Positions 1-64,000 of a stretch of DNA of 64,000 bases are shown here, piece after piece; the stretch's first letter is position 1; every line of letters starts with the position of its first letter. The translations under genes were made by a program, and so were the position numbers. The DNA is taken from the NCBI GenBank assembly GCA_964591015.1, contig CAZPXM010000002.1:4342-68341 (forward strand), given 5' to 3'. The notes under the pieces were generated by a model, which worked only from the letters and a program-made list of their open reading frames with translations, ran no database searches and had not been told where the DNA came from. Source of the DNA: an uncultured Gemmatimonadaceae bacterium (GTDB taxonomy: Bacteria; Latescibacterota; UBA2968; UBA8231).

Positions 1-326
1 GCGGCGGCCAGGGGTTCGGCGACCGGATCGAGCTGCTGGTGGGGGTGGACCGCGGCGTCGAGAGGATCACCGGTCTGTACGTCCTCGAGCAGAAGGAGAC
101 GCCCGGTCTGGGCAACAAGATCGCCGACGCGCGCCTGTTCCGGAACCAGTTCGCCGGCAAGACGGCCACGCGCTACCTGGTGGTCACCAAGCAAGGCGCC
201 AAGACCGACTACGAGATCGACGCGATCACCGGGGCGACGATCTCCTCCATGGCAGTGTGCGGGATCGTGAACGAGACGCTGGGGCGCCTGCGCGCGGAGC
301 TGCTCGCGGCGCTCCCGAAGGAGTGA
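1..326 (+). CDS. rnfG: Rnf complex subunit G (FMN-binding), C-terminal part; gene begins upstream of the window
   Basis: The ORF carries the TGATISS FMN-attachment motif typical of RnfG/NqrC and the frame is open to the window edge. It is followed directly by rnfE, rnfA and rnfB. Confidence 0.8.
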   Translation, partial: GGQGFGDRIELLVGVDRGVERITGLYVLEQKETPGLGNKIADARLFRNQFAGKTATRYLVVTKQGAKTDYEIDAITGATISSMAVCGIVNETLGRLRAELLAALPKE

Positions 327-985
327 TGGGCATGCCAGACGCACGGACTGCCGCCGCCGAGACCAGCAGCGACGGGGGGCCCAGCGCGGCGGAGCGCTTC
401 CTCAACGGCATCCTGCCCGAGAATCCGACCTACCGGCAGATGCTCGGCATGTGTCCGACGCTGGCCATCACGAACGGCATGCGCTCGGCCATGACGATGG
501 CCGGGGCGGTGCTGTTCGTGCTGGTGTGCGCCAACGTCATGGTCAGCCTGATCCGCGGGCTGCTGAAGCCCCATCTGCGCATCCTGGTGTTCACGCTCAC
601 CATCGCCGCGTTCGTGACGATCGTCGACCGGCTGCTGGCGGCCTACATGTACGCGATGAGCAAGCAGCTGGGCCCCTACGTGCCGCTGATCATCGTCAAC
701 TGCATCATCATCAGCCGGTGCGAGGTGTGTGCCGCCAAGCAGTCGGTGCCGACTGCCATCGCGGACGCCGTCGGCCAGTCGCTCGGCTTCGCCCTCGGGT
801 TGGCCAGCATCGCGACCGTCCGCGAGATCCTCGGGGCGGGCACCTGGTTCGGGCTGCCGGTGCTGCCGGCGGCGTGGCCGGCCTGGGTGATCATGGTGCT
901 GCCGCCGGGCGCCTTCATCACCCTGGGGCTGTTGATGGGCGGGGTGAACTGGTTCCTGGCGAGGCGCCAGACAGCGCGGGGTTGA
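326..985 (+). CDS. rnfE: Rnf electron transport complex subunit E (polytopic membrane protein)
   Basis: The ATG at 326 overlaps the rnfG stop (TGATGG). The product is hydrophobic and matches the RnfE/NqrD family ([20 protein letters not shown] motifs). Confidence 0.85.
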
Positions 986-989
986 GGCC

Positions 990-1679
990 ATGGAATACCT
1001 GAGCTCCATCATCCTGATCGCGATCAGCGCCGCCCTGATCAACAACTTCGTCCTCTACTACTTCGTCGGCATCTGCCCGTTCCTCGGCGTCTCGCGGCGC
1101 GTGGACATGGCGTTCGGGATGGGCTGCGCGGTCACCTTCGTGATCTCGATCGCCGCCTTCCTGAGCTGGGTGCTCACGGCCTTCGTCCTGCGCCCCGGGG
1201 CACCGCTGGCCTCCTGGGTCTGGCAGCGGCTGAGTCCTGGCTCCGAGGGCGTGGCGGACCTGAGCATCCTCAACTACCTCGTCTACATCTTCGTGATCGC
1301 GTCGTCCGTCCAGTTCGTCGAGATGTACCTGCGCAAATTCTACCCGCCGCTCTACAAGTCCTTCGGCATCTATCTGCCGCTGATCACCACCAACTGCGCG
1401 ATCCTGTTCGCCTGCCTGGAGATCATGAAGCACGTTTCGGGCGTGCCGGCGGCCGAGATGTGGGATCTGGGGCGCGCGCTGGCGCTGGCATTCTTCGGCG
1501 GCGTGGGTTTCACCCTGGCCATCGTGCTGATGGCGGGCATGCGCGAGGATCTCGAGCTGTGCGACGTGCCGCGGGCGCTGCGAGGTCCCGCGATCGCCCT
1601 CATCGTGTCCGGCATCCTGGCCATGGCGTTCATGGGCTTCACGGGCGTGGACCGCAACCTCGCCGCCTTGCTGCGGTAG
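990..1679 (+). CDS. rnfA: Rnf electron transport complex subunit A
   Basis: A 229-aa polytopic membrane protein with RnfA/NqrE-like motifs ([29 protein letters not shown]), placed between rnfE and rnfB. Confidence 0.85.
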
Positions 1680-1692
1680 GGAGACGGTAGCG

Positions 1693-2601
1693 ATGATCTC
1701 TGGGGAAGTGCTGGTGGCCGGGGGAGCTATGACGGTCCTGGCCGTGGCGGTCGCCTACGTGCTGGGCTGGGCGAACAAGACCTTCCACGTCGAGGTGGAT
1801 CCGCGCGTGGAGGCCGCCGTTGCCGCTCTTCCCGGCGCCAACTGCGGGGGCTGCGGCTATGTCGGCTGCAGCGAGTACGCCGAAGCCGTCGTGCTCAAGG
1901 GGGAACAGGTGACCAAGTGCACGGTGGGCGGCGCGAGCGTGGCCACGGCACTGGCGGGCCTCATGGGCGTGGAGGTGGGCGAGTCCTGGCCCTACCGAGC
2001 CGTGGTACACTGCGGGGCCACCACCGCGCAGCGGCTGCAGCGGCGCGAGTACCGCGGCGAGCAGAGCTGCGGTGCCGCGAACATGATCAGCGGCATCCAG
2101 GGGTGCACCTACGGCTGCCTCGGGCTGGGAGACTGCGTCGCGGCCTGCAAGTTCGGCGCCATCCACGTGTGCGACGGGCTGGCCACGGTAGACTACGAGC
2201 GTTGCACGGGCTGCGGGGCGTGTGTGCGCGCGTGCCCGCGCCACATCATCACGATGGTCCCCTTCAAGGCCGAGCGCATGCTGGTGGTGAAGTGCTCGAA
2301 CAAGGACACGGGCAAGGACGTCACCTCGGTGTGCACGGTCGGCTGCATCGGTTGCGGCATCTGCGCGCGCACGAACAAGCTGCTGCAGATCGACAGCGGC
2401 CTGGCCGGCATCGACTACGACCAGTACGACCCGGCCACCGCCGATTTCGCCACGGTCCTCAGCAAGTGCCCGCGGGAGAGCCTCGTGTGGGTGGGCAAGC
2501 CGACGCCCAGGGATCTGGCGGCGGTGGCGGACGAGAAGCTGCCCGATCGCGTCGAGGCGGATTTCAAGACGACCGTCGACGACGCCGAGTGGCGCGGCTG
2601 A
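1693..2601 (+). CDS. rnfB: Rnf complex subunit B (polyferredoxin with N-terminal membrane anchor)
   Basis: An N-terminal TM helix followed by multiple Cys clusters (CGGCGYVGC, CTYGCLGLGDCVAAC, CTGCGACVRACP, CIGCGICA), which is typical of RnfB. Confidence 0.85.
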   Translation: MISGEVLVAGGAMTVLAVAVAYVLGWANKTFHVEVDPRVEAAVAALPGANCGGCGYVGCSEYAEAVVLKGEQVTKCTVGGASVATALAGLMGVEVGESWPYRAVVHCGATTAQRLQRREYRGEQSCGAANMISGIQGCTYGCLGLGDCVAACKFGAIHVCDGLATVDYERCTGCGACVRACPRHIITMVPFKAERMLVVKCSNKDTGKDVTSVCTVGCIGCGICARTNKLLQIDSGLAGIDYDQYDPATADFATVLSKCPRESLVWVGKPTPRDLAAVADEKLPDRVEADFKTTVDDAEWRG

Positions 2602-2603
2602 GC

Positions 2604-2627
2604 GGCGCCGCGGGCCGCCGCGGCGCC
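2604..2627. terminator. GC-rich hairpin (10-bp perfect stem GGCGCCGCGG/CCGCGGCGCC, 4-nt loop) between convergent rnfB and the TonB receptor gene; candidate bidirectional terminator
   Basis: A perfect inverted repeat sits immediately after the rnfB stop, in a convergent intergenic gap. There is no U-tract, which is common in high-GC genomes. Confidence 0.35.
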
Positions 2628-2686
2628 TGCCGTGGCCCGCGCGGCCGGGGCGGTGTCCGGCAGGCCGCGCTCGGCCGGTCGGCGGC

Positions 2687-5038
2687 TCAGCGTTCGACCG
2701 ACCAGGTCACGAACACGCTCCGGCCCGGGGCGGTCAGGGGGGTGCCGCGCGACGTGGCCAGATGATCTCGGTAGGCCGCGTCCAGCGCGTTGCGCACGCC
2801 GGCCGTCAGGCGGTGCGCAGCGCCGCCCCACGCGATCCGCTCGAGGCCGGCGCTCACGCCGAGCGTCAGGTGGCCGCCGGTGGTGCTCTCGCCGGCAGCC
2901 ACGCGCCGCTGCGGCGCCGCCAGCTCGAGGTCGGCCGCCAGCCACCGGCGGTTGCCGCAGCGGGCTCCCAGCGAGCCGGTCAGCGGGGGCATCGCGGGCA
3001 GGGGCGTGTTCTCCTTTTCGTCGGTGCCGCGCACGGACGCGGCCGAGGCGGACAGCAGGACGTCCGACCGTGGCGTGTACCCGAGGCCGGCCTCCCACCC
3101 CCACAGCAGGGCTTCGCCGGCATTGGCCTTGCGCAGCGCCGGTCTGCCCTCGTACAGCGCCGGACGCTCGATGACCATGTCGAGGATCCGGTTGGCGAAC
3201 ACCTGGCCGGTGGCGCGCAGGCGATCGGACTGGGCGCTCAGCCCGAGTTCGGCGAACAGACCGTCTTCGCTGCGCAGCGCCGGATCGCCCCAGCGGACCG
3301 TGCTGCCCAGGTCGACGAACAGGAAGCGTTCCTCCAGGCTGGGGGCACGGAACGAGCGCGCCAGGTTCGCGTACCCCTCCAGATGCGTTCCGAACCGGTA
3401 GGACAGCCGCACCTGCCCGCTCAGCGAGTAGTCGGTCTCTGTCGCGGCGTCCCAGAGCACCGCCTCCGTGGCAGGCACGTAGGTCACGTAGGTCTTCTCG
3501 CCGGTGATCCGGATCCGGTCGATCCGCACGCCGGCGACGAGCGCAGCGCGGGCCGAGAGGGCCAGCTCGTCTTCGAGGTACAGCCCGAAGGGCAGGAAGG
3601 CGCTGTTGGGCAGCGAGCGGTCCTCGACGGCGGTCGTGCTGGTGCGCAGGACCGTGCTGTCGGGGGCCAGCACGGCGATCTCGGTCACGCGCCTGCGGTG
3701 CGAGCGCAGCCGCTTCTCCCAGGCATCGACCCCGAAGACGAGGGTATGCCTGCCTGTCCTGACGGTGTTGTTCCAGCGCACGCCGCGCGCGTCGTGGTCG
3801 GCGCTGGGCTGGATGAGCAGGGGGCGGACGCGCCGGAAGGGAGCCGTGGCGCTGGCGGGCAGATAGCTGACCGTGTGGGGGACGACCTCGACGCGGCGAT
3901 CGATCGTCTGTACGAACAGCCGCAGCTCCGACTGGCGCCAGGGGGCCTGCGGCCGCGTCCGGCTCCAGGTGATCTCGGCGAGCGTTCTGCGCGTGGCCGG
4001 ATAGGTGGCCGTCGCGGTGGCGGGGAATGCCGCGCCGCCGCCGGGGATGCCGACGTCGCGGGCCGCGAACCACTGGCAGCGCACCTCGGCCGTCTGGGTT
4101 TCGGTCAGGCGCACGCCAGCGTGGACGTGGCTCTGCCGGTCGGCGAACTGGCTGTTGGCCACGCGGCGGCCCGCTCCGTCCCGGTAGGAGCCATAGTCGC
4201 GGTAGGCCTGCGATCCCAGCAGGAAGAACCGCGGCGCGCCGACACTCGCGCGCGCGTAGCCGCTCAACCCGTGCGCGGCCGATTCGTAGCTGGCGGTGGC
4301 GGCGCTCGTCCAGCTGACCTGGGGGGCGAACCGGCCGCTGTGAGGAATCGCGTTGACGATGCCGCCCGTCGACCCGGTGCCGTAGAGGACGGACACCGGC
4401 CCCTTGAGCACTTCGAGGCGCTCCACGTCCGCGGGCGGCACCGTGCCGTACTGGGCGGCCAGTTCGGTGGTCGTCGAGACCCGGTTGCCGTTGACGAGGA
4501 AGACCACGTGCTCGCGGCTCAGGCCCCGGATATGGGGACGAGCGCTCCAGGGCATGTCGGTGCCCAGCCAGACCCCCGGCAGCGCGCTGGCGGCCTCGGC
4601 CAGACTGAGCAGCGGCCGCTCCGTGAGGTCGGCCGCGTCCAGTGCCCCCGCCGTGCCGCCCAGCGCGAGGCCGGCTGCCGCGCGGCCGCGGGCGGTGACA
4701 ATGACCTCGGGCATGGGCAACAGGTCGGGCTCGAGCCGCACGGCGAGGTCCAGCGAGTCGCCAGGCGCGACGGCCAGGTCCAGCGTCTCGGTGCGGTAGC
4801 CCACGTGCGAGAAGGTGGCCTGCTGGCGTCCAGCCGGGACGGCGCCCAGCGCGAATCTGCCCTGCGCATCGGTCACGGTGAAGAGGGGGAGCGGAGTGAC
4901 GAGCACGTGCACGTCCGGCAGGGGCTCGCCGGTGTCCTTGTCCACGACCCATCCGGAGACGGCGCCGGAGGTCCCGGCAGCCGCCTGGCCTGGCGAGAGG
5001 ATACCCGCCACGCAGAAGACGAGGATGCAGATCAGCAA
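2687..5038 (-). CDS. TonB-dependent outer-membrane receptor with N-terminal carboxypeptidase-regulatory-like domain
   Basis: The product has a signal peptide (LLICILVFCVAGILSPGQAAAG), a CarbopepD_reg-like start (GAVSGWVVDKDTGEPLPDVHV), a plug region (LEVLKGPVSVLYGTGSTGGIVN) and a long beta-barrel with a C-terminal aromatic. The start was moved to an in-frame TTG at 5038 so the signal peptide is N-terminal. The annotated long ORF (to 5170) overlaps the upstream gene. Confidence 0.75.
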   Translation of the reverse strand: MLICILVFCVAGILSPGQAAAGTSGAVSGWVVDKDTGEPLPDVHVLVTPLPLFTVTDAQGRFALGAVPAGRQQATFSHVGYRTETLDLAVAPGDSLDLAVRLEPDLLPMPEVIVTARGRAAAGLALGGTAGALDAADLTERPLLSLAEAASALPGVWLGTDMPWSARPHIRGLSREHVVFLVNGNRVSTTTELAAQYGTVPPADVERLEVLKGPVSVLYGTGSTGGIVNAIPHSGRFAPQVSWTSAATASYESAAHGLSGYARASVGAPRFFLLGSQAYRDYGSYRDGAGRRVANSQFADRQSHVHAGVRLTETQTAEVRCQWFAARDVGIPGGGAAFPATATATYPATRRTLAEITWSRTRPQAPWRQSELRLFVQTIDRRVEVVPHTVSYLPASATAPFRRVRPLLIQPSADHDARGVRWNNTVRTGRHTLVFGVDAWEKRLRSHRRRVTEIAVLAPDSTVLRTSTTAVEDRSLPNSAFLPFGLYLEDELALSARAALVAGVRIDRIRITGEKTYVTYVPATEAVLWDAATETDYSLSGQVRLSYRFGTHLEGYANLARSFRAPSLEERFLFVDLGSTVRWGDPALRSEDGLFAELGLSAQSDRLRATGQVFANRILDMVIERPALYEGRPALRKANAGEALLWGWEAGLGYTPRSDVLLSASAASVRGTDEKENTPLPAMPPLTGSLGARCGNRRWLAADLELAAPQRRVAAGESTTGGHLTLGVSAGLERIAWGGAAHRLTAGVRNALDAAYRDHLATSRGTPLTAPGRSVFVTWSVER

Positions 5039-6612
5039 GCGGGCCCTCCTCGCCGCCGGCAGTCCGGCGCCGCCGCCGGCGCGGCCCCCGAGCGCCGGGT
5101 CGCTCCGCCGCGCTCCCAGCCGCGCCCGGCCCAGGTCCAGGCGAGCTGCGCGGCAGCGGGCGGCCCGCACAGCCGATTCTCCAGCAGGCTGGCGCCCCAG
5201 ATGACGGCCAGCGTTACCGCCAGGTTCGCGACGACGTAGTAGTGCAGCGCCAGCGGTTCCACCGCGACGCAGATGTACGTGCTGGCGAGTGCGCCCAGGA
5301 GCGCGCCGGCCAGCGCGCTGCGCCGGTTGGCCCGCCGCGACAACAACCCCGCGAGGAACAGCGCCAGCAGCGGTCCGCCCATGGCGTTGATCACCCGGTT
5401 GGCGACCTCGAATACCGTGCCCAGGCGGCCGACGAACAGCGCCATCCCGGTGGCTGCCGCGCCGAACGCCAGCACCGCGCCGCGGCTGACCCGCTCCTCG
5501 GCTGGCGTGTCCGGCGCGCCGCCCAGCAGCCGTCGGTAGAAGTCCGCCACCACGGCGGCGGCGCAGGCGTTCATGCCGGAATCGGCACTGGACATCGTCG
5601 CGGCCAGCAGACCGGCCAGGACCAGCCCCGGAACGCCGGCCGGCAGCGACCGCACGAAACTGCTGAAGGACAGCATGGGCACCTGCCGGGCCTGCGGGTC
5701 CAGAGCCCTGACGGCGTGGCCGTGGATGGCGAAGCCGAGCAGCGCCAGCAGCAGCAGCGCGCCCATCGAACTGGCCACGTGGAGGCCGAAGCCCGTGCGG
5801 GCGTCGCGCAGCGTCCGCGCGGCCAGGTAGCGCTGGGTGAGCATCTGGTCAGCGCCGTAGCGGGCCAGGAAGGCGACGAACGTGCCCACCCAGCAACTCC
5901 ACAGCGTGATGCGCAGCGTCGGGTCGAGGGCGAATACCTCTGGCGCGAACGGGTGGAACGGACGCGCGAGGCCGGCGTCCAGCCCTTCGTGCAGCAGGCC
6001 GAGCATGCCTGCCGGATGGCGCGTGGCGGCCACGGCGATGGCGAGCAGGATGCTGCCGACGACGACGACGAACTGCGCGACGTCGGTGTACATGACGGCG
6101 CGCATGCCCCCCACCAGGGTGTAGGCGGTGGCCACGGCCCCGCTCAGGAGGACCAGGAGGCGATGGTCCAGCCCGCCCATCAGGCTCAGCGCCTTGCTCG
6201 GCACGTGGATGAGCAGGGCCATCCAGAGCAGGCGCCAGAAGATGAACAGCGCGCTCGCCGCCGTGCGCACCCGCACGTCGAACCGGTGCTCGAGGTACTC
6301 GTAGATGCTGTGGACCCCCATCGCCCGGTAGAGGGGCATGACCAGGCGAGTCACCGGCCAGGCCACCACGGCGAAGACCGGCAGGCACAGCAGCACATAG
6401 CAGCCGTACTGGGACACCTCGGCGGAGAAGCCGGCGTAGTTGACGGCGCTGAACGCCGTGGCCACGATGGACAGGCCCACGGGCAGCCAGTGCATGCTGC
6501 GGCCGGCGAGGAAATAGGCGGCGAACCCGTGGCTCTGCCGGCGCTGCCGCAGCCCCAGGACGAGCACGCCGAGGAGGTAACCCCAGAACGCGACGTGGTC
6601 CCAGACGCTCAT
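5032..6612 (-). CDS. Sodium:solute symporter family (SSF) transporter
   Basis: About 13 predicted TM segments with an SSF-like N-terminus (MSVWDHVAFWGYLLGVLVLGL...FLAGRSM). The upstream part of the 951-aa ORF lies out of frame inside the neighbouring kinase gene, so the start was set at the ATG at 6612. Confidence 0.7.
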   Translation of the reverse strand: MSVWDHVAFWGYLLGVLVLGLRQRRQSHGFAAYFLAGRSMHWLPVGLSIVATAFSAVNYAGFSAEVSQYGCYVLLCLPVFAVVAWPVTRLVMPLYRAMGVHSIYEYLEHRFDVRVRTAASALFIFWRLLWMALLIHVPSKALSLMGGLDHRLLVLLSGAVATAYTLVGGMRAVMYTDVAQFVVVVGSILLAIAVAATRHPAGMLGLLHEGLDAGLARPFHPFAPEVFALDPTLRITLWSCWVGTFVAFLARYGADQMLTQRYLAARTLRDARTGFGLHVASSMGALLLLALLGFAIHGHAVRALDPQARQVPMLSFSSFVRSLPAGVPGLVLAGLLAATMSSADSGMNACAAAVVADFYRRLLGGAPDTPAEERVSRGAVLAFGAAATGMALFVGRLGTVFEVANRVINAMGGPLLALFLAGLLSRRANRRSALAGALLGALASTYICVAVEPLALHYYVVANLAVTLAVIWGASLLENRLCGPPAAAQLAWTWAGRGWERGGATRRSGAAPAAAPDCRRRGGPAC

Positions 6613-6641
6613 CGGTCCCCGGCTCTGGCGCAGCGGCGGCT

Positions 6642-7796
6642 TCAGGCAGGCGCCGGCGCCGACGCCTGCCCCGGCGCCTTCCGCAGCGTCACGGTGAACG
6701 TGCTGCCCACTTCCGGTTCGCTGTGGACGGTGATCGAGCCGTCGTACAACGCCACCAGCTTCTTCACGATGGACAGCCCCAGGCCGCTGCCAAGCACGGC
6801 GGCGGTCTTCTCGTTCTTGATGCGGACGAACTCGCCGAAGAGCTTGCCGACCTCGGCGGGCGTCATGCCGATGCCGGTGTCCGCCACCGCGATCTGGACG
6901 TGCTGGTCCTGATCGGCAACGCGGACGGTCACCGAGCCGCCGCTGCGGTTGTACTTGACGGCATTGGAGATCAGGTTGTTGAGGATGATCTCGAGTTCGC
7001 CGCGGTCGGCGATGAGCTGCGCCTGCGCCGGCAGGTCGGTGGCCAGCGAGAGCTGGCGTCTGGCCGCCTCCGGCCCGGCGGTCTCGACTGCCGTGGCCAC
7101 CACCTCGCACAGGTCCACCGGCGCCAGCGTCCGCTGCTTGTTGCCCGATTCGATGCGAGTCAGGTCCAGCAAGTCGAAGATCAGCTTGCGCATGCCCTCG
7201 AGGCGCAGGAGGCTGCGGGCCACGATCGCGTCGTATCGGGCGATGTCCTCTCCCAGCGCCCTCTTCTCGATCAGGCGCAGATAGCCCTCCACGGCGGCCA
7301 GCGGCGCCTTCAGCTCGTGGCCGAGCACGCGGATGAACTCGAAGCGGATCTGCCGGCGCTCCTCGGCCAGACGCACGGCCTGGCGGTGGGCCAGCAGGTG
7401 GTGCGCCGCGCGCTGGACCGTGACGCGCAGCTCTTCGGGCGTGAACGGTTTGACCAGGAAGTCGAAGGCGCCGCGCTTGGTGGCCGTGATGACCGTCTGC
7501 AGCGAGCTGTAGGCCGAGATCATGACGGTCAGCACCTGCGCGCCGCGCTCGACGAGCCTGCTCTGCACCTCCAGCCCCGAGATGCCGGGAAGCTTGTAGT
7601 CGAGCAGGAGGATGTCGGGCAGCTCGGCCTCGGTGCGCGCGAGCGCCTCCTCGCCGCTCTCGGCCGTGGCCACCGCGAAGTCCACGGTGGCCTGCAGGTC
7701 GGGGAACTCGGCCACGTGCCGGCGCAGCGCGCGCTCGGTTCCCCGGCGCATGCCGGGCTCGTCGTCGCAGACCAGGATCCGGAGAGTCTCTGGCAT
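6642..7796 (-). CDS. Hybrid two-component protein: N-terminal receiver (REC) followed by HisKA and HATPase_c kinase core
   Basis: The receiver (MPETLRILVCDDEPG...LLLDYKLPG...KPF) precedes an H-box (HELKAPL) and N/G-boxes (NLISNAVKYN, DTGIGM, GSGLGLSIV). The start is the ATG at 7796, 24 nt after the upstream RR. Confidence 0.8.
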   Translation of the reverse strand: MPETLRILVCDDEPGMRRGTERALRRHVAEFPDLQATVDFAVATAESGEEALARTEAELPDILLLDYKLPGISGLEVQSRLVERGAQVLTVMISAYSSLQTVITATKRGAFDFLVKPFTPEELRVTVQRAAHHLLAHRQAVRLAEERRQIRFEFIRVLGHELKAPLAAVEGYLRLIEKRALGEDIARYDAIVARSLLRLEGMRKLIFDLLDLTRIESGNKQRTLAPVDLCEVVATAVETAGPEAARRQLSLATDLPAQAQLIADRGELEIILNNLISNAVKYNRSGGSVTVRVADQDQHVQIAVADTGIGMTPAEVGKLFGEFVRIKNEKTAAVLGSGLGLSIVKKLVALYDGSITVHSEPEVGSTFTVTLRKAPGQASAPAPA

Positions 7797-7819
7797 GGCC
7801 AGTCTCCGCGCGCAGGCGC

Positions 7820-8211
7820 TCAGTGCAGCAGGCGCCGGAGCTGCGCCAGCAGGGTTTCGAACCGCACCGGCTTGTCGAGGACCACATCGGCCTTGACCCA
7901 CGCTCTCTCCTCGGCGGTCACGGCATCGAAGTCGATCCCGGTCTCGCTGGCGACGGCCGTCAGCAGGATGACGGGCAGCTCCGGGCTCTGGCGCTTGAGG
8001 TGGTGCGCGAGCGCGAAGCCGGAGTCGTGCTCCTCCATCATCAGGTCGATCACGGCGGCATCCGGTCGGGCGCTCGCCGCCACCTGGCGGGCCTGCTTGT
8101 CGGAGTGCGCGGTGACCACCCGGTAGCCGGCGGCCTCGAGCTGGACCTGGAGCTCCAGCACCAGGTCCAGGTCATCGTCCACGACGAGTATCGTCTGCGC
8201 GTTCGGACTCA

Positions 8212-8212
<1 letters not shown>
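7820..8212 (-). CDS. Stand-alone response-regulator receiver domain (CheY-like, no output domain)
   Basis: A 130-aa REC (ILVVDDD...IDLMMEEHD...KP). Its start ATG overlaps the stop of the upstream HydS-like kinase (ATGA). Confidence 0.8.
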
Positions 8213-10218
<2,006 letters not shown>

Positions 10219-10259
10219 GGCCCTCCTCTTCCGGGGCGCGGCCAGCGCCCGCCGGCCCG

Positions 10260-11981
10260 CTACGCCAGCACCTGCCGCCTGGCGTAGTGGGTGTGGAGCA
10301 ACTGGTGGCTCCGCTCGCCCAGCGGCTCGCCCAGGTACTCGGCGTAGACCCGCTTGATCATCGGGTTGCTGTAGGAGGTGCGGATGCTCGCCTGCGCGTC
10401 GATCCGGTACAGGCTGGCCAGCCGGGCGCGCACATTGTCCGCGACGAGACCGATGGGCTGGCCGCCGCCGTTGACGCAGCCACCGGGGCAGGTCATCACC
10501 TCGATGAAGTGCAGGGAGCGGTGCCCCCCGCGCACCGCCTCGAGCAGGCGCCGGGCGTTGCCCAGCCCACTGACCACGGCCACGGCCAGCTCCACGTCGC
10601 CGACCGTCACGCGCGCCTCCTTGGTGCCTTCGAGACCGCGCACCGCCCGCACCTCGAGCTCGGCCATGTGCTGGCCGGTGAGCAGGTAGTGGGCAGTGCG
10701 CACCGCCGCCTCCATGACGCCGCCGCTGGCGCCGAAGATCTTGCCGGCCGTGCTGCGCCCGCCGAAGGGGCTGTCCGCCGGCTCGGGCTCCAGGCTCTTC
10801 AGGTCCAGACCGCGCCTGCGGAGGATGCGGGCCAGCTCGCGGGTGGTGAGCACCGCGTCCACGTCGGCCAGCCCAGCGGCAGCCATCTCGGGCCGTCCGG
10901 CCTCGAACTTCTTGGCGACGCATGGCATGATGGCCACGGAGAACACCTTGGCCGGAGCCAGGCCCATGCGCGTGGCGTACAGGCTCTTGATCAGCGCGCC
11001 CAGCATCTGCTGGGGGCTCTTGCAGGTCGAGAGGTTGGGGATCATGTCCGGGTAGAACTGCTCGACGAACTTGATCCATCCCGGCGAGCAGCTCGTCATC
11101 ATCGGCAGCACGCCGCCGGTGCGGAGGCGGTGGACCAGCTCCGACGCTTCCTCCATGATGGTGAGGTCGGCCGAGAACGACGTGTCGAAGACGCGGGCGA
11201 AGCCGAGCCGGCGCAGCGCCGCGGTCAACAGGCCGTCCACGTCCGTGCCCGGCTTCATGCCGAACTCCTCGCCCAGCGTCACGGAGATGCTCGGGGCATG
11301 CTGGACGACCACGTGGCGCTCAGGATCGCTCAGCGCCGCCAGCACCTCCTTGATCGAGCTCTGCTCGCGCAGGGCGCCGGTGGGGCAGACCATGATGCAC
11401 TGGCCGCAGTTGACGCACGACGACACGTTGAGCCCCCGATCAAAGGCGGTGCCGATCTTCGTGCGGCTGCCGCGGCCGATGAAATCGATGGCCGCCACGC
11501 CCTGGATCTCCTCGCAGACCCGCACGCACTTGCCGCACAGGATGCACTTCTCTGGATCGCGCACGATGGACGGACTGGACACATCCAGCCTGAGTCGGTT
11601 GCGCGTGCCGGGGTAGCGCCGCTCGCTCACGCCCTGGTTCTCGGCCAGGCTCTGCAGCGCGCAGTTGCCGCTGCGCACGCAGTACAGACAGTCGTCGGGA
11701 TGGTTGGCCAGCAGCAGCTCGACGATCGTCTTGCGGGCACGCACGGCCCGGGGCGAGTGCGTCTGGATCTTCATGCCCTCGGCCACCGGATACGCGCAGC
11801 TCGGCACCAGCGTGCGCATGCCCTCGACCTCGACCACGCACAGGCGGCACGCGCCGCTCGGCACGAGCTCCGGCATGTGGCACAGGGTCGGCACATGGAT
11901 GCCGTTGCGCCTGAGCACCTGCAGGATCGTCTCTCCCTCGTTGCCGGTCAGCTTCCGCTCGTTCACCTCGATGGTGACCAT
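10260..11981 (-). CDS. hydA: [FeFe] hydrogenase catalytic subunit (M3-type; 2Fe-2S, His-ligated 4Fe-4S, 2x 4Fe-4S, H-cluster domain), alpha subunit of HydABC
   Basis: It has the ferredoxin-like N-terminus, HPDDCLYCVRSGNC, CILCGKCVRVC and CVNCGQCIMVCP. L2 is MPCVAKKFE and L3 is EVMTCPGGCVNGGGQP. L1 reads TSCSPGW rather than the canonical TSCCPxW, which is unusual (see findings). Confidence 0.9.
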   Translation of the reverse strand: MVTIEVNERKLTGNEGETILQVLRRNGIHVPTLCHMPELVPSGACRLCVVEVEGMRTLVPSCAYPVAEGMKIQTHSPRAVRARKTIVELLLANHPDDCLYCVRSGNCALQSLAENQGVSERRYPGTRNRLRLDVSSPSIVRDPEKCILCGKCVRVCEEIQGVAAIDFIGRGSRTKIGTAFDRGLNVSSCVNCGQCIMVCPTGALREQSSIKEVLAALSDPERHVVVQHAPSISVTLGEEFGMKPGTDVDGLLTAALRRLGFARVFDTSFSADLTIMEEASELVHRLRTGGVLPMMTSCSPGWIKFVEQFYPDMIPNLSTCKSPQQMLGALIKSLYATRMGLAPAKVFSVAIMPCVAKKFEAGRPEMAAAGLADVDAVLTTRELARILRRRGLDLKSLEPEPADSPFGGRSTAGKIFGASGGVMEAAVRTAHYLLTGQHMAELEVRAVRGLEGTKEARVTVGDVELAVAVVSGLGNARRLLEAVRGGHRSLHFIEVMTCPGGCVNGGGQPIGLVADNVRARLASLYRIDAQASIRTSYSNPMIKRVYAEYLGEPLGERSHQLLHTHYARRQVLA

Positions 11982-11993
11982 TGGCCTTCCTCG

Positions 11994-13955
11994 CTAGTGG
12001 ACCAACACGGCGCCGGCCGGGCACACCGCCAGGCAGTTGCCGCACGCGATGCACTTCTCGGCGACGATGTAGTGCGGGCTCTTCGCCGCGCCCATGATGG
12101 CTTCGCTGGGGCATTGCCGGGCGCACAGGGTGCAGCCCTGGCAGCGGTCAGCGTCGATCGCGTAAATGAGCAGGTCCTTGCACGCCCGGGCGGGACAGCG
12201 ACGCTCGAACACGTGCGCTTCATACTCGTCGCGGAACCAGCGGAGGGTGCTGAGCACGGGGTTGGGCGCTGTCTGGCCCAGGCCGCACAGGCTCGTATCC
12301 TGGATGGCCCTGGCGAGCCGATCCATGGACATGACGCCCTTGAAGCGCTCGAGGGCATCGGCCTTGACCTCCTCGCGGCGGTGGCTGGTGGTGATGCGCG
12401 TGAGGATGTCGAGCATGCGGTTCGTGCCCTCGCGGCATGGAATGCACTTGCCGCAGCTCTCCCGCTGGATGAAGTCCATGAAGAACTTGGCCACGTCCAC
12501 CATGCAGGTGCTCTCGTCCATGACCACCAGTCCACCGGAACCCATCATCGCGCCCACGGTCTTCAGCGACTCGTAGTCCACCTCGATGTCCAGGTGCTGC
12601 GCCGGGATGCAGCCACCGGAGGGACCGCCGATCTGCGCCGCCTTGAAGGCCTTGCCGTCGCGGATGCCGCCGCCGATGTCGAAGACGATCCGGCGCACCG
12701 TGGTTCCCATGGCGACCTCCACCAGACCCGGGCGCGCCACCTTGCCGGACAGGGCGAATACCTTCGTGCCCTTGCTGCCTGCGGTGCCCACCGCCGCGAA
12801 CGCCTCGGCGCCGTGGCGGACCACCGTGGGGATGTTGGCCAGCGTCTCCACGTTGTTGATGATCGTCGGCTTGCCGAACAGGCCGGACACGGCCGGGAAC
12901 GGCGGCCGCGGCCGCGGCATGCCGCGCCGCCCCTCGATGCTGGCGATCAGCGCGGTCTCCTCCCCGCAGACGAATGCGCCGGCGCCCTTCTTGATGACGA
13001 ACTCCAGCTCGAAGCCGCTCTGCAGGATGTTGGTGCCGACCAGACCGTAGGCGCGCGCCTGGTCCAACGCGCGCTCCAGGCGCTCGATGGCCAGCGGGTA
13101 CTCGGCGCGGATGTAGACATACGCCTTGGTGGCGCCGATGGCGTAGGCGGCGATCGCCATGCCCTCGATGAGACGGTGGGGGTCGCCCTCGATGACCGCC
13201 CGATCCATGAAAGCGCCGGGATCGCCCTCGTCCGCATTGCAGACCAGGAATCGCTGGTGCTCGCGCTGCTGCAGGGCGAGACGCCATTTCCTGCCGGTGG
13301 GGAAACCGCCGCCGCCGCGGCCGCGCAGGCCGCTGCGCTCGACCAGGTCGCACAGCTCCTCGCGGGTGTACTCGCGCAGGGCGCGGGCCAGCGCGCGGTA
13401 GCCGTCGCGGCTCAGGTACTCCTCGATCCGGTCCGGGTCGATGAGGCCGCAGTTGGCCAGGACCCAGCGAGTCTGCGCGGCGAAGAAGGGATGCTCGTCC
13501 AGGTACGGAACCCCGTCGTGCGGGGTCAGCGCAGGATGGCGATGCTGGCCGAGCGCGGCTCCCGCAGGGATCGCTCCGGCCAGCGTCTGGTCGAGAAGAG
13601 CGGGCACCTTGTCCGCCCCGATCTCGGCGAAGCAGACCCGCGTGCGGCCCGGCAGCTGGACGTCCACCAATGGCTCGGCGGCGCACAGCCCGATGCAGCC
13701 GACCGTGACGACGTCGGCGTCGACGCGGCGGTCGGCCAGATGCTGGCGCACCCGCTGCAGAGTCTGGAGGGCGCCTGCACCCAGGCCGCAGGTGCCGGCG
13801 CCGACGTAGATGGTCGGCCGCTCCACCCGGTCGCGGCGCAGCGGCGCCAGCGCGGCACGCATCTCGTCGTGCAGGTCGGGGTCGCGGGCCAGGCCGCCGA
13901 CGAGCTCGCGGCACAATGCCGCGGCGGCCTCGGTTCTGTCACTGAGCACGGTCAT
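11994..13955 (-). CDS. hydB: NADH-binding flavoprotein subunit of the bifurcating-type hydrogenase (NuoF-like, N-terminal thioredoxin-like 2Fe-2S and C-terminal 2x[4Fe-4S])
   Basis: It has an FMN/NADH site (GRGGGGFPTGRKW), an SLBB domain, ESCGKCIPCREG, and C-terminal CQGCTLCARQCP and CIACGNCLAVCP. Confidence 0.9.
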   Translation of the reverse strand: MTVLSDRTEAAAALCRELVGGLARDPDLHDEMRAALAPLRRDRVERPTIYVGAGTCGLGAGALQTLQRVRQHLADRRVDADVVTVGCIGLCAAEPLVDVQLPGRTRVCFAEIGADKVPALLDQTLAGAIPAGAALGQHRHPALTPHDGVPYLDEHPFFAAQTRWVLANCGLIDPDRIEEYLSRDGYRALARALREYTREELCDLVERSGLRGRGGGGFPTGRKWRLALQQREHQRFLVCNADEGDPGAFMDRAVIEGDPHRLIEGMAIAAYAIGATKAYVYIRAEYPLAIERLERALDQARAYGLVGTNILQSGFELEFVIKKGAGAFVCGEETALIASIEGRRGMPRPRPPFPAVSGLFGKPTIINNVETLANIPTVVRHGAEAFAAVGTAGSKGTKVFALSGKVARPGLVEVAMGTTVRRIVFDIGGGIRDGKAFKAAQIGGPSGGCIPAQHLDIEVDYESLKTVGAMMGSGGLVVMDESTCMVDVAKFFMDFIQRESCGKCIPCREGTNRMLDILTRITTSHRREEVKADALERFKGVMSMDRLARAIQDTSLCGLGQTAPNPVLSTLRWFRDEYEAHVFERRCPARACKDLLIYAIDADRCQGCTLCARQCPSEAIMGAAKSPHYIVAEKCIACGNCLAVCPAGAVLVH

Positions 13956-14430
13956 GCTTCGCCTCCAGCTGCTTGCGCCACTGGGCCAGGACGCGCCGCA
14001 TCCGCTTCGGCGTCATCTTGGCGTGGAACTCCCCGTTGGTAGTGATGACCGGCGCCTGCCCGCAGGCACCGATGCACGCCACCACCTCCAGACTGAAATC
14101 GCCGTTCCGCGTGGTCTGGCCCGCCTTGATCTCCAGCTCGCGCTCGAGGGCGGCGAGGATCTCCGCCGAGTTGTTGACGTGGCAGGCGGTGCCGCGGCAC
14201 ACCTGGATGTGACAGCGGCCGGGCGGGGTGAAGCGGAACTGGTTGTAGAACGTCGCGACACCGAACACCTTGCTCGTCGCCAGTCCCAGGTGGGCGCCGA
14301 TCTGCGCCGCCGCCGCCTCGGAGACATACCCGTCGCGCTCCTGCACCTCCTGCAGGATCGCGACGAGCGAATCCCGCCCGGCACGCGGGTGGCGGGCGAG
14401 GATCTCCTGGATATCCGCTGGGGTTCCCAT
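13939..14430 (-). CDS. hydC: Thioredoxin-like [2Fe-2S] ferredoxin subunit (NuoE-like), gamma subunit of HydABC
   Basis: A 163-aa product with CHIQVCRGTAC...CIGACGQAP. It overlaps the hydB start by 17 nt. Confidence 0.85.
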   Translation of the reverse strand: MGTPADIQEILARHPRAGRDSLVAILQEVQERDGYVSEAAAAQIGAHLGLATSKVFGVATFYNQFRFTPPGRCHIQVCRGTACHVNNSAEILAALERELEIKAGQTTRNGDFSLEVVACIGACGQAPVITTNGEFHAKMTPKRMRRVLAQWRKQLEAKHDRAQ

Positions 14431-14443
14431 CGCTGCCCTCTCC

Positions 14444-15199
14444 TCATCCCTTTCTCTTGCGGGCGAAGTACGCGACCGTCTCGAGTCTGACTGCCAGGTC
14501 CACGTTCTCCACGTAGACCAGCGACGGCACCTTGAGGGGCACGGGCGCGAAGTTCAGGATGCCCGTGATCCCGGCGGCCACCAGCTGGTCGGCTGTCTGC
14601 TGCGCCGCCTCGGCCGGCACCGCGACGATGCCGACCGTGATCTTCTCGGCCCGGATCACCTCTTGCAGCTGCTCCACTCGATAGCAGCGGCAACCCAGCA
14701 GCACGCGGTCCATCTTCTGGGGCTCCACGTCAAAGGCGGCCACGACCTGCAGGCCGGGCCGCCGGCTGCCGCTGAAGTAGGCGAGCACAGCGCGTCCCAG
14801 ATTGCCGATGCCCACCAAGGCTGCTTGCTGTCCCTCGGGAGCATCGAGGCAGGCGGTGATGTCCGCCAGCAGCCGCCGCACCGCATACCCCGTGGACGGG
14901 TTCCCCGAGTGGCCGAGCTCCATGATGTCGCGCCGCACCTGGGCGGCCGACACGCCGGCGGCCTGCGCCAGTTCGTGCGAATGGCACCGTGACCGGCTCC
15001 CGGGGGCGGCGGGTCTTGCGCCGCACGCCGCGATGCCCGGCGCCCAGCGCGGTTCGCCGCCGCTGCGGGTGGCGGCTGCGCAGCGCGCAGCACCCATCGT
15101 GGCCGGTCTCGACAGAGACCGCAGCGTTCGCCGCCATGCTCTGCCGAACGTGGACCAGCGAGGGGATCCCTCCTGCCCCGGGGTGCGTGAAACCGGCAT
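14444..15199 (-). CDS. rex: Rex-family redox-sensing transcriptional regulator (NADH/NAD+ sensor), atypical N-terminus
   Basis: The recognition helix and wing (HELAQAAGVSAAQVRRDIMELGHSGNPSTGYAV), the Rossmann GIGNLGRAVLAY, and the C-terminal ILNFAPVPL...VENVDLAVRLETVAYF all match Rex. The first 45 aa or so do not resemble the Rex H1 helix. The start is the ATG at 15199 with an AAGGA RBS. The gene sits 13 nt upstream of hydC. Confidence 0.6.
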   Translation of the reverse strand: MPVSRTPGQEGSPRWSTFGRAWRRTLRSLSRPATMGAARCAAATRSGGEPRWAPGIAACGARPAAPGSRSRCHSHELAQAAGVSAAQVRRDIMELGHSGNPSTGYAVRRLLADITACLDAPEGQQAALVGIGNLGRAVLAYFSGSRRPGLQVVAAFDVEPQKMDRVLLGCRCYRVEQLQEVIRAEKITVGIVAVPAEAAQQTADQLVAAGITGILNFAPVPLKVPSLVYVENVDLAVRLETVAYFARKRKG

Positions 15200-15442
15200 G
15201 CGACCTATTTTCCTTGCCCTCGCGGCGCTGTGGATGGCGGTGCGTCCCACTCCTTGCAGCGTGCTGGGCGCCAGTGTCTCGGCGCGCTCTCGTCGCGTCG
15301 AGGGGCGACAGGACGCGCAGGGTTGGCCGGCAGTGCCGCCCGTCGAGCGGGTGGGACGAGGGATGGCGTGCTTCCGTGCTCCAGGCGAGGGTGCGGAGCT
15401 CGCGCTGGCGCGTTTCCGGCGTTCGGAGAGGACGAGAGCGAG

Positions 15443-17263
15443 ATGAAGGGCAATCGAGCGGCAGTGGTTCGCGAGATCTGCCAGGCGTACGGCCGCGATC
15501 GCCGCCGCATGATGGACATCGTCCGGAGTGTCCAGCAGGCGTTCGGCTGCGTGCCTGGCGATCTCATGGAGGCGATCGCGGCCGAGACCGGCACGCATCG
15601 GGTCGAGGTGGAGAGCGTGGTGTCGTTCTACGCCTTCCTCTCCGGCCGGCCGCGGGGCAAGGTGGTGATCCGCCTGTGCAGCGACGTGATCGACGAGATG
15701 ATGGGTGCGCGGCCGGTCGCGCAGGCCTTCGCGGCGGAACTGGGCATCGAACCCGGCCAGACGACGGCGGACGGCGCCATCGGTCTGGAATGGACCCCCT
15801 GCATCGGCATGTGCGATCAGGCTCCGGCCGCCATGGTCAACGACGTGATCGTCACGGAGCTGACCGGCGACAAGGCCCGCGACATCGCTCGGTCGCTCAG
15901 GAAGCACCTCCAGCCCGAGCTGCTGGTGCGCGGCTACGGCGACGGGAACAACGCCCATCCACTGGTGCAGGCGATGGTCCACAACAACATCCGCCGCCGG
16001 GGCGAGGTCGTGCTGGCGCCGATGCTCGCAGGCGAGGCCCTGCGCAAGGCCGTGGCCATGACGCCGGCGGAAGTGATCCGCGACCTGAACACCGCGCGGC
16101 TGCGCGGCCGCGGCGGGGCCGGATTCCCGACGGGCATGAAATGGAGCTTCACGCGGCGGGCAGCGGGCGAGCGCCGGTACGTGATCTGCAACGCGGACGA
16201 GGGGGAGCCCGGGACGTTCAAGGACCGGGTCATCCTCACGGAATGCCCGGATCTGGTCTTCGAGGGGATGGCCATCGGCGGCTATGCGGTGGGCGCCGCG
16301 GAGGGGATCGTGTACCTGCGCGCGGAATACGCCTACCTCCGCCGGTACCTCGAGAGCGTGCTGCAGGCCCGTCGCGAGCGCGGCCTGCTCGGCAAGGGCA
16401 TCTGCGGCAAGGCTGGTTTCGACTTCGACATCCGCATCCAGATGGGAGCCGGCGCCTACGTCTGCGGCGAGGAGACCGCTCTCATCAGCTCCTGCGAGGG
16501 CGAGCGCGGGGATCCCAGGAACCGGCCGCCGTTCCCGGCCGAGAGGGGGTACCTCGGGCAGCCCACGACCGTCAACAACGTCGAGACCTTCTGCTGCGTG
16601 GCGCGAATCCTCGAGAAGGGACCGGGATGGTTCGTGCAGATGGGGTCGAGCGGCAGCCCGGGGACCAAGCTGCTGTCCATCTCCGGCGACTGCAAGGTCC
16701 CGGGCGTGTACGAGGTGCCTTTCGGGATCCCGGTGCGCGACTTGCTGGAGATGGCCGGCGGCGGGGACGCGGCGGCGGTGCAGGTGGGCGGCCCGAGCGG
16801 GCAGATGATCGGGCCCGCCGAGTTCGGTCGCAAGATCTGCTACGACGACCTGGCGACGGGCGGTGCGCTGATGGTGTTCGGGCCCGAGCGGGACCTGCTG
16901 TGGGTCGTGGACAAGTTCATGGAGTTCTTCGTCCACGAGAGCTGCGGCTACTGCACGCCGTGCCGGGTCGGCAACGTCCTGCTGCGCAGGCGCCTGAACG
17001 AGGTGCGGCAGGGCCTCGGCACGGCCGCGGATCTGCAGTACCTGCAGGAGCTGGGCACGACGGTGAAGTCGGCTAGCCGGTGTGGTCTGGGGCAGACCTC
17101 GTCCCATCCGATCCTGAGCACGCTGAAGAACTTCCGGCATCTGTACGAGGCCCGGCTCAAGAAGGTGGACGACGGCATGGTGGCCACCTTCGACCTGCGC
17201 GCGGCGGTGGCGGCGGCAGAGAGGCTCGCAGGCCGTTCTTCAGCGCACTCACATGCTCGATAG
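15443..17263 (+). CDS. hoxF: NAD(P)-linked [NiFe] hydrogenase diaphorase subunit, fused HoxE-HoxF (NuoE-like 2Fe-2S plus NuoF-like FMN/NADH/4Fe-4S)
   Basis: The N-terminus has LCSDVIDEMMG...CIGMCDQAP (NuoE-type). It is followed by GRGGAGFPTGMKW and ESCGYCTPCRVG. The start is the ATG at 15443, after GGAGAGGACGAGAG. Confidence 0.85.
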   Translation: MKGNRAAVVREICQAYGRDRRRMMDIVRSVQQAFGCVPGDLMEAIAAETGTHRVEVESVVSFYAFLSGRPRGKVVIRLCSDVIDEMMGARPVAQAFAAELGIEPGQTTADGAIGLEWTPCIGMCDQAPAAMVNDVIVTELTGDKARDIARSLRKHLQPELLVRGYGDGNNAHPLVQAMVHNNIRRRGEVVLAPMLAGEALRKAVAMTPAEVIRDLNTARLRGRGGAGFPTGMKWSFTRRAAGERRYVICNADEGEPGTFKDRVILTECPDLVFEGMAIGGYAVGAAEGIVYLRAEYAYLRRYLESVLQARRERGLLGKGICGKAGFDFDIRIQMGAGAYVCGEETALISSCEGERGDPRNRPPFPAERGYLGQPTTVNNVETFCCVARILEKGPGWFVQMGSSGSPGTKLLSISGDCKVPGVYEVPFGIPVRDLLEMAGGGDAAAVQVGGPSGQMIGPAEFGRKICYDDLATGGALMVFGPERDLLWVVDKFMEFFVHESCGYCTPCRVGNVLLRRRLNEVRQGLGTAADLQYLQELGTTVKSASRCGLGQTSSHPILSTLKNFRHLYEARLKKVDDGMVATFDLRAAVAAAERLAGRSSAHSHAR

Positions 17264-17273
17264 GGGCCGAGCC

Positions 17274-17984
17274 ATGGGCGACAAGATCGCATTCACCATC
17301 GACGGCAAGGAGATCCAGGCAGAACCGGGCCGGACGATTCTCGTGGCGGCCGAGGAGGCGGGGGTGTACATCCCCCGGCTGTGCGCGCACCGGGAGCTGC
17401 GGCCCCACGGGAGCTGCCGGGTGTGCACCGTGCTGGTCAACGGGCGGCCCCAGGCGGCATGCACGCAGCCGGTGGCCGGCGGGGCGGTCGTCGAGAACGA
17501 CACGCCGCAGTTGCTGGAGATCCGCCGGCAGATCGTCGAGATGCTCTTCGTCGAGGGCAACCACTACTGCATGTTCTGCGAGAAGAGCGGCAACTGCGAG
17601 CTGCAGGCGCTGGCCTATCGCTTCGGCATCACGGCGCCACGGTTCCCGTACCTGTTCCCCGAGCGAGACGTGGACGCCACCCATCCCGACATCCTCATCG
17701 ACCGGAATCGCTGCGTGCTGTGCGGCAGATGCGTGCGTGCCTCGCGCGACGTGGACGGCAAGAACGTCTTCCAGTTCGTCGGCCGCGGGCCGCACAAGCG
17801 CATCGCGGTCAACGCCGAAGCCAACCTTGCGGACACCGACGCCGCGGTGACGGACAAGGCGATAGAGGTCTGCCCCGTGGGAGCGATCCTGCGCAAGCGC
17901 GAGGGTTACCGCGTGCCGGTGGGCAGACGCGCATACGACACCAAGCCGATCGGCGCGGATATCGAGCGGACCACCGCCCGCTAG
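17274..17984 (+). CDS. hoxU: [NiFe] hydrogenase diaphorase Fe-S subunit HoxU (NuoG N-terminal-like: 2Fe-2S, His-4Fe-4S, 4Fe-4S)
   Basis: Cys/His clusters: CAHRELRPHGSCRVCTV, HYCMFCEKSGNCELQ and CVLCGRCVRAS...CPVGAI. Confidence 0.85.
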   Translation: MGDKIAFTIDGKEIQAEPGRTILVAAEEAGVYIPRLCAHRELRPHGSCRVCTVLVNGRPQAACTQPVAGGAVVENDTPQLLEIRRQIVEMLFVEGNHYCMFCEKSGNCELQALAYRFGITAPRFPYLFPERDVDATHPDILIDRNRCVLCGRCVRASRDVDGKNVFQFVGRGPHKRIAVNAEANLADTDAAVTDKAIEVCPVGAILRKREGYRVPVGRRAYDTKPIGADIERTTAR

Positions 17985-18013
17985 CCGGCCGCGCAGATGA
18001 CGAGGAACGGACC

Positions 18014-18559
18014 ATGGCCAAACCGAGAGTCGCGACGACGTCGCTGGCGGGGTGCTTCGGCTGCCACATGTCGCTGCTGGACATCGACGACCGCATCCTC
18101 GAGCTGGTCGAGCTGGTCGAGTTCGACCGGTCGCCGATCGACGACATCAAACACATCGCCCAGCGCTGCGCCATCGGCCTGGTGGAGGGCGGCTGCGCCA
18201 ACGAGGAGAACGTGGCGGTGCTGCGCGAGTTCCGCGCCAACTGCGACGTGCTGGTCTCCGTCGGCGACTGTGCCATCATGGGCGGGGTCCCGGCCCTGCG
18301 GAACAACATCCCCCTGCAGGAGTGCCTCGCCGAGGCCTACCTCAAGGGCCCGACGGTGTACAATCCGAGCGGCAGGATTCCGGACAGCCCGGACATACCT
18401 CTGCTCCTGAACCGGGTCTACCCCTGCCACGAGGTGGTGAGGATCGACTACCACCTGCCCGGTTGCCCACCGCCGGCGGACGCCTTGTGGGCGGCGCTGG
18501 TGGCGCTGCTCGAGGGCAAGCCGCTGGCACTGCCATACGAACTCATCAAGTACGATTGA
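18014..18559 (+). CDS. hoxY: [NiFe] hydrogenase small subunit (group 3 type)
   Basis: Diagnostic motifs: SLAGCFGCHMSLLD, GDCAIMGG and PGCPP. The product is 182 aa. Confidence 0.85.
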   Translation: MAKPRVATTSLAGCFGCHMSLLDIDDRILELVELVEFDRSPIDDIKHIAQRCAIGLVEGGCANEENVAVLREFRANCDVLVSVGDCAIMGGVPALRNNIPLQECLAEAYLKGPTVYNPSGRIPDSPDIPLLLNRVYPCHEVVRIDYHLPGCPPPADALWAALVALLEGKPLALPYELIKYD

Positions 18560-18585
18560 TCGATCGAGCCGACAGGAGGGCCATC

Positions 18586-20031
18586 TTGACTGCGCAGGCA
18601 CAGGACAGGAAGATCGTCATCGAGCCCGTGACGCGCGTCGAAGGTCACGGCAAGGTGACGCTGGTGCTCGATGCGCAGGGCAAGGTCGAGCAGGCGCGGC
18701 TGCACATCGTCGAATTCCGCGGTTTCGAGCGTTTCATCCAGGGGCGGCCCTATTGGGAGCTGCCCGTCCTGGTGCAGCGTTTGTGCGGCATCTGCCCGGT
18801 CAGCCACCATCTGGCGGCGGCCAAGGCGGTGGACCGGCTGGTGGGAGGTGAATGCCTCACCCCGACCGCCCGCAAGATGCGTCTGCTCATGCACCACGGG
18901 CAGTTCTTCCAGTCGCACGCGCTGCACTTCTTCCATCTCTCGTCCCCCGACCTGCTGTTCGGCTTCGATGCAGACGTGGCGGTGCGCAACGTGATCGGCG
19001 TGGCGGCGAAGTACCCCGAGCTGGCGGTGCAGGGCGTGATGATGCGCCGTTTCGGCCAGGAGGTGATCAAGGCCACCGCGGGCAAGAAGATCCACGGGAC
19101 CGGCGCGATCCCGGGAGGCATCAACAAGAACCTGTCGGTGGCGGAGCGCGACGCCTTGCTGCGCGAGATGGAGCAGATGATGGTCTGGAGCCGCCAGGCG
19201 GTCCAGGTGGCCAAGGAGTACACCCTGCAGAACCTGGAGCGGCTGGCACCCTTCGGCTCCTTCGCGTCGAACCATCTGTCCATCGTCCGCAGCGACGGGG
19301 CGTACGAGATCTACGACGGCGGCCTGCGCGCCACCGACGCTTGCGGCGGCAGGATATTCGACCACGTGGACAATCAGCGGTACGTCGAGTTCATCGCCGA
19401 AGAGGTGCGCTCGTGGTCCTACATGAAGTTCCCGTTCATCAAGTCGCTGGGGCCCGAGCTGGGCTGGTATCGGGTCGGGCCGCTGGCGCGCGTCAACAAC
19501 GCCGAGTTCTTCGACACGCCGCTGGCGGAGCAGGAGCGGCAGGAGTTCGCGCGGCACGCCGGCAGACCCGCGAACATCACCATGGCCTACCACTGGGCGC
19601 GGATGATCGAGCTGCTGCACTCGTGCGAGAAGCTGCAGGAGCTGCTCCACGACCCGGATCTGCAGGGCGAGGACCTGGTGGTGAGCGGCGACCGCCGGGA
19701 GGAGGCGGTCGGTATCATCGAGGCGCCGCGCGGCACACTCTTTCATCACTATCGCATCGATGCGCACGACCAGGTGGTCATGGCGAACCTGATCGTCTCG
19801 ACCACCAGCAACAACGAACCGATGAACCGGGCAGTGCAGCAGGTCGCGGCGGAGCACCTCTCCGGGAAACCCGAGCTCACCGAGGACCTGCTCAACCACG
19901 TCGAAGTCGCGATCCGTGCCTACGACCCGTGCCTGTCGTGCGCGACGCACGCGCTGGGCCGGATGCCGCTGGTCGTGGAGCTGTACGCAGCCGACGGCAC
20001 GCTGCTGCAGCGCCGGGCGCGCGGCTGGTGA
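18586..20031 (+). CDS. hoxH: [NiFe] hydrogenase large (catalytic) subunit
   Basis: It has RVEGHG, the N-terminal Ni/Fe ligands RLCGICPVSHH, and the C-terminal DPCLSCATHA followed by a cleavable extension. The start is a TTG at 18586, preceded by AGGAGG. Confidence 0.9.
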   Translation: MTAQAQDRKIVIEPVTRVEGHGKVTLVLDAQGKVEQARLHIVEFRGFERFIQGRPYWELPVLVQRLCGICPVSHHLAAAKAVDRLVGGECLTPTARKMRLLMHHGQFFQSHALHFFHLSSPDLLFGFDADVAVRNVIGVAAKYPELAVQGVMMRRFGQEVIKATAGKKIHGTGAIPGGINKNLSVAERDALLREMEQMMVWSRQAVQVAKEYTLQNLERLAPFGSFASNHLSIVRSDGAYEIYDGGLRATDACGGRIFDHVDNQRYVEFIAEEVRSWSYMKFPFIKSLGPELGWYRVGPLARVNNAEFFDTPLAEQERQEFARHAGRPANITMAYHWARMIELLHSCEKLQELLHDPDLQGEDLVVSGDRREEAVGIIEAPRGTLFHHYRIDAHDQVVMANLIVSTTSNNEPMNRAVQQVAAEHLSGKPELTEDLLNHVEVAIRAYDPCLSCATHALGRMPLVVELYAADGTLLQRRARGW

Positions 20032-20552
20032 CCAGCGACCCGGTGCTGTTGCTGTGCTGGGGCAACCCGGCGCGCCAGGACGATGGTCTCGGGATCGCCT
20101 TTGCCGAGGCCTGCAGGCAGGCAGACCTGCCGGGGGTGGTGCTGGAAGTCGACTACCAGCCGAACGTCGAACAGGCGGCCGAACTGGCGCGCTGCCGGTA
20201 CGCGGTGTGCGTCGATGCGGCGGTCTCGGGGCGGGAGCCGTTCGGCTTCTGGCCGCTGAGGCCCCGGGGCGCAGCGATGACGTTCAGCACGCATCGGGTG
20301 GAGCCCGAATTCCTGCTGGCGATGGCGGCCAGCTGTTTCGGCCGCGCGCCGGAGGCCTACAGCCTGGGCATCCGCGGCTATCGCTTCGGTCGCTTCGAGG
20401 AGGGGCTGTCGGCGCGGGCGCGCGACAATCTGGCGGCCGCACTCGCCTTCCTGTTGCCGGTCATCGAGACCCGGAGCTTCGCTCAGGCGGCTGCAGAGCT
20501 GCAGGCGGCCGCCCCGGATGGAGGGGAGAGATGGAAGACGGGAAGCACGTGA
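20028..20552 (+). CDS. hoxW: Hydrogenase maturation endopeptidase (HoxW/HycI family)
   Basis: The GTG start overlaps the hoxH stop (GTGA). The N-terminus LLLCWGNPARQDDGLGIAFAEA resembles the HycI/HoxW GNxLxxDDGxG motif. Size is about 174 aa. Confidence 0.7.
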   Translation: MTSDPVLLLCWGNPARQDDGLGIAFAEACRQADLPGVVLEVDYQPNVEQAAELARCRYAVCVDAAVSGREPFGFWPLRPRGAAMTFSTHRVEPEFLLAMAASCFGRAPEAYSLGIRGYRFGRFEEGLSARARDNLAAALAFLLPVIETRSFAQAAAELQAAAPDGGERWKTGST

Positions 20553-20908
20553 TTCTGTGCGTCGACGATGACCCGGACATCGTGGAGTACCTCAAGGTCG
20601 TGCTGGAGGCCAGCGGCTACGCGGTGAAGACGGCCGCCAGCGCCGAGGAGGCCATGCGCCGGTACCGGGAGGTGAACCCCGACGCGCTCATCGTCGACCT
20701 GATGATGGAAGAGATCGACGCAGGCACCGGCCTGGTAACCGAGCTCAAGGCCGCGGGCAACCGGGCCCCGGTGTTCATGCTCAGTTCGGTGGGCGACAAT
20801 CTCAGCCGCACCATCGACACGGCCGGGCTGGGGCTGGCGGGGGTCCTGCAGAAACCGCTCGACAGCGACGTGCTGCTGTCACTGCTGCGGGCAAGGCTCC
20901 AGCGCTGA
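20531..20908 (+). CDS. Stand-alone response-regulator receiver domain (paralogue of the 7820-8212 receiver)
   Basis: A 125-aa REC (ILCVDDD...VDLMMEEID...KP) that shares the DLMMEE motif with the other stand-alone receiver. Confidence 0.8.
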   Translation: MEDGKHVILCVDDDPDIVEYLKVVLEASGYAVKTAASAEEAMRRYREVNPDALIVDLMMEEIDAGTGLVTELKAAGNRAPVFMLSSVGDNLSRTIDTAGLGLAGVLQKPLDSDVLLSLLRARLQR

Positions 20909-22815
20909 TGCCCGGCAACCACGGCGGGATTGCCGGTGGGCCCGGCACCGGCACGGCGGCGGCAATCGAGGAGCCGACCTCCTGCGCCTGGCCAGGACTG
21001 ATTCCCCTGGAGCGCGAGCTGCGGGCCCGGCTGGCATGGTTCGTGCGGCTGCGCTGGGCCGCGGCCGCGGGTATCGCCCTCTGGGCGTGGGGGACGGCCC
21101 GGGCGGCCGCGGGTCAGCTCGCCGCGGGACCGATGTACGCGATCGCCGCGGCGGTGGCCGTGTACAACGTCGCCTTTCTCTTCGCGACGCGCCGGGTCGC
21201 CGGCCTCGGCCCCGGCAGCCGTGCCTATCGCCGCGTCATCTACGCGCAGATGGGCCTGGACTGGGTCGCCCTGGCCGGCCTCGTGCACTACGCCGGCGGC
21301 ATCCAGAGCCCGGTTCCGCTCGCCTTCACCTTCCACGTGATCATCGGCGCGATCCTCCTCTCGCGCGCTGCCTGCTACGTGCAGGCGGGAGCGGCGGCGG
21401 TGATGCTCGGCTTGCTGGTGGGCGTCGAACGTCTGGGATGGTGGCCGCCGGTGCAGGCCGACGTGCTGGCGGGTTCGGGGCCCACCTCGGCTGCCGCCTG
21501 CCTGTTCCGCTGGGCCGTGCTGGCCGGTTTCTTCGCCGTCGTCGCCTATCTCACCACTTCGATCACGGTGCCGGTGCGCCGGAACGAGGAGGCGCTGTTC
21601 GCGTCCGAGCGCGCCCTGGAGCGCTCCTACCGGGAGATGGAGGCGCTGTACGAGGTGGGGCGGGCGGTGAATGCGACGCTGGAACTCGACCAGGTGCTGG
21701 GCAAGATCGCGGAGAAAGGAGCCCAGCTCCTGGGCGTGAAGGCCTGTTCGATCCGGCTGCTCGAAGAGGATGGGCAGCACCTCCGGATCGGTGCCGCGTA
21801 CGGGCTCAGCGAACGCTACCTGGCCAAGGGACGCGTCGCCGTGGACCGCAGCGGGATCGATGCCGAGGCACTGCGCGGCAGCACGGTCCAGATCCGCGAC
21901 GCCGCGCGCGATCCACGCTTTCAGTATGCCCGCGAGGCGCAGGAGGAAGGGTTGCGGGCCGTGCTGTGCGTGCCGCTGCAGGCCAAGGGACGAGCCATGG
22001 GCTGCATGCGCGTGTATGCGGCCGAGGAGCGCGACTTCACGCGCAGCGAGGCCAACTTGCTGCGCAACCTGGCCAACCTGGGTGCGGCCGCGATCGAGAA
22101 CGCGCGCGCCTACGAGGAGCTGCGGGCCCTGAGCGAGGAACGGGCCTGGTTCGCGCGGGTGACCCATCATCAGTTGCGGGCGCCCCTGGCGGCGGTCCAG
22201 AGCATGCTGGAGGGGCTGCGCTATGCCGGACCGCTGACGCCCAAGCAGGCGGAGTTCGTCGAGCGCTGCCGGCGGCGCGTCGACGAGCTGCTCTGGATGG
22301 TCCGCGATCTTCTGGAGCTGGCCGCGGCGCAGCGGCCGCTGGCGGGGCGCAGCGCGGTGCCCGTCCGCCTGGCCGAGTGCCTGGCCGGCGCGCTGGCCAC
22401 GGCCATGGCGCGGGCGGACAGCAAGCAGATCGCCCTCGACGTCGCGCTGCCCGAAGGGGCGGCGGCGATGGCCGAGGCGCGCGACGTCGAGCTGATCTTC
22501 AGCAACCTGCTGGACAACGCCATCAAGTACACGCCGGCGGGGGGAAGAGTGCGGTTCGCGGTCCACCGCGAGGAGCACGAACTGGTGGCCTCGGTGGAGG
22601 ATACGGGCATCGGCATCGCCAGCGCCGACCGGGAGCGGGTCTTCCGGGGCTTCTTCAGGACGGCGGCTGCCAGGGCTACCGGGGAGGCCGGAACCGGCAT
22701 GGGGCTGTCCATCGTGGCGCGCCTGGTGGAGCGCTGGGGAGGGCACATCGAGCTGGACAGCGAGCCTGGCAGAGGCAGCCGCTTCACGGTACGACTGCCC
22801 GCTGCTGGCCCGTGA
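20908..22815 (+). CDS. Membrane sensor histidine kinase with polytopic N-terminal domain, GAF domain, HisKA and HATPase_c
   Basis: About six hydrophobic segments at the N-terminus are followed by a GAF-like region and an H-box (THHQLRAPL). The N/G-boxes are NLLDNAIKYT, DTGIGI and GTGMGLSIV. The ATG overlaps the upstream receiver stop. Confidence 0.75.
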   Translation: MPGNHGGIAGGPGTGTAAAIEEPTSCAWPGLIPLERELRARLAWFVRLRWAAAAGIALWAWGTARAAAGQLAAGPMYAIAAAVAVYNVAFLFATRRVAGLGPGSRAYRRVIYAQMGLDWVALAGLVHYAGGIQSPVPLAFTFHVIIGAILLSRAACYVQAGAAAVMLGLLVGVERLGWWPPVQADVLAGSGPTSAAACLFRWAVLAGFFAVVAYLTTSITVPVRRNEEALFASERALERSYREMEALYEVGRAVNATLELDQVLGKIAEKGAQLLGVKACSIRLLEEDGQHLRIGAAYGLSERYLAKGRVAVDRSGIDAEALRGSTVQIRDAARDPRFQYAREAQEEGLRAVLCVPLQAKGRAMGCMRVYAAEERDFTRSEANLLRNLANLGAAAIENARAYEELRALSEERAWFARVTHHQLRAPLAAVQSMLEGLRYAGPLTPKQAEFVERCRRRVDELLWMVRDLLELAAAQRPLAGRSAVPVRLAECLAGALATAMARADSKQIALDVALPEGAAAMAEARDVELIFSNLLDNAIKYTPAGGRVRFAVHREEHELVASVEDTGIGIASADRERVFRGFFRTAAARATGEAGTGMGLSIVARLVERWGGHIELDSEPGRGSRFTVRLPAAGP

Positions 22816-22834
22816 CGCGGGAGCGCCGTTCCCG

Positions 22835-25147
22835 ATGACGGGTCAGGGCCCGGAGTGCCGGCGGTTGCGGGCCGAGATCAGCGGCGCGGTGCAGGGCGTC
22901 GGCTTTCGGCCCTTCGTCTACCGTCTGGCGCGAGAGCTGCAGCTGGCCGGCTGGGTGCGCAACTCGATGCAGGGCGTCACCGTGGAGGTGGAGGGCCCGG
23001 CAGACCGGCTGGAGACGTTCCTGGAGCGGCTAAGCCGCGAACGCCCGCCGCGGGCCGCCATCTACGGCATGGAGACGGTGGTTCTGGATCCATGCGGGCT
23101 GGCGGGTTTCCAGATCCAGGCCAGTCGGGACGACGCCAGGCCCGCTGCCGTCGTGCTGCCCGACATCGCCACCTGCGCCGAGTGCTGCCGGGAGCTCTTC
23201 TCGCCCGCGGACCGGCGCTACCGGTACCCCTTCACCAACTGCACGAACTGCGGGCCGCGGTTCACGATCATCCGGCGCCTGCCGTACGACCGGCCCAACA
23301 CCACCATGGCCGGTTTCGGCATGTGCGCCGACTGCCTGGCCGAGTACCACGATCCTGCGAACCGGCGCTTCCACGCCCAGCCGAACGCCTGCCCGGCATG
23401 CGGGCCGCAGGTGCAGTTGTGGGATGACGCGGGGCGCGTGCTGGCGGTAGGCGAGGCAGCGTTGGCCGGGGCCGAGGCGGCGCTGCGCGACGGGCGCGTC
23501 GTGGCCGTCAAGGGCCTCGGCGGGTTCCATCTGATGGTGGATGCGCGCCAGGGCGCGGCCGTGGCGCGGCTGCGCGCCGCCAAGAACCGGGAGACCAAGC
23601 CCTTCGCCCTGATGTACCCGGATCTGGAGGCGGTGCGGCGGCACTGCCGCGTGTCGCGGCTGGAGGAGCGGCTGCTGACCGCGCCGGAGGCTCCCATCGT
23701 CCTGCTCGAGCGCCACGGCTGCAGCGGCGAGCTGGCCCCCGAAGTGGCGCCCGACAGCCCCCTGCTGGGCGTGCTGCTCCCGTACACGCCCCTCCATCAT
23801 CTGCTGCTGGCCGACCTCGCGATGCCGGTGGTGGCCACCAGCGGCAACCGCGCCGACGAGCCCATCTGCACGGCAGCCGAGGAGGCGCTGATCCGCCTGC
23901 GCGGCATCGCCACGCTGTTCCTGGTTCACGACCGGCCGATCGCGCGTCACGTGGACGACTCGGTCGTGCGGGTGGTGGCGGGCCGGGAGCTGGTGCTGCG
24001 GCGGGCCCGCGGGTATGCGCCGCTGCCGGTCGGTCGGGCCGCGCCCGGTCCGGACGTGGTCGCCGTGGGGGCCCAGCTGAAGAACGCCGTCTGCGTGGTA
24101 GCCGGGGGCCGCAACGTCATGGGCCAGCACATCGGCGATCTGGACACGCCCGCCGCGCTGGCCGCCCTGCGGCGCAGCATCGAGGACCTGTGCGGGCTGT
24201 ACGCGGTCAAGGCGGAGATCGTCGCCGCCGACCTGCACCCGGACTATGCCTCGACCGTCCTGGCGCGAACCCTGGCCGCGGCCGGCGCGCCGCTGGTGTC
24301 GGTGCAGCATCATCATGCGCACGTGGCCGCCTGCATGGCGGAGAACGAGCTGGATGGCGAGGTGCTGGGGGTGGCCTGGGACGGCATGGGTCTGGGTCTG
24401 GACGGGACGATCTGGGGCGGCGAGTTCCTGGCCGCCACCCGCCGGGAATGCACGCGCGTGGCGCATCTGCGCCCGTTTCGCCTGCCGGGGAGCGAGCAGG
24501 CGATCCGCGAGCCGCGGCGGACAGCCCTCGGACTGCTCTACGAGTTGTGGGGTGAGGCGGCTCTGGACCGTCTGGATCTGGCCCCTCTGCGCGCGTTCAG
24601 CCCCGCCGAGCGGCGCGTCCTGGGACAGATGCTGCGGCGCCGCGTCAACTCCCCGGTCACCACCAGCGCCGGACGTCTGTTCGACGCGGTGGCGTCCCTG
24701 TGCGACCTCTGCCAGCGGCTGGGGCACGAGGGGCAGGCGGCCATGGCGCTGGAGCACCGGCTGGACGGCGACGAGGCCGGCGCCTATCCTACCGCGCTGA
24801 GCGCCGGCGAGGGAGGAGCACTGGTGCTCGACTGGGAGCCCATGGTGCGCGAGCTGGTGCGAGACGTGACGGCCGGAGTGCCGGCCGGCAGGGTTTCGGC
24901 GCGCTTCCACAATGGCCTGGCGGCGGGCATCGTGTCCGTGTGCGTGCGGGCGGGCCGCGAGCGGGTGGTGCTGACCGGCGGCTGCCTGCAGAATCGGCAT
25001 CTGGTCGAACGAAGTGTCGCCCTGCTGCGCGCCGCCGGTCTGCGTCCCTACTGGCACCAGCGAGTGCCGCCCAACGACGGCGGTATCGCCCTGGGCCAGG
25101 CAGCCATCGCTCGCAGCCGAGCGGCGGCGGCTGCCGGCGCCGTGTGA
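22835..25147 (+). CDS. hypF: [NiFe] hydrogenase maturation carbamoyltransferase HypF
   Basis: It has an acylphosphatase-like N-terminus, two Zn fingers (CAECCRE...CTNCGPRF, CADCLAEY...CPACGP), a YrdC-like domain and a Kae1-like domain. Size is 770 aa. Confidence 0.9.
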   Translation: MTGQGPECRRLRAEISGAVQGVGFRPFVYRLARELQLAGWVRNSMQGVTVEVEGPADRLETFLERLSRERPPRAAIYGMETVVLDPCGLAGFQIQASRDDARPAAVVLPDIATCAECCRELFSPADRRYRYPFTNCTNCGPRFTIIRRLPYDRPNTTMAGFGMCADCLAEYHDPANRRFHAQPNACPACGPQVQLWDDAGRVLAVGEAALAGAEAALRDGRVVAVKGLGGFHLMVDARQGAAVARLRAAKNRETKPFALMYPDLEAVRRHCRVSRLEERLLTAPEAPIVLLERHGCSGELAPEVAPDSPLLGVLLPYTPLHHLLLADLAMPVVATSGNRADEPICTAAEEALIRLRGIATLFLVHDRPIARHVDDSVVRVVAGRELVLRRARGYAPLPVGRAAPGPDVVAVGAQLKNAVCVVAGGRNVMGQHIGDLDTPAALAALRRSIEDLCGLYAVKAEIVAADLHPDYASTVLARTLAAAGAPLVSVQHHHAHVAACMAENELDGEVLGVAWDGMGLGLDGTIWGGEFLAATRRECTRVAHLRPFRLPGSEQAIREPRRTALGLLYELWGEAALDRLDLAPLRAFSPAERRVLGQMLRRRVNSPVTTSAGRLFDAVASLCDLCQRLGHEGQAAMALEHRLDGDEAGAYPTALSAGEGGALVLDWEPMVRELVRDVTAGVPAGRVSARFHNGLAAGIVSVCVRAGRERVVLTGGCLQNRHLVERSVALLRAAGLRPYWHQRVPPNDGGIALGQAAIARSRAAAAAGAV

Positions 25148-25165
25148 CCCGCGAGGAGACTGCGC

Positions 25166-25456
25166 ATGTGCCTGGCGGTGCCTGGGAGACTGGTGGAGAT
25201 CCGCGCGAGCGACGACCCCATGGGCCGGTCCGGCAAGGTGAGTTTCGGCGGCGTGCTCAAGGAGGTCAGCCTGGCCTATCTGCCGGAGGCGCGCGTCGGC
25301 GACTACGTGACCGTGCACGTGGGCCTCGCGCTCAGCATCGTCGACCCCGAGGATGCTGCCCTGGTGTTCGCGCTTCTCCGGGAAGCCGGCGAGGCGTCGC
25401 CGCCTGCTGAAGCTGGCGCGGCTGGCGCGGACAGCGACGAAGGCGCGCGAGGGTGA
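25166..25456 (+). CDS. hypC: Hydrogenase maturation factor HypC (HupF/HypC family)
   Basis: The N-terminal [12 protein letters not shown] is the conserved MC(L/I)(A/G)(I/V)P start. Size is 96 aa. Confidence 0.8.
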
Positions 25457-26559
25457 AGTACGTCGACGAGTACCGCGACGCCGCCAGGGTCCGCCAGATG
25501 GCGGCGCTGCTCGGGCGGGTGGCGCGGCGGCCGTGGGTGCTGATGGAAGTCTGCGGCGGGCAGACCCACGCGATCGTGCGGTACGGCCTGGACGAGCTGC
25601 TGCCCGCCACGCTGGAGCTGGTGCACGGACCCGGCTGCCCGGTGTGCGTCACCTCGGTGGACTTGCTGGACCAGGCGCTGGCGATCGCGGCCCGCCCCGA
25701 GGTCACGCTGTGCACGTTCGGCGACATGATGCGCGTGCCGGGCAGCGGTGCGGACCTGTACGCGGTCAGAGCCGCCGGCGGCGACGTGCGCACCGTGTAT
25801 TCGCCCCTCGAGGCCCTCGAGCTGGCGCGCAGCCAACGCGACCGCGAGGTGGTCTTCTTCGCCGTCGGCTTCGAGACGACGGCGCCGGCGACCGCGCTGG
25901 CCGTCTGCCAGGCGGCGCGCGAGGGACTGGCCAACTTCTCCGTCCTGGCGGCGCACGTGCGGGTGCCGCCGGCGCTGGAGGCCATCCTGGCCGCTGCCGA
26001 CTGCCGGGTCCAGGGCTTGCTCGCCGCGGGGCACGTCTGCATGGTGATGGGCTATGCGGAGTACGAGCCCCTGGCGGCCCGCTACGGAGTTCCCATCGTG
26101 GTCACCGGATTCGAGCCGCTGGACATCGTCGAGGGCGTGTACCTGCTCGTCCGGCAGCTCGAGTCGGGGAGCGTGGGGGTGCAGAACCAGTACCGCCGCA
26201 CGGTGCGCCGCGAGGGCAACGCGCCGGCCCGCCGTCTGCTCGACACGGTGTTCACGCCGGTCGCCCGCGACTGGCGCGGCATCGGCTCGATCCCGGCCAG
26301 CGGCCTGGCTCTGCGGCCCGAATACGCGGCCTTCGACGCTGCGGCGCGGTTCCCGGCACTGCCTCCGGCGGCGCGCGCGGCGCCGGCCTGCCTGAGCGGC
26401 CGGATCCTGCAGGGGCGGCTCAAGCCGCCGCAGTGCCCGGCCTTCGGGAGCCGCTGCACGCCAGAGCATCCGCTCGGCGCGACCATGGTCTCGTCCGAGG
26501 GCGCCTGCGCCGCCTACTACCGCTACCGGCGGGCTGCAGCCCAGGAGGCCGGCCCATGA
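25453..26559 (+). CDS. hypD: Hydrogenase maturation factor HypD
   Basis: It has the [15 protein letters not shown] and FEPLDIV motifs. The GTG start overlaps the hypC stop. Confidence 0.85.
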
Positions 26560-27611
26560 GCACGCCGTCCTCGGCAGGCCCCGCCTGCCCGCTGCCGCTG
26601 GGCGAGTACCCGTGGGTGGTGCTGGCCCACGGCGGCGGCGGCCGGCTGATGGCCCAGCTCATCGAACGGGTGTTCCTGCCGGCGTTCGCCAACGCTCAGC
26701 TGGACCGGCGGCACGACGGGGCCGTGGTGCGGCTGGCATCCACGCGGGTGGCGTTCACCACGGACTCCTACGTCGTCCAGCCGCTGTTCTTTCCCGGCGG
26801 CGACATCGGTTCGCTGGCGGTGTACGGCACGGTGAACGACCTGGCGATGTGCGGCGCGCGACCGCAGTACCTCAGTTGCGGGATGATCCTGGAGGAGGGT
26901 CTGGAGCTGCAGGTCGTCGAGCGGATCGCCGCCTCCATGCAGCGGGCGGCCCGGCGCGCGGGCGTGCAGCTGGTCACCGGCGATACCAAGGTGGTGGAGC
27001 GCGGCAAGGGCGACGGGCTCTTCGTCAACACGGCCGGCATCGGCGTGGTGGAGAGCCAGATCGACATCGGTCCGGATCAGGTGCGCCCCGGCGATGTCGT
27101 GCTGCTCAGCGGCGATATCGGCCGGCACGGGGTGGCCATCCTCGCGGCACGGGAGTCGCTCGAGTTCGAAGCGACCGTGTGCAGCGACTGCGCGCCGCTG
27201 GCCGAGCCGGTCATGGCCCTGCTGGCGGCCGGCGTCGAGGTGCACTGCTTGCGCGACCTGACCCGGGGTGGGCTGGCCAGCGCGGCCGTCGAGATCGCGG
27301 CGCGCGCCGGCGTGGGCATCGAGCTGTGCGAGCGCGAGATCCCCGTGCTCGAGGCGGTGCGGGCCTCCTGCGAGATCCTCGGTCTGGACCCCCTCTACGT
27401 GGCCAACGAGGGCCGCTTCGTGGCCATCGTTCCCCAGGTCCAGGCGGAGCAAGCGCTGCAGGTCCTGCGCGCGCACGCGGAGACCGCGCAGGCGGTGGCG
27501 ATCGGCCGGACGACGGCGGCCGCCGCCGGTCAGGTGGCGATGGAGAGCGCGGTGGGCGGTCACCGGCTGGTCGATCGACTCAGCGGCGAGCAGCTTCCCC
27601 GCATCTGTTGA
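26556..27611 (+). CDS. hypE: Hydrogenase maturation factor HypE (carbamoyl dehydratase)
   Basis: An AIR-synthase-like fold ([29 protein letters not shown]) ending in PRIC, which is the PR(I/V)C C-terminus typical of HypE. Confidence 0.85.
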
Positions 27612-27659
27612 GCCGGCGGCGCCGGTGGCTGCCTGCCGGCCTCGAGGAAGGACAGGCGG

Positions 27660-28739
27660 ATGGCGGATACTCGGGTGGGTGCGGCAGAGCTGCAGACGTT
27701 CGCCACCCAGGTCTTCGTGGCCCTGGGCCTGCCCCCTGCGGACGCGGCCCTGGAGGCGGAGGTGCTTGTCTGGGCGAATCTGCGCGGGATCGACTCCCAT
27801 GGCGTGCAGCGGATCGCGGAGTATGCGCGCCAGATCGAGGCCGGGCACATGAACCCCCGGCCGGCCATCCGCGTGCTCCGCGAGACGCCCTCGCTGGCGC
27901 TGGTCGACGGCGACTGGGCCCTGGGACCCGTGGTCACGGTCTTCGCGGTGGACTGCGCGGTGGAGAAGGCCAGGCGCACCGGCGTCGGCTGGGCGGTGAT
28001 CCGCAACACCATGCACCAGGGCGCCATGGGCTACTACACCGAACGCATCGCCGCCGCCGGCATGGCGGGGATCGCGCTGGCCAGCAATCGCCCGAACATG
28101 GCGCCCACGGGCGCCCGCGTCCCCGGAGTGCACAACAGCCCGATCTCGATCGCCGTGCCGCGTCGCGGTGGCCCGCCGCTCGACCTGGACATGGCGACCA
28201 GCGTCGCTGCCTTCGGGAAGATCCAGGTGGCGGTGGACGCGGATACGGCCATCCCGCCGGACTGGGGCATGGACGAGACGGGCACCGTCACCACCGATCC
28301 CAGGCGCGTGCGCACGCTGCTGCCGGCCGGGCACTACAAGGGCTACGGCCTGGCGCTCCTCTTCGAGTGCCTGACGAGCCTGCTGGCCGGCAATCCCCTG
28401 CTGCTGCCCCGGGCCGGCGGCGACGAGGTGCGGCCCGGGGCGCAGAACTCGACCGTGGCGGCCATCGACATCGCGGCGGTGACGGCTGCCGACGCGTACG
28501 CCGCGCAGGTCGACGAGCTGGTCGAGACCATGCACAGGCTGCCGCTGGCCGCGGGTGCGCGCGAGGTGCTGGTTCCCGGCGAGCGCGAGGAACGGGTGCG
28601 CGGGGAGCGTCTTCGCGACGGCATTCCGCTGCCGGCGGGTACCGTGGCGAAGCTGCGCGCCGCCGCCGAGCGCTTCCAGGTGGCACTGCCGGCCGCTTGC
28701 CGCGCCACGGCGTGCTCGCGGCCTGGCTCTGCCCCGTAG
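27660..28739 (+). CDS. Ldh_2 family malate/L-lactate/sulfolactate-type dehydrogenase
   Basis: The RGIDSHGVQRIAEY signature and an overall Ldh_2-like sequence. Size is 359 aa. Confidence 0.7.
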   Translation: MADTRVGAAELQTFATQVFVALGLPPADAALEAEVLVWANLRGIDSHGVQRIAEYARQIEAGHMNPRPAIRVLRETPSLALVDGDWALGPVVTVFAVDCAVEKARRTGVGWAVIRNTMHQGAMGYYTERIAAAGMAGIALASNRPNMAPTGARVPGVHNSPISIAVPRRGGPPLDLDMATSVAAFGKIQVAVDADTAIPPDWGMDETGTVTTDPRRVRTLLPAGHYKGYGLALLFECLTSLLAGNPLLLPRAGGDEVRPGAQNSTVAAIDIAAVTAADAYAAQVDELVETMHRLPLAAGAREVLVPGEREERVRGERLRDGIPLPAGTVAKLRAAAERFQVALPAACRATACSRPGSAP

Positions 28740-28765
28740 GCGCCCTCTCCGGCTCCTCCCCGCTT

Positions 28766-31450
28766 CTAGATGTATACCGGGTTCTGCTTCTCCGGATCGA
28801 TGCCGAACTGGCGCCGAGCCCGCAGGGCCACTTCGGCCTCCAGCCTCCCCTGACGCACCAGGTCGGCCAGCGCGGCGCAGGCGATGCACTGCGCGTCTAC
28901 CTCGAAGTACCGGCGTAGCGCCGCCCGCGTCTCGCTCCGGCCGAAGCCGTCCGTGCCCAGGGGCACAGGCGGCCGCGGGAACCAGCGGGCGATGGTATCC
29001 GGCAGGGCCTTGAGGAAGTCGGAGGCCACCACGAAGGCGCCTTCGGCGCCCTGCAAGCACTGAGAGATCCATGGCTGCCGCGCGGGCTGGTCCGGGTGGA
29101 GCCAGTTCCAGCGCTCCGCGTCCAGACCGTCCTGGTGGAGCTCGCGGAAGCTGGTGATGCTCCACACGTCGGTGCTCACCTGGTACTCGGCCTCGAGGAG
29201 CTGCTGCGCCTGCAGAGCCTGGTTCACGATGCTGCCGCTGGCGAACAGGTGGGCGCGGAGCCGCGCCCGGGGCCGCGAGCCGGGCCGGAAGCGATAGAGA
29301 CCGCGGAGGATGCCCTCCTCGGCGCCTGCCGGCAGCTCGGGCATGGCGTAGGGCTCGTTGTGCACGGTGATGTAGTAGACGAGGTCCTCGCCCTGCTCGT
29401 ACATGCGGCGCATGCCCTCGCGCACGATGACGGCGACCTCGTAGCCGAAGCCGGGATCGTAGGCGCGGACATGCGGGCAGGTGTAGGCCGTCAGCTGGCT
29501 GTGGCCGTCCTGGTGCTGGAGTCCCTCGCCGTTGAGCGTGGTGCGGCCCGCGGTGGCGCCGATCAAGAAGCCGCGGGCGCGCTGGTCTCCGGCCGCGTAG
29601 ATCAGGTCCGCGACGCGCTGGAAGCCGAACATCGAGTAGAAGACGAAGAAGGGCAGCATGGGCAGCCGGTGCGTGCAGTAGGACGTCCCTGCGGCGATGA
29701 ATGACGACAGCGCGCCGGCCTCGGTGATGCCCTCCTCGATGAGCTGGCCGTCGCGCGCTTCCCGGTAGTAGGTCAGGCTCTCGCTGTCGACGGGGTCGTA
29801 GAGCTGACCTATGTGCGAGTAGATCCCGTACTGGCGGAACAGCGCCTCCATGCCGAAGGTGCGCGCCTCGTCGGGAACGATGGGCACCACGTGCCGGCCG
29901 AGGCGGCGGTCGGCCAGCAGCTTGGCCAGCAGGCGGACGAACACCATGGTCGTCGAGGCCTCGCGCCCCCCGCTGCCGCCGGCGAACTCGGCGAACAGCT
30001 CGGGGTCCGGCTGCGGCAGGGTCACGGCGAGCGGCGACCGGCGGGGCACGAAGCCGCCCAGCGCTTCGCGCCGTTCCACCAGGTAGCGCAGCTCGGGGCT
30101 GTCCGCGGGCGGACGGTAGAAGGACAGCGCCTCCACCTCGGCGTCCGAGAGCGGGATGCCAAAGCGGCTGCGGATCTGCTTGAGGACCTCGGGGTCGAGC
30201 TTCTTCTGCGTGTGGGCCGTCATGCGTCCCTCGCCCACCTCGCCCATGCCGTACCCCTTGATCGTCTTCGCCAGGACGACCGACGGCGCGCCGCGGAACT
30301 CGGTGGCCGCCTTGTACGCGGCGTACACCTTGTCCGGATCGTGGCCGCCGCGCCGGATGGTACGGATCTGCTCGTCGGTGAGCTGGCGCGACATCTCCAT
30401 CAGTCGGGGGTCCACGCCGAAGAAGTGGTGGCGCTGATACCGCCCGTCCGAGACGCTGTACTTCTGGTACTGCCCATCCACCAGTTCGCCCATCCGTTTG
30501 GCCAGCAGACCCTGATGGTCCTGCGCCAGCAGGCGGTCCCAGTCGCTGCCCCAGATGACCTTGATGACGTTCCAGCCGGCCCCGGCGAACACGGTCTCCA
30601 GCTCCTGGATGATCTTGCCGTTGCCGCGCACGGGACCGTCCAGCCGCTGGAGGTTGCAGTTGATCACGAAGATCAGGTTGTCCAGCTTCTCGCGCGCCGC
30701 CAGCGAGATGGCGCCCAGGCATTCGGGTTCGTCCGTCTCGCCGTCCCCGATGAAGGCCCAGACCCGGGCGTCCGAGGGGGACTGCAGGCCGCGGTCCTCC
30801 AGGTACCGGTTGAAGCGCGCCTGGTAGATGGCCATGATGGCGCTCAGCCCCATGGAGGCGGACGGGAACTCCCAGAAGTCGGGCATCAGGCGCGGGTGGG
30901 GGTAGGAGGGCAACCCGCCCCCGGGCGCCAGCTCGCGCCGGAAGTTGATCAGTCTCTCGATGCTCAGGCGGCCCTCCAGCATGGCGCGCGCGTAGATGCC
31001 CGGGGACGAGTGCGGCTGGAAGAAGACGAGATCGCCGCCGAAGTCCGCGGTGCGGCCGCGGATGAAATGGTTCAGCGCCACCTCGTACAGCATCGTCGCG
31101 GAGGAGTACGTGGCGATGTGGCCGCCCAGCGTCGCGTCCTGCTGGTTGGCGCGCACGACCATGATCATGGCGTTCCACCGCATGATGTTGCGGATGCGCC
31201 GCTCCAGGTCCTGGCTGCCCGGATAGGGTGGCTGCCGGTCGGCCGGGATGGTGTTGACGTACGGGGTGTTGGTGGCGAACGGCAGGGAGACGGCCCGCTG
31301 CCGCGCCCGGTTCTGCAGCTGCTCCAACAGCTCGCGAACGCGCTCGGGCCCGGATTCGTCCAGCACGTAGTCGAGCGACTCGAGCCATTCGCGGGTCTCG
31401 ACCGAGCGGGCGTCCTCGGCGGCGTGTGGGGCTGCACCAGAAGCTTCCAT
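28766..31450 (-). CDS. aceE: Pyruvate dehydrogenase E1 component, homodimeric type
   Basis: Close similarity to AceE signature regions (GGHIATYSSATMLYEV, GDGETDEPE...LDNLIFVINCNLQRLDGPVRGNGKIIQELE). The start is the ATG at 31450 and the protein is about 894 aa. No aceF or lpd lies adjacent. Confidence 0.85.
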   Translation of the reverse strand: MEASGAAPHAAEDARSVETREWLESLDYVLDESGPERVRELLEQLQNRARQRAVSLPFATNTPYVNTIPADRQPPYPGSQDLERRIRNIMRWNAMIMVVRANQQDATLGGHIATYSSATMLYEVALNHFIRGRTADFGGDLVFFQPHSSPGIYARAMLEGRLSIERLINFRRELAPGGGLPSYPHPRLMPDFWEFPSASMGLSAIMAIYQARFNRYLEDRGLQSPSDARVWAFIGDGETDEPECLGAISLAAREKLDNLIFVINCNLQRLDGPVRGNGKIIQELETVFAGAGWNVIKVIWGSDWDRLLAQDHQGLLAKRMGELVDGQYQKYSVSDGRYQRHHFFGVDPRLMEMSRQLTDEQIRTIRRGGHDPDKVYAAYKAATEFRGAPSVVLAKTIKGYGMGEVGEGRMTAHTQKKLDPEVLKQIRSRFGIPLSDAEVEALSFYRPPADSPELRYLVERREALGGFVPRRSPLAVTLPQPDPELFAEFAGGSGGREASTTMVFVRLLAKLLADRRLGRHVVPIVPDEARTFGMEALFRQYGIYSHIGQLYDPVDSESLTYYREARDGQLIEEGITEAGALSSFIAAGTSYCTHRLPMLPFFVFYSMFGFQRVADLIYAAGDQRARGFLIGATAGRTTLNGEGLQHQDGHSQLTAYTCPHVRAYDPGFGYEVAVIVREGMRRMYEQGEDLVYYITVHNEPYAMPELPAGAEEGILRGLYRFRPGSRPRARLRAHLFASGSIVNQALQAQQLLEAEYQVSTDVWSITSFRELHQDGLDAERWNWLHPDQPARQPWISQCLQGAEGAFVVASDFLKALPDTIARWFPRPPVPLGTDGFGRSETRAALRRYFEVDAQCIACAALADLVRQGRLEAEVALRARRQFGIDPEKQNPVYI

Positions 31451-31692
31451 CACGATCCTCTGCTGGGTGACAACGAACAGGGCGAGCCTCCAGGTTCGCG
31501 GGACGGCGCGGCCGTCCGGCGCGCGCGCTGCCGGTCGTGCGGCATCTCTGCGCGGCGCGGCCGGGAGGCAGCGCTGGCGGGCGAACTCGGGCGAACTAGT
31601 GTACCGGCAGGGCCCGCTGCGGGCAACGGCGCTGCCGGGCCGTGCCACCGCTCCAGCCTGGCGGTGGCTGACGGGCGCCAGCGGCCGCCCCC

Positions 31693-33390
31693 TCAACGGC
31701 CCGCGGGCCCCGCAGACAAGTCGAGGGTGAAGCGCGCGCCGCCGTCGGGGCTGGTCGTCGCGCACACCCGGCCGTCGTGCACGGCGGCGATGCGCTGCAC
31801 GATCGCCAGACCCAGGCCGACGCCGCCGGTATCCCCGGTGCGGCTGGCATCCAGCCGGAAGAACGGCTCGAAGACGCGCTCGCGCGCCTCGGCCGGCACG
31901 CCCTCGCCGTCATCGTCCACGTGGACCAGCACGCGTTCCCCGGTGTGCTGGGCCGTCAACCCGATCGCCCGCCGGGCATGCCGGACGGCATTGGTGCCCA
32001 GGTTGAGGACGGCTCGGCGCAGCAGCCGGGGCACCGCCCACACGCGCACATCGCCGGCCTCGACGCGGACCGCGATCTCCGGACGCAGATCGTTGAGGAC
32101 GGTGCGGATGTCGGCGAAGACCGCGGCCAGATCGACGCTCTCGCGCTCCTGGCTCTCCTGTGGCCCCTCGAGGCGCACGAACGCCAGCAGCTCCTCGACC
32201 AGGTCGTTCAGATCCTGCAGCGATCCCTCGACGCGGCGGAGGAGTTCCTGCCTTTCCGCCGGGTCGGTGGCGCTCTGGGCGTCGTCGACGAGGAAGAACA
32301 GCCGGGCCATCGGCGTGCGCAGCTCGTGCGAGACCGCCCGCAGCAGCTCGCGCTGTCGCTCGATCAGGCCGGCCAGGCGGTCGGCCATCTCGTTGAACCG
32401 GCGCGCCAACAGGGCGATGGCGTCGGCGCCGTGATCAGACGCGCGCCGATCCAGTCGTCCCCCGCCGAACTCGCGGGCGACCTCCGCCAGCGCGTAGATG
32501 CGCTTCTCGAACGGACGGAGCAGCCAGTACACCGCGGCGCCGATGAGCACGAGGATCCCCAGCAGGGCGCCGATCAGCACCTGCGCGTCCCGCAGCAGCG
32601 GCCGGCGCCACGGCGACAGCCGCTGCACCCGCTCGCGCGGCGGCGGCAGGCCGTCGCCGGTGCCGGCGTGCGCCAGCCAGGGCATGGCCGCGTGCTCCAC
32701 AGGACCGAGCTGGAGCACGCTGTCCGGTCCGGCCAGCACGTGGACCACCAGCCCGTTCGCCGTCCGCTGCGGGTAGGGCTCCCCCAGCTCCAGCGTGGCC
32801 CACGCCTCCGGAGGGAGCTGCACTTGCGCGCGGGGCAGCAGTCGCCGGCCGGTCCTGAGCTGCCGCTCCATCTCCGCCAGCGCGCGGGCGCGCTGCGCCG
32901 GATCGGCGCCGATCGAGCGGAGCCGCTGGCGCCACCGGGCCAGCCAGAAGGCAGGCCAGTCGGGCCCCGGTCGCGGCGGCCCGCCTCTGCCAGGTTCCCA
33001 TGGCCAGGGGCGCAACGGCCCGAGGACGAGGTAATGGCGCGGATCGAGCCCGGCGTAGAGCAGGCGCAGGCTGTCCCGCCAGACCAGCGCCGCGCGCCCC
33101 TGGGCCAGCTTGGCCAGCACGGCGCGCGACAGGAGCACGCTGTCGCGCGGCACGAGCGCCACGGGGAACGGCGTCTCGTCGACGATCTGCTCGAGGCGCC
33201 TGGCATCGGGATGCGCGTCATCGCCCGCCAGACGTTCCTTGATGCGCCAGACCCACGGCTCCATCGACTCCTCGAGCTGAGTGTCGATCAGCCGGCGCAT
33301 CTGGTGCTCGACCAGCAGGAGCGTCAGCACCGCGGCCAGCAGCAGCACCAGGGCGATGCCCACGTACACGCGCAGGAACTGCCGTCTCAC
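31693..33390 (-). CDS. Sensor histidine kinase (two TM segments flanking a periplasmic domain, HAMP, HisKA, HATPase_c)
   Basis: An H-box (SHELRTPM) and N/G-boxes (NLGTNAVRHA, DDGEGV, GVGLGLAIV). The GTG start at 33390 overlaps the upstream RR stop (GTGA). Confidence 0.8.
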   Translation of the reverse strand: MRRQFLRVYVGIALVLLLAAVLTLLLVEHQMRRLIDTQLEESMEPWVWRIKERLAGDDAHPDARRLEQIVDETPFPVALVPRDSVLLSRAVLAKLAQGRAALVWRDSLRLLYAGLDPRHYLVLGPLRPWPWEPGRGGPPRPGPDWPAFWLARWRQRLRSIGADPAQRARALAEMERQLRTGRRLLPRAQVQLPPEAWATLELGEPYPQRTANGLVVHVLAGPDSVLQLGPVEHAAMPWLAHAGTGDGLPPPRERVQRLSPWRRPLLRDAQVLIGALLGILVLIGAAVYWLLRPFEKRIYALAEVAREFGGGRLDRRASDHGADAIALLARRFNEMADRLAGLIERQRELLRAVSHELRTPMARLFFLVDDAQSATDPAERQELLRRVEGSLQDLNDLVEELLAFVRLEGPQESQERESVDLAAVFADIRTVLNDLRPEIAVRVEAGDVRVWAVPRLLRRAVLNLGTNAVRHARRAIGLTAQHTGERVLVHVDDDGEGVPAEARERVFEPFFRLDASRTGDTGGVGLGLAIVQRIAAVHDGRVCATTSPDGGARFTLDLSAGPAGR

Positions 33391-34103
33391 GGGCGCGCTC
33401 CGGCCATCAGGTACCCCACGCCGCGCACGGTCTTGATGAACTCCGGCGACGCGGGGTCGTCCTCCAGCTTCTGCCGCAAGCGCGAGACGTACACGTCGAT
33501 GCTGCGGTCCAGGCCATCGTAGTCGTAGTGATAGAGGGCCTGATACAGGTCCTGTCTGCTGACCACCTGACCTGCCCGCGAAGCCAGGTGCCACAACAGG
33601 TCGAACTCGACGGTGGTGACGCTGATGGGGCGGCCGGCCAGCAGCACCTCCCGGCGGCTGGCGTCCACCGCCAGGGCACCGATCTCGATGCGGGTGGGCT
33701 CGCCGGCACCGCGGCTGGCCGACATGGCGCGGCGCAGCAAGGCGCGCACGCGGGCCAGGAGCACGCGCGGCCGCACCGGCTTGGCCACGTAGTCGTCGGC
33801 TCCCAGCTCGAGGCCGAGGATCTGGTCCAGATCGTCGTCCCTGGCGGTCAGGATGAGGATGGGCCCGCGATAGAACGGCCGCACCTCGCGGCAGACCTGG
33901 AAGCCGTCCATGCCGGGCAGCATGATGTCGAGGATGACCAGGTCGGGCGGGCTGGCGCGGATCAGCTCCACCGCGCGGCGCCCGTCCACCTCCCGCTGCA
34001 CGCGGTAGCCCTCGCTCGCCAGGCGCTCGGCGATCAGCTCGGCCAGACCGACATCATCCTCCACCAGGACGATGGACGGGTTGCTGGCACCCTCGACGCC
34101 CAT
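33387..34103 (-). CDS. OmpR-family DNA-binding response regulator
   Basis: A REC domain (IVLVEDD...LDIMLPGMDG...KP) with a winged-helix Trans_reg_C (LLWHLASRAGQVVSRQDL...VYVSRLRQKLE...IKTVRGVGY). Confidence 0.85.
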   Translation of the reverse strand: MGVEGASNPSIVLVEDDVGLAELIAERLASEGYRVQREVDGRRAVELIRASPPDLVILDIMLPGMDGFQVCREVRPFYRGPILILTARDDDLDQILGLELGADDYVAKPVRPRVLLARVRALLRRAMSASRGAGEPTRIEIGALAVDASRREVLLAGRPISVTTVEFDLLWHLASRAGQVVSRQDLYQALYHYDYDGLDRSIDVYVSRLRQKLEDDPASPEFIKTVRGVGYLMAGARP

Positions 34104-34307
34104 CTCGCGCTTTCTCCCGCGGTCAGGGGACCGCCTCCCGGCCCGCCTGTCGTGTTCTCCCCGTCTCCAGTATCGCGCCGGCGGCCGCAGCCTGCTGTGC
34201 GGGTTGTGTAGCGGTATGTAGCGTTCGGTAACGGCACCGCCCAGCGCGGCCGCGGCCGCTGGCCACGGGCCGGTGCGGCGCGCCAGCGCGCGCCGCGGGC
34301 GCCCGTC

Positions 34308-35561
34308 TCAACCGAGCCAGACACAGCCCGCTCCCAGCCGCTGCACCGGCTGGGACGCGAAGGTGATCTTGAGCACGCAGATCTGTGCCAGCCGGTCCGG
34401 GTTGCGGCGCGGCAGCCCGCTGATCTTGAGTTGCTGCGCCGTCTGCTCGAAGTCGACCGGCGTGCCATCGTGGAGCAGGCAGATCTGCTTGACCTTGGTG
34501 CGGAAGCCACCGAGGGTGATCTGGCTGCCAGGCCAGCGGCTGCACCAGAAGTACCCGGTGCGCCCCTTGCGGGTCCAGGACCCCAGCGGGGACCATTCGA
34601 AGCAGCCGTCGGTGCGGTCGACAGCCCCGTACACCGCCTCGCCGTTCTTGCGCAGCCAGCGGCCCACGGGCAGCAGGCGGGCCACCGCCTCGGCGGGCAC
34701 GGAGCCGTCGGGGGCCGGGCCCACGTTGAGCAGCAGATTGCCGCCTCCCGCGGTCACCTGGCGCAGCATGTTCAGCACCGAGCGGGTGCTGTGCCAGTCT
34801 TCGGCGGGCGCGTACGGCATGTACCCCCAGGACCCGTTGAACGTCATGCAGGCCTCCCAGGCGCGGCCGGCTTCCTCGGGGCGGATGTGTTCCTCTGGCG
34901 TGCCGAAATCCTCCGGCAGGCGGGAGCGGTTGTTGATGATGATCTCGGGCTGAAGCTGCCGGACCATCTCGTTCATCTCGGCGCTGCGCCACTCCTCTGC
35001 GGTGCTCAGTGGCCAGGCGACGTCGTACCACAGGACATCGATCTTGCCGTAGTTCGACATGAGCTCGCGCACGCACCCGTGGGTGAATTCGACGAAGCGG
35101 GCGCGCGCCCTGGCGTCCCGCGCGCAGCGGGCCCCGTCGGGATGGTGCCAGTCCATCAGCGAGTAGTAGAACCCGATCCGCAGACCCTCGGCGCGGCAGG
35201 CCTCGACGTACTCCGCCACCAGGTCCCTTCCCGGCGAGCGACGCACGGCGTTGTAGTCGGTCATCCGGGTGTCCCACAGGCAGAACCCTTCGTGGTGCTT
35301 GGTGGTCATCACCATGTAGCGCATGCCTGCCTGTCTGGCGAGCCTGGCCCACTCCCGGGCCGGCCACTGCTTCACCTTCCAGGTGGCCGCGAGTCGCTCG
35401 TACTCCGCGATGGGGATGCGTTCGCGGTTCATGACCCACTCGTGGCGTCCCAGTTGGGAGTAGAGCCCCCAGTGGATGAACATCCCGAAGCGTGCCTCGT
35501 GCCACCATCGCATCCGCTGCGCGCGGGTACGGTCAGCCTGCGACTGCTCCTGCGTGGACAT
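34308..35561 (-). CDS. Alpha-L-fucosidase (GH29)
   Basis: GH29-like N-terminus (RMRWWHEARFGMFIHWGLYS, MTTKHHEGFCLWDT, GFYYSLMDW). The start is the ATG at 35561 with a GGGAGA RBS. Confidence 0.75.
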   Translation of the reverse strand: MSTQEQSQADRTRAQRMRWWHEARFGMFIHWGLYSQLGRHEWVMNRERIPIAEYERLAATWKVKQWPAREWARLARQAGMRYMVMTTKHHEGFCLWDTRMTDYNAVRRSPGRDLVAEYVEACRAEGLRIGFYYSLMDWHHPDGARCARDARARARFVEFTHGCVRELMSNYGKIDVLWYDVAWPLSTAEEWRSAEMNEMVRQLQPEIIINNRSRLPEDFGTPEEHIRPEEAGRAWEACMTFNGSWGYMPYAPAEDWHSTRSVLNMLRQVTAGGGNLLLNVGPAPDGSVPAEAVARLLPVGRWLRKNGEAVYGAVDRTDGCFEWSPLGSWTRKGRTGYFWCSRWPGSQITLGGFRTKVKQICLLHDGTPVDFEQTAQQLKISGLPRRNPDRLAQICVLKITFASQPVQRLGAGCVWLG

Positions 35562-35732
35562 CTTCTGTCTCCCGGAAACGGTTGCCGGCGACTTCTCGCC
35601 GCCAACGAGTGGCAATGCTTGCCGCTGCCCGCCGGGACGTCGCTCCCGTGGCTGGCAGGGCCGGTCCCAAGATGCGGCGGATCAGGAGGCCGGACAACAG
35701 CCGCCGCTGCCGGCTCCGCGCCCACAATCCGT

Positions 35733-35761
35733 TTGACAACGAGCGAACAGGCGCCTACATT
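35733..35761 (+). promoter_or_regulatory. Sigma-70-like promoter candidate (TTGACA-N17-TACATT) in the 440-bp divergent intergenic region
   Basis: A perfect -35 hexamer with 17-nt spacing to a 4/6 match -10 hexamer. It is oriented toward the secreted-protein gene starting at 36002, about 240 nt downstream. Confidence 0.25.
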
Positions 35762-36001
35762 GTCGCCGCGTGGCGTACAGCGGCGACTGCAGGACCTGCC
35801 GAGCATGCTCCTAGGTCGCTGCGAAACCAGACGTTGGCTGCCGCTGCCGGGCGCCGCGGGTCACGCTGGGCACGGGCGTCCAGGGCGGCGGGGCTCATCG
35901 TGCACGAAAGGAGGTGAAGCGGCGCCGAAGCATTCGTGACGCAGCACGATGGTCGGCAGTCATGGCAGGATCACCTCACCCAAACGAGGAGCTAGTTCGC
36001 G

Positions 36002-36925
36002 ATGCGCAAGATGCTCTATCTGACGCTGGCGATCGGCATGGTTGCGACGGCCGCGTACGGTCAGTTCTGGGATCCCCCCACGCTGGCCCAACGCAACGCC
36101 AGCGGCTTCTACTACTACATGCTCGAGGTTCCCAACGGCCACACCATGGTCGCTGACGGCAACGTCGCTGACTGGGCCTGGTTCGATCCGGACTACGTCA
36201 TCGCGATGGACGAGTGGCGCGACGAGGCCGACCGGCCGCTGCCCAACCGCGACGACCTGGACATCACCACGATGATGGCCTGGAAGGGCGCTCCGGAGAA
36301 CCGGTGGTATGTGTACATGAAGGCGCACGACGACACGCTGAATCACGGCGGCACCACGGTGAACCGCTGGTCCGGCGACATGCTCGGCTTCGCCATGGAC
36401 CCGCAGGATCACGGGCGTGACCGCGCCAACGGCGGCTACGGCATCGAGTTCGTCGCTGCTCCCGGCAACGTGAATGCCAACTACATGGAGCGGTACCCGG
36501 AGTCCGAAGGCGCTGCCGGGTTCGCGGCGTGGCGGGAGTACGGCGAGCCCCCGTGGCTGAACGGCGCGGTGACGGTTGATCCGGCCGAGGCGTGGGCTGC
36601 CGAAACGTGGACGTCGGACACCGGCGGCGAGACGGTGTACGAGTTCAACGTGTGGGTCGCCAACTACCTGGAGGACGGCGGACCAGCGGCCAGCCAGGCG
36701 CGCGACCTGAACGCGCAGGCCGGCGAGGATGGGTTCGGGTTGCCGGTGGTCTTCTGGTACGAGGACGGCGATCCGGCCTTCAACAACGACATGACCATCC
36801 GCGGCCCGGAGGCCTCGAGCCGCCAGTACTTCGCGGCCACCAGACTGCTCCGCATCGGGGAGTACCAGCAGCAGGGTACTGCGGTGGAGCAGAGCACCTG
36901 GGGTCGCATCAAGGGCTCCTTCTAG
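36002..36925 (+). CDS. Secreted hypothetical protein with a CBM9/DOMON-like putative carbohydrate-binding domain
   Basis: A signal peptide (MRKMLYLTLAIGMVATAAYG), an ACGAGGAG RBS, and a DGNVADWAWFDPDYVI region resembling family-9 CBM modules. The family assignment is tentative. Confidence 0.4.
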   Translation: MRKMLYLTLAIGMVATAAYGQFWDPPTLAQRNASGFYYYMLEVPNGHTMVADGNVADWAWFDPDYVIAMDEWRDEADRPLPNRDDLDITTMMAWKGAPENRWYVYMKAHDDTLNHGGTTVNRWSGDMLGFAMDPQDHGRDRANGGYGIEFVAAPGNVNANYMERYPESEGAAGFAAWREYGEPPWLNGAVTVDPAEAWAAETWTSDTGGETVYEFNVWVANYLEDGGPAASQARDLNAQAGEDGFGLPVVFWYEDGDPAFNNDMTIRGPEASSRQYFAATRLLRIGEYQQQGTAVEQSTWGRIKGSF

Positions 36926-36935
36926 CCCCGCTCAG

Positions 36936-36981
36936 CAATGGCTCCCTTTGCCTGCTTGCTGCTCGGCGAGGGGAGCCATTG
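36936..36981 (+). terminator. Stem-loop (11-bp perfect stem CAATGGCTCCC/GGGAGCCATTG, 24-nt loop) 10 nt after the stop of the 36002-36925 gene; candidate intrinsic terminator
   Basis: A perfect inverted repeat followed by a modestly T-containing tract (TGTCGT). Confidence 0.35.
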
Positions 36982-37184
36982 TGTCGTACGGTGGCTGTCG
37001 ATGCGCCGATCGGGCTGGCTGGATGCGGCTCAGCCGGCCCGATCGTCTTTCAGCGGTACGGACGCGTTGCGCTCCGGGCGTTGTGGGCTAACTCCATGCC
37101 ACGGAGGTCCCGGTGCTTGGTCGTGCAGGCAGAGCTGAGTCCATGCCCGCGTCTTCACCGATCCCTTCCCGGGGCAGAACTCCC

Positions 37185-37901
37185 ATGCGAACGCTTCGCT
37201 TGATCGCAGCCCTGCTGGTGCTGGTCGGCTGCGGACGCTATTTCCCTGGCCCGCTGCGGCCGATCGCCGAGCAAGCGGAACGGATGACGGTCAATGACGA
37301 CGGCTCGGTGACCTTCCGGCAGGACCGTCTGGAGATCATCCTGCAGCCCATGACCGATGAGCAGCTGAACCGCCAGTTCGGCGCCGCGTCGGTCGGTGGG
37401 GCGGAATCGACGAACCCCTACACCTATGGGAACTGGCGGCCCCTGGGCAGTGACCGGCCACCCGCTCGCTTCACGGTGTTCCAGCTCACGGTGCGCAACT
37501 ACCAGTACCCGAAGGTGGTCCTCGATCCGACCAAGGCGCGGCTGGCGACGACCAACAACCGGCAGTACGGGGCCCTGGCCTTCGCCCAGTTGGAGGAGTA
37601 CTACCGGGCTTATTGGATCGGGAGGAGCGGCCGGGGCCGCGAGCGCTTCGAGGCGCGCACCGACCTGCTGCGGCGGACCATGTTCCGCGCCGATCCGGTG
37701 TTCAGCGGCCAGGAGTCTCGGGGGTACCTCGTCTTCCCGTTGCTGCACGACGACGTCACCAAGCTCACGGTCACCGTCCCCGACATCGCGGTGCGCTTCG
37801 ACTATGCTGGCGATCCGGTCGAGACCATCGAGGTGAGCTACACGTTCGCGCGCGAGGTCTTCAGAGGGTACCAGACCCCGCCAGAACTGGCGAGGGAGTA
37901 G
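37185..37901 (+). CDS. Predicted lipoprotein of unknown function (first gene of the surface-protein locus)
   Basis: The signal peptide ends in the lipobox LVGC (MRTLRLIAALLVLVGCG). It ends 10-22 nt before the next gene. Confidence 0.5.
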   Translation: MRTLRLIAALLVLVGCGRYFPGPLRPIAEQAERMTVNDDGSVTFRQDRLEIILQPMTDEQLNRQFGAASVGGAESTNPYTYGNWRPLGSDRPPARFTVFQLTVRNYQYPKVVLDPTKARLATTNNRQYGALAFAQLEEYYRAYWIGRSGRGRERFEARTDLLRRTMFRADPVFSGQESRGYLVFPLLHDDVTKLTVTVPDIAVRFDYAGDPVETIEVSYTFAREVFRGYQTPPELARE

Positions 37902-37923
37902 CGATCCCAGCGTGGGACGAGCT

Positions 37924-39945
37924 ATGAGAGACCTGTCGTGTGCATGCGAGGCGCTGGCTTCTGTCCTGGCCGCGGCGCTGGCCCTCGGGACTGCAGCGCC
38001 GGCGGCGGCGCAGAGCGAGTACTGGCGTCTGGGCACGGGCGGCCAGTCATGGACCGGCGAAGCCCAGAGCCAGGTGGGCGCGGCCGTCGTGGCGGGGGCG
38101 CTGCAGCCGGTGCAGATCGTGCCGGGCGCCAACCTGACCCAGGTGCTCAAGTCCGGTGGTCAGGTCTGGGTGAACGGCCCGCCGGAGGACTACACGGTCG
38201 GCGGCGCGCCCCGTGCGTGGAGCAACTCCACCGTCTTCAACCTCCAGTCGGGGCCCCTCTTGCTGGTGGACGGCCAGCCGGCGACCTCTTCGGCCTCGGT
38301 GTTCAAGAGCTCGGGCAACCCGGCGGGCACCGCCTTCTTTGTCGACCTCGGCACGAGTTACCCCGTCAACCGCGTGCGCTTCTACCCGCCGCCCGACGAT
38401 CCCGACGCGTACCTGCGGGCCTACGAGGTGACCACGAGCAGCGGCAGCGATTTCGATGCCAGCAACCGGCCGAAGTACCGCCGCTTGCGCCGCGTGGAGA
38501 GCAATCGTGACGCGGTGGTCGATCTGGAGTTCGAGACCGCCATGGTGCGGTTCCTGCAGGTCAAGAATCTGTCGAAGACGCCCTTCAGCCTCGCCGAGAT
38601 CGAGGTGTACGGCGAGGGGTTCGTCCCGGCGTCGTCCTACCTGAGCAAGCTGCACCGGTTCGCGACTCCCGCCAACTTCGGCGTCGTGACCGTGGGCGCC
38701 ACGCGGCTGGGCAGCGGCCTGCGTCCCGGGGCCGACCCCCCTCGCTGCACGGTCCGGCTGCGCACCGGGATGGATGACACGCCGGTGAGCTACTTCCGGC
38801 GCGATCGGGAGACCGGCGAAGAGTCCGAGGTGACGCAGAACGAGTACGAGAAGCTCCTGCCGCGGCTGGCCTACTACCGGGTGAACCCGGCGACCGGCGC
38901 GCTCACCGAGGTCAACTCGCGCGCGGAGTACCTGGCCCTGCCCGCCGACCAGCAGGGTCCGGTGCGCGACTACGTCCAGGGCTCTGTTCGCTCCGATGCC
39001 GCCAACTGGAGCCCGTGGTCAGTGCCCGTGAAGCTGGACAGCACCGGCTCGGTCACGGTGTACCTGGGGCTGCCGGGACCCCGCCAGTACGCGCAGCTGT
39101 GGATCGAGTTCGCGGGGGATTCGGAGAACGCCCTGCGGATCGATGGGTTCGCGCTCGAGCACGCCCCGCTGCTGGCGACGGCCAGCGTGGGGGAGGTCGC
39201 GTTGGCCTCGATGCCAGTACCTGCCGCGAGCCTCACGGAAGTCGCGGCGGGCGTCGAGACCACCTTCACCTGCGACGTGCGCGCGACCTTCGAGCAGGCC
39301 GGCCTGAAGGGGTTCGCGGGCGTCCGCGTCGAGTCGTTTCCGGCACCGGTGTTCGAGCGGCTCGAGATGGGCGATCCCCTCGTGCCGGTGGCGCTCCCGG
39401 CCGTCACGCCCACGGCGGCGGGATTCGACGTGCGCTTCGCGGTGGTGGACGGCGCCAGCAACGCGCCGGTCCGCGTGGTCTACCGGCAGGCCGTGGTGCA
39501 GCACACCACGGCGGTGAATGTCTGGCTGCTGGACCCGGCGGGGGGCGTGCCGCAGCCGGTGACCGGCGGCAATGCGCGCAACGATGTGGGCACCAACTCG
39601 CTGCTGGTCTACACCGCCGATCCCAGACCGGCGCTGGGGGTGGAGATCCGGCCAGCGGTGATCACGCCGAATGGTGACGGGGTCCACGATGCCGCGTCCA
39701 TCGAGTACCGGCTCATCCAGTTCGCGGGCGAGGTTCGTCTGGAGGTGGAGGTCTGCGACCTGGCGGGACGCGTGGTGCGGCGGCTGGTGAACGGTCGCTC
39801 GGGATCGGGTAGCTTCGCCGTGACGTGGGACGGATGCTCGAGCGCCGGCCGGAGGGTGGCGCCGGGCAACTACATCTGCCGCGTGCGGGTCGACGCCGAC
39901 GCCCGCTCCTTCACCGCGGCGAGAGTGCTGGGGGTGGCATACTGA
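37924..39945 (+). CDS. Secreted protein, paralogue 1: N-terminal F5/8 type C (discoidin)-like domain and C-terminal FlgD Ig-like (T9SS-CTD-like) domain
   Basis: A signal peptide, a discoidin-like end (FSLAEIEVYGEGF), and a C-terminal ITPNGDGVHD...GRVVRRLVNG...WDGCSSAGRRVAPGNYICRVRV that matches the FlgD_ig pattern. An alternative GTG start at 37912 is possible. Confidence 0.6.
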   Translation: MRDLSCACEALASVLAAALALGTAAPAAAQSEYWRLGTGGQSWTGEAQSQVGAAVVAGALQPVQIVPGANLTQVLKSGGQVWVNGPPEDYTVGGAPRAWSNSTVFNLQSGPLLLVDGQPATSSASVFKSSGNPAGTAFFVDLGTSYPVNRVRFYPPPDDPDAYLRAYEVTTSSGSDFDASNRPKYRRLRRVESNRDAVVDLEFETAMVRFLQVKNLSKTPFSLAEIEVYGEGFVPASSYLSKLHRFATPANFGVVTVGATRLGSGLRPGADPPRCTVRLRTGMDDTPVSYFRRDRETGEESEVTQNEYEKLLPRLAYYRVNPATGALTEVNSRAEYLALPADQQGPVRDYVQGSVRSDAANWSPWSVPVKLDSTGSVTVYLGLPGPRQYAQLWIEFAGDSENALRIDGFALEHAPLLATASVGEVALASMPVPAASLTEVAAGVETTFTCDVRATFEQAGLKGFAGVRVESFPAPVFERLEMGDPLVPVALPAVTPTAAGFDVRFAVVDGASNAPVRVVYRQAVVQHTTAVNVWLLDPAGGVPQPVTGGNARNDVGTNSLLVYTADPRPALGVEIRPAVITPNGDGVHDAASIEYRLIQFAGEVRLEVEVCDLAGRVVRRLVNGRSGSGSFAVTWDGCSSAGRRVAPGNYICRVRVDADARSFTAARVLGVAY

Positions 39946-42035
39946 TGACCGCGTGGACGAGTCCCCGGCGGCAGCCATGGCGCGTCTCGATCGGCATGGC
40001 GTTCGCGGTGCTGGCGCTGGGGCACGGGCTGGCTGCCGGGCAGGCGCCGCCGTCCGAGTGGGTGATCGGCGGGCGGGGAGGGGTGCCGTGGGCCAGCGTG
40101 GCGGAGCGCTGGATAGCGCTGGATGACAGCACGCAGCCGGGCGCGGTGCAGTTGTGGCGGCTCGAGAAGGGACAGAACGTGCTGCGCGAGCGCGTGCGGT
40201 CCGGCGCCACCGTGCCGCGCAACGTTTTCCTCTACAAGTGGTGCACGGCGCGCGGGCGCTACGGGATGGGGATCGACACGCTGCTGATCGGCTGGAACCC
40301 GCGCCTGTGGAATGGCGGCGGGGCCGAGGCCACGGGCACGCGCGAGCTGGTGGACGGCGACGAGTTCACCTACGCGTTCCTGCTGGCGCCGCCGGCCACC
40401 GATCGGCCGAGCGCGATCACCTGGATCACGCTGGATCTGGGCATCCCTCTGGCGCTGGACAGCCTGGTGTTCTTTCCGCCCCAGAACGGCTTCTACAAGG
40501 AGAACGTGCGCTTCCGCGATCTGTACCCGGCCGCGTACGAGGTGAGCCGCACCAACCAGGTGATCGACTGGCTGCTGTTCGAGGACGAGACGGCCGCGAC
40601 TGGGAGCTCCGCCTACCATGCGCTGCCCGAAGTGGTGGCCTCGACCTACTCGAACGACCAGAGCGTGGTCAGCATCAGCATGGTGCCGCGGTTCACCCGT
40701 TTCGTGCGCCTGCGTCTGGGCGGGGTGAAGAGCACGTCGGTGCTGTCGGAGATCAAGGCCTACGGCCAGGGCTTCGCACAGGAGGGGCGTTTCCTGTCCA
40801 AGCCGCACTGGTTCGGGCGAGCGGTCAGCCTGGGCGACGTCAAGTGGAGCTTCCGCAAGTTCCGGCTGGGAGCCGACGGACGGCTCGTCGAGGATCCGAC
40901 CGCGCCGGTCAGGCTGACGCTGCGGACGCGCGCGGGCACCGACGCGGATCCCAATGCGTACTACGTGTACGACGAACTGGGACGTCAGGTACGCGTGGAA
41001 GCGGCCGAGTACTACAAGGCCTTCGCGCCGCGCGCAGCGTACGAGGAGGGCCTGCCCGGCTTCCGCGCCGCGCTGACCGACGACGTGGGCCACTGGAACG
41101 AGTGGTCCATCGCGTACCAGAATCCGGGCGACGCGAACCGTTCCTCGGATGGCCGGGAGTACTTCCAGTTCCAGTTCCAGATCGCCACCGACGATCCCTA
41201 TGCGGTCGGCGTGCTGGACAGCCTGTCCTTCCAGGTCTCGCCGCTGCTCGCGGACAGCGTGGTCGCCGAGGTCTCTTTGGCCGGCAGCAGTGGCAGCGAG
41301 CCGCGGAGCGAGGTGCGGCTCGGGCAGGATACCGTCTTCGTATTCGACATGCGGGCCGTATTCGCCGCCGCCGGGCGCCCTGGCTTCGATGCGATCGCGC
41401 TGCACGTTCCTGCTGGCACCCAGTTCCTGGATCTGGAGGTGAACGGCGTGCCGGCGATCGCGGGCCAGGACTTCACGCTGGCGTACGCGGCGGACGAGGG
41501 GCTGATGCGGTTCGCGTTCCCCGCACCGTTTCTGAGCGACACTGCGTTCCGGTTCCGGTACCGATGTGCCTTGTACAGCCCCTCCGTGTACCTCGGTGGG
41601 GAAGTGGAGAACCGGAGCGGCGGCGGCACGCTGCTGCCCCAGGCGATCGAGGCGGGCAATGCCCGGAACGACGTGGCCACCAACAGCACGCAGGTGGTGG
41701 CGGCGGCCAGGCGCGTGGAGGTCCTCGGTGACGTCGAGGTGAATCCTGCGGCGTTCACGCCCAATGGCGATGGGGTCAACGACCGGATCCAGGTGATCGT
41801 CCCCGTCTTCGGCGTGCAGTCGGCACGGGTCGAGGTGCTGGTCCGCGATCTGCACGGCCGCCGGGTGGCCATGCTGCGCGACGGCTCGGTAGGCGCCGGC
41901 AGACTGGCACTCGCCTGGGACGGGCGCGGCGATGGTGGCGGCCGCGTGGCGCCGGGGGTCTACCTGATAAGTGCCAAGCTGGATGTCGACCGCGACACCT
42001 ACGTGAAGATCCGGCCGGTGGCGGTGGCATTCTGA
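39945..42035 (+). CDS. Secreted protein, paralogue 2 (discoidin-like N-terminus, FlgD Ig-like C-terminus)
   Basis: The ATG overlaps the upstream stop (TGATGA). It has a signal peptide, SEIKAYGQGF, GNARNDVATNS (shared with paralogue 1), and the C-terminal FTPNGDGVNDRIQV...GRRVAMLRDG...WDGRGDGGGRVAPGVYLI. Confidence 0.6.
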   Translation: MTAWTSPRRQPWRVSIGMAFAVLALGHGLAAGQAPPSEWVIGGRGGVPWASVAERWIALDDSTQPGAVQLWRLEKGQNVLRERVRSGATVPRNVFLYKWCTARGRYGMGIDTLLIGWNPRLWNGGGAEATGTRELVDGDEFTYAFLLAPPATDRPSAITWITLDLGIPLALDSLVFFPPQNGFYKENVRFRDLYPAAYEVSRTNQVIDWLLFEDETAATGSSAYHALPEVVASTYSNDQSVVSISMVPRFTRFVRLRLGGVKSTSVLSEIKAYGQGFAQEGRFLSKPHWFGRAVSLGDVKWSFRKFRLGADGRLVEDPTAPVRLTLRTRAGTDADPNAYYVYDELGRQVRVEAAEYYKAFAPRAAYEEGLPGFRAALTDDVGHWNEWSIAYQNPGDANRSSDGREYFQFQFQIATDDPYAVGVLDSLSFQVSPLLADSVVAEVSLAGSSGSEPRSEVRLGQDTVFVFDMRAVFAAAGRPGFDAIALHVPAGTQFLDLEVNGVPAIAGQDFTLAYAADEGLMRFAFPAPFLSDTAFRFRYRCALYSPSVYLGGEVENRSGGGTLLPQAIEAGNARNDVATNSTQVVAAARRVEVLGDVEVNPAAFTPNGDGVNDRIQVIVPVFGVQSARVEVLVRDLHGRRVAMLRDGSVGAGRLALAWDGRGDGGGRVAPGVYLISAKLDVDRDTYVKIRPVAVAF

Positions 42036-42046
42036 GGGCGGACCGA

Positions 42047-44467
42047 ATGAACACGGAACGACGAGTCGCTGGGCTTGGGCGTACGCTCCGCGCCTTGCTG
42101 ATTCTGGGCGCGGTGGGGGCAGGCGCAGCCGCAGCCGAGGAGCTGCGGACATTCGGGCCGGCGGAGATGGCTGCCTGGGACTACCCGCGCGGGCTGGTGG
42201 ACGTGGACAGCGGCGGGGTGCGTGTGCGGCCGTTCACCGGGCCGTACAACGCGATGACCGATGCGGACAGGTACAGGTCGGTTGTCATCGGGGAGCATGG
42301 CAAGCAGAGGTTCCGCAGCGCGTCGAACGCGGCCACCGCGCCGCTGCTGGGCGACCAGAACCTGTCGACCTGGTGGCGGCCGGACCCGACGGATCCGGTG
42401 ACTCGGTGGTGGGTGGAGATCGATCTGGGCCGTTGCGTCGTGGCGAGCCGGATCCGGGTGATCTTCCCGGATACGCTGGACGTGCGACCGTTCCAGTTCT
42501 TCTCGCTCTACGTCAGCCCGGGAATCTCCGTGCAGACGGCCCCCGACCAGATCCGCTACACGCGCGTCGGACGGCCGGTGAACAACAACGCCAGGCGGGT
42601 GATCGACTTCGACCTGCGGACGGTGGACCCCGCGGTGGCCACGGGCCAGTACCTGGTCACGGGAGACACCCTCGACTTCGATCTGGTGCGCTTCGTGCGC
42701 TTCGAGGCGGGCGGCGTGACGGCGGGCGCCGCGGTGGCGGAGATCGAGGTCGAGACCGTGGGGATCAACATCGCCACGCGGGTGACCACTGCCGACAAGG
42801 CGGAGAGAGGTTTCGAGCTGTGGGGGGGCAGCACCTGGACTTCGGGTGAGTGGGTGTGCAATCCCTGCGGCCGGGGCACGGGGGCCGAGGGCATCATCGA
42901 CGGAGACATGGACGGCCGCTACTGGACGATCGAGGCCAACAACCTCCCGGACTGGCGGACGCTGGGCAACTGGGGCGTGATCGACATGCGCCACATCTTC
43001 CGCCTCAGCCGGATGGTGTGGGTGCCGAACGTCCTGGACGAGAGCCCCTACCTGTACTGCTGCGACCGCCAGCGCCAGGGGGGCTGGCGCGACGTCGAGT
43101 TCCTCGTCTCCGACGGTTCGCCGAGCAATCTGACGGTCGCCGACGCCGAGGGCCCGTTCGAGTACAAGCTGCTCAGCAAGATCATCAACAACACCGCGCC
43201 GTTGCGCTGGCTGTTCGATCTGGAACTGCCGTCCACCGAGGCCCGCCTCATCTTCTGGCGGCGCATGGACGTCACCGGCAGCTCGTCGTGGCATCGTGCG
43301 GCCCAGCTCTTCATCTTCCCGGCTCTGGGCTACCCCAAGGAGGTGGTCATCGAGTCTGGCGACATCGACCTGGGTGGGGCGTACAGCGTCCGGCAGGTCC
43401 GCTGGGACGCGGACATGCCGCCCGGGACCCGGATCCACGTGGAGACGCAGACGGGCAACGGGTACGTGACCGTCGAGCGGTACTATCTGGCCAATGGCGT
43501 CGAGGTCACCAAGGCCGAGTGGGAGGCAGCCAAGCCACGGCAGCGGGGTGCGGTCGTGCAGGATGTCGTGCGCGACGGGAGCTGGAGCCGGTGGAGCCTG
43601 CCGCACATGTACTCCGGCCAGGAGTTCCTGTCGCCCACGCCCCGTCGCTGGGTGCGGCTGCTGGTGCGGCTGATCAGCGACGATCCCGCCGTGATGCCGG
43701 TGCTGCGCTCGCTGACGTTCGTCATGAACAGCCCGGTGATCGCCAGGGGGGTCAGCGGCCGGTTGGAGCCGCGGCTGGCCGCCCTCGATACGCTGCAGAG
43801 CTTCCGCTATACGCTCTGGCCGAACGAATTCACGGCGAGCGACGCGGGCCTCGATCGCGTGATCATCAAGGTGCCGCCGGCCGCGACGGACACCGACTTG
43901 CTGCGCGTCATCGTGGGTGGCCGCGAGGTGGCAGCCACTGGGCAATTGCGCGGCGATTCGCTGGTCGTGTCCCTGCCGGCGCCGGCGGTGCGCCGGGATA
44001 CCGTGGTGGTCGAGTTCCGCTCGCGGGTGTACCGCAGCCCGACCGTATTCGACGCGTTCGTGTCCAACTCGGCGCAGGCGGACAATGTCCAGGGCGTGAC
44101 GGCCGCAGCGCTCGGCCTCGACCAGGTGTTCGTGCCGCAAGTCGAGCAGGTCGCGTCGCTGTTCCAGAACGTGACGCACACGACGGTGTTCACGCCCAAC
44201 GGCGATGGCACCAACGATGTGTGCGAGCTGTCGTTCAACACGGTGAACACCGCCAGGGAGCCGGTCGTCCGCGTCCTCGCGCTCACCGGGGAGGAGGTGA
44301 GCGTGCTGGTCAACAGCGGCAGCGTCGTCGGCCGGGCGCGGTACTGCTGGAACGGCGAGAGCCGCGCTGGCGGGCTGGTGCCGCCGGGCATCTACCTGAT
44401 CCGGATGGAGATCAGCACCGACGCGGGCGAGCAAGCGGCAACCCGGCTCGTCCACGTGGTCTACTAG
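42047..44467 (+). CDS. Secreted protein, paralogue 3 (clear F5/8 type C-like N-terminal domain, FlgD Ig-like C-terminus)
   Basis: A signal peptide, then DQNLSTWWRPD...RWWVEIDLG...ASRIRVIFP (discoidin signature), and the C-terminal FTPNGDGTNDVCEL...GEEVSVLVNS...WNGESRAGGLVPPGIYLIRMEI. Confidence 0.6.
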   Translation: MNTERRVAGLGRTLRALLILGAVGAGAAAAEELRTFGPAEMAAWDYPRGLVDVDSGGVRVRPFTGPYNAMTDADRYRSVVIGEHGKQRFRSASNAATAPLLGDQNLSTWWRPDPTDPVTRWWVEIDLGRCVVASRIRVIFPDTLDVRPFQFFSLYVSPGISVQTAPDQIRYTRVGRPVNNNARRVIDFDLRTVDPAVATGQYLVTGDTLDFDLVRFVRFEAGGVTAGAAVAEIEVETVGINIATRVTTADKAERGFELWGGSTWTSGEWVCNPCGRGTGAEGIIDGDMDGRYWTIEANNLPDWRTLGNWGVIDMRHIFRLSRMVWVPNVLDESPYLYCCDRQRQGGWRDVEFLVSDGSPSNLTVADAEGPFEYKLLSKIINNTAPLRWLFDLELPSTEARLIFWRRMDVTGSSSWHRAAQLFIFPALGYPKEVVIESGDIDLGGAYSVRQVRWDADMPPGTRIHVETQTGNGYVTVERYYLANGVEVTKAEWEAAKPRQRGAVVQDVVRDGSWSRWSLPHMYSGQEFLSPTPRRWVRLLVRLISDDPAVMPVLRSLTFVMNSPVIARGVSGRLEPRLAALDTLQSFRYTLWPNEFTASDAGLDRVIIKVPPAATDTDLLRVIVGGREVAATGQLRGDSLVVSLPAPAVRRDTVVVEFRSRVYRSPTVFDAFVSNSAQADNVQGVTAAALGLDQVFVPQVEQVASLFQNVTHTTVFTPNGDGTNDVCELSFNTVNTAREPVVRVLALTGEEVSVLVNSGSVVGRARYCWNGESRAGGLVPPGIYLIRMEISTDAGEQAATRLVHVVY

Positions 44468-44490
44468 CAGCCTAACTGGGGGATGGATAC

Positions 44491-47139
44491 GTGAAACGCC
44501 GAAACCTGGTTCCGCTCTATGGCTTGGCCCTCGCCCTCCAGATGGCTTCCGCCGGGGCCTACGGGCAGGCAATGACGGGGTTCCAGAACCCGTACTATAC
44601 GACGGGCACGCGCATCGCGCCCTCGACCCTGGTGCCGACGCTGCGCAAGTGGTACCTGCCCCAGCGCCTCTACTCGCTCTACGCCTGGCGGCCCGAGGAG
44701 TACACGAACTACGCGCGGGAGCTGTATCAGACCTACAACCCGGTCGCGCTCGAGGGCGCTCCGTACTATGACCAGTACGGCGCCTATATCACGCGCGGCT
44801 GGGAGATCTACAACTGGACCGAGAGCTATCCGGAGAGCTACGGATCCAACATCTTCAAGGATCCTCGCTTCAGCTCGTGGTTCCGCAACCTGGTGATCGC
44901 CTCGAGCCACGCAGGGGAGTACCACACCGCGCTGATGGCTGGCGACGGCATCCGCACGTCGTTGACGCCGCTGACCTTCTCCAAGCCGCGCTTCGATGGC
45001 GTGCAGTGGGACTTCCTGTCGGACAAGTACGCGGTGACGCTGCTCGGCTCGCGCGCCAATCACACCGGCGACGTGGCCAACAACTCCGGCGATCCGCCCA
45101 TCTCGACCGATCCGTTCACCAACCTGTACGCGATGCGGACCGAGGCGCAGGTGGGCGATTTCGCGCGGGTGGGCTTCACCTTCGTCAACGCCGCCCACCG
45201 CAGCACGAACCTGTCGTTCGGCGAGAATTCCCTGAAGGGCGTGCTGGCGGGTCCGCTGAACACCGACTTCGTGCGCACGATCAGCGTGCGGATCGCCGAC
45301 GATTCGCCCGAGGACGGGATCGGCGGGGCGCTGCTGTCCCGGTGGCGCATCTTCGTCAACGGCGTGGAGCACACGGACGACATCCAGCCCACCATCGAAG
45401 GCGGTCTGCGGCAGCGCGGCGTGTACGAAGCGAGCGGCGCCGACGTGGTGACGCTCACCTTCAACCTGGAGCAGTTCCGGCCCAGCGTCGAGGATCAGAT
45501 CGACGACTTCCGGCAGATCGAGTCGGTGGAGATCGGCCTGGTCCTGGCCAACGACTACGCGGTGAGCATCACCTCGAACAAGCAGACCAACATGCTGGGC
45601 ACACCGGTGTACCTCCCGGTGCTGCGCGCGGCGGGCAACGTCAAGGACGGCTCCAACCAGACCTACCACCAGTTCCGCTACGGCCTGCCGACCGGCAATC
45701 GGCTGATGGGGTTCAGCCTCGACGTGGCGGATGTGGCGGGGTTCAGCCTGCGCGGCGAGGCGGTGCGCAACTACCAGTACCGGCGTTTCCCCAACGAGAA
45801 CATCGAGACGGGGCAGGCGCTGGCGACCACGACGGCGGACGCCTACTACCTCACGGCCCAGAAGATGGCCTATCCCTGGAACCTGTTCGGCGAGATCTTC
45901 CGCATCGACCACGACTACAGCACGAGGGCCTTCATACCCACCTCCAACGGCGAGGTGTTCTACGACAACGAGAGCCAGTGCGTTTACGAGTTCGTGGACG
46001 ACAACGACGACCAGGACGAGCTGGCGGACTGGACCCGCAAGTATCAGGGCCCGGTGACGAACACGCGGTTCGGCAGGAACCTGCGGACGGATGACGCCGT
46101 CTTCCCGGGACTGGACGAGGACAACGACGACATCTCCGACTTCAACCGTAACTTCAACCAGACACCGGACTATGCCGAGCCGTTCCTGCGGTTCGAGGTC
46201 GATCCCCCGGCGTTCCTGTTCGGGATGGACATGAACAACAACACGGTGATCGACCGGTTCGAGGACGACACGGAGGCGGACTACCCGTACCAGCGCGGTC
46301 GGTCGGGCTACAACTTCTACGGCGGCGTGGAGATCTTCCCGGGCTCGGACCTGATCGCGGGTCGGTTCTCGACCAGGCAGCTGCGCACCAACCGCGATGC
46401 CCTGGGTCATTACCTGCTGTGGACGATGCGCAAGGAATTCCCCGAGCGGGACCTGGACCTGTGGTTCATCCTGCACCCGCGCAAGGTGCAGGACAACATC
46501 CCCGACGATGTGCTGGTATGGACTCAGGAGGAGGGCTCGACGGGCGGCTCGACGTTGGTGCGCGATCCGCTGGTGGGCGAGGATGCCTTCGTCAACACCG
46601 CCTACTTCGAACTGCGCTACGATCGGTTCCTGCCGCTGGTGGCCAAGGTGAAGCACGAGATCTACCACCAGTACCAGGACGATCCGACCCGCCGCGATCA
46701 GGAGTTCCTGGGGATCATCACCAAGGGGGAGTACCCCTTGCAGGTGCGCGGCTGGAAGCTGCAGCCGCGCTGGAAGCAGCAGTACGCCAGCCAGGTGCCC
46801 TGCCTGCGCGAGCAGTTCAGGACCCAGGAGCTGACGGAGATCCTCAGTTTCATGGTCAGCCGCCGCCTGACGCAGAACATCCTGGTCACCGCTGGCGGCG
46901 AGTACGAGATCTTCGAGAACGTGCGCAGGAAGCCCGATCCGGTGCCCTCGGGATGGGCGGAGGACTCCAACACCCGGACCATCGCGGCGCAGGTGTCCAA
47001 CGTCTCGCCCTACTCGGGCTACGGCATCACGACCAACGTCGGGTTCCAGTGGAGCCGGGTCAAGGTGCACGGAGGCTCCGCGGCGTCCGAGTTGTTCTCC
47101 TTCATCACGGTGTACGCGGGACTGGGCACGGACCGCTGA
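44491..47139 (+). CDS. Large (882 aa) secreted protein, probable outer-membrane beta-barrel, unknown function
   Basis: A signal peptide (MKRRNLVPLYGLALALQMASAGAYGQ), abundant amphipathic beta-strand-like segments, an Asp/Asn-rich central region, and a C-terminal ...ELFSFITVYAGL. It lies 24 nt after paralogue 3. Confidence 0.45.
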   Translation: MKRRNLVPLYGLALALQMASAGAYGQAMTGFQNPYYTTGTRIAPSTLVPTLRKWYLPQRLYSLYAWRPEEYTNYARELYQTYNPVALEGAPYYDQYGAYITRGWEIYNWTESYPESYGSNIFKDPRFSSWFRNLVIASSHAGEYHTALMAGDGIRTSLTPLTFSKPRFDGVQWDFLSDKYAVTLLGSRANHTGDVANNSGDPPISTDPFTNLYAMRTEAQVGDFARVGFTFVNAAHRSTNLSFGENSLKGVLAGPLNTDFVRTISVRIADDSPEDGIGGALLSRWRIFVNGVEHTDDIQPTIEGGLRQRGVYEASGADVVTLTFNLEQFRPSVEDQIDDFRQIESVEIGLVLANDYAVSITSNKQTNMLGTPVYLPVLRAAGNVKDGSNQTYHQFRYGLPTGNRLMGFSLDVADVAGFSLRGEAVRNYQYRRFPNENIETGQALATTTADAYYLTAQKMAYPWNLFGEIFRIDHDYSTRAFIPTSNGEVFYDNESQCVYEFVDDNDDQDELADWTRKYQGPVTNTRFGRNLRTDDAVFPGLDEDNDDISDFNRNFNQTPDYAEPFLRFEVDPPAFLFGMDMNNNTVIDRFEDDTEADYPYQRGRSGYNFYGGVEIFPGSDLIAGRFSTRQLRTNRDALGHYLLWTMRKEFPERDLDLWFILHPRKVQDNIPDDVLVWTQEEGSTGGSTLVRDPLVGEDAFVNTAYFELRYDRFLPLVAKVKHEIYHQYQDDPTRRDQEFLGIITKGEYPLQVRGWKLQPRWKQQYASQVPCLREQFRTQELTEILSFMVSRRLTQNILVTAGGEYEIFENVRRKPDPVPSGWAEDSNTRTIAAQVSNVSPYSGYGITTNVGFQWSRVKVHGGSAASELFSFITVYAGLGTDR

Positions 47140-47175
47140 GCCCGGCGTCGCCGGGACGGGTGTAGGTCTGGACGC

Positions 47176-47204
47176 GGGCTGGCGGCCTCCGGGGCCGCCA
47201 GCCC
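47176..47204. terminator. GC hairpin (12-bp perfect stem GGGCTGGCGGCC/GGCCGCCAGCCC, 5-nt loop) between the convergent OMP gene and the SurA-like gene; candidate bidirectional terminator
   Basis: A perfect inverted repeat in a 113-bp convergent gap. A second shorter palindrome (CCCGGCG.CGCCGGG) lies at about 47142-47156. Confidence 0.35.
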
Positions 47205-47252
47205 GCTGTCGTCGTGGGGTGCCTGACGGGGGTGACGCGCCTGCCGGCGCGG

Positions 47253-48656
47253 TCAGCGCTCCAGCTCGATGCTCGCCAGCACGTCTGCGTACACCTGGAT
47301 CTGGTCGCCGTACTGCTGGCGCAGGCGGGCGATGAACTCGTCCATCGCCCGGTCAGCGGCGGACCGCTGGAGCAGCCGGCGCGCGCGTTCCCGCACGGCC
47401 AGGCTGGCGGCATCGGCAGCCTGCGCGGTGTCCCGGTCGTGCGGATCGCGCCTGGCCAGCAGGAACGAATCCACCTGGGCATCGGCGACGGCGGAGATCT
47501 TTCCCTGGCCCTCGAGGCGGTAGAGCTCGGCGGCCATCAGCTGGTCGCGCTTGCCCTCCACCTGGGCCCGGATATCCGGCAGGCGATCGTACCCGAGCCG
47601 CCGCGCCTCTGTCATCATGATGCGCTGGCCAGCCAGGTTGTCGACCAGCTTCTGCAGTTCGGGGAGCGGCAGCGACGACGGATGGCGGACCCGCCCCGAG
47701 GTGTGCAGGGCCAGGTAGTCTCTGCAGGTGAACTGACCGCCCTGCCAGGTGAGCAGAGGCTCGTCTTCCCCTGGCCACTCCTTGCTGTCGGCCGGCAGAG
47801 CGTGCAGGCGGCCCAGGGCCTCGGCGTGGGCAGTCAGCCGATAGCGCTCGCGGAGCTCGGACACATAGCGCGCTCGGGCCTGGCTCCGGCGCTCGCTGTC
47901 CAGCTTGCGCTGGATCACGGCGCGAACCGAGTCGAGCGGCACCTCGCGCCGGCCGTTCAGGCGGAACACATGGAAGCCCAGCGAACTGGCGACCGGCTCG
48001 GCCGTCAGGCTGCCGACGGGCATGGTGCGCATGGGTTCCACCAGGGGGGGCAGCATGTCGGCCAGCAGGAACCAGCCGATGTTGCCGTCTTCGCCGAAAC
48101 GGCGGCGAACGTTCGGCAGCGAGTACCGAGGCGCGAGTTCCGCGAAGCTCCTGCCGGCGCGCAGCTCGGCCAGTGCCAGGCGGGCGCTGTCCGCCGAAGG
48201 GCAGACGATCTGCTCGCTGAGGACCTCGGTGTCGTAGTGGTTCCGGCGGTAGTACGACTCGATCTCTTCGTCGGCGGGCTGACCGGACGCGGGGACGGCC
48301 TGACGCGCGTACAGCGTCTCGATGAGGGCCCGCTGCTCCAGGCGCGCTACCTGGTCGGCGATCTGCGGCTCGCGGTCCAGGCCGCGGTGCAGGGCCTCCA
48401 GCACGATCAACTTCTGCGCGATCACGTCGGCGAGCAGTTGTTGCCTGACCGTCGCGTCGATGGTGTCCAGGTCGCGGTACCCCGGTGCCGCGCGCAGCAA
48501 GCGCGCGGCCTGGGCGCGGAAGTCCGCGGCGGTGATCTGGACGGCACCGACGCGGGCGACCACGGACCCGTCTCCGGTGGTCGCGCAGGCTCCCCAGGCC
48601 GCGACCAGGGCGCTGGCAGCGACCGCGAACGACGGTAGCAGCGAGGCTGGTCTCAT
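47253..48656 (-). CDS. SurA/PpiD-like periplasmic chaperone with parvulin-type peptidyl-prolyl isomerase domain
   Basis: A signal peptide (MRPASLLPSFAVAASALVAAWGA), SurA-N-like helices, and a PpiC-type domain (GWFLLADMLPP...GFHVFRL). The start is the ATG at 48656 with a GAGGAG RBS. Confidence 0.65.
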   Translation of the reverse strand: MRPASLLPSFAVAASALVAAWGACATTGDGSVVARVGAVQITAADFRAQAARLLRAAPGYRDLDTIDATVRQQLLADVIAQKLIVLEALHRGLDREPQIADQVARLEQRALIETLYARQAVPASGQPADEEIESYYRRNHYDTEVLSEQIVCPSADSARLALAELRAGRSFAELAPRYSLPNVRRRFGEDGNIGWFLLADMLPPLVEPMRTMPVGSLTAEPVASSLGFHVFRLNGRREVPLDSVRAVIQRKLDSERRSQARARYVSELRERYRLTAHAEALGRLHALPADSKEWPGEDEPLLTWQGGQFTCRDYLALHTSGRVRHPSSLPLPELQKLVDNLAGQRIMMTEARRLGYDRLPDIRAQVEGKRDQLMAAELYRLEGQGKISAVADAQVDSFLLARRDPHDRDTAQAADAASLAVRERARRLLQRSAADRAMDEFIARLRQQYGDQIQVYADVLASIELER

Positions 48657-48840
48657 CGCTCCTCGTCCATCCCTCGGTGTTCGGTGAGTGCTTCGGGGCG
48701 CGATCCCACGGCAGCGCGTGCGCCGCCGCGCGCGGCGGCGCACGCTGCCAGGAAGCGGACGGATGAATATAGGCGGGCTCCTCGCCTCGGCCAGCCGCGA
48801 GCGTAGACACTGGCTGGCGACGGCTCTATACTTCCACGCC

Positions 48841-50154
48841 ATGGCGAGGGACGATCTCCGGCACTGTCTGTGGGCGCTGGTCGTGGCGGGGTTGGCGGCG
48901 CCGCTGGCACCGGGCGCGGTCTCGGCCCAGCCGGCGGGCGCTGCAGGCGGGGGTCTGTCAGGAGAGCGAGCCCCGGGCGCCGCCGACTCTGCGGCCGCGC
49001 TCGTGGCGCAGGGCAAGACGCTGCTCGGCGCCGGGCAGTACGGCGAGGCGGTCGAGCTGCTGCGCCAGGCGGCTGCCCTGGCCCCGGAGGATGCCGCGGC
49101 GCACTTCCACCTGGGCAATGCCTGGTTCCAGGTGGCGCGGTACGAGGAGGCCCTCGCCGCGTTCCGGGAAGCGGCGCGCCTCGATCCCGGGTTCGCCGCG
49201 GCGCACGCGAATCAGGGCGGTGTGCTGGCGACCATGGAGCGTTTCCCCGAGGCAGCCGCGGCCTTCGCGCGCGCCGTGGCGCTCGACTCCACCTACGTCC
49301 TGGCGCTGAACGGCCTCGGGAAGATCCACTTGCACGATGGTGCCTACGGCGAGGCAGAGGCGGCGTTCCAGCGGGCGGTGCGCGCAGATCCGGCCTGCGC
49401 GGAGGCATGGTACAACCTGGGCGAGGTGCGCCTGAAGGCCGGGCAGCACGAGCAGGCCCTGAGCGCCTACCGCCGGGCCACCGAGGTCGACAGCACCTCG
49501 GCGGCGGCCTGGGCCGGGATGGGCGCAGCGCTGCACCAGAAAGGCGAGCACGCCGCCGCCGTCCCGCACTTCGAGCGCGCCCTGCGGCTGGACCCGCACC
49601 TGCGCCGGGCTCATTTCGGCCTGGGGAGCGCCTTGCTGCGCCTGGGGCGGCGCGACGAGGGCATGCGGGAGCTGGCCGAGGCGCGGGCCCTGGAGGCCCA
49701 GGACACGCGCCTGGACGAGCTGCTCTACGCGCTGACGTCCTACCCGGACGACCCGACGATCCGTGTCGAGCTCGGGCTCCAGTACGCTCGCCGGGGGCAG
49801 TACGCGCTGGCGGCTGCCCAGTACCAGCAGGCGCTGGCGCTGGACTCGACGCTCGTGCAGGCGCTCCACAACCTCGGCAACCTGCACCTGCGCGCCGGGC
49901 GGCCCGAGGCGGCGGCCGCGCTCTACCGCCGGGCGCTGGCCGTGGACTCGACCTACGGACTGGCGCACGCCGGCCTGGGCCACGTGCACATGCTGCGGCG
50001 CGAGTTCGGGGCGGCGCAGGCGGCCTTTGCGCGCGCCGCCGCCCTGCGTCCGGACGACAGCTCTCTGGCCCGGTACGCCCAGATCGCGGCCGAGCTGGAA
50101 GCCAGGGAGGCGGCCGGCAGCGAGCCCGCGCGGGCCGGTCCGGGACCGCCCTGA
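48841..50154 (+). CDS. Secreted tetratricopeptide-repeat (TPR) protein
   Basis: A signal peptide followed by at least 9 consecutive 34-residue TPR-like repeats (AxxHxxLGxAxxxxGxYxEAxxAFxxAxxLDP pattern). The start is the ATG at 48841, with an alternative at 48763. Confidence 0.65.
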   Translation: MARDDLRHCLWALVVAGLAAPLAPGAVSAQPAGAAGGGLSGERAPGAADSAAALVAQGKTLLGAGQYGEAVELLRQAAALAPEDAAAHFHLGNAWFQVARYEEALAAFREAARLDPGFAAAHANQGGVLATMERFPEAAAAFARAVALDSTYVLALNGLGKIHLHDGAYGEAEAAFQRAVRADPACAEAWYNLGEVRLKAGQHEQALSAYRRATEVDSTSAAAWAGMGAALHQKGEHAAAVPHFERALRLDPHLRRAHFGLGSALLRLGRRDEGMRELAEARALEAQDTRLDELLYALTSYPDDPTIRVELGLQYARRGQYALAAAQYQQALALDSTLVQALHNLGNLHLRAGRPEAAAALYRRALAVDSTYGLAHAGLGHVHMLRREFGAAQAAFARAAALRPDDSSLARYAQIAAELEAREAAGSEPARAGPGPP

Positions 50155-50197
50155 GGCGGGCCGCGTGACCGGGGCGCGGCCGGCGTCGGCCGGGCGG

Positions 50198-50629
50198 CTA
50201 GTCGGGCTCCTTGGCGGCGATGCAGCTTATCTCCACGCGGAACCCGAAGGCGATCTGCTGGCCGCCGACGCAGGCGCGTGCCGGGAACCTGTCCGGGAAG
50301 AACGAGGCGTACACGGCATTCACCTCCTGGTAGTCGGCCATGTCGCTCAGGTAGACGTTGGCGAACACCACGTCGGCGAAGGTAAAGCCGTGCGCGGCGA
50401 GCTGCGTGCCGATGTTCTCCATCACCTGCCGGGTCTCGGCGGCGACGGATTCCCGCACCTCAGCGCCGTCCGGGGTGCGGGGGAGCTGGCCGCTCACATA
50501 GAGCGTGTTGCCGACCAGGCGGGCGGCGCTGAACGGCAGGGGGGCGACCGGCGCTGCCTCCGGGGCCCCGGCGCAGACGGCGGCCGTGGCGCAGAGGACC
50601 GCCGGCACCGCGAGCAGGTAGCGTGACAT
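50198..50629 (-). CDS. RidA/YjgF/TdcF-family reactive-intermediate deaminase with N-terminal signal peptide (exported)
   Basis: The RidA core (TLYVSGQLP...ETRQVMENIGTQLAAHG...VYLSDMADYQEVNAVYASFF...PARACV) is preceded by MSRYLLAVPAVLCATAAVCAGAPEA. The start is the ATG at 50629. Confidence 0.75.
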   Translation of the reverse strand: MSRYLLAVPAVLCATAAVCAGAPEAAPVAPLPFSAARLVGNTLYVSGQLPRTPDGAEVRESVAAETRQVMENIGTQLAAHGFTFADVVFANVYLSDMADYQEVNAVYASFFPDRFPARACVGGQQIAFGFRVEISCIAAKEPD

Positions 50630-50803
50630 GGCGTCTTCCTCCGAGTAGAACGTTGTGGACGAAAGGTAGTGCACCAGCTCGTTCCGGCGAGTCCCACATG
50701 ACCAGTGGGCCTCGGGCGCAGGGGCCCGCGCTCGACGCCGGTTGACTGACCGCGCCGGCTGGGCTTAGTTGTGCCCGTCCGGCAACAGCTCACGGAGGAT
50801 GGC

Positions 50804-52102
50804 ATGGAGAGGCGTGAATTCGTCAAGGGACTGGCGGCCGGTCTGGTAGCCGTGCCGCTGCTGCGGGAAGCTGCTGCGGCGCTGGGGTCGCGACTGGAGA
50901 GCCTGCGAGCCGATCTCGGCGCGAGCGCCCAGGGGCCGGCCTACTGGGAGCGCGTCGGGCGCGAGTTCATGCTGAATCCCGACCTGGTTCACCTGAACAC
51001 GGGCAGCGTCGGCGCCGCGCCCCAGATGGTCATCGAGGCGCTGGCAGCCTGCGCGCGCCAGATCGAGGGCGACCCGGTGCACAACGTGTGGGGCGGCGTG
51101 GGCGATGCCATGGAGGAGGTCCGCGCCCGCGCGGCCGCCTTCATCGGCGCCGACGTCGACGAGGTGATGATCACGCGGAACACGACCGAGGGCATGAACG
51201 AGACCGCCGTGGGACTCCATCTCAGCCCCGGCGACGAGGTGCTCACGACCGATCACGAGCACGGCGGCGGCATGGCCTGCTGGCAATACCTGGCCAAGCA
51301 TGCGGGCGTGCGGGTCCGGTACCTGGAGATCCCGGACCCGGTGCAGAGCAAGGAACAGCTCGTGGGACTGGTCGCGGCCCAGCTCACCCCGAAAACCCGC
51401 GTGTGCAGCTTCAGCCACGTGTGCACGATCACGGGCATGGTCTTCCCGATGGCGGAGGTGGCGGCGCTGACGCGGCCGCGCGGCATCGTCCTGGTGTGCG
51501 ACGGGGCCCAGGTCCCCGGCATGCTCCAGGTCGACGTCAAGCGCCTCGGCGTGGATGTCTACTGCAGCAGCAGCCACAAGTGGATGCTCGCGCCCAAGGG
51601 CTCGGGCCTTCTCTATGTCCGCCGCGAGATGCAGGAACGGGTGGCCCCGCCCATGCTGTCCAACGGCATGCACGCCTATACGGGGGCGACGGGAACCCGC
51701 AATGTGCCGACCATCGTCGCGCACGGCGTCGCCATCGACTTCCACAACGCCATCGGCCGCGATCAGGTGGAGGCGCGCTGCCGCCAGTTGAGCAGCCTGG
51801 TGCGCGAGCGCCTGGGCGCCATCCCCGGGCTGACGTGTCTCTCGCCAGCCGCCCCCGAGCTCTCCTCGGCGATCTGCACGTTTGCGGTGGACCGGGCGCG
51901 GGGGGACAGCAGCCAGATCGCGACCCGGCTGTTCGCCGAACACCGGATCGTCGTCAAGGTCGCCCAGGGCACCTATGCGTACGTGCCGCCCGAGGAGGCG
52001 CGGCCGCGCAACCACAACGCGCTGCGCATCTCGACGCACATCTACAACAGCGAGCGGCAGGTGGAGCGCCTGGCGGACGCCCTGGCCAGCATGGTGGGGT
52101 AG
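50804..52102 (+). CDS. Class-V aminotransferase-fold PLP-dependent enzyme (cysteine desulfurase / isopenicillin-N-epimerase-like) with a twin-arginine (Tat) signal peptide
   Basis: The Tat motif ERREFVKG followed by a hydrophobic stretch. An AT-V fold (HLNTGSVGAAP, TRNTTEGMN, a PLP-lysine region SSSHKWMLAPKGSGLLYV). The start is the ATG at 50804 with a GGAGG RBS. Confidence 0.75.
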   Translation: MERREFVKGLAAGLVAVPLLREAAAALGSRLESLRADLGASAQGPAYWERVGREFMLNPDLVHLNTGSVGAAPQMVIEALAACARQIEGDPVHNVWGGVGDAMEEVRARAAAFIGADVDEVMITRNTTEGMNETAVGLHLSPGDEVLTTDHEHGGGMACWQYLAKHAGVRVRYLEIPDPVQSKEQLVGLVAAQLTPKTRVCSFSHVCTITGMVFPMAEVAALTRPRGIVLVCDGAQVPGMLQVDVKRLGVDVYCSSSHKWMLAPKGSGLLYVRREMQERVAPPMLSNGMHAYTGATGTRNVPTIVAHGVAIDFHNAIGRDQVEARCRQLSSLVRERLGAIPGLTCLSPAAPELSSAICTFAVDRARGDSSQIATRLFAEHRIVVKVAQGTYAYVPPEEARPRNHNALRISTHIYNSERQVERLADALASMVG

Positions 52103-52145
52103 TCGGCGGCAGCGATCGCGGCCGGCCGCGCGGCGCGCGGCGGCA

Positions 52146-52835
52146 CTACCGGGCGGCGGCCATCTCGGCGCGGATCTCCTTGATCCAGGCGATGCACTGC
52201 GCCACCTTGGCCGCGATGCCGTCCCAGTCCTTGGCCGCGACGAGCTCCTTGGTGATCAGGTTCGAGCCGGCCCCGACCGCGGCCACGCCGGCCTTGAACC
52301 AGGCCTCAAGGCTGGCTCGCGTGGCGTCCACGCCGCCGGTCGGCATGATGCGGGTCCAGGGGCACGGCCCGGCCACCGCCTTGACGAACTTGGGGCCGCC
52401 CACCTCGCTGCCCGGGAAGACCTTGACGATCTCGACGCCCAGCTCTTCCGCCTGCGCGATCTCGGTGACGCTGCCGCAGCCGGGCGAGTAGGCGATCTTG
52501 CGCCGGTTGCACAGCCTGGCGACCTCCGGGTTGAGCAGGGGCCCGACCACGAAGTTGGCGCCGTTGGCGATGTACAGCGCCGCGGTGGGAGCATCGACCA
52601 CAGAGCCGACGCCCATGATGACCTTGCTGCCGGTCGCCATCACGTGGCGCATGATCTCGGTGAACACGTGATAGGCCAGATCGCCGCGGTTGGTGAACTC
52701 GGCGACGCGAGCTCCACCCTTGACGCAGGCTTCCACGATCTGGATGGCAGTGGCCGGATCCTTGTGGTAGAACACCGGCACCAGGCCGACATCGTAGATG
52801 GCGTTGAGCACGGCCATCCGGTCATACTGTGCCAT
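52146..52835 (-). CDS. eda: KDPG/KHG aldolase (2-dehydro-3-deoxy-phosphogluconate aldolase family)
   Basis: A 229-aa product with an Eda-like N-terminus (LVPVFYHKDPATAIQIVEACVKGGARVAEFTNRG) and the Schiff-base-lysine region VKVFPG. Confidence 0.75.
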   Translation of the reverse strand: MAQYDRMAVLNAIYDVGLVPVFYHKDPATAIQIVEACVKGGARVAEFTNRGDLAYHVFTEIMRHVMATGSKVIMGVGSVVDAPTAALYIANGANFVVGPLLNPEVARLCNRRKIAYSPGCGSVTEIAQAEELGVEIVKVFPGSEVGGPKFVKAVAGPCPWTRIMPTGGVDATRASLEAWFKAGVAAVGAGSNLITKELVAAKDWDGIAAKVAQCIAWIKEIRAEMAAAR

Positions 52836-53241
52836 GGCATCCCCCTTGCGATGCGGGTTAGGAGTGTCCGCGCGCCGCGTCCGAACGTTGTCCGGAGCGC
52901 GGCGGCGCACTCTGGGCCGGACAATCTCTCGGCACCTGGACCCGGTGTCAAGACGGCCCCCGGCGCCACCGGGGGTTCCGGGTGCGGCATGGGGAGGCCT
53001 GAGCCCGCAAGGCTCGGGAGGTACTTGCACCGGCAACCCGCGGGGCGAGTTCTTTTGAGCAGGGGGGCGCGGCCGGGCAGCGGCGCGCCGCTGCGGGCCC
53101 TGGCCGGAGTCGGGGCCGGTCTCCGGTCGCGCAACGACTCTGGCCGCATGCTGAGCGCCCGTGGCAGGGTTGACGATTCCCGGCGGTGGCCACCCGGGCA
53201 CGTGTGCCCAGGTGCCGTCCGCTGGCTTCCTGGAGACGACG

Positions 53242-55134
53242 ATGGCGAACGGATGGAATGGCAGGATCCTGCAGGTTGACCTCACGCACGGCCGGTGCAG
53301 CGAGGAACGGCTGGACCCGCTCACCTGCCGGCGCTACCTGGGAGGCGGCGGCCTCGGCGCCTACTACCTCCTGCGCGAGACGCCGCGCGCGGCCGACCCG
53401 TTGGGCCCGGAAAACAGGCTGATCTTCATGACGGGCCCGCTGAACGGTCTGCCCCTCCCCGGCGCCAACCGCTACTCGGCGGTGGCCAGGTCGCCACTGA
53501 CCGGCGGCTTCGGCGAATCGGAGGCGGGCGGGTACTGGGGGCCCGAACTACGGGCCGCCGGGTACGATGGCATCGTCGTGCACGGCCAGGCCGCCGAGCC
53601 GGTGTACCTGCTCGTCCGCGACGGCGAGGCCGAGCTGCGCAGCGCCGCTGCCTACTGGGGGCAGCCAGCCGCCAGGGTGCAGCGCGGTCTGGAGGAGGAG
53701 TTCGGCGACCGGCGGCTCCGGGTGCTGCAGGTCGGGATCGCCGGCGAGAACCGCGTGCGCTTCGCCGGCATCGTCAACCAGCTGCACCACTTCCACGGGC
53801 GCGCCGGTCTGGGGGCCGTGATGGGGGCCAAGCGGCTCAAGGCCATCGTCTGTCGGGGCCACGGCAAGGTCGAGCCCCACGACCCGGCTGCAGTCCGGCA
53901 ATTGCTGGCCTGGTTCCGCGCGAACTACGACCCCGCGGGCGATCCCCGGCACGACATGGGCACGGCCAACGGCGTGCTGCCGCTGGACCGCGCCGGCATC
54001 CTGCCCACGCGCAACTTCCGCGAGGGGTCGTTCGAGCACGCGGCGGCGATCAGCGGCCAGACCCTGCGCGACACGATCCTGGTCCGGCGCGGCACGTGCT
54101 ACGCCTGCCCCGTGACCTGCAAGAGGGAGGTGGCGGTGCCCGAGCGGGGCGTCACGCCCGAGCACGGCGGGCCCGAGTACGAGACGATCGCGGCGCACGG
54201 GTCCCTGTTGGGGATCGGCGCTCTGGGGCACATCGCCGCGGCGAACATGGTGTGCGCCGAATACGTGGTGGACACGATCTCGTCGGGCGCGGTCATTGCC
54301 TTCGCCATGGAATGCTACGAGCACGGGATCATCACGCGGGCCGACACCGGCGGGCTGGAGCTGACCTTCGGGAACCAGGAGGCGGCGCTGCGTCTGCTGG
54401 AGATGATCTGCCGGCGCGAGGGCATCGGCGACCTGCTCGCCGAGGGCGTGCGGTACGCTGCCGCCCGACTCGGACGGGGCGCGGAGAGATTCGCCCTGCA
54501 CGTCAAGGGCCAGGAGCTGCCCATGCACGAGCCGCGCGGCAAGCGCAGCCTGGTGCTCGCCTACGCCACCTCGGCGACCGGCGCCGATCACATGGAAGCA
54601 CCCCACGATCCGGTGTACCAGGCGGCCGACGCGGATGGCACGGGTCCGCTGTCGGCCCTGGGGCTCATCGAGCCAGTGGAGCCCCTGGATACGGGGCCGG
54701 CCAAGGTCAAGGCCTTCTACTACGGGCAGCAGGTCTGGGGGCTGTACGATACGGTGGGCCTGTGCGACTTCGTGGGCGAGCCGATCGGTCCTCTGGGCCT
54801 GGACAAGCTGGTCGAGGTGGTGCAGGCCGCCACCGGCTGGCCCGTGAGCCTGTTCGAGCTGCTCAAGGCCGCGGAGCGCGCCAACAACCTGAAGCGAGTT
54901 TACAACGTCCGCGAGGGGCTGCGGCCCGCGGACGATCGGCTGCCGGAGCGGCTGTTCGAACCGCTGCGGAACGGGGCTCTGGCGGGGGCGGCGCTGCGCC
55001 GCGAGGAGGTGGATGCCATGCTCGCCACCTATTACCAGATGGCCGGCTGGGATCCGCAGACCGGCTTTCCGCTGCCGGCCAAGCTGGCCGAGCTGGACCT
55101 GGCGTGGCTCGAACGGGAGCGGCCGCGACCGTAG
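53242..55134 (+). CDS. aor: Tungsten-type aldehyde:ferredoxin oxidoreductase (AOR family)
   Basis: An AOR N-terminal domain (ILQVDLTHGRCSEE, GGGGLGAYYL), 4Fe-4S ligands, and a DTVGLCDF-type motif. The product is 630 aa. The start is the ATG at 53242. Confidence 0.85.
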   Translation: MANGWNGRILQVDLTHGRCSEERLDPLTCRRYLGGGGLGAYYLLRETPRAADPLGPENRLIFMTGPLNGLPLPGANRYSAVARSPLTGGFGESEAGGYWGPELRAAGYDGIVVHGQAAEPVYLLVRDGEAELRSAAAYWGQPAARVQRGLEEEFGDRRLRVLQVGIAGENRVRFAGIVNQLHHFHGRAGLGAVMGAKRLKAIVCRGHGKVEPHDPAAVRQLLAWFRANYDPAGDPRHDMGTANGVLPLDRAGILPTRNFREGSFEHAAAISGQTLRDTILVRRGTCYACPVTCKREVAVPERGVTPEHGGPEYETIAAHGSLLGIGALGHIAAANMVCAEYVVDTISSGAVIAFAMECYEHGIITRADTGGLELTFGNQEAALRLLEMICRREGIGDLLAEGVRYAAARLGRGAERFALHVKGQELPMHEPRGKRSLVLAYATSATGADHMEAPHDPVYQAADADGTGPLSALGLIEPVEPLDTGPAKVKAFYYGQQVWGLYDTVGLCDFVGEPIGPLGLDKLVEVVQAATGWPVSLFELLKAAERANNLKRVYNVREGLRPADDRLPERLFEPLRNGALAGAALRREEVDAMLATYYQMAGWDPQTGFPLPAKLAELDLAWLERERPRP

Positions 55135-55179
55135 CGCCCCGCCGGCGGCGCGCGCCTGCCGCGGGCAGCCATGGGCCCG

Positions 55180-57183
55180 TCAGCTTTCCACGACCACCAC
55201 GGCGTGCAGGCCGAGTCGGTCCAGCTCCGCGCGCACCGATCGCCGGCCGCCCGGGCCCTCGATCCATCGCCAGCGCAGCCCGCCGTTCTCGCACGCCAGC
55301 CGCACGCGCCGCGGTCGGGCGGGCAGGTCGACATCCACGCGCACCGGTCCCACCGAGGGGATCTCGTCCACGGTGCCGTCGTTCGGACGCTGCGGGATGC
55401 CCGAGGCGCGGTTGATCAGGTGGACGAAGCGGCGGTTGCCCTTGCGCCGCAGCACCACGTCCACGCACGTGGGGGCGGCGACGCGGATGGCCAGCGGGCC
55501 GATCAGCGCGGCCGCCACCTCGCCGATGAACCGGCGCGCGAGCGGATAGCGGGTGCGCTCGAAGAACCGAAAGATGGCGAACGGGACGCAGGCCACCGCG
55601 CCCGCGCCGACGCGATGGACGCACGCGGAGGGGTAGGGAAGCACCCGCTCGTCGAGCAGCGGCGTGCGAGCGAGGCACGCCAGCGGCGTGGCGGTCCGGG
55701 CGCGGAGCAGCCGCCACTGCGCGCTGAAGGCCTCGAACGAGCCGTCGCCGGCGCGCACGTGGTAGCGGGCGTCGCTGGCCAGGCGCCCCGGCGACACGCC
55801 GAGGAATCCAGGGGTGAAGCGCGCGACGGCGGCAGCGCCCGAGACCAGCAGCCGGCCGCCGTCGCGCACGTACTGCTGCAGCCGCTCCACCATCGCGGCC
55901 GACAGGTCGTCCTGTTCGGGCACCACGACGGCGGGGAACTCGCCCAGGCGCTGCGCCAGCGCCCACTCGTCCAGGATGTCGACGCCATAGTGGTTCTCGA
56001 GCAGGCCGAAGGTGGCGCCGGCGACCGGGGCGGTGTCGATCGAGTGGTGGAGGTTGCGGGCGCCGTGGCGGCGCGCGTGGTATTCGGAGTGGAGCACCGC
56101 GATCTGGGGGATCGTGTCGGTGCCCTGGCACACGGTCCGGCGCCGCTTCACGAAGGCGCCCACCCGGCGCAGGCGCTCCAGGCGCCAGGGCACGAGCTGC
56201 CCGGTGCGGAGTCCGCCGGCATTCTCGTACACCTGCACCGAGCCGCCGAGCGCCAGCACCACGGCGGCTTCCTGTTCGATCATCGCCGCTGGCTTGGCGG
56301 TCCACGGGGCGCTGCGGTCGCCCACCCCGGGCGCGGCGTAGAAGCTCCAGATCATGATGTCCCAGGGCTTGCCGCGGGTGGAGATGAAGCGGGCCTCGCA
56401 GCGGCCGCTGTCCAGGCCGAAGACCCAGGTGTTGTCGCCGCTGATCCAGTCCGTGGGCACCCACGGCTCGCCGGGGTGGTGGAAGGTCTGCAGCCAGTTG
56501 GAGCACACCAGCACCCCGGGCTTGCGGGCATGGACGAAGTCGCAGTACCGGGCCACGTACTCCTCGAAGCTGCGCAAGGTGAACGCGAACCAGGCAGGCG
56601 ACTCGGGGGCATCGGTTTCGGTGGGCGGCGCGGCGATCCCCGTGGCCGCGGCGAAGGCGCGGCGGCACCGCGGGCAGTAGCAGGGCTCGGTAGCCCAGAT
56701 GTCGCCGTCCACCCAGAAGCCGTCGACCGCGTACCGGTCGATCAGCTCGGCGAACTGCGGCAGCACGAGCTGCTCCAGATAGGGCGAGCGCGGGCACATG
56801 CGGCCGGGAACGGCATGGCCGGCCGCGTCCACGCGGCACCACTCCGGGTGTTGCGCGCCGGCGGCGTCGTCCCAGATCCCGGAGTAGTGGCAATGGAGCG
56901 GCAGGCCGAGGGCGGCGGTGGCTGCCCGCCAGCCGCGCAGCGCGTCGCGGCGCACGCCCGGGCTGACCGACGCGGCGGGGACGCGGCTGAACCAGCTCGT
57001 GTAGCCGGCGTGGCCCTTGCAGTCGGTCTGCACGAAGTCCGCCCCCAGGCGCGCCAGCTGGGGCCGCAGGCGCCCCACGGTCGCGTGCAGGCCCAGCTCG
57101 GTGTCCTGGGGTCCGGCGTGCAGATCGTAGTGCAGGCCGAAGTAGCGGCGGCGGCCATGCCAGCGGCCAGCGTAGACGCTCAT
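55180..57183 (-). CDS. GH42-like glycoside hydrolase (TIM barrel with Cys-cluster CxCxxC and beta-galactosidase-trimerisation-like domain); family assignment tentative
   Basis: The CYCPRC and DCKGHAGY cysteines resemble the GH42 Zn site, and the C-terminal VVPEQDDLSAAMVERLQQYVRDGGRLLVSG is GATase1-like. The start is the ATG at 57183. Confidence 0.5.
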   Translation of the reverse strand: MSVYAGRWHGRRRYFGLHYDLHAGPQDTELGLHATVGRLRPQLARLGADFVQTDCKGHAGYTSWFSRVPAASVSPGVRRDALRGWRAATAALGLPLHCHYSGIWDDAAGAQHPEWCRVDAAGHAVPGRMCPRSPYLEQLVLPQFAELIDRYAVDGFWVDGDIWATEPCYCPRCRRAFAAATGIAAPPTETDAPESPAWFAFTLRSFEEYVARYCDFVHARKPGVLVCSNWLQTFHHPGEPWVPTDWISGDNTWVFGLDSGRCEARFISTRGKPWDIMIWSFYAAPGVGDRSAPWTAKPAAMIEQEAAVVLALGGSVQVYENAGGLRTGQLVPWRLERLRRVGAFVKRRRTVCQGTDTIPQIAVLHSEYHARRHGARNLHHSIDTAPVAGATFGLLENHYGVDILDEWALAQRLGEFPAVVVPEQDDLSAAMVERLQQYVRDGGRLLVSGAAAVARFTPGFLGVSPGRLASDARYHVRAGDGSFEAFSAQWRLLRARTATPLACLARTPLLDERVLPYPSACVHRVGAGAVACVPFAIFRFFERTRYPLARRFIGEVAAALIGPLAIRVAAPTCVDVVLRRKGNRRFVHLINRASGIPQRPNDGTVDEIPSVGPVRVDVDLPARPRRVRLACENGGLRWRWIEGPGGRRSVRAELDRLGLHAVVVVES

Positions 57184-57190
57184 GGCGACC

Positions 57191-57517
57191 TCACTGCAGC
57201 GGCGAGAATGGGGTGGGAGCAAGGTTCTTCGAGATGACCCGCGCGACGATCGGTCCGGCTGCTTCGGTGCGGGCGCGCGCGGCCACCCACTCGGGGTCGG
57301 CCCGGAAGGCGCGCCACGCTCGCTCCTGGGCCGCCTCGTCGGCGAAGCGAAGCAGGTAGACCAAAGCGTTTTCTGCCTGCGGGCCAACCTCGGTCCAGAA
57401 TCCGACGAGCTCCATGCCGTGCCGCGCGAACAGGCTCAGCGTGACGGTGGCGAACCGGGCCAGGATGTCCGGCATCCGGCCCGCGGGGATCAGGTAGGTG
57501 CGCAGTTCGTAGAGCAA
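57191..57517 (-). CDS. NIPSNAP-family small protein
   Basis: LLYELRTYLIP...MELVGFWTEVGPQAENALVYLLRF...AWRAFRADPEW. The TTG start at 57517 is preceded by AGGGAGGG. Confidence 0.5.
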   Translation of the reverse strand: MLYELRTYLIPAGRMPDILARFATVTLSLFARHGMELVGFWTEVGPQAENALVYLLRFADEAAQERAWRAFRADPEWVAARARTEAAGPIVARVISKNLAPTPFSPLQ

Positions 57518-57789
57518 GGTTCCCTCCCTGCGAGCGGCGACGATGCGTCGGGGAAACGCCGGTCCTCCTGGCGCTCGCGGAGCTGCCGGCGCGCACAAGG
57601 TGGAGGCCGGGTGGAGGCGGTGTCAATCCCGGCACCGGACCGGCTGGCAGCCCGGGTGAGCGAGATCACGTCGCCGCGCGCGCCGGGCGGCCATATTCAG
57701 CGACGAACGACCGGCAGGCGACGGCAGGACGGGCGCGAGGCCGGCGCCGCCGGGGAGAGCGAGGACTGACCTGCTCGGGGGGAGACGAG

Positions 57790-58713
57790 ATGCAAGCGAA
57801 GAGGTTGTTGGCCATCGCGACCTGCCTGTGTTGCGCGGCGCTGTGGGCCGCGGCTGACGCAGCGCGGGCGCAGTCCGGAGTCGAGATCGGCGAGTCATCC
57901 GGGCAGGAGCAGAGCGGTCTGGGCAGCGAGGACGAACCCGGCCAGGATGGGGTGCAACCCCGGATCGCTCCGGCCGCTGGCCACGTGCCCATCGGGCACG
58001 GGCGGCAGTTCCGCATCGCGGGACCGGTCGCGGGGTGGACCCTGGCGCTGATCCAGATGAGCGCCCCGGACGTGGCCACGCTCGGCGAGGACGGCCAGCT
58101 CACCGCGGTGACCGGCGGGTGGGTCATCATCGGCGCCGTCGACGCCGCCCAGAACGTCGTGGCCGCGACCGACACCATCTGGCTGGCGGGAGGTCCGACT
58201 GCCATCGGCCCGCATGGCGGCCGGGCCTTCGCCGCCGAGGACACGTTCGTGTGCGTGGCATTCCCGCCCAACGCCTCGCCGCGCGCCATGCAGGCCCTGA
58301 TCCAGAAGCGGGTCCTGGCAGATCTGCCTGCGGAGGCGCGGCGCCAGGGTACGCCCGTGTCCGTGTTCGCCTTCGAGGTCACGGATGCGGAGACCGGCGA
58401 GGATATCGGCGGCACCGTGGGATTCCGCCAGGCAGCCAGCCTGACGCTCCGGTACGAGCACAGCGAGCTGCCGCCCGGCGTCACCGAAGACGAGCTCGTG
58501 GTGGCCTACTTCGACAAGCTCGCCCGCCGGTGGTACCAGGTACGCCCCGAGATGGTGTTCGCGGTAAACACGGAGAGCAACACCATCACCATCGGCACGA
58601 CGCATGCGTCCTACTGGGCCATCATGCCGGACGACAGCGTGGACGAGGCGCCCGAGACCGAGGTGCAGCGAGCTAGCTGGGGAACGCTGAAGCACGGCGC
58701 CCCCCGGGACTAG
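57790..58713 (+). CDS. Secreted hypothetical protein
   Basis: A signal peptide (MQAKRLLAIATCLCCAALWAAADAARAQ) and a GGGGAGACGAG RBS. No recognisable domain. Confidence 0.45.
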   Translation: MQAKRLLAIATCLCCAALWAAADAARAQSGVEIGESSGQEQSGLGSEDEPGQDGVQPRIAPAAGHVPIGHGRQFRIAGPVAGWTLALIQMSAPDVATLGEDGQLTAVTGGWVIIGAVDAAQNVVAATDTIWLAGGPTAIGPHGGRAFAAEDTFVCVAFPPNASPRAMQALIQKRVLADLPAEARRQGTPVSVFAFEVTDAETGEDIGGTVGFRQAASLTLRYEHSELPPGVTEDELVVAYFDKLARRWYQVRPEMVFAVNTESNTITIGTTHASYWAIMPDDSVDEAPETEVQRASWGTLKHGAPRD

Positions 58714-58818
58714 CAGCGCGTCGCAGCGCCCCGCGCCGCAGTGCGCCGGGCGGCGGCTCCGCTCGCGCCGGCGCCGTGGGGCGCAGCCGAGCGGGGCGGT
58801 GCGGCCGCGCCGCCCCGC

Positions 58819-61281
58819 TCAGACGAACAGGGTCATGCCGGCCTGGTCCGCTTCCTCCAGGAACGCGGCGACGCCGCCGATCTCCACGCCGTCCACCAGC
58901 TCCTCGCGGCGGATCCCCATCACGTCCATCGACATGGCGCAGGCCACCAGCCGCACGCCGCCCTGCCGGGCCTGAGCGATCAGCTCCGGCAGGCTGTCGA
59001 CCCGCCGGGCGCGCATGACGCGCTTCATCATCAGCGTGCCCAGCCCCAGCATGTTGAGCCTGGAGAGCTTGAGGGCGGCCGCGCCGCGGGGCATCATCCA
59101 GCCGAAGAGCCGATCCAGCGGCCCCTTGCCGGGTGCCTGGCGACCGGAGCGCCGCAGCACGTTCAGACCCCAGAAGGTGAAGAACATGCTGACCTGGCTG
59201 CCCATGCTCACCGCGCCGTTGGCGATGATGAACGCCGCCATCACCTTGTCGAGGTCGCCGGAGAAGACGACGAGGGTCTTCCTCTCGGCAGCGCGGCCGG
59301 CAGCGGCCCCGCTCGGCACCGGGCCGAGCGCCGGGGCGGCCGCCTTGCGGATGCGCGCCTCCAGGCGCGCGCCCGTGCTGCTCCATCCCACCAGGGTGTG
59401 GCCGTGTCTGCGGCACCACGCCGGCAGATCCGTCGCGAACCCGGGATCCGTGGCGGACACGACCAGCTCGTCGCCGGGAGCCATGGCCCCGATCGCCTCG
59501 TTGACCTTGCGGATGGGGCCCGGGCACTGCAATCCGCAGCAGTCGAGGGTCACCGTCCTGCCGCTCGGCGACGGCTCTCCCTCCGTCATCTTGTCCTCCG
59601 CGTACGACAGCAGCGGAACCTCCGGCTCTCCTGTGCACACGCCGGTTCCGTGATAGCTGCAGAACGTCATCGAACCGCCAGCCAGCGATGCCGCCGCGAA
59701 GCCGCGCTGCCTGAGGATCCGGTAGGCCAGGTAGCTGCGGAAGCCCACCTTGCAGTAGGCGAAGACGGGCTTGCGCCGGTCGAGTCGGTGCAGCGACTGA
59801 CGCAGCTCGCTGACCGGGATGTTGACGGCGCCGGGAATGTGCCAGACCTCGTACTCGTGTGCGGTGCGCACATCCAGGATGGTGCCCGTGGCCGTGCGCT
59901 CGGGGTACTCCTCGGCATACCATAGCTCGAGGTCTCCCTGGAGCACGTTGGCGGCCACGAAGCCCGCCATGTTCACCGGGTCCTTGGCGGCTCCGTACGG
60001 CGGCGCGTAGGCCAGCTCCAGGTCCTGCAGATCGTACACGGTCATGCCGGCACGCAACGCCACGGCGAGCACGTCCAGGCGCTTGTCGACGCCGTCGTAC
60101 CCCACTGCCTGGGCGCCCAGCAGACGACCACTCTCGGGCGCGAACAGCACCTTCAGATGCATGGGGGCCGAACCGGGGTAGTAGCCGGCGTGCCCCGACG
60201 GATGCAGATACACCTTGCGGTAGGGCAGGCCGGCCCTGGCCAGTGCCTTCTCGGAGGCGCCGGTGATCCCTCCGGTCATGTCGAAGACCTTGACGATGGC
60301 CGTTCCCTGCGTGCCCGAGTACGCGCTGTCGCGGCCGAAGATGTGGTCGGCTGCCGTGCGGCCCTGCCGGTTGGCCGGGCCCGCCAGCGGGATCTGGGCC
60401 GGCGTGCCCGTGACGGCGTCCGTGACCTCGACGGCGTCTCCCGCCGCATAGATGTCGGGGTCGCTGGTGCGCAGATGCGCGTCGACCTTGATGCCGCCGC
60501 GGGCGCCCAGCTCGAGGCCTGCCGCGCGGGCCAGCTCGGTGTCCGGTCGTACTCCCACGGACATGATCACCAGGTCTGCGGACAACATCTGGCCGTCGAC
60601 CAGCTCGACCCGCACGCGACCGCCGTCGTCCGCGAAGGCGGCGGCGGCCACGCCGAGGTGCAGCCGGACGCCGTGCCAGCGCAGGTGGTGTTCGAGATCG
60701 CGAGCCATCTCGCGGTCGAGCGGCGGCATGAGCTGGTCGACCATCTCGACCAGGTCGACCTCCAGGCCGCGCGCCCGCAGGTTCTCGGCCATCTCGACGC
60801 CGATGTACCCGCCGCCGATGACCACGCCCTGCCGGGCGCCCTGGTCGACGACGGCCTTGATCCGGTCCATGTCGTCGATGTTGCGCAGCACGAAGATGCG
60901 CGGATGCTCGCTGCCGGGCAGGCTGGGGCGGATGGGCTGGGCCCCGGGACACAGGATCAGCTTGTCGTACGTCTCGCTGTAGCTCCGGCCCGACGCCACC
61001 TCGCGCACGGTGACGCGGTGCGCGGATCGATCGATCGCGATCGCCTCGTGGCCGACGCGCACGTCCAGGTCGAGCATGGCCCGCAGACTCTCGGGAGTCT
61101 GCAGCAGCAGGTTCTCGCGCTCCTTGATGACGCCGCCGATGTGGTAGGGCAGCCCGCAGTTGGCGAACGACACGTGGTCGCCGCGTTCCAGCACGACGAT
61201 CTGGGCCTGCTCGTCGAGCCGGCGCGCCCGCGCTGCCGCCGAAGCCCCGGCGGCGACGCCGCCGATCACCAGCAACTTCAT
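58819..61281 (-). CDS. Multidomain CoA-disulfide reductase / NADH oxidase-like flavoprotein fused to rhodanese, TusA-like and DsrE/DsrF-like domains
   Basis: The FAD site (KLLVIGGVAAGASAA), the redox Cys (SFANCGLPYH), a rhodanese Cys (AYCKVGFRS), the TusA CPxP motif (LDCCGLQCPGPI) and a C-terminal DsrE-like domain. The start is the ATG at 61281 with a GAGAGGAGAAGG RBS. Confidence 0.8.
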   Translation of the reverse strand: MKLLVIGGVAAGASAAARARRLDEQAQIVVLERGDHVSFANCGLPYHIGGVIKERENLLLQTPESLRAMLDLDVRVGHEAIAIDRSAHRVTVREVASGRSYSETYDKLILCPGAQPIRPSLPGSEHPRIFVLRNIDDMDRIKAVVDQGARQGVVIGGGYIGVEMAENLRARGLEVDLVEMVDQLMPPLDREMARDLEHHLRWHGVRLHLGVAAAAFADDGGRVRVELVDGQMLSADLVIMSVGVRPDTELARAAGLELGARGGIKVDAHLRTSDPDIYAAGDAVEVTDAVTGTPAQIPLAGPANRQGRTAADHIFGRDSAYSGTQGTAIVKVFDMTGGITGASEKALARAGLPYRKVYLHPSGHAGYYPGSAPMHLKVLFAPESGRLLGAQAVGYDGVDKRLDVLAVALRAGMTVYDLQDLELAYAPPYGAAKDPVNMAGFVAANVLQGDLELWYAEEYPERTATGTILDVRTAHEYEVWHIPGAVNIPVSELRQSLHRLDRRKPVFAYCKVGFRSYLAYRILRQRGFAAASLAGGSMTFCSYHGTGVCTGEPEVPLLSYAEDKMTEGEPSPSGRTVTLDCCGLQCPGPIRKVNEAIGAMAPGDELVVSATDPGFATDLPAWCRRHGHTLVGWSSTGARLEARIRKAAAPALGPVPSGAAAGRAAERKTLVVFSGDLDKVMAAFIIANGAVSMGSQVSMFFTFWGLNVLRRSGRQAPGKGPLDRLFGWMMPRGAAALKLSRLNMLGLGTLMMKRVMRARRVDSLPELIAQARQGGVRLVACAMSMDVMGIRREELVDGVEIGGVAAFLEEADQAGMTLFV

Positions 61282-61545
61282 CGCCTTCTCCTCTCTGTCC
61301 GGGATTCGCGCCGGCGCGCCCGGCCTGGGTTCGGCAGGGCGCGGTACTGCCGGCGGCCCGCCGCTCCGTGCCCCGAGCTGCGGCGCAGACGCGGGCAGCG
61401 CCGGACGTCGCCGCACGCACGAACATGGGGGCCCCGCAGCGTCGCGCAAGCTCGGCGCTGCCGGCTGCGGTCACCGCCTTGCCGCGATGGATCGGGCCCG
61501 GACCGGGCCGGAGGGGCTGCGTCCTGCTCGGGTCCGGACGAGGGG

Positions 61546-62901
61546 CTACCGGCCATCCTCGCTCGCCGGCACGCCTCCGGCGGAGACCAGCAGCAGGACG
61601 AGCAAGAGGGTCGCCACGGCCGCCAGCGTGGCGCCCAGGCCGAAGGCCAGCGCCGGACCGTACAGACGCCACACCACGCCGAACAGCAGGCTGGCGGGCA
61701 GCGCCGCCAGGCCGACGGCGCCGTGGTAGATGCCGAAGGCGGTGCCGCGACGCTCAGGCGGCGCGAAATCGGCGACCAGGGCCTTCTCCACGCCTTCGGT
61801 CATGCCGTGGTAGAAGCCGTACGCGATGACCAGCGCGACGAACCCGTGGGCGGTGCGCGTCGCGGCCAGGCCGAGGTAGATCGCCGCGTAGACCAGCCAG
61901 CCGGCGACGATCACCGGGCGCCGACCCACCCGATCCGAGATGATGCCCCCGGGGAGGCTGAAGGCGACCTTGGCCACGTGCAAGGCGATCCACAGACCCA
62001 CCAGGTGCACCAGGCTGAAACCGAAGCGCGCGCGACCGAGGAAGACGATGAACAGATCCGAGCTGTTGCCCAGCGCGAACAGCGCGGCGATGCCGACGAA
62101 GGCGCGGAAGCGCCCCGGGAGTGGCCGCGCTGCGGCGGGCGCCGCGCCAGCCTCGGCGCGCGCTGCGGGCGCCCGTGCGCCCGCCTCGCGCACGCGCCAT
62201 AGGATGACGGCCATGGCGCCGACGCCGGGGAACAGCGCCAGCGCGAACAGCCAGCGCAGGGCGCGCATCTCCGCCGGCGTGGGCACCGACGCGCTGCCAT
62301 GCCACATCGTCCTGCCCAACAGCAGCTGCAGCAACGCCAGAGCCGCCAGCGGGCCGACGATGGCGCCGGTATGGTCCATGGCGCGGTGCAGGCTGAAGGC
62401 CAGGCCGCGGTGCTCCGCCGCCACGGAGTCGCCGATCAGGGCATCGCGCGGACTCGTCCGGATTCCCTTGCCGACGCGGTCGAGGAACTTGAGGGCCACC
62501 GCGTGCCAGGCGCTCTGCGCGATCGCCATCAGCGGCCGACACAGGCTCGAGAATCCATACCCGAACGCGACCAGCGTCTTGCGGCGGCCGAGACGGTCGC
62601 TCCAGCTCCCGGCGGCGATCTTGAGCAGCGACGAGGTCGTCTCCGCGATCCCCTCGAGCAGCCCCACGAACAGGGCGGTGCGGGCGGCCACGTCGGGACC
62701 CGGAGCGAGCAGGCCCGAGATGAACACCGGCAGAAGCGGGTTCATCATCTCGCTCGACAGGTCGGTGAAGAGGCTGACCAGGCCCAGGTTCAGCACGTTG
62801 CCCGTGACTGCCTGGCGCCAGGCAGCCAGGCGGCGCTCCGTCCCGGCGCCCGCTGCGTCCGTGGGGCTGCGGCCAATACCTTCCCGAGGTTGCCGTTCCA
62901 T
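61546..62901 (-). CDS. MFS transporter
   Basis: A 451-aa product with 12 or more hydrophobic segments and an MFS-like signature (GIISDRVGRRPVI). The start ATG at 62901 overlaps the upstream ggt stop. Confidence 0.7.
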   Translation of the reverse strand: MERQPREGIGRSPTDAAGAGTERRLAAWRQAVTGNVLNLGLVSLFTDLSSEMMNPLLPVFISGLLAPGPDVAARTALFVGLLEGIAETTSSLLKIAAGSWSDRLGRRKTLVAFGYGFSSLCRPLMAIAQSAWHAVALKFLDRVGKGIRTSPRDALIGDSVAAEHRGLAFSLHRAMDHTGAIVGPLAALALLQLLLGRTMWHGSASVPTPAEMRALRWLFALALFPGVGAMAVILWRVREAGARAPAARAEAGAAPAAARPLPGRFRAFVGIAALFALGNSSDLFIVFLGRARFGFSLVHLVGLWIALHVAKVAFSLPGGIISDRVGRRPVIVAGWLVYAAIYLGLAATRTAHGFVALVIAYGFYHGMTEGVEKALVADFAPPERRGTAFGIYHGAVGLAALPASLLFGVVWRLYGPALAFGLGATLAAVATLLLVLLLVSAGGVPASEDGR

Positions 62902-64000
62902 CACGCGGTGAGTCCGGCGGCGTGGCGTCCGGCGGCCGGATCCCCGGCTGCTCGCAGGCAGCCCGTGTCGGGATCGACATGCACCATCACCGGCACGCCG
63001 ATGGGTCCTGGTCTCACGTCCAGTTCGTGGCCGCGGCGGGCCAGCTCCGCCTGTACGTTGGCGGGAAGCCGCGCGGAGACTGTCAACCGCGCGGGCGGGA
63101 TGGTGCGGGCCCGGTCGGGCCGGGGATCGAACGAATCCTCGTGCAGCGAGGTGGCGAAGCGTGGGGCGGTCACTGCCTGCGCCGGCGACATGCCGAAATC
63201 GATGGCGTTCAAGAGGAGTCCCAGCGTCACCTGGTCCTGCAGATCGCCGCCCGCGACGCTGATCGCGTACGCGGGGCGGCCGCGGCGCAGCACGAGCGTG
63301 GGCGTGAGGGTGATGCGCGGACGCTTGCCGGGCTGGATGCAGTTCGGGTGCCCCGGCGTGGTGTTGAGGCTTCGCAGCCGGTTGCCGAAGGTGACGCCGG
63401 CCTGGCCCCCGCGCGCGGTGGGCAGATGGACGTTGGCGCTGGGCGTGGCGGCGACGACGTTGCCCCAGCGGTCCGCGACCACGCAGGTCGTGGTGCCGCC
63501 CGGCCCGGGCTGGTGCGGGGCAGTATCGGCGCGCAGCGGCTCCATGGCGTACGGGTCCCCCGGCCGCCACGCGGTGGCGGCGTGTCCCCTGTCGATCAGA
63601 GCGCGGCGGATGGCCGTGTAGCGGTCGGACAGGAGCGCCTCCAGGGGGACAGCAGTGAATAGTGGATCGCCGTAGTACGCGTCTCGATCTGCCAGGGCGA
63701 GTTTCAGGGCCTCGACGGCCACGTGCACGCTGTCCGCCGACGCAGGTCCCATGCCGCGGATGTCGAAGCCCTCCAGCAGCCGCAGCGCCTGGCACAGGCA
63801 GGGGCCCTGGGTCCACGGGCCGCACTTGCATACGGTGTAGCCGCGGTAGGAGACCGTCACGGGCTCCTCCACGCGCGTCGTGTGGGCGGCCAGGTCGGTC
63901 TGCCGCAGGAACCCGCCCTCCTGGATGTAGAAGGCCTCCAGCTCGGCCGCGATATCGCTGCCGCCGCCGCGCCCGTAGAAGCGATCGCAGGCGGCCTGGA
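62901..64000 (-). CDS. ggt: Gamma-glutamyltranspeptidase, C-terminal portion (gene continues beyond the window end)
   Basis: The autoprocessing site (GPGGTTTCVVADRWGNVVAATPS) and small-subunit motifs (TLGLLLNAIDFGMSPAQAVTAPRF). The frame is open to the window edge. Confidence 0.75.
   Translation of the reverse strand, partial: QAACDRFYGRGGGSDIAAELEAFYIQEGGFLRQTDLAAHTTRVEEPVTVSYRGYTVCKCGPWTQGPCLCQALRLLEGFDIRGMGPASADSVHVAVEALKLALADRDAYYGDPLFTAVPLEALLSDRYTAIRRALIDRGHAATAWRPGDPYAMEPLRADTAPHQPGPGGTTTCVVADRWGNVVAATPSANVHLPTARGGQAGVTFGNRLRSLNTTPGHPNCIQPGKRPRITLTPTLVLRRGRPAYAISVAGGDLQDQVTLGLLLNAIDFGMSPAQAVTAPRFATSLHEDSFDPRPDRARTIPPARLTVSARLPANVQAELARRGHELDVRPGPIGVPVMVHVDPDTGCLRAAGDPAAGRHAAGLTA

Follow-up and report, generated by a model that had tools for sequence, protein, structure and literature searches.

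A three-module hydrogen and redox island in which a presumed ancestral Rex control of two divergent hydrogenase operons was probably lost or rewired

The 64 kb window (the whole stretch of DNA analyzed here) contains a coherent H2/redox neighborhood. Each part is of a known kind; the arrangement of these known modules is new. The sole oddity is that the Rex binding sites, kept by relatives between both hydrogenase operons, have been lost in the window genome. With moderate confidence, we view the island as three conserved modules, the second and third of them under ancestral Rex co-control, with Rex control in the window probably lost or rewired. The organism probably belongs to the FCB group, near Latescibacterota or Gemmatimonadota. 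In this model the first module would be Rnf; the second, rex-hydC-hydB-hydA-hydS::kinase-REC-REC::kinase, to which genes for a symporter and a TonB-dependent receptor are added; and the third, hoxFUYHW-REC-membrane GAF kinase-hypFCDE, specifying an NAD-reducing [NiFe] hydrogenase and part of its maturation machinery. Genes were called through Pfam and NCBIfam scans of open reading frames selected via third-position GC:

3-326, plus strand: rnfG (3' part); Pfam FMN_bind
326-985, plus strand: rnfE; Pfam Rnf-Nqr
990-1679, plus strand: rnfA; Pfam Rnf-Nqr
1693-2601, plus strand: rnfB; Pfam FeS and Fer4
2687-5038, minus strand: TonB-dependent receptor; Pfam CarboxypepD_reg, Plug and beta-barrel
5032-6612, minus strand: sodium:solute symporter (SSF); Pfam SSF, E = 7e-37
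6642-7796, minus strand: REC-HisKA-HATPase kinase (REC::kinase); Pfam
7820-8212, minus strand: REC-only single-domain receiver, hyd side; Pfam Response_reg
8212-10218, minus strand: HydS-like::HisKA-HATPase (hydS::HK); Pfam Fer4, Fe_hyd_lg_C, FeS, HisKA and HATPase_c
10260-11981, minus strand: hydA; NF040763
11994-13955, minus strand: hydB; Pfam
13939-14430, minus strand: hydC; Pfam
14444-15199 (or start 15097), minus strand: rex; NF003995
15200-15442, no strand: rex-hoxF divergent intergenic gap, without a Rex operator
15443-17263, plus strand: hoxF (NuoE and NuoF fusion); Pfam
17274-17984, plus strand: hoxU; Pfam
18014-18559, plus strand: hoxY; Pfam
18586-20031, plus strand: hoxH; Pfam, PF27537
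20028-20552, plus strand: hoxW endopeptidase; TIGR00072
20531-20908, plus strand: REC-only receiver, hox side; Pfam
20908-22815, plus strand: membrane GAF-HisKA-HATPase kinase; Pfam
22835-25147, plus strand: hypF; Pfam HypF domains
25166-25456, plus strand: hypC; Pfam HupF_HypC
25453-26559, plus strand: hypD; Pfam HypD
26556-27611, plus strand: hypE; Pfam AIRS/AIRS_C

These scans bear out almost exactly the island gene content proposed in the initial annotation. The identities it gave are right, but its list omitted the TonB-dependent receptor and the symporter. Its "hybrid kinase" is REC-HisKA-HATPase with the receiver at the amino terminus, complete with an H-box (HELKAPL) and a phospho-Asp motif, and exactly 13 nt do separate the rex stop from hydC. 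The island is not an assembly artifact, because five other metagenome contigs, 99.9% identical to the window, share its gene order.

The cassette that forms the [FeFe] half, rex-hydCBA-hydS::histidine kinase-REC-REC::kinase, has been published before and is widespread. It is present in most of 80 genomes, with labels from more than 10 phyla; in none of the 80 does hox lie beside it. The hydA gene precedes hydS::HK in 70 of 76 loci, and REC and REC::HK come after the sensor gene in 68 of 73; the cassette begins with rex-hydCBA in 30 of 61. Rex boxes are found at the cassette head in 23 of 32 loci (background, 0.016 per 220 bp), and 10 of 14 Bacteroidota-type loci have them ahead of hydC. BfuABC/HydABC clusters followed by a sensory [FeFe] hydrogenase fused to a kinase are termed "sub-type V", with BfuT (PMC11406978); they have also been reported from groundwater Elusimicrobia (bioRxiv 10.1101/765248) and belong to HydDB group C (PMC5037454). 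Term searches of these three sources returned neither the two trailing receiver genes nor a box-fronted, rex-headed seven-gene unit, both of which are counted across phyla in the present analysis.

HydABC is a predicted trimeric NADH/ferredoxin bifurcating-type [FeFe] hydrogenase (HydDB A3). HydA matches NF040763 (821 bits; cutoff, 765), and its closest solved structures are the bifurcating HydA1 proteins of T. kivui (8A6T) and A. woodii (7Q4V). Its motifs are L1, TSCSPGW, a variant found also in A. woodii HydA1 (7Q4V); L2, MPCVAKKFE; and L3, EVMTCPGGC. HydC is NuoE-like (Pfam 2Fe-2S_thioredx). HydB joins a NuoF core (Complex1_51K, NADH_4Fe-4S) to two carboxyl-terminal Fer4 domains (residues 600-650), which HoxF lacks. 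Carboxyl-terminal [4Fe-4S] clusters of the HydB type are tied to bifurcation in PMC11406978. Subunit composition by itself is no proof that HydABC carries out electron bifurcation (NADH + reduced ferredoxin to H2), and the directions in which the two hydrogenases operate are likewise presumptive.

The HydS::kinase sensor comprises, in order, two [4Fe-4S] clusters, the H-domain, a Cx2Cx4Cx16C motif, a coiled-coil, and HisKA-HATPase. Judged by the criteria of PMC8163306, the H-domain (motifs ATTCP, GPCLAKRRE, and EVLCCDGC) keeps its cluster cysteines and has lost proton-relay Cys299 as well as Met353, a pattern common to 80 orthologs. Full-length relatives, 48-60% identical, occur in 80 species genomes. 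The carboxyl-terminal iron-sulfur motif is CGACGYPTCVEHATAVHMGLAETEMC (Pfam PF04060). Pfam detects no PAS domain in this protein, and HisKA-HATPase follows directly; HydS::kinase is therefore placed with the kinase-fused subtype of HydDB group C (subgroup C1 or C3) described in PMC11406978. It would presumably sense H2. The hydS::HK allele in the window is intact and full length. In three other contigs from the same population, a CATG duplication frameshifts the gene right after the phospho-His codon. This frameshift is about 200 bp from the contig end in all three, and so may reflect an assembly bubble.

The products of hoxFUYH constitute an NAD-reducing soluble [NiFe] hydrogenase of the group 3d type. 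HoxH contains both nickel-binding Cys pairs (RLCGICPVSH and DPCLSCATH), and a protein identical to it is annotated as PF27537 HoxH. The best solved relatives are chains of an NAD-reducing hydrogenase: 5XF9_D for HoxH (555 bits), and 5XF9_A for HoxF (406 bits). HoxY has 181 residues, and HoxW scores 60 with TIGR00072 (cutoff, 47.45). Neither hypA nor hypB was found beside hypFCDE in the window.

Rnf couples ferredoxin and NAD to an ion gradient, and a ferredoxin pool common to Rnf and HydABC is the textbook expectation. RnfG', RnfE, RnfA, and RnfB are seen in the window; rnfC and rnfD would fall off its left edge, and one relative (L098) has a complete rnfCDGEAB at the corresponding position. 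The symporter and TonB-dependent receptor continue the minus-strand array, separating its kinases from rnfB. The symporter begins 29 nt after REC::kinase, and its position is retained in relatives L094/95/97. The receptor, final gene of the array, starts at TTG 5038 with GGAGG upstream; this start overlaps the symporter stop.

That each hydrogenase has its own two-component module, as the initial annotation held, finds support in the gene order, which is conserved on both sides. On the hyd side, the REC start and the hydS::HK stop codon share 1 nt. On the hox side, REC and the GAF kinase are embedded between hoxW and hypF; hoxW is followed by REC in each of the seven distinct relatives, and then by the GAF kinase in six. 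The amino-terminal 225 or so residues of the GAF kinase include several hydrophobic segments, and its relatives weakly match 6TM_PilS. H-boxes and receiver Asp, Thr(Ser), and Lys residues are present in all five two-component proteins. Presumably these include the phosphotransfer partners. Pfam reveals no DNA-binding or other output domain in either module: the two lone receivers consist of REC and nothing else, and the remaining REC is part of a kinase.

How widely is the island conserved? Five of seven distinct relatives share the divergent rex/hoxF arrangement (HoxH identity, 78-84%), in each case with hoxFUYHW-REC-GAF kinase(-hypFCDE): L092, L094/95/97, L096, L098, and L099. The arrangement thus is not accidental, and the claim of a coherent island stands; relatives do not show the clusters dispersed, the outcome that the initial annotation had named as a refutation. 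Rnf adjacency recurs in one of the seven, L098. Some relatives carry less: L094/95/97 have rex-hydS::kinase-REC::kinase adjoining hox and no hydCBA; L100 and L101 have the Hox unit without rex or hyd; and in L098, rex is reduced to an 80-residue remnant, with no Rex boxes left.

Relatives with intact Rex have at least two Rex boxes in the rex-hoxF gap, including sites within 170-255 bp of hoxF; those of L099 are weaker, with four mismatches. Scanning their 14-21 kb loci for the consensus TTGTGAA-N4-TTCACAA with up to three mismatches finds boxes in that gap only, which supports shared Rex control as the ancestral state. Modules 2 and 3 would then ancestrally have been arranged divergently around one control region with at least two Rex boxes, such that a low NADH/NAD+ ratio would repress both hydrogenases together. 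By contrast, the same scan finds no site in the entire 64 kb window, in agreement with, and extending, an earlier failure to find a box in the gap by eye. Even the relaxed core GTGA-N6-TCAC is absent from 15200-15442, with one mismatch allowed. The gap aligns with those of relatives only over about 25 bp before the hoxF ATG. It measures 243 bp, as first reported, if rex begins at ATG 15199, and 345 bp with the start at 15097.

The Rex protein itself is also unusual. It is identified by NF003995 (178.7 bits; cutoff, 126), and the Rossmann NAD(H)-binding GxGxxG is present as GIGNLG. From about residue 73, it has the canonical helix α2, recognition helix, wing, and Rossmann domain. However, the first 72 or so residues are aberrant, with a possible vestige of helix α1 and an Ala/Gly/Arg-rich insertion of about 35 residues that none of the other retrieved Rex homologs has. 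The PF06971 match (22.7 bits; cutoff, 27) covers profile positions 26-48 only; a profile of 46 orthologs (251 bits) matches only at positions 27-207; and solved Rex chains align only from residue 28-32 or so, past α1. Helix α1 has a role in DNA contact and in NADH coupling (PMC8836258). The product is a 251- or 217-residue form. Codon-position GC shows no signature in 14960-15199. Of the two candidate starts, ATG 15199 is preceded by the better Shine-Dalgarno-like sequence; ATG 15097 is the one given by gene callers on three other assemblies.

With the boxes gone, and with the first helix region degenerate and carrying an insertion, Rex control in the window has probably been lost or rewired. 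The proposal that Rex controls both divergent operons fits the relatives, and is plausible for the lineage as a whole, but it is not supported for the window genome, where Rex function may well have been lost. Local control would then fall to the two phosphorelays, though other rex copies or other regulators may exist elsewhere in the genome.

Alternatively, Rex might be fully functional, and still co-repress both arrays through an operator that has diverged or shifted in GC and so escapes consensus scans. We consider this rather unlikely. AlphaFold2, given a 75-sequence alignment, predicts a helix at residues 13-30 (pLDDT 76-89, then low confidence), which suggests that the DNA-binding domain may still fold. 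In this helix, R20, W22, R23, R24, and L26 line up with α1 residues that hardly vary (R, Y, R, R, and L, respectively), although the PSSM z-score of the candidate vestige is only 3.4. In its retained part, Rex has not diverged further than its counterparts in relatives (62-64% versus 64-66% identity), its wing is conserved, and the divergent rex/hoxF layout persists. Its recognition helix, though, is identical to those of relatives with canonical boxes, which gives no reason to expect a new specificity. Relative L099, with 71% GC and a canonical Rex, has weaker gap boxes (4-mismatch sites only), so operators in GC-rich genomes may be harder to recognize; but the L099 sites retain the core that the window gap lacks. 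The amino-terminal insertion and the subthreshold PF06971 score also argue against an unimpaired protein.

More speculative, and in our judgment doubtful, is the notion that the HydS::kinase relay and Rex also jointly govern the [NiFe] Hox operon, with the relay as an [FeFe]-type H2 sensor. Two observations are compatible with it: L094/95/97 place rex, the sensor, and REC::kinase next to hox in the absence of any hydCBA, and the single-domain receivers of the hyd and hox sides are paralogs sharing 44% identity. Were it true, H2 sensing would cross families, with an [FeFe] sensor controlling an [NiFe] enzyme through a multi-receiver relay that has no dedicated DNA-binding regulator.

It is very unlikely that the regulatory layer is decaying in the population, with rex a functionless leader ORF of hyd and the HydS::kinase relay being lost. 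The missing boxes, the odd Rex amino terminus, the frameshifted hydS::HK in three contigs, and the parallel in L098 all would fit; yet hydS::HK in the window is intact, the Rossmann and wHTH signature residues of Rex are all in place, and the frameshift may be an assembly product. Equally improbable is accidental juxtaposition of independently acquired modules that share no regulation and are conserved through recent common ancestry only: the [FeFe] cassette does stand apart from hox, hyp, and rnf in 79 of 80 distant loci, L100 and L101 do have Hox alone, and module content upstream of rex does differ between relatives, but rex/hoxF divergence persists despite 16-22% difference in HoxH and 38-41% in the GAF kinase, under different phylum labels (Latescibacterota, Gemmatimonadetes), and with Rex boxes in the shared gap.

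Our preferred reading, ancestral Rex co-control probably lost or rewired in the window, can be set against known systems. Rex regulons that take in hydrogenase genes are described for anaerobes such as Caldicellulosiruptor bescii (PMC6391272), and a Rex-DNA structure for T. maritima (PMC8836258). Relatives of the window share their canonical TTGTGAA-N4-TTCACAA boxes, both fronting rex-hyd operons and in the rex/hox gap, whereas the window has no box and a non-canonical Rex amino terminus.

The sensors TmHydS and TamHydS (PMC8163306, PMC10055695) share with the window HydS the amino-terminal 2x[4Fe-4S], all four H-domain cluster cysteines, the loss of Cys299, and the carboxyl-terminal [4Fe-4S] motif. 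Met353 is replaced by Gly, as in TmHydS, and Met497 by Leu, as in TamHydS. Unlike TmHydS (PAS, M2f type), the predicted window protein has no PAS domain; and unlike both, its sensor and kinase form one polypeptide, the iron-sulfur domain running via a coiled-coil into HisKA-HATPase.

The sub-type V clusters (PMC11406978) share the order hydC-hydB-hydA-hydS::kinase with Rex nearby, and a HydS in which the proton-relay Cys is absent, Met353 is Gly, Cx2Cx4Cx16C lies at the carboxyl terminus, and PAS is replaced by a kinase domain. The window cassette differs from them in being extended by the symporter and TonB-dependent receptor, in facing a Hox-Hyp cluster, and in its missing Rex box and altered Rex amino terminus.

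Finally, the group 3d HoxFUYH enzyme of Hydrogenophilus thermoluteolus (5XF9) has the same NuoE-NuoF fusion HoxF, HoxU, and short HoxY; the same amino- and carboxyl-terminal HoxH Cys motifs; and the same cleavable tail and HoxW protease. The window operon differs in having genes for a single-domain REC and a membrane GAF histidine kinase inserted ahead of hypFCDE and, in its lineage, hox is divergently paired with rex.

Reading frames in the window (~70% G+C) were picked by codon-position GC and scanned with Pfam and NCBIfam. Every gene named in the initial annotation was found where it had been placed; the list had omitted a symporter and a TonB-dependent receptor, which continue the minus-strand array. 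Intergenic gaps throughout this array are 41 nt or less. The Pfam and NCBIfam assignments give the following layout.

3-326, plus strand: rnfG', at the left end
to 2601, plus strand: rnfE, rnfA and rnfB, at the left end
2687-5038, minus strand: TonB-dependent receptor
5032-6612, minus strand: sodium:solute symporter
6642-7796, minus strand: REC-HisKA-HATPase kinase (REC::kinase)
7820-8212, minus strand: REC-only gene
8212-10218, minus strand: HydS-like protein fused to HisKA-HATPase (HydS::kinase)
between hydC and hydS::kinase, minus strand: hydB and hydA
13939-14430, minus strand: hydC, exactly 13 nt past the rex stop
14444-15199 or 15097, minus strand: rex, with two candidate starts giving a 251-aa or a 217-aa protein
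15443-17263, plus strand: hoxF, a NuoE+NuoF fusion
after hoxF, plus strand: hoxU, hoxY, hoxH and hoxW
20531-20908, plus strand: REC-only gene
20908-22815, plus strand: GAF-HisKA-HATPase kinase
to 27611, plus strand: hypF, hypC, hypD and hypE

Because five further metagenome contigs (99.9% identity) show the same gene order, the juxtaposition is not an assembly artefact. Scans of both arrays for sigma-70 promoters and intrinsic terminators told little: none of the former turned up, and terminator-like sites were mainly intragenic or antisense to the genes. Neither hydEFG nor hypA/hypB was found among the ORFs scanned within the window. Weak homologs of the TonB-dependent receptor (24-28% identity) also lie behind REC::kinase in four distant loci (L019, L021, L031, L047), a recurrence that could be coincidental, FCB-group genomes being rich in such receptors. 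Elsewhere, 37837-44467 (plus), 53155-55134 (plus) and 31693-34103 (minus) jointly encode large secreted proteins, an aldehyde:ferredoxin oxidoreductase, and a HAMP kinase paired with an OmpR-type regulator. At their C-termini the secreted proteins have FlgD_ig or CHU_C domains (type IX secretion), which fit an FCB-group organism.

The family assignments "bifurcating-type HydABC" and "NAD-linked Hox" are sound, because profile scores, solved relatives and domain content agree with them. HydA scores 821 against NF040763 (curated cutoff, 765); among solved structures it comes closest to the electron-bifurcating HydA1 proteins of T. kivui and A. woodii. HydB carries two C-terminal [4Fe-4S] domains that are absent from HoxF (Pfam); current work links such clusters to bifurcation (PMC11406978). 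HoxH (555 bits) and HoxF (406 bits) both match best to the NAD-reducing hydrogenase 5XF9, and Pfam PF27537 HoxH is recorded on a protein identical to the window HoxH. The activities themselves are predicted from these assignments. The HydA L1 motif reads TSCSPGW rather than the textbook TSCCPxW (codon TCG at 11085-11087). Since TSCSPGW is shared by the active bifurcating HydA1 of A. woodii (PDB 7Q4V) and by 44 of 54 close cassette orthologs, the idea of an error or inactivating change was rejected; the motif is therefore a clade trait and no defect.

By the HydS criteria of PMC8163306, the H-domain of HydS::kinase keeps its four cluster cysteines and has altered catalytic motifs: L1, ATTCP (Cys299 to Thr); L2, GPCLAKRRE (Met353 to Gly, as in TmHydS); and L3, EVLCCDGC (Met497 to Leu, as in TamHydS). 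C-terminal to this domain is an exact Cx2Cx4Cx16C motif. The Pfam scan found no PAS domain; the iron-sulfur domain leads through a predicted coiled-coil to the H-box (AHEINNPL) and the ATPase domain. Presumably, H2 would reduce the H-cluster, thereby shifting the redox state of the accessory clusters and changing kinase activity. We know of no [FeFe] H2 sensor so far linked by experiment to a signalling output; a sensor and kinase in one polypeptide is the simplest candidate for testing that link. In L081, L082 and L089, from the same population, a CATG tandem duplication (ACATG to ACATGCATG) at the equivalent of window position ~8814, right after the phospho-His box, frameshifts hydS::kinase. 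Each of these three independent contigs ends ~200 bp beyond, and the window allele is intact.

Phospho-acceptor residues are kept in all kinases and receivers, and neither two-component module contains an output domain. The stand-alone receivers of the hyd side, at 7820-8212 (minus), and of the hox side, at 20531-20908 (plus), are paralogs: they are 44% identical over 88 residues and share DLMMEExDxG after the phospho-Asp. Several hydrophobic segments lie in the N-terminal part of the GAF kinase, whose relatives show a weak PilS-like 6TM match. The sole DNA-binding response regulator in the window is the OmpR-type gene at 33387-34103 (minus), which is paired with its own HAMP kinase. Rex is the sole DNA-binding protein inside the conserved cassette.

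How far is this neighbourhood conserved? A scan of metagenome contigs with the GAF kinase returned generic kinase-core matches only (23-36% identity). True relatives were located via HoxH homologs (75-84% identity; named from Gemmatimonadetes, Latescibacterota, Sedimentisphaerales, and Acidobacteriota MAGs), and their genomic contexts were compared.

L092: hydA-hydB(1092 aa)-hydC-rex, divergent from hoxFUYHW-REC-GAF kinase-hypFCDE
L099 (Latescibacterota, 71% GC): the L092 layout, with an extra Pyr_redox/rhodanese gene ahead of hypF
L094/95/97: SSF-REC::kinase-HydS::kinase-rex, divergent from hoxFUYHW-REC-GAF kinase-hypFCDE; hydCBA absent
L096: rex alone, divergent from hox
L098: rnfCDGEAB and an 80-aa rex remnant, divergent from hox-hyp
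L100 (Acidobacteriota): hoxFUYHW-REC-GAF kinase only
L101: hoxFUYHW-REC only

The divergence of rex and hoxF is thus conserved in five of the seven distinct relatives. The dispersal that would have spoken against the initial view is not seen in these genomes. A receiver gene follows hoxW in all seven, and the GAF kinase is present in six. Rnf adjacency recurs once among the seven (L098).

Several of these loci merit separate description. The HydB proteins of L092 (1481-4759) and L099 (2014-5289) reach 1091-1092 aa through a C-terminal GltD-like extension (Fer4_20 + Pyr_redox_2); window HydB has 653 aa. The Pyr_redox/rhodanese gene of L099, between the GAF kinase and hypF, may be compared with an 883-aa fusion in the window (58819-61470, minus) of pyridine nucleotide-disulfide oxidoreductase, rhodanese, TusA, and DsrE_2. 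In L094, L095, and L097 (782-6248; HoxH cluster named after a Gemmatimonadetes MAG), the hox operon adjoins rex-hydS::kinase-REC::kinase-symporter with no hydCBA, placing an [FeFe]-type sensor beside a [NiFe] hydrogenase only. In L098 (849-6417), a complete rnfCDGEAB lies directly beside the C-terminal rex remnant, and the gap lacks a Rex box; its hox-operon and Hyp proteins are otherwise 85-96% identical to those of L094.

The initial annotation had Rex probably controlling both divergent operons. The relatives fit this view. In L092, L094/95/97, and L096, Rex boxes (TTGTGAA-N4-TTCACAA, at most three mismatches) occur in the rex-hoxF gap only, across each whole 14-21 kb locus: two per locus, with weaker ones closer to hoxF. 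L099 has four-mismatch sites, including the perfect palindrome TCGTGACGTTCGTCACGA. L098 has no Rex box, and is an independent case of rex decay and operator loss. The window contains no box with three or fewer mismatches in 64 kb (0.19 expected), no match to the 10-bp Rex core with at most one mismatch, and no GTGA-N6-TCAC with at most one mismatch in 14950-15450; these scans bear out the earlier failure to see a canonical box in the gap. An inverted-repeat search of the gap found only short GC-rich palindromes, within the rex 5' region. Conservation upstream of hoxF, aligned across relatives, is confined to the ~25 bp before the ATG.

The Rex protein itself is unusual at its amino terminus. 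It is canonical from residue ~73 on: a profile built from 46 cassette orthologs gives it 251 bits (positions 27-207), and it passes the NF003995 cutoff. The first 26 profile positions, comprising helix alpha1 (ERLxxYRRLL), were unmatched in a six-frame search, and solved Rex chains align from residue ~28-32 only. Moreover, 14960-15199 lacks the codon-position GC signature (0.66/0.81/0.78, versus 0.73/0.45/0.89 in the remaining rex). Among the ~40 top homologs listed, PF06971 is missing only in the window's own cluster; in the closest relative, at 74% identity, alpha1 is canonical. This helix contacts DNA and packs on alpha9' of the partner subunit, relaying NADH binding (PMC8836258). A distant Rex that seemed to lack alpha1 (L019) reflects an artefact of start-codon choice.

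Several findings point in the other direction. In an alignment of 75 sequences, R20, W22, R23, R24, and L26 fall beneath the near-invariant alpha1 residues R, Y, R, R, and L, and AlphaFold2 predicts a helix at 13-30 (pLDDT 76-89), followed by ~40 low-confidence residues unique to this population. These results soften the reading of rex as simply 5'-truncated without alpha1, placing a degenerate alpha1-like helix at 13-30. A PSSM for this vestige run against all six window frames gave a weak score (z = 3.4, outside the top 10). ATG 15199 has the better ribosome-binding sequence of the two starts, and the retained part of Rex has diverged no more than in relatives.

Together, the boxes in the relatives' gap make shared Rex control well supported as the ancestral state of the lineage. 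In this genome, with no box and an altered Rex, control at this locus has probably been lost or rewired, a conclusion held with moderate confidence. The observation is confirmed overall, and its interpretation partly supported.

If functional, the layout shows an uncultured anaerobe or facultative anaerobe coordinating a pair of soluble hydrogenases, each drawing on the NAD(H) pool; one of the pair uses ferredoxin as well, and Rnf connects the two pools. The relatives form a natural series (intact Rex with boxes; Rex remnant without boxes; altered Rex without boxes), and only some of them have the [FeFe] enzyme. Both Rex control of Hox and the target of the kinase-fused HydS sensor can be tested directly with this series. 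It is this comparison that has practical value; the system is useful, not surprising.

The [FeFe] half is a widespread, already published cassette. A genome-collection scan with HydS::kinase gave 162 confirmed loci, of which 80 full-length relatives (48-60% identity) were kept, from MAGs labelled Anaerolineales, Planctomycetota, Bacteroidota, Marinimicrobia, KSB1, Fermentibacteria, Calditrichota, Elusimicrobia, Myxococcota, and others. By tblastn of window proteins against these loci, hydA is immediately upstream of hydS::kinase in 70/76, REC and REC::kinase are downstream in 68/73, and rex-hydCBA heads the cassette in 30/61; one of the 80 has any hox, hyp, or rnf match. Of 32 loci with rex at the head of the cassette, 23 have a Rex box (at most three mismatches) no more than 200 bp from the rex start (background, 0.016 per 220 bp). 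Bacteroidota-type loci place rex after REC::kinase instead, with boxes upstream of hydC in 10/14. Cassettes of this type (L046, L048, L049, L052-L059, L070, L073, L076, L079) also have a second, divergent HydS-like gene upstream of hydC, and their Rex-like boxes lie 57-126 bp upstream of hydC.

HydDB sets out the putative sensory group C (PMC5037454). A report on groundwater Elusimicrobia notes a hydrogenase of that group whose fusion partner is a kinase ATPase domain; it lies beside a group A trimeric enzyme, and Rex is close by (10.1101/765248). A 2024 Hydrogenedentota study describes BfuABC clusters whose sensor, "BfuT", belongs to group C3 and has a histidine-kinase domain; the set includes Caldithrix abyssi and Bacteroidota with a second upstream copy, and the cluster is horizontally mobile (PMC11406978). 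All parts of the present locus are of known kinds. New are the lineage-conserved pairing of the [FeFe] cassette with the Hox-Hyp unit around rex; the presence, across phyla, of a receiver and a membrane GAF kinase within the hox operon; and, in this genome, the loss of the Rex operator together with an altered Rex.

Follow-up and report, generated by a model that had tools for sequence, protein, structure and literature searches.

[quoted passage not shown]

The reference enzyme of group A [FeFe] hydrogenases, CpI of C. pasteurianum, is a monomeric, ferredoxin-dependent protein. In this enzyme (PDB 3C8Y, 4XDC) the L1 motif reads TSCCPGW, with Cys300 as the ligand of the cubane subcluster of the H-cluster. 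The same position has been described in two electron-bifurcating HydABC complexes. The HydA1 subunit of T. kivui (PDB 8A6T/8BEW) has the canonical TSCCP with Cys299 as the ligand, whereas that of Acetobacterium woodii (PDB 7Q4V, 7Q4W, 8A5E) has TSCSPGW, with Ser301 in place of the ligand (Katsyv et al., 2023; PMC10021017). The A. woodii complex has been purified, solved by cryo-EM and found to be active, with activities similar to those of the Cys-bearing T. kivui enzyme. It shows the canonical FTIR states, the protonated ones included, and no apparent effect of Ser301 on the FTIR signatures of the H-cluster, it being FTIR and bulk activity only that are reported as unchanged (Katsyv et al., 2023; PMC10021017). 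As the anaerobic map is at 3.4 Å, the Fe-O(Ser) bond in this structure is modelled rather than proven. Thus, a solved and active Ser-bearing enzyme has been available since 2023, and the Cys-to-Ser variant has been known from sequences since at least 2013: TSCSPGW was noted in the HydA of Melainabacteria and contrasted with TSCCPAW (Di Rienzi et al., 2013), and Winkler et al. (2013), as cited by a later study, put the Ser variant at "about 20%" of HydA sequences (Kertess et al., 2017; PMC5855289).

The engineered counterpart of this change behaves very differently. In Chlamydomonas HydA1 the variants C115S, C115A and C115D are pale, with the cubane at strongly reduced occupancy, no uptake of [2Fe] and an activity of <1 umol H2 per min per mg, and the authors called the inactivity of C115S surprising (Kertess et al., 2017; PMC5855289). 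Residues are numbered there as in the expressed protein (C115/C170/C362/C366, corresponding to C170/C225/C417/C421 in the precursor); C115 is the L1 ligand, C114 the relay, and C115S is equivalent to C170S in precursor numbering. The active 'C170S' of the same work was considered as an engineered counterpart and discarded, since a cross-check of the numbering places that C170 in L2. A literature search by residue name (C300S, Ser301, S301) returned nothing relevant. Hence, an identical Cys-to-Ser change at the same L1 ligand position is lethal to the Chlamydomonas enzyme, whereas the natural Ser enzyme of A. woodii is evidently functional; it follows that the tolerance of Ser is not universal and depends on context.

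The window analyzed here, a stretch of 64,000 nucleotides from an uncultured Gemmatimonadaceae bacterium, contains a further Ser-bearing HydA, embedded in a run of co-oriented genes. The features to which we refer below are:

7820..8200, minus strand: stand-alone response-regulator receiver domain (PF00072, 1.5e-16)
8212..10218, minus strand: hydS-like sensory paralogue (tblastn; Pfam PF02906 at 9.3e-44, PF04060, PF00512, PF02518; PDB matches to kinases and HydA)
10260..11981, minus strand: hydA, catalytic subunit of a HydABC-type [FeFe] hydrogenase by Pfam, NCBIfam and PDB matches
10455..10502, minus strand: L3/P3 motif EVMTCPGGCVNGGGQP, with the H-cluster ligands Cys498 and Cys502
10902..10928, minus strand: L2/P2 motif MPCVAKKFE, with the cubane ligand Cys354 and Lys357
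11076..11102, minus strand: L1/P1 motif MMTSCSPGW (translation; gap-free alignment to the CpI, T. kivui and A. woodii structures)
11994..13955, minus strand: hydB, NuoF-like FMN/NAD(H) subunit (Pfam PF01512, PF10589 and two Fer4 domains at residues 600-650)
13939..14430, minus strand: hydC, NuoE-like subunit with a thioredoxin-like [2Fe-2S] domain (PF01257, 4.7e-48)
14447..15100, minus strand: rex, redox-sensing (NADH/NAD+) repressor (NCBIfam Rex models, up to 2.1e-51; Pfam CoA_binding and Put_DNA-bind_N)

The hydA reading frame translates into a protein of 573 aa, in which an N-terminal 2Fe-2S domain, a NuoG-like 4Fe-4S domain and a 2x[4Fe-4S] domain precede the H-domain and a small-subunit-like C-terminus. 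The last two are recovered by PF02906 (Fe_hyd_lg_C; 2.2e-93) and PF02256 (Fe_hyd_SSU; 3.6e-21), and the further Pfam matches are PF13510, PF10588 and PF22117 (domains Fer2_4, NADH-G_4Fe-4S_3 and Fer4_Nqo3). Two curated models also score above their cutoffs, namely NF040763 of NCBIfam, 'NADH-dependent [FeFe] hydrogenase, group A6' (821 bits against 765), and TIGR02512, [FeFe] hydrogenase group A (510 bits against 406). In these respects the protein is a typical group A enzyme. However, instead of the group A pattern TSCCPxW, with both of its Cys, the L1 motif is TSCSPGW; being a documented natural variant within the family, this is no argument against group A membership. HMMER searches of solved structures yielded full-length matches to T. 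kivui HydA1 (8a6t_A; the best, E 3e-179), A. woodii HydA1 (7q4v_A, also 7q4w/8a5e; E 2.9e-174) and CpI (E ~1e-135), and E-values of about 1e-175 against solved structures fix the fold. Of these, A. woodii HydA1 shares with the window protein its domains, the TSCSPGW motif, a Cys at the equivalent of residue 320 and the same HydB and HydC partners, but comes from a different lineage and has Ala in its L3 motif (ELMACPGGC against EVMTCPGGC, with Thr, in the window). T. kivui HydA1, part of a bifurcating HydABC, has the same architecture but retains the ligand Cys where the window protein has Ser299, as does CpI, with which the H-domain and F-domain fold family is shared. The nearest relatives are found in metagenome-assembled genomes of Hydrogenedentota, Planctomycetota and Acidobacteriota.

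We next consider the active site residue by residue. The translation around L1 contains GGVLPMMTSCSPGWIKF, and the nine codons ATG ATG ACG AGC TGC TCG CCG GGA TGG run from 11102 down to 11076: M294 (11102-11100), M295 (11099-11097), T296 (11096-11094), S297 (11093-11091), C298 (11090-11088), S299 (TCG, 11087-11085), P300 (11084-11082), G301 (11081-11079) and W302 (11078-11076). By the offsets of the HMMER alignments, Ser299 corresponds to CpI Cys300, T. kivui Cys299 and A. woodii Ser301, all at the cubane-ligand position, and Cys298 to CpI Cys299 at the proton-relay position. Over query residues ~206-366, a block that takes in L1 and L2, the window protein aligns without gaps to CpI, T. kivui HydA1 and A. 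woodii HydA1. Since no indel restores a Cys at the ligand position, the cubane-ligand Cys is truly replaced by Ser in this protein. An earlier sequence-only reading of this DNA had quoted the same nine codons and proposed just this, the relay Cys being kept and the ligand Cys exchanged for Ser; it erred by a few bases in placing the motif at 11071-11100 on the minus strand, and its account of L2 and L3 as canonical is borne out. L2 and L3 conform to MPCxxKxxE and ExMxCxxGCxxG, respectively, reading MPCVAKKFE and EVMTCPGGCVNG. All the residues of the CpI H-cluster environment and of the proton pathway are conserved except C300, the equivalents of P231, S232, E279, E282, R286, S319, P324, Q325, M353, K358 and M497 being kept. 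Thr497 of L3 is typical of the clade to which the protein belongs, and most TSCCP enzymes have Ala there. Over the 11 columns 296-300, 302, 318, 320, 354, 498 and 502 the signature is TSCSPWSCCCC, which, with Ser in the column of CpI C300 and the relay Cys and the three other ligand Cys retained, is that of the natural Ser-at-ligand subclass. The H-domain has only five Cys (298, 320, 354, 498 and 502). Cys320, whose column holds Cys in A. woodii too and Ala in CpI and T. kivui, was examined as a compensating or alternative ligand and rejected, given that Cys also occurs in that column in 50 of 90 TSCCP families.

Sequence comparisons indicate that Ser is the rule in a large, multi-phylum clade around this HydA. 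Among the best 120 clusters by score at 90% identity, whose members are 68-100% identical to the window protein, a search for the motif recovered TSCSP in 114, and a further two SSCSP and one TSCSS bring the count with Ser in the ligand column to 117. The three exceptions are all TSCCP and, being 92-98% identical to each other, represent a single lineage. A second set comprised 80 species-representative genomes from more than 10 phyla, including Hydrogenedentota, Planctomycetota, Acidobacteriota, Marinimicrobia, Latescibacterota, Lentisphaerota and Elusimicrobia; 78 of them have Ser (76 TSCSP, 2 TTCSP), one has TSCCP and one lacks a match to the pattern. The Ser codon in these 78 is TCG in 52, TCT in 10, TCC in 7, TCA in 5, AGC in 3 and AGT in 1. 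As this synonymous turnover spans both codon families and uses all six codons, Ser is kept at the level of the protein. For a wider view we took the best 150 representatives of HydA clusters at 50% identity and used a profile-anchored alignment, because counts of motifs by regular expression missed variants. Here, 28 aligned stretches are Cys-Ser and 90 Cys-Cys, which puts Ser in about one in five families, in agreement with the published "about 20%". On a rough neighbor-joining tree (BLOSUM distances, midpoint root) switches between Cys and Ser require at least 16 Fitch steps, a count to be taken as indicative, and A. woodii groups with a TSCSP family. The suggestion in the sequence-only reading that Ser ligation is rare thus does not hold, with Ser in 117/120 of the closest clusters, 78/80 genomes and ~20% of HydA sequences.

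The gene-neighborhood is equally conserved. The genes hydA, hydB and hydC are contiguous and co-oriented, hydB and hydC lying upstream of hydA and overlapping each other by 17 nt. HydB has an FMN/NAD site, is extended at its N-terminus and carries a 2x[4Fe-4S] ferredoxin domain at its C-terminus, an architecture of the bifurcating type, and its residues 46-650 align to A. woodii HydB (3.4e-210), with near full-length alignments also to the HydB of T. kivui and Tm; the best PDB match of the NuoE-like HydC is its T. kivui counterpart (3.2e-37). The partner subunits are thus intact, as had been noted from the sequence, and the set is that of a HydABC (Bfu-type) complex. The name of the NCBIfam model matched by HydA, 'NADH-dependent', and the bifurcating-type architecture of HydB do not point quite the same way. 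The cassette begins with rex, which is called as a gene of 217 aa in a JGI metagenome contig from a separate assembly (L081, sample 3300022556); this contig is 99.9% identical over 6380 bp (blastn) and encodes an identical HydA protein. Relative to the window, its DNA carries one indel. Directly downstream of hydA, with an ATG at 10218 after AGGAGG, lies the paralogue, in which a 2x[4Fe-4S] domain, an H-domain, a 4-Cys FeS domain, HisKA and HATPase_c follow in this order. Its motifs are ATTCPAV in L1, without the relay Cys, GPCLAKRRE in L2 and EVLCCDGCIMGAG in L3. On these sequence features it is a histidine-kinase-linked sensory hydrogenase, sharing with the sensory group C type (HydS) the lack of the relay Cys, the 4-Cys FeS domain and the signaling output, which upholds its earlier description as a sensory paralogue. 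The receiver-domain protein next to it is likely the partner of the HydS kinase.

Most of the 80 genomes share this order of genes, rex-hydC-hydB-hydA-hydS(kinase)-response regulator, and it extends over more than 10 phyla; among the 80 loci, many of which are cut by contig ends, the neighbors are HydB in 78, the response regulator in 75, the HydS H-domain in 68, the kinase in 66, HydC in 65 and Rex in 60. The window thus carries a typical example of this widespread cassette. No maturase genes (hydE/F/G) were found among the window ORFs scanned, and these are probably located elsewhere in the genome.

Taken together, these observations lead us to consider it highly probable that the protein serves a functional HydABC-type [FeFe] hydrogenase as its catalytic subunit and belongs to a clade with a natural Ser. 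From the homology to A. woodii HydABC we infer that the complex of the window is catalytically active, bifurcates and has its cubane ligated by the oxygen of Ser, and likewise how it is regulated. Such a complex would be linked to both NADH and ferredoxin and be bifurcating or confurcating through its flavin. In it, the [4Fe-4S]H subcluster would be held by Cys354, Cys498 and Cys502, with Ser299 at the fourth ligand position, and Cys298 would relay protons to the bridging amine, along a predicted route through Glu278, Ser318, Glu281 and Arg285. Electrons would exit via the accessory clusters to the FMN of HydB. Expression is probably under the control of Rex, responding to the NADH/NAD+ ratio, and of the adjacent pair of HydS kinase and response regulator, responding to H2.

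The Ser of this HydA is the norm of its clade, is found in about a fifth of the related families and has been described in an active, solved enzyme; it is therefore the ordinary state of an already recognized natural variant. For annotation, this means that HydA genes with TSCSP should not be flagged as defective. What the present comparison brings out is a very large and phylogenetically broad clade in which Ser is nearly universal and hydA sits in a conserved rex-hydCBA-hydS-response regulator cassette. The residual interest lies in context dependence, in that natural Ser enzymes stand against the dead C115S variant of Chlamydomonas HydA1, and the natural Ser/Cys pairs within the clade (TSCSPGW and TSCCPAW lineages) could help to dissect it.

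A more far-reaching possibility is that Ser is an adaptation, with the oxygen donor shifting the potential of [4Fe-4S]H or the catalytic bias in favor of NADH- and ferredoxin-linked confurcation, and with Gly301, a residue other than Phe at 295 and Thr497 having co-evolved to stabilize Ser. The strong conservation of Ser across phyla, despite a synonymous turnover that includes both codon families, is consistent with selection, and the failure of the Cys-to-Ser change in Chlamydomonas HydA1 (Kertess et al., 2017; PMC5855289) suggests that context matters. Such a context is hinted at by the Gly at +2, present in all 114 of the clade proteins matching T[ST]CSP.W and replaced by Ala in the three Cys revertants (TSCCPAW), a contrast also drawn by Di Rienzi et al. 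(2013). In the wide set, too, Ser goes with Gly301 (23/28, as against 35/90 with Cys), with residues other than Phe at 295 and with residues other than Ala at 497, and Thr precedes the first Cys of L3 in nearly all the clade proteins. However, the covariation has p ~1e-4, which is borderline after multiple testing and ignores kinship, and the three revertants count as one lineage with their mutual identity of 92-98%. Moreover, the at least 16 Fitch steps of Cys/Ser interchange on the rough tree make the exchange look near-neutral, and Ser had no apparent effect on FTIR in the A. woodii enzyme, whose activities resemble those of T. kivui HydABC with its ligand Cys (Katsyv et al., 2023; PMC10021017). 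On balance, we regard adaptive tuning as a tentative possibility. Somewhat more doubtful is the formulation in which Ser is a selected, context-dependent oxygen ligand, with the co-evolved Gly301, non-Phe295 and Thr497 stabilizing an O-ligated cubane and tuning the potential of the H-cluster or its bias; if true, this would explain the loss of the cluster upon the swap in Chlamydomonas and provide a rule for the engineering of Ser-ligated H-clusters.

The roles of the two neighboring residues might also be exchanged, such that Cys298 ligates the cubane and Ser299 is no ligand at all. Loss of the relay Cys is expected to cripple catalysis in [FeFe] hydrogenases, whereas activity and canonical FTIR states are both seen in the A. 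woodii enzyme. The idea draws on the suggestion that, in the C115A variant of Chlamydomonas HydA1, the neighboring Cys114 might take over as a ligand (Kertess et al., 2017; PMC5855289), and the 3.4 Å map of the A. woodii enzyme cannot rigorously discriminate between the two arrangements. However, Ser301 was modelled at the ligand site in that map (Katsyv et al., 2023; PMC10021017), and the alignments show no indel near the motif by which the register could have shifted. We accordingly consider such a swap to be very improbable and retain the assignment of Ser299 to the ligand position.

Slightly less probable still, and hence very unlikely, is the proposal in the sequence-only reading that the enzyme is catalytically inactive or regulatory. 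One canonical ligand is indeed missing, the C115S variant of Chlamydomonas HydA1 is inactive (Kertess et al., 2017; PMC5855289) and a dedicated sensory paralogue adjoins the gene. Against this, the A. woodii complex, whose HydA1 carries the identical motif, shows high activity as a bifurcating hydrogenase (Katsyv et al., 2023; PMC10021017), the remaining catalytic residues are all kept, including the relay Cys that is typically absent from sensory hydrogenases, and thousands of relatives with a group A annotation share the motif. Further, complete HydB and HydC subunits are co-encoded, and the protein has no signaling domain by Pfam; with its Cys298 and its scores above the cutoffs of the group A models, it is unlike the sensory group C or HydS-like proteins. 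A functional catalytic subunit remains the better description.

An error of sequencing or assembly at the Ser299 codon, for which nothing speaks beyond the a-priori possibility, is essentially excluded, because the separately assembled contig has the same codon and Ser is conserved clade-wide (117/120 homologues, 78/80 genomes). The earlier reading had likewise held an error to be unlikely, on the ground that TCG is two substitutions away from a Cys codon; the conclusion stands, and the argument is immaterial, as the Ser is ancient, clade-wide and encoded by all six Ser codons.

Within the HydA clade (the closest homologues of the 573-aa group A [FeFe] hydrogenase catalytic subunit, taken as the 120 best 90%-identity clusters), the serine that occupies the cubane-ligand column, Ser299, is accompanied by a second feature of the motif. 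Gly stands at the +2 position in every one of the 114 clade proteins whose motif fits T[ST]CSP.W (TSCSPGW; residues 299 and 301 of HydA correspond to window positions 11079-11087), while the sole three Cys-bearing members, P0035, P0051 and P0075, have Ala there (TSCCPAW). Residues 299 and 301 are thus locally coupled within the clade, and an equal G/A contrast between the motifs is given in the literature (Di Rienzi 2013). As the three Cys revertants constitute a single lineage, we scored the Gly/Ala contrast as one evolutionary event. Among genomes, HydA has its nearest relatives in Hydrogenedentota MAGs, at only about 72% identity.

Variation also affects the adjacent proton-relay column (Cys298 in HydA), which is non-Cys, with the ligand Cys kept, in many close HydA families (representatives P0122-P0270 of the 50%-identity families). 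The replacements are Ser (8), Phe (4), Ala, Asn and Trp (2 each), and His, Gly, Asp, Glu, Gln and Leu (one each), indicating that relay-less relatives are common among multi-domain HydA-like proteins. In the representative search, 7 separate stretches of P0121, with a predicted 4122 residues, match the HydA query (2082 bits, 45% identity); P0121 may be a giant protein with multiple H-domains, or else its gene model may be mis-called or concatenated. Its regular-expression match reads TSEGP, such that both L1 cysteines are absent from at least one repeat.

The G+C content of the whole window, 70.6%, gives rise to very long spurious overlapping ORFs, such as one of 955 aa (8212-11079) overlapping hydA in a different frame; accordingly, the true genes were chosen using third-position GC and domain hits. 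We also observed a series of big ORFs, about 700-900 aa apiece, at 37837-47139 on the plus strand, in which Pfam matches were confined to C-terminal FlgD_ig-like domains in two ORFs.

Next to hydA lie a sensory paralogue and receiver genes:

8212-10218, minus strand: histidine-kinase-fused sensory [FeFe] hydrogenase paralogue
7820-8200, minus strand: receiver-domain protein, after the paralogue
6642-8171, minus strand: hybrid receiver-kinase, after the paralogue

In the paralogue, 2x[4Fe-4S] and an H-domain without the relay Cys are followed by a 4-Cys FeS domain and, last, by HisKA and HATPase. The arrangement of hydA followed by the paralogue-receiver pair recurs in about 66-75 of the 80 related species-representative genomes, spanning many phyla.

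Divergent from rex-hydCBA, which joins rex to the genes for the HydABC complex, is a Hox-type NAD-linked [NiFe] hydrogenase on the plus strand; with the genes that come after it, it covers 15191-20031 and 22835-27611 (plus strand):

15191-17263, plus strand: HoxE-HoxF fusion
17253-17984, plus strand: HoxU-like gene
ending at 18559, plus strand: [NiFe] hydrogenase small subunit
inside 18052-20031, plus strand: [NiFe] hydrogenase large subunit
after the Hox-type genes: receiver protein
20908-22815, after the Hox-type genes: GAF-histidine kinase
after the GAF-histidine kinase: hypF, hypC, hypD, hypE

With two distinct NAD-linked hydrogenases encoded back to back, this region forms a hydrogen-metabolism island. 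At the window start (948-2601, plus strand) are RnfA/E-like and RnfB-like genes, encoding ferredoxin:NAD+ oxidoreductase subunits; their presence fits the picture of a ferredoxin/NADH economy surrounding HydABC.

What the first reader, a model, noticed from the sequence alone, without database searches (positions are those of the whole stretch)
37185..47139. Tight five-gene cell-surface locus: lipoprotein, three paralogous secreted discoidin/FlgD-Ig proteins and an 882-aa putative outer-membrane protein, flanked by a SurA-like chaperone
Seen in sequence: five plus-strand genes with junctions of 10-22, -1 (ATGA overlap), 12 and 24 nt, all with signal peptides. Paralogues 1-3 (about 674, 696 and 806 aa) share an N-terminal F5/8-type-C-like module, clearest in paralogue 3 (WWRPD...WWVEIDLG). 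They also share C-termini of the FlgD-Ig/T9SS-CTD type (TPNGDG-x-ND...WDG...G-x-Y). Paralogues 1 and 2 additionally share a GNARNDV-x-TNS motif. The final gene encodes a large Asp/Asn-rich protein with beta-barrel-like C-terminal strands. Convergent to the locus are a SurA-like OMP chaperone and a secreted TPR protein. Inference: this is a co-transcribed surface assembly, perhaps glycan-binding adhesins or S-layer-like cargo with a dedicated outer-membrane anchor or exporter. Whether the FlgD-Ig C-termini act as T9SS sorting signals depends on whether the genome encodes PorKLMN/SprA homologues, which are not in this window.
Basis: partly seen in the sequence, partly recalled or inferred. Interest (0 to 1): 0.6.

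Follow-up and report, generated by a model that had tools for sequence, protein, structure and literature searches.

The report
Multi-copy outer-membrane lectin module of Latescibacterota
The five genes are real and belong to a conserved eight-gene cell-surface module, built around a large outer-membrane barrel of an undescribed family and three sugar-binding-type proteins, that uncultured Latescibacterota carry in at least two to six diverged copies per genome and that probably captures, and perhaps imports, polysaccharides.

Summary
The five tightly packed plus-strand genes exist, all with signal peptides. The 882-aa protein is predicted as a roughly 24-strand outer-membrane beta-barrel. The three paralogues are discoidin/CBM32-type multidomain proteins that end in a FlgD_ig / T9SS-type-B-like Ig domain.

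The unit is larger than reported. The upstream CBM9-like gene (36002-36925), the SurA-like PPIase and the TPR protein are co-conserved with the five genes, giving eight.

The whole module is duplicated as a unit. At least 2-6 diverged copies occur per complete Latescibacterota genome. Each copy has its own barrel, lipoprotein, CBM9-like protein and par1/par2/par3 set, and the partners co-diverge (Spearman 0.81-0.90).

The barrel family has no Pfam, NCBIfam or PDB sequence match, and every source calls it hypothetical. It has 956 cluster representatives in Latescibacterota, Ignavibacteriales, KSB1 and Marinimicrobia MAGs.

Its nearest folds are large lumen barrels: SlpA, MtrB, FimD/PapC and LptD. 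It is not PorP/SprF, SusC or a canonical usher.

Sibling modules are followed by sugar ABC importers and sugar-catabolic genes. The best reading is a surface glycan-capture (possibly uptake) complex with its own assembly chaperones.

Whether a T9SS exports the lectins could not be tested.

The parts
35733..35761 (+). sigma-70-like promoter match upstream of the CBM9-like gene (weak evidence)
   Evidence: TTGACA-17-TACATT, 10 of 12 matches. Four such sites in the region against 0.8 expected. The promoter type used by this phylum is unknown.
36002..36925 (+). g307: secreted CBM9-like protein (307 aa) with the conserved C-terminal tail TAVE..SWGRIK.
   Evidence: Signal peptide. 10 of 21 orthologues hit PF06452 CBM9_1, best E 5e-6. 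The family profile hits T. maritima Xyn10A CBM9 (1i82) at E 0.004. Found next to the barrel gene in 42 of 83 loci, including permuted gene orders. Tail motif.
36935..36981 (+). strong stem-loop directly after the g307 stop codon; a likely partial terminator or 3' stabiliser
   Evidence: MFE -49 kcal/mol, z -6.5, 0 of 200 shuffles as stable. A long perfect hairpin sits at the same position in 19 of 21 related loci, with unrelated sequence.
37185..37901 (+). conserved outer-membrane lipoprotein (238 aa), family without a name
   Evidence: Lipobox Cys16 is invariant in 24 orthologues, 42-60% identity. No Pfam, NCBIfam or PDB match. Homologous to the N-terminal domain of DUF4159-fusion proteins next to barrel homologues in an Ignavibacteria MAG.
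37912..39945 (+). par1: secreted discoidin-like + beta domains + FlgD_ig C-terminal domain (CTD about 39652-39942; discoidin-like about 38245-38574)
   Evidence: Pfam FlgD_ig 37.1 bits; F5_F8_type_C 24.4 bits, below cut-off. hhalign to the par3 family at probability 100, E 4e-50. One-to-one orthologue in each module copy.
39945..42035 (+). par2: paralogue of par1, FlgD_ig C-terminal domain (about 41745-42032)
   Evidence: Pfam FlgD_ig 27.4 bits. 28% identity to par1 over the full length, E 9e-49. hhalign to the par3 family E 9e-53.
42047..44467 (+). par3: two tandem discoidin/CBM32-like domains (about 42134-42766 and 42827-43321), Ig-like middle domains, type-B-like CTD (about 44180-44464)
   Evidence: AF2 pLDDT 88, pTM 0.74. 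Foldseek hits: ZmpB CBM32-1/2 at E 5e-10, F-lectin, factor Va, neuropilin b1b2. Most orthologues carry PF13585, many carry PF00754/PF22633, and some are named 'gliding motility-associated C-terminal domain-containing protein'.
44491..47139 (+). OMP-882: about 24-strand outer-membrane beta-barrel of an undescribed family. It has a beta-sandwich inserted in an extracellular loop (residues 263-396; nt 45277-45678) and three Asp/Asn-rich Ca-binding-type loops (residues 504-593; nt 46000-46269).
47253..48692 (-). SurA-like peptidyl-prolyl isomerase / chaperone (start uncertain; likely ATG at 48656)
   Evidence: Rotamase_2, Rotamase and SurA_N_3 hits. An orthologue lies next to the barrel in 42 of 83 loci and co-diverges with it, rho 0.83.
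48841..50154 (+). secreted TPR protein (ORF opens at 48688; likely start ATG 48841)
   Evidence: Seven or more TPR repeats. An orthologue lies in 56 of 83 loci, rho 0.81. Promoter-like site at 48804-48832.

Best explanation
This is one copy of a modular outer-membrane complex typical of Latescibacterota.

Its parts are:
- an approximately 24-strand beta-barrel of a new family, with a surface beta-sandwich and Ca-binding-type acidic loops;
- a conserved outer-membrane lipoprotein;
- a CBM9-like secreted protein;
- three anciently triplicated lectin-type proteins (discoidin/CBM32 domains), each ending in an Ig-like FlgD_ig / type-B-like C-terminal domain;
- a dedicated SurA-like chaperone and a TPR protein that serve assembly in the periplasm.

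Proposed mechanism. The Sec system exports all parts. The SurA-like and TPR proteins escort them. The barrel, with its lipoprotein, forms the membrane platform. The three lectins and the CBM9-like protein are held at the cell surface on the barrel, through their C-terminal Ig domains and tail. There they capture polysaccharide or glycoprotein fragments. These fragments probably pass through the wide barrel to periplasmic binding proteins and ABC or MFS importers.

Diverged module copies in one genome would give different ligand specificities. That makes this a functional counterpart of Bacteroidota Sus-type systems built from unrelated parts.

Shown: the gene set, its co-conservation, co-duplication and co-divergence, the folds, and the sugar-uptake neighbours.

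Inferred: physical assembly, surface exposure, glycan binding, passage through the barrel, and the export route of the lectins.
For: Module integrity:
- The same genes surround barrel homologues at 70%, 63% and 45% identity, even when gene order is permuted.
- 59 of 83 Latescibacterota loci hold lipoprotein + par1 + par2 + par3 + barrel; many of the others are truncated contigs.
- 601 of 949 predicted genes in these loci belong to module families.
- Partner identity tracks barrel identity, Spearman 0.81-0.90.
- There are at least 6 copies in one genome and 4 copies in each of four others. Each copy has one par1, one par2 and one par3 (76, 71 and 83 classified).

Folds:
- The barrel model and its large-barrel matches.
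- par3 as tandem CBM32/discoidin.
- g307 as CBM9-like.
- The lipobox.

Glycan link:
- Recurrent neighbours of sibling modules are Peripla_BP_1 + ABC_tran, SBP_bac_1 + two BPD_transp_1, MFS, three GFO_IDH_MocA clusters, a DHDPS-family aldolase, a xylose-isomerase-like TIM barrel and a sulfatase.
- This window holds a GH29 fucosidase directly upstream, a second fucosidase-like gene and a KDPG aldolase.
- The binding proteins diverge faster than the barrel (median 32-34% vs 47% identity).
- Latescibacteria are predicted algal-polysaccharide degraders for which only 'non-specific porins' have been proposed at the outer membrane (PMC4454575).
Against: - No glycoside hydrolase or regulator is consistently inside the module.
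- Sugar genes are common in this phylum, so the neighbour enrichment has no measured background.
- No ligand, localisation or expression data exist.
- The barrel model is only of medium confidence (pLDDT 70), and its lumen (open or plugged) could not be inspected.
- The CTDs resemble T9SS sorting domains, which suggests a different export and anchoring logic.
- In distant phyla the family sits beside ExbB-ExbD-ExbD and DUF4159 genes, whose role this model does not explain.
- The high conservation of the barrel and lipoprotein would also fit a structural role.
Confidence: 0.5

Rival explanations
1. T9SS cargo and anchor. The three paralogues are type-B-CTD cargo exported by a type IX secretion system encoded elsewhere. 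They are then held on the surface by the adjacent barrel, which plays the part of a PorP/SprF-like anchor. They act as adhesins for attachment or gliding rather than for nutrient uptake.
For: - CTDs begin with (T/S)PNGDG-x-ND and hit CHU_C, TIGR04131 and FlgD_ig.
- Most par3 orthologues carry PF13585, and NCBI names some 'gliding motility-associated C-terminal domain-containing protein'.
- The same CTD ends other large proteins in these genomes (WD40, He_PIG, FG-GAP), with Por_Secre_tail hits below cut-off. That is what a general sorting signal would look like.
- In an Ignavibacteria locus, a weak PorP_SprF-like 310-aa gene lies between the discoidin-CHU_C gene and the barrel homologue.
- Type-B cargo is known to bind cognate PorP-like proteins encoded next door (PMC9143113).
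- Latescibacterota belong to the FCB group, where T9SS occurs (PMC11205867).
Against: - CHU_C and TIGR04131 scores are below their cut-offs in all three window proteins.
- The barrel has about 24 strands and is 882 aa, with no PF11751 hit in any of 56 members. PorP/SprF/PorV proteins are 14-strand FadL-type barrels.
- No T9SS core gene lies in the window or in any annotated related locus.
- A fixed 3:1 lectin-to-barrel set with its own SurA-like and TPR proteins is not how known type-B pairs are organised.
- No paper in the searched library links Latescibacteria with T9SS.
Confidence: 0.2
2. Structural envelope complex. The barrel is an SlpA/OmpM-like abundant outer-membrane scaffold. The lectin-like proteins form a protective or adhesive surface layer on it, stabilised by Ca2+. 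Multiple copies would serve variation (phage or predator evasion) rather than nutrient specificity.
For: - Some distant family members carry precomputed or weak PF21620 SlpA_C hits.
- The acidic Ca-type loops are invariant.
- The barrel and lipoprotein are strongly conserved.
- The hairpin after g307 suggests one highly expressed subunit.
Against: - There is no SLH domain, coiled coil or other peptidoglycan-binding module: no Pfam hit at all.
- TM-scores to SlpA are low (0.17-0.21).
- The window protein itself does not hit SlpA_C.
- The sugar-importer neighbours are left unexplained.
Confidence: 0.12
3. Self-contained secretion machine. The wide barrel is itself the translocon, in the manner of an usher, through which the three Ig-domain proteins are threaded and on which they stay attached. 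The SurA-like and TPR proteins act as dedicated periplasmic chaperones and the lipoprotein or loop domain acts as a plug.
For: - The strand count from DSSP is about 24.
- A dedicated chaperone gene sits in the module.
- A hairpin follows the first subunit gene. In chaperone-usher operons the major-subunit gene is also followed by a stem-loop; that point is from my own recollection, and the hairpin data are.
- MtrB and LptD, which house a partner protein, also match.
Against: - No usher (PF00577) or PapD-like chaperone signature.
- The inserted beta-sandwich maps to an extracellular loop by my topology count, not to the plug position of ushers.
- Discoidin domains are bulky for a 24-strand pore.
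- No energy source or donor-strand motif was identified.
Confidence: 0.13
4. Exopolysaccharide export. The TPR protein plus barrel act like AlgK/AlgE, PgaA or BcsC, and the lectin-like proteins handle the polymer at the surface.
Against: No glycosyltransferase, synthase or polymer-modifying gene lies in the module or recurs beside it. The barrel is far larger than the 16-18-strand exporters. The neighbours are importers and catabolic enzymes.
Confidence: 0.04

Closest known systems
T9SS type-B CTD cargo with cognate PorP/SprF-like outer-membrane anchors (SprB-SprF; PG1035-PorP-PorE)
   Same: Secreted multidomain surface proteins end in an Ig-like C-terminal domain that starts with a PNGDG-x-ND motif. 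They are encoded next to a dedicated outer-membrane beta-barrel. The system occurs in FCB-group organisms, with several cargo/barrel sets per genome.
   Different: The barrel here has about 24 strands and 882 aa, is a new family, and gives no PF11751 hit; PorP-like proteins are 14-strand FadL-type barrels. There are three fixed paralogous cargo proteins per barrel, plus a lipoprotein, a CBM9-like protein, a SurA-like protein and a TPR protein. CTD scores are below the TIGR04131 and PF13585 cut-offs in this window. No T9SS core has been demonstrated.
Bacteroidota SusC/SusD polysaccharide utilisation complexes with surface glycan-binding proteins
   Same: Many diverged copies per genome. An outer-membrane barrel is combined with surface-exposed carbohydrate-binding-module-type proteins and lipoprotein(s). 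Loci lie beside sugar importers and catabolic genes. The binding proteins diverge faster than the barrel.
   Different: There is no TonB-dependent receptor Plug or barrel domain and no SusD fold. The lectins are not lipoproteins but carry Ig-like CTDs. No CAZyme or regulator is fixed in the locus. A dedicated SurA-like and TPR pair is present. A canonical TonB-dependent receptor exists elsewhere in the same window (2687-5848).
Deinococcus SlpA / OmpM-type giant barrels
   Different: The protein here has no SLH domain or coiled-coil stalk, about 24 rather than 30 strands, and low TM-scores. The window protein does not match PF21620.
Barrels that house or thread a partner protein: FimD/PapC ushers, LptD-LptE, MtrB-MtrA
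   Same: Similar barrel size (24-26 strands) and top Foldseek matches. A small lipoprotein is encoded beside the barrel, as with LptE. A SurA-type chaperone gene is adjacent; in E. coli, lptD and surA are neighbours (my own recollection, not tested here). The substrates are built of Ig-like domains, as with ushers.
   Different: There is no sequence-family membership, no usher N- or C-terminal domains, no beta-jellyroll and no cytochromes. The inserted domains map to extracellular loops.

Membership tests
T9SS type-B cargo / PorP-SprF anchor system | C-terminal domain matches TIGR04131 / PF13585 (CHU_C) above the curated cut-off | tested here: inconclusive
   Window proteins score 17.8, 17.8 and 22.5 bits against a cut-off of 27 for PF13585, and 15 and 12.8 against 35 for TIGR04131. 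Most par3 orthologues do have precomputed PF13585 hits.
T9SS type-B cargo / PorP-SprF anchor system | Adjacent cognate PorP/SprF-family barrel (PF11751, 14 strands) | tested here: not met
   No PF11751 hit for the 882-aa protein or for any of 56 family members. The model has about 24 strands. The only PorP_SprF-like hit is weak (19 bits vs 22.3) and lies in a distant Ignavibacteria locus.
T9SS type-B cargo / PorP-SprF anchor system | Genome encodes the T9SS core (SprA/Sov, PorV, GldK/L/M/N, PorU) | not testable with these tools
   None lies in the 64-kb window or in the annotated related loci.
SusC/SusD-type PUL | TonB-dependent receptor (Plug + TonB_dep_Rec barrel) paired with a SusD-like lipoprotein | tested here: not met
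   No Plug, TonB_dep_Rec or SusD hits in any module protein. TBDT structures match only at the generic barrel level.
Chaperone-usher pathway | Usher family barrel with plug and N/C domains, plus a PapD-like chaperone | tested here: not met
   No Pfam usher or PapD hits. The resemblance is structural only (Foldseek E 5e-8, TM 0.22).
SlpA / OmpM outer-membrane tether | N-terminal SLH domain + coiled coil + SlpA_C barrel (PF21620) | tested here: not met
   No SLH or SlpA_C hit in the window protein or in 56 close homologues. There are weak or faint SlpA_C hits in some distant members only.
F5/8 type C (discoidin) / CBM32 domain | Galactose-binding-like beta-sandwich recognised by profile or by fold | tested here: met
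   par1 scores 24.4 bits, below cut-off. par3 orthologues carry PF00754/PF22633. The par3 model matches tandem CBM32, F-lectin, factor V C domains and neuropilin b1b2. par1 and par2 align to the par3 profile at probability 100. Ligand binding was not tested.
FlgD_ig (PF13860) C-terminal Ig domain | Profile match above the gathering score | tested here: met
   par1 37.1 bits and par2 27.4 bits against a cut-off of 27. par3 scores 15.8, below cut-off, but its CTD is 38% identical to that of par1.
CBM9-like domain (PF06452) | Profile match of the 307-aa protein family | tested here: inconclusive
   The window protein itself has no hit. 10 of 21 orthologues match, best E 5e-6. The family profile hits PDB 1i82 (CBM9) at E 0.004.

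The most novel reading that the evidence does not exclude
The module is a previously unrecognised, self-sufficient outer-membrane machine of FCB-group candidate phyla (Latescibacterota, Ignavibacteriales, KSB1, Marinimicrobia). A new-family ~24-strand barrel both translocates and anchors its own trio of lectins, aided by private SurA-like and TPR chaperones, and then conducts captured glycans inward. This would be a TonB-receptor-free, T9SS-independent analogue of Sus systems. It would explain how these abundant uncultured polysaccharide degraders take up substrates.
Probability: 0.25. Interest if true: 0.85.

Novelty: new variant of a known kind. Interest (0 to 1): 0.66.

Why it matters
Latescibacterota and their neighbours are widespread, uncultured polymer degraders. 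How they handle substrates at the outer membrane is unknown; published reconstructions invoke only non-specific porins (PMC4454575).

This module is phylum-wide, multi-copy and co-evolving. It has a large barrel of an unnamed family (956 representative clusters, none annotated). That makes it a concrete candidate for the missing machinery.

It also gives a defined target set (barrel, lipoprotein, three lectins, CBM9-like protein) for structural work and glycan-binding assays.

Finally, it bears on how far T9SS-style C-terminal domains are used outside Bacteroidota. It adds a new family to the small class of very large outer-membrane barrels that hold protein partners.

Tried and rejected
- An exact-sequence look-up of the 882-aa protein found nothing. 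The identical protein was then found by homology search (P0001).
- Pfam, NCBIfam and PDB sequence searches gave nothing usable for the barrel, the lipoprotein and the window's own g307 sequence.
- The AFDB50 fold library was unavailable.
- Literature searches linking Latescibacteria with T9SS, and a search for DUF6785, returned nothing.
- tblastn of the barrel against plasmids found no match.
- I considered whether g307 is a PorP/SprF-like barrel and rejected it. It is CBM9-like, and it is only 13% identical to the weak PorP-like protein of L006.
- I considered a TonB box in the conserved N-terminal TLVPTL stretch. It is not conserved in distant members (A5), so I dropped it as an argument.
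- I considered a PUL proper and rejected it: there is no SusC/D.
- DUF6785/6784 and FG-GAP/UnbV_ASPIC partners are common in sibling loci but absent from this window.
- Consensus terminator scanning inside the block found no more sites than shuffled sequence.

Full report
**1. What is in the sequence**

The window is about 70% G+C. The five plus-strand genes are as reported:
- a lipoprotein gene, 37185-37901;
- three paralogues, 37912-39945, 39945-42035 and 42047-44467;
- an 882-aa gene, 44491-47139.

The junctions are 10, -1, 11 and 23 nt. Each product starts with a signal-like hydrophobic segment. The lipoprotein has an LVGC lipobox, and its Cys is invariant in 24 orthologues.

Pfam gives the following:
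- FlgD_ig is above its cut-off for par1 and par2 and below it for par3.
- CHU_C (T9SS type B) is below its cut-off for all three.
- F5_F8_type_C is below its cut-off for par1 only.

NCBIfam gives only sub-threshold FlgD and TIGR04131 hits. The lipoprotein, the 882-aa protein and the upstream 307-aa ORF have no family hit at all. The 882-aa protein has no PDB relative by sequence.

**2. The paralogues**

par1 and par2 are 28% identical over their whole length (E 9e-49). par3 shares its C-terminal half with par2 and its CTD with par1.

Profile-profile comparison aligns the par1 and par2 families to par3 residues ~261-806 at probability 100 (E 4e-50 and 9e-53). par3 therefore has the same architecture plus an extra N-terminal domain.

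An AF2 model of par3, built on 51 orthologues, is confident (pLDDT 88, pTM 0.74) and all-beta. Foldseek matches:
- the tandem CBM32 pair of C. perfringens ZmpB (E 5e-10);
- an F-lectin;
- factor V/VIII C domains;
- neuropilin b1b2;
- the galactose oxidase N-domain.

Most par3 orthologues carry precomputed PF13585, and many carry PF00754/PF22633. NCBI names a few 'gliding motility-associated C-terminal domain-containing protein'. The paralogues are therefore discoidin/CBM32-type, non-catalytic, multidomain proteins that end in an Ig-like FlgD_ig / type-B-like domain.

**3. The 882-aa protein**

It has more than 540 full-length homologues of about 880 aa at 45-79% identity. All are 'hypothetical', and those with an organism label come from Latescibacterota or from MAGs labelled Gemmatimonadetes. 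A profile search of 1.84 billion cluster representatives finds 956 members (309 at E <= 1e-30), 860-1057 aa long. Labelled distant members come from MAGs:
- Ignavibacteria / Ignavibacteriales;
- 'Bacteroidetes bacterium';
- KSB1;
- Marinimicrobia.

None of 56 members matches any Pfam family.

The AF2 model (pLDDT 69.9, pTM 0.69) is a barrel of long antiparallel strands. From the DSSP string I count 24 strands with uniformly short periplasmic turns. Two large insertions fall in extracellular loops:
- a well-predicted beta-sandwich, residues 263-396;
- a poorly predicted Asp/Asn-rich stretch, residues 479-600. This stretch carries three invariant acidic loops, one of which has exact EF-hand spacing (D580, N582, N584, D588, E591).

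**4. The unit is eight genes and is co-conserved**

Around barrel orthologues at 70%, 63% and 45% identity, the same set recurs:
- a ~307-aa secreted protein;
- the ~240-aa lipoprotein;
- par1, par2 and par3, each with its own one-to-one orthologue;
- the barrel;
- a SurA-like rotamase;
- a TPR protein.

In the most distant of the three loci the order is permuted, yet the set is kept.

The 307-aa protein (window 36002-36925) is CBM9-like. 10 of 21 orthologues hit PF06452, and the family profile hits the T. maritima Xyn10A CBM9 structure. It ends in an invariant tail, TAVE..SWGRIK.

The lipoprotein domain also occurs fused to DUF4159 beside barrel homologues in an Ignavibacteria MAG.

**5. The module is multi-copy**

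The best 80 are almost all from Latescibacterota MAGs. Among only these 80:
- one genome contributes 6 copies (L011, L023, L033, L068, L081 and L076);
- four complete genomes contribute 4 copies each.

Three of the six copies in the first genome lie within ~113 kb of each other.

A tblastn census shows that nearly every copy has its own g307, lipoprotein, par1, par2 and par3, and usually its own SurA-like and TPR genes, in three or more gene-order variants. Other counts:
- 59 of 83 loci hold lipoprotein + par1 + par2 + par3 + barrel; many of the rest are short contigs.
- 601 of 949 predicted genes in these loci belong to module families.
- Of 239 ORFs carrying the CTD, 230 classify as par1 (76), par2 (71) or par3 (83).

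The triplication therefore predates the module duplications.

Identity of every partner to the window protein tracks barrel identity (Spearman 0.81-0.90). The barrel (median 47%) and lipoprotein (50%) are more conserved than the lectins (32-34%).

**6. Context**

This window has no T9SS core gene. Its flanks encode:
- hydrogenases and Hyp maturation proteins;
- Rnf;
- pyruvate dehydrogenase E1;
- a response regulator;
- a GH29 alpha-L-fucosidase directly upstream (34308-35615, minus strand);
- a second fucosidase-like protein;
- a KDPG aldolase;
- aldehyde:ferredoxin oxidoreductase;
- a canonical TonB-dependent receptor (2687-5848).

In sibling loci the recurrent non-module neighbours are:
- sugar importers: Peripla_BP_1 + ABC_tran; SBP_bac_1 + two BPD_transp_1; MFS;
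- sugar-handling enzymes: three GFO_IDH_MocA clusters, a DHDPS-family aldolase, a xylose-isomerase-like TIM barrel and a sulfatase.

Two further partners are frequent but absent from this window:
- a polytopic DUF6785/6784 membrane protein, in 29 of 86 loci;
- an FG-GAP/UnbV_ASPIC protein, in 39 of 86 loci.

In distant phyla the barrel occurs as two or three tandem paralogues. Beside it lie a par3-like CTD protein, lipoprotein-like and CBM9-like proteins, DUF4159, a giant TPR protein, a rotamase and, in three of five loci, ExbB-ExbD-ExbD.

In the Ignavibacteria locus, a 310-aa protein between the discoidin-CHU_C gene and the barrel gives a weak full-length PorP_SprF match (19 bits vs 22.3).

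**7. Interpretation**

The shown facts establish a co-functional, co-evolving envelope module. Its exported parts are lectin-type proteins and its hub is a very large barrel.

I favour a surface glycan-capture complex, probably coupled to passage through the barrel, for these reasons:
- Four of its proteins have carbohydrate-binding-module folds and none is catalytic.
- The binding components diverge fastest between copies.
- Copies are numerous per genome.
- Sugar importers and catabolic genes follow several module subfamilies.
- The phylum is predicted to live on algal polysaccharides, with no known outer-membrane uptake system (PMC4454575).

The steps from Sec export to surface attachment, and any transport through the barrel, are inferred.

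The main rival is that the lectins are T9SS type-B cargo and the barrel is their anchor. This is analogous to SprB-SprF or PG1035-PorP (PMC9143113). The CTD resemblance and the weak PorP-like gene in L006 speak for it. Against it stand the non-PorP nature of the barrel, the fixed 3:1 composition with private chaperones, and the lack of any demonstrated T9SS core.

Structural (SlpA-like), usher-like translocon and polysaccharide-export readings are less supported. All of these rivals agree that this is a dedicated outer-membrane assembly.

**8. Novelty**

No module protein except the domain-level FlgD_ig and discoidin parts belongs to a named family. Every database name is 'hypothetical'. No paper in the searched library describes the system.

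It fails the defining features of Sus, PorP/SprF, usher and SlpA systems, yet it resembles each in one respect. I therefore rate it a new variant of a known kind (outer-membrane barrel plus surface binding proteins). There is a real chance that it is a distinct machine.

**9. Side observation**

A very stable hairpin follows the g307 stop codon (-49 kcal/mol, z -6.5). An equivalent hairpin of unrelated sequence sits at the same place in 19 of 21 related loci. This suggests differential expression of the CBM9-like subunit relative to the rest of the operon.

Noticed in passing
window 36935-36981; same position in L001, L003, L007, L011, L013, L014, L021, L022, L025, L028, L030, L035, L037, L040, L041, L054, L056 and others: A long perfect stem-loop directly follows the CBM9-like gene (window: -49 kcal/mol, z -6.5). 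The feature is positionally conserved in 19 of 21 related loci with unrelated sequences. It is likely a partial terminator or mRNA stabiliser that sets subunit stoichiometry.
   Followed up: partly
window 36884-36925 (C-terminus of the 307-aa protein): The invariant C-terminal tail TAVE..(S/T)WG.IK.. ends every member of the CBM9-like family. All 46 occurrences in the fetched loci lie within 12 residues of the end of an ORF, most of them (43) ORFs of about 300-400 aa. It could be a docking or sorting peptide. No known motif was identified.
   Followed up: partly
window 44575-44790 (barrel residues ~29-98): The N-terminal ~70 residues of the mature barrel are among its most conserved in Latescibacterota (consensus RISPxTLVPTLRKWYLPQ...). 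AF2 leaves them unstructured. The TLVPTL stretch looks TonB-box-like, but it is not conserved in distant family members.
   Followed up: partly
L023, L033, L011 (CBDCDC010000002.1, 1.07-1.18 Mb): Three complete module copies of the same subfamily lie within ~113 kb of one another in one genome. Further copies of other subfamilies lie elsewhere in that genome.
   Followed up: no
L006, L088, L089 (Ignavibacteria and unlabelled MAGs): In distant lineages the barrel is present as 2-3 tandem paralogues. The cluster there includes ExbB-ExbD-ExbD, DUF4159 proteins, DUF4340 and a ~1,050-aa TPR/YfiO-like protein. This hints at an energised or larger envelope system.
   Followed up: partly
L056:14343-17480(-), L084:19026-22136(-), L057:14846-20503(+), L076:20780-22600(-): Other large proteins carry the same FlgD_ig-type C-terminal domain, with Por_Secre_tail hits below cut-off: WD40-repeat proteins of ~1,040 aa, a He_PIG protein of 1,885 aa and an FG-GAP protein of 606 aa. 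The domain is therefore a general tag in these genomes, not one private to the three paralogues.
   Followed up: partly
29 of 86 loci (e.g. L003:13646-15601) and 39 of 86 loci (e.g. L001:17796-19424): A polytopic (10 or more TM segments) DUF6785/DUF6784 membrane protein and an FG-GAP/UnbV_ASPIC protein frequently accompany the module. Both are absent from this window.
   Followed up: partly
window 2687-5848 (-), 10260-14553 (-), 15191-20031 (+), 22496-26559 (+): The window also encodes a canonical TonB-dependent receptor with a CarboxypepD_reg domain, an [FeFe]-hydrogenase with NuoE/F-like subunits, a [NiFe]-hydrogenase-like gene and HypF/HypD maturation genes. This is consistent with a fermentative, hydrogen-cycling organism.
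   Followed up: no
window 34308-35615 (-) and 55180-57435 (-): A GH29 alpha-L-fucosidase lies immediately upstream of the module, on the opposite strand, next to a response regulator. A second fucosidase-like gene lies 8 kb downstream of the module. This may hint at the ligand class of this module copy.
   Followed up: no
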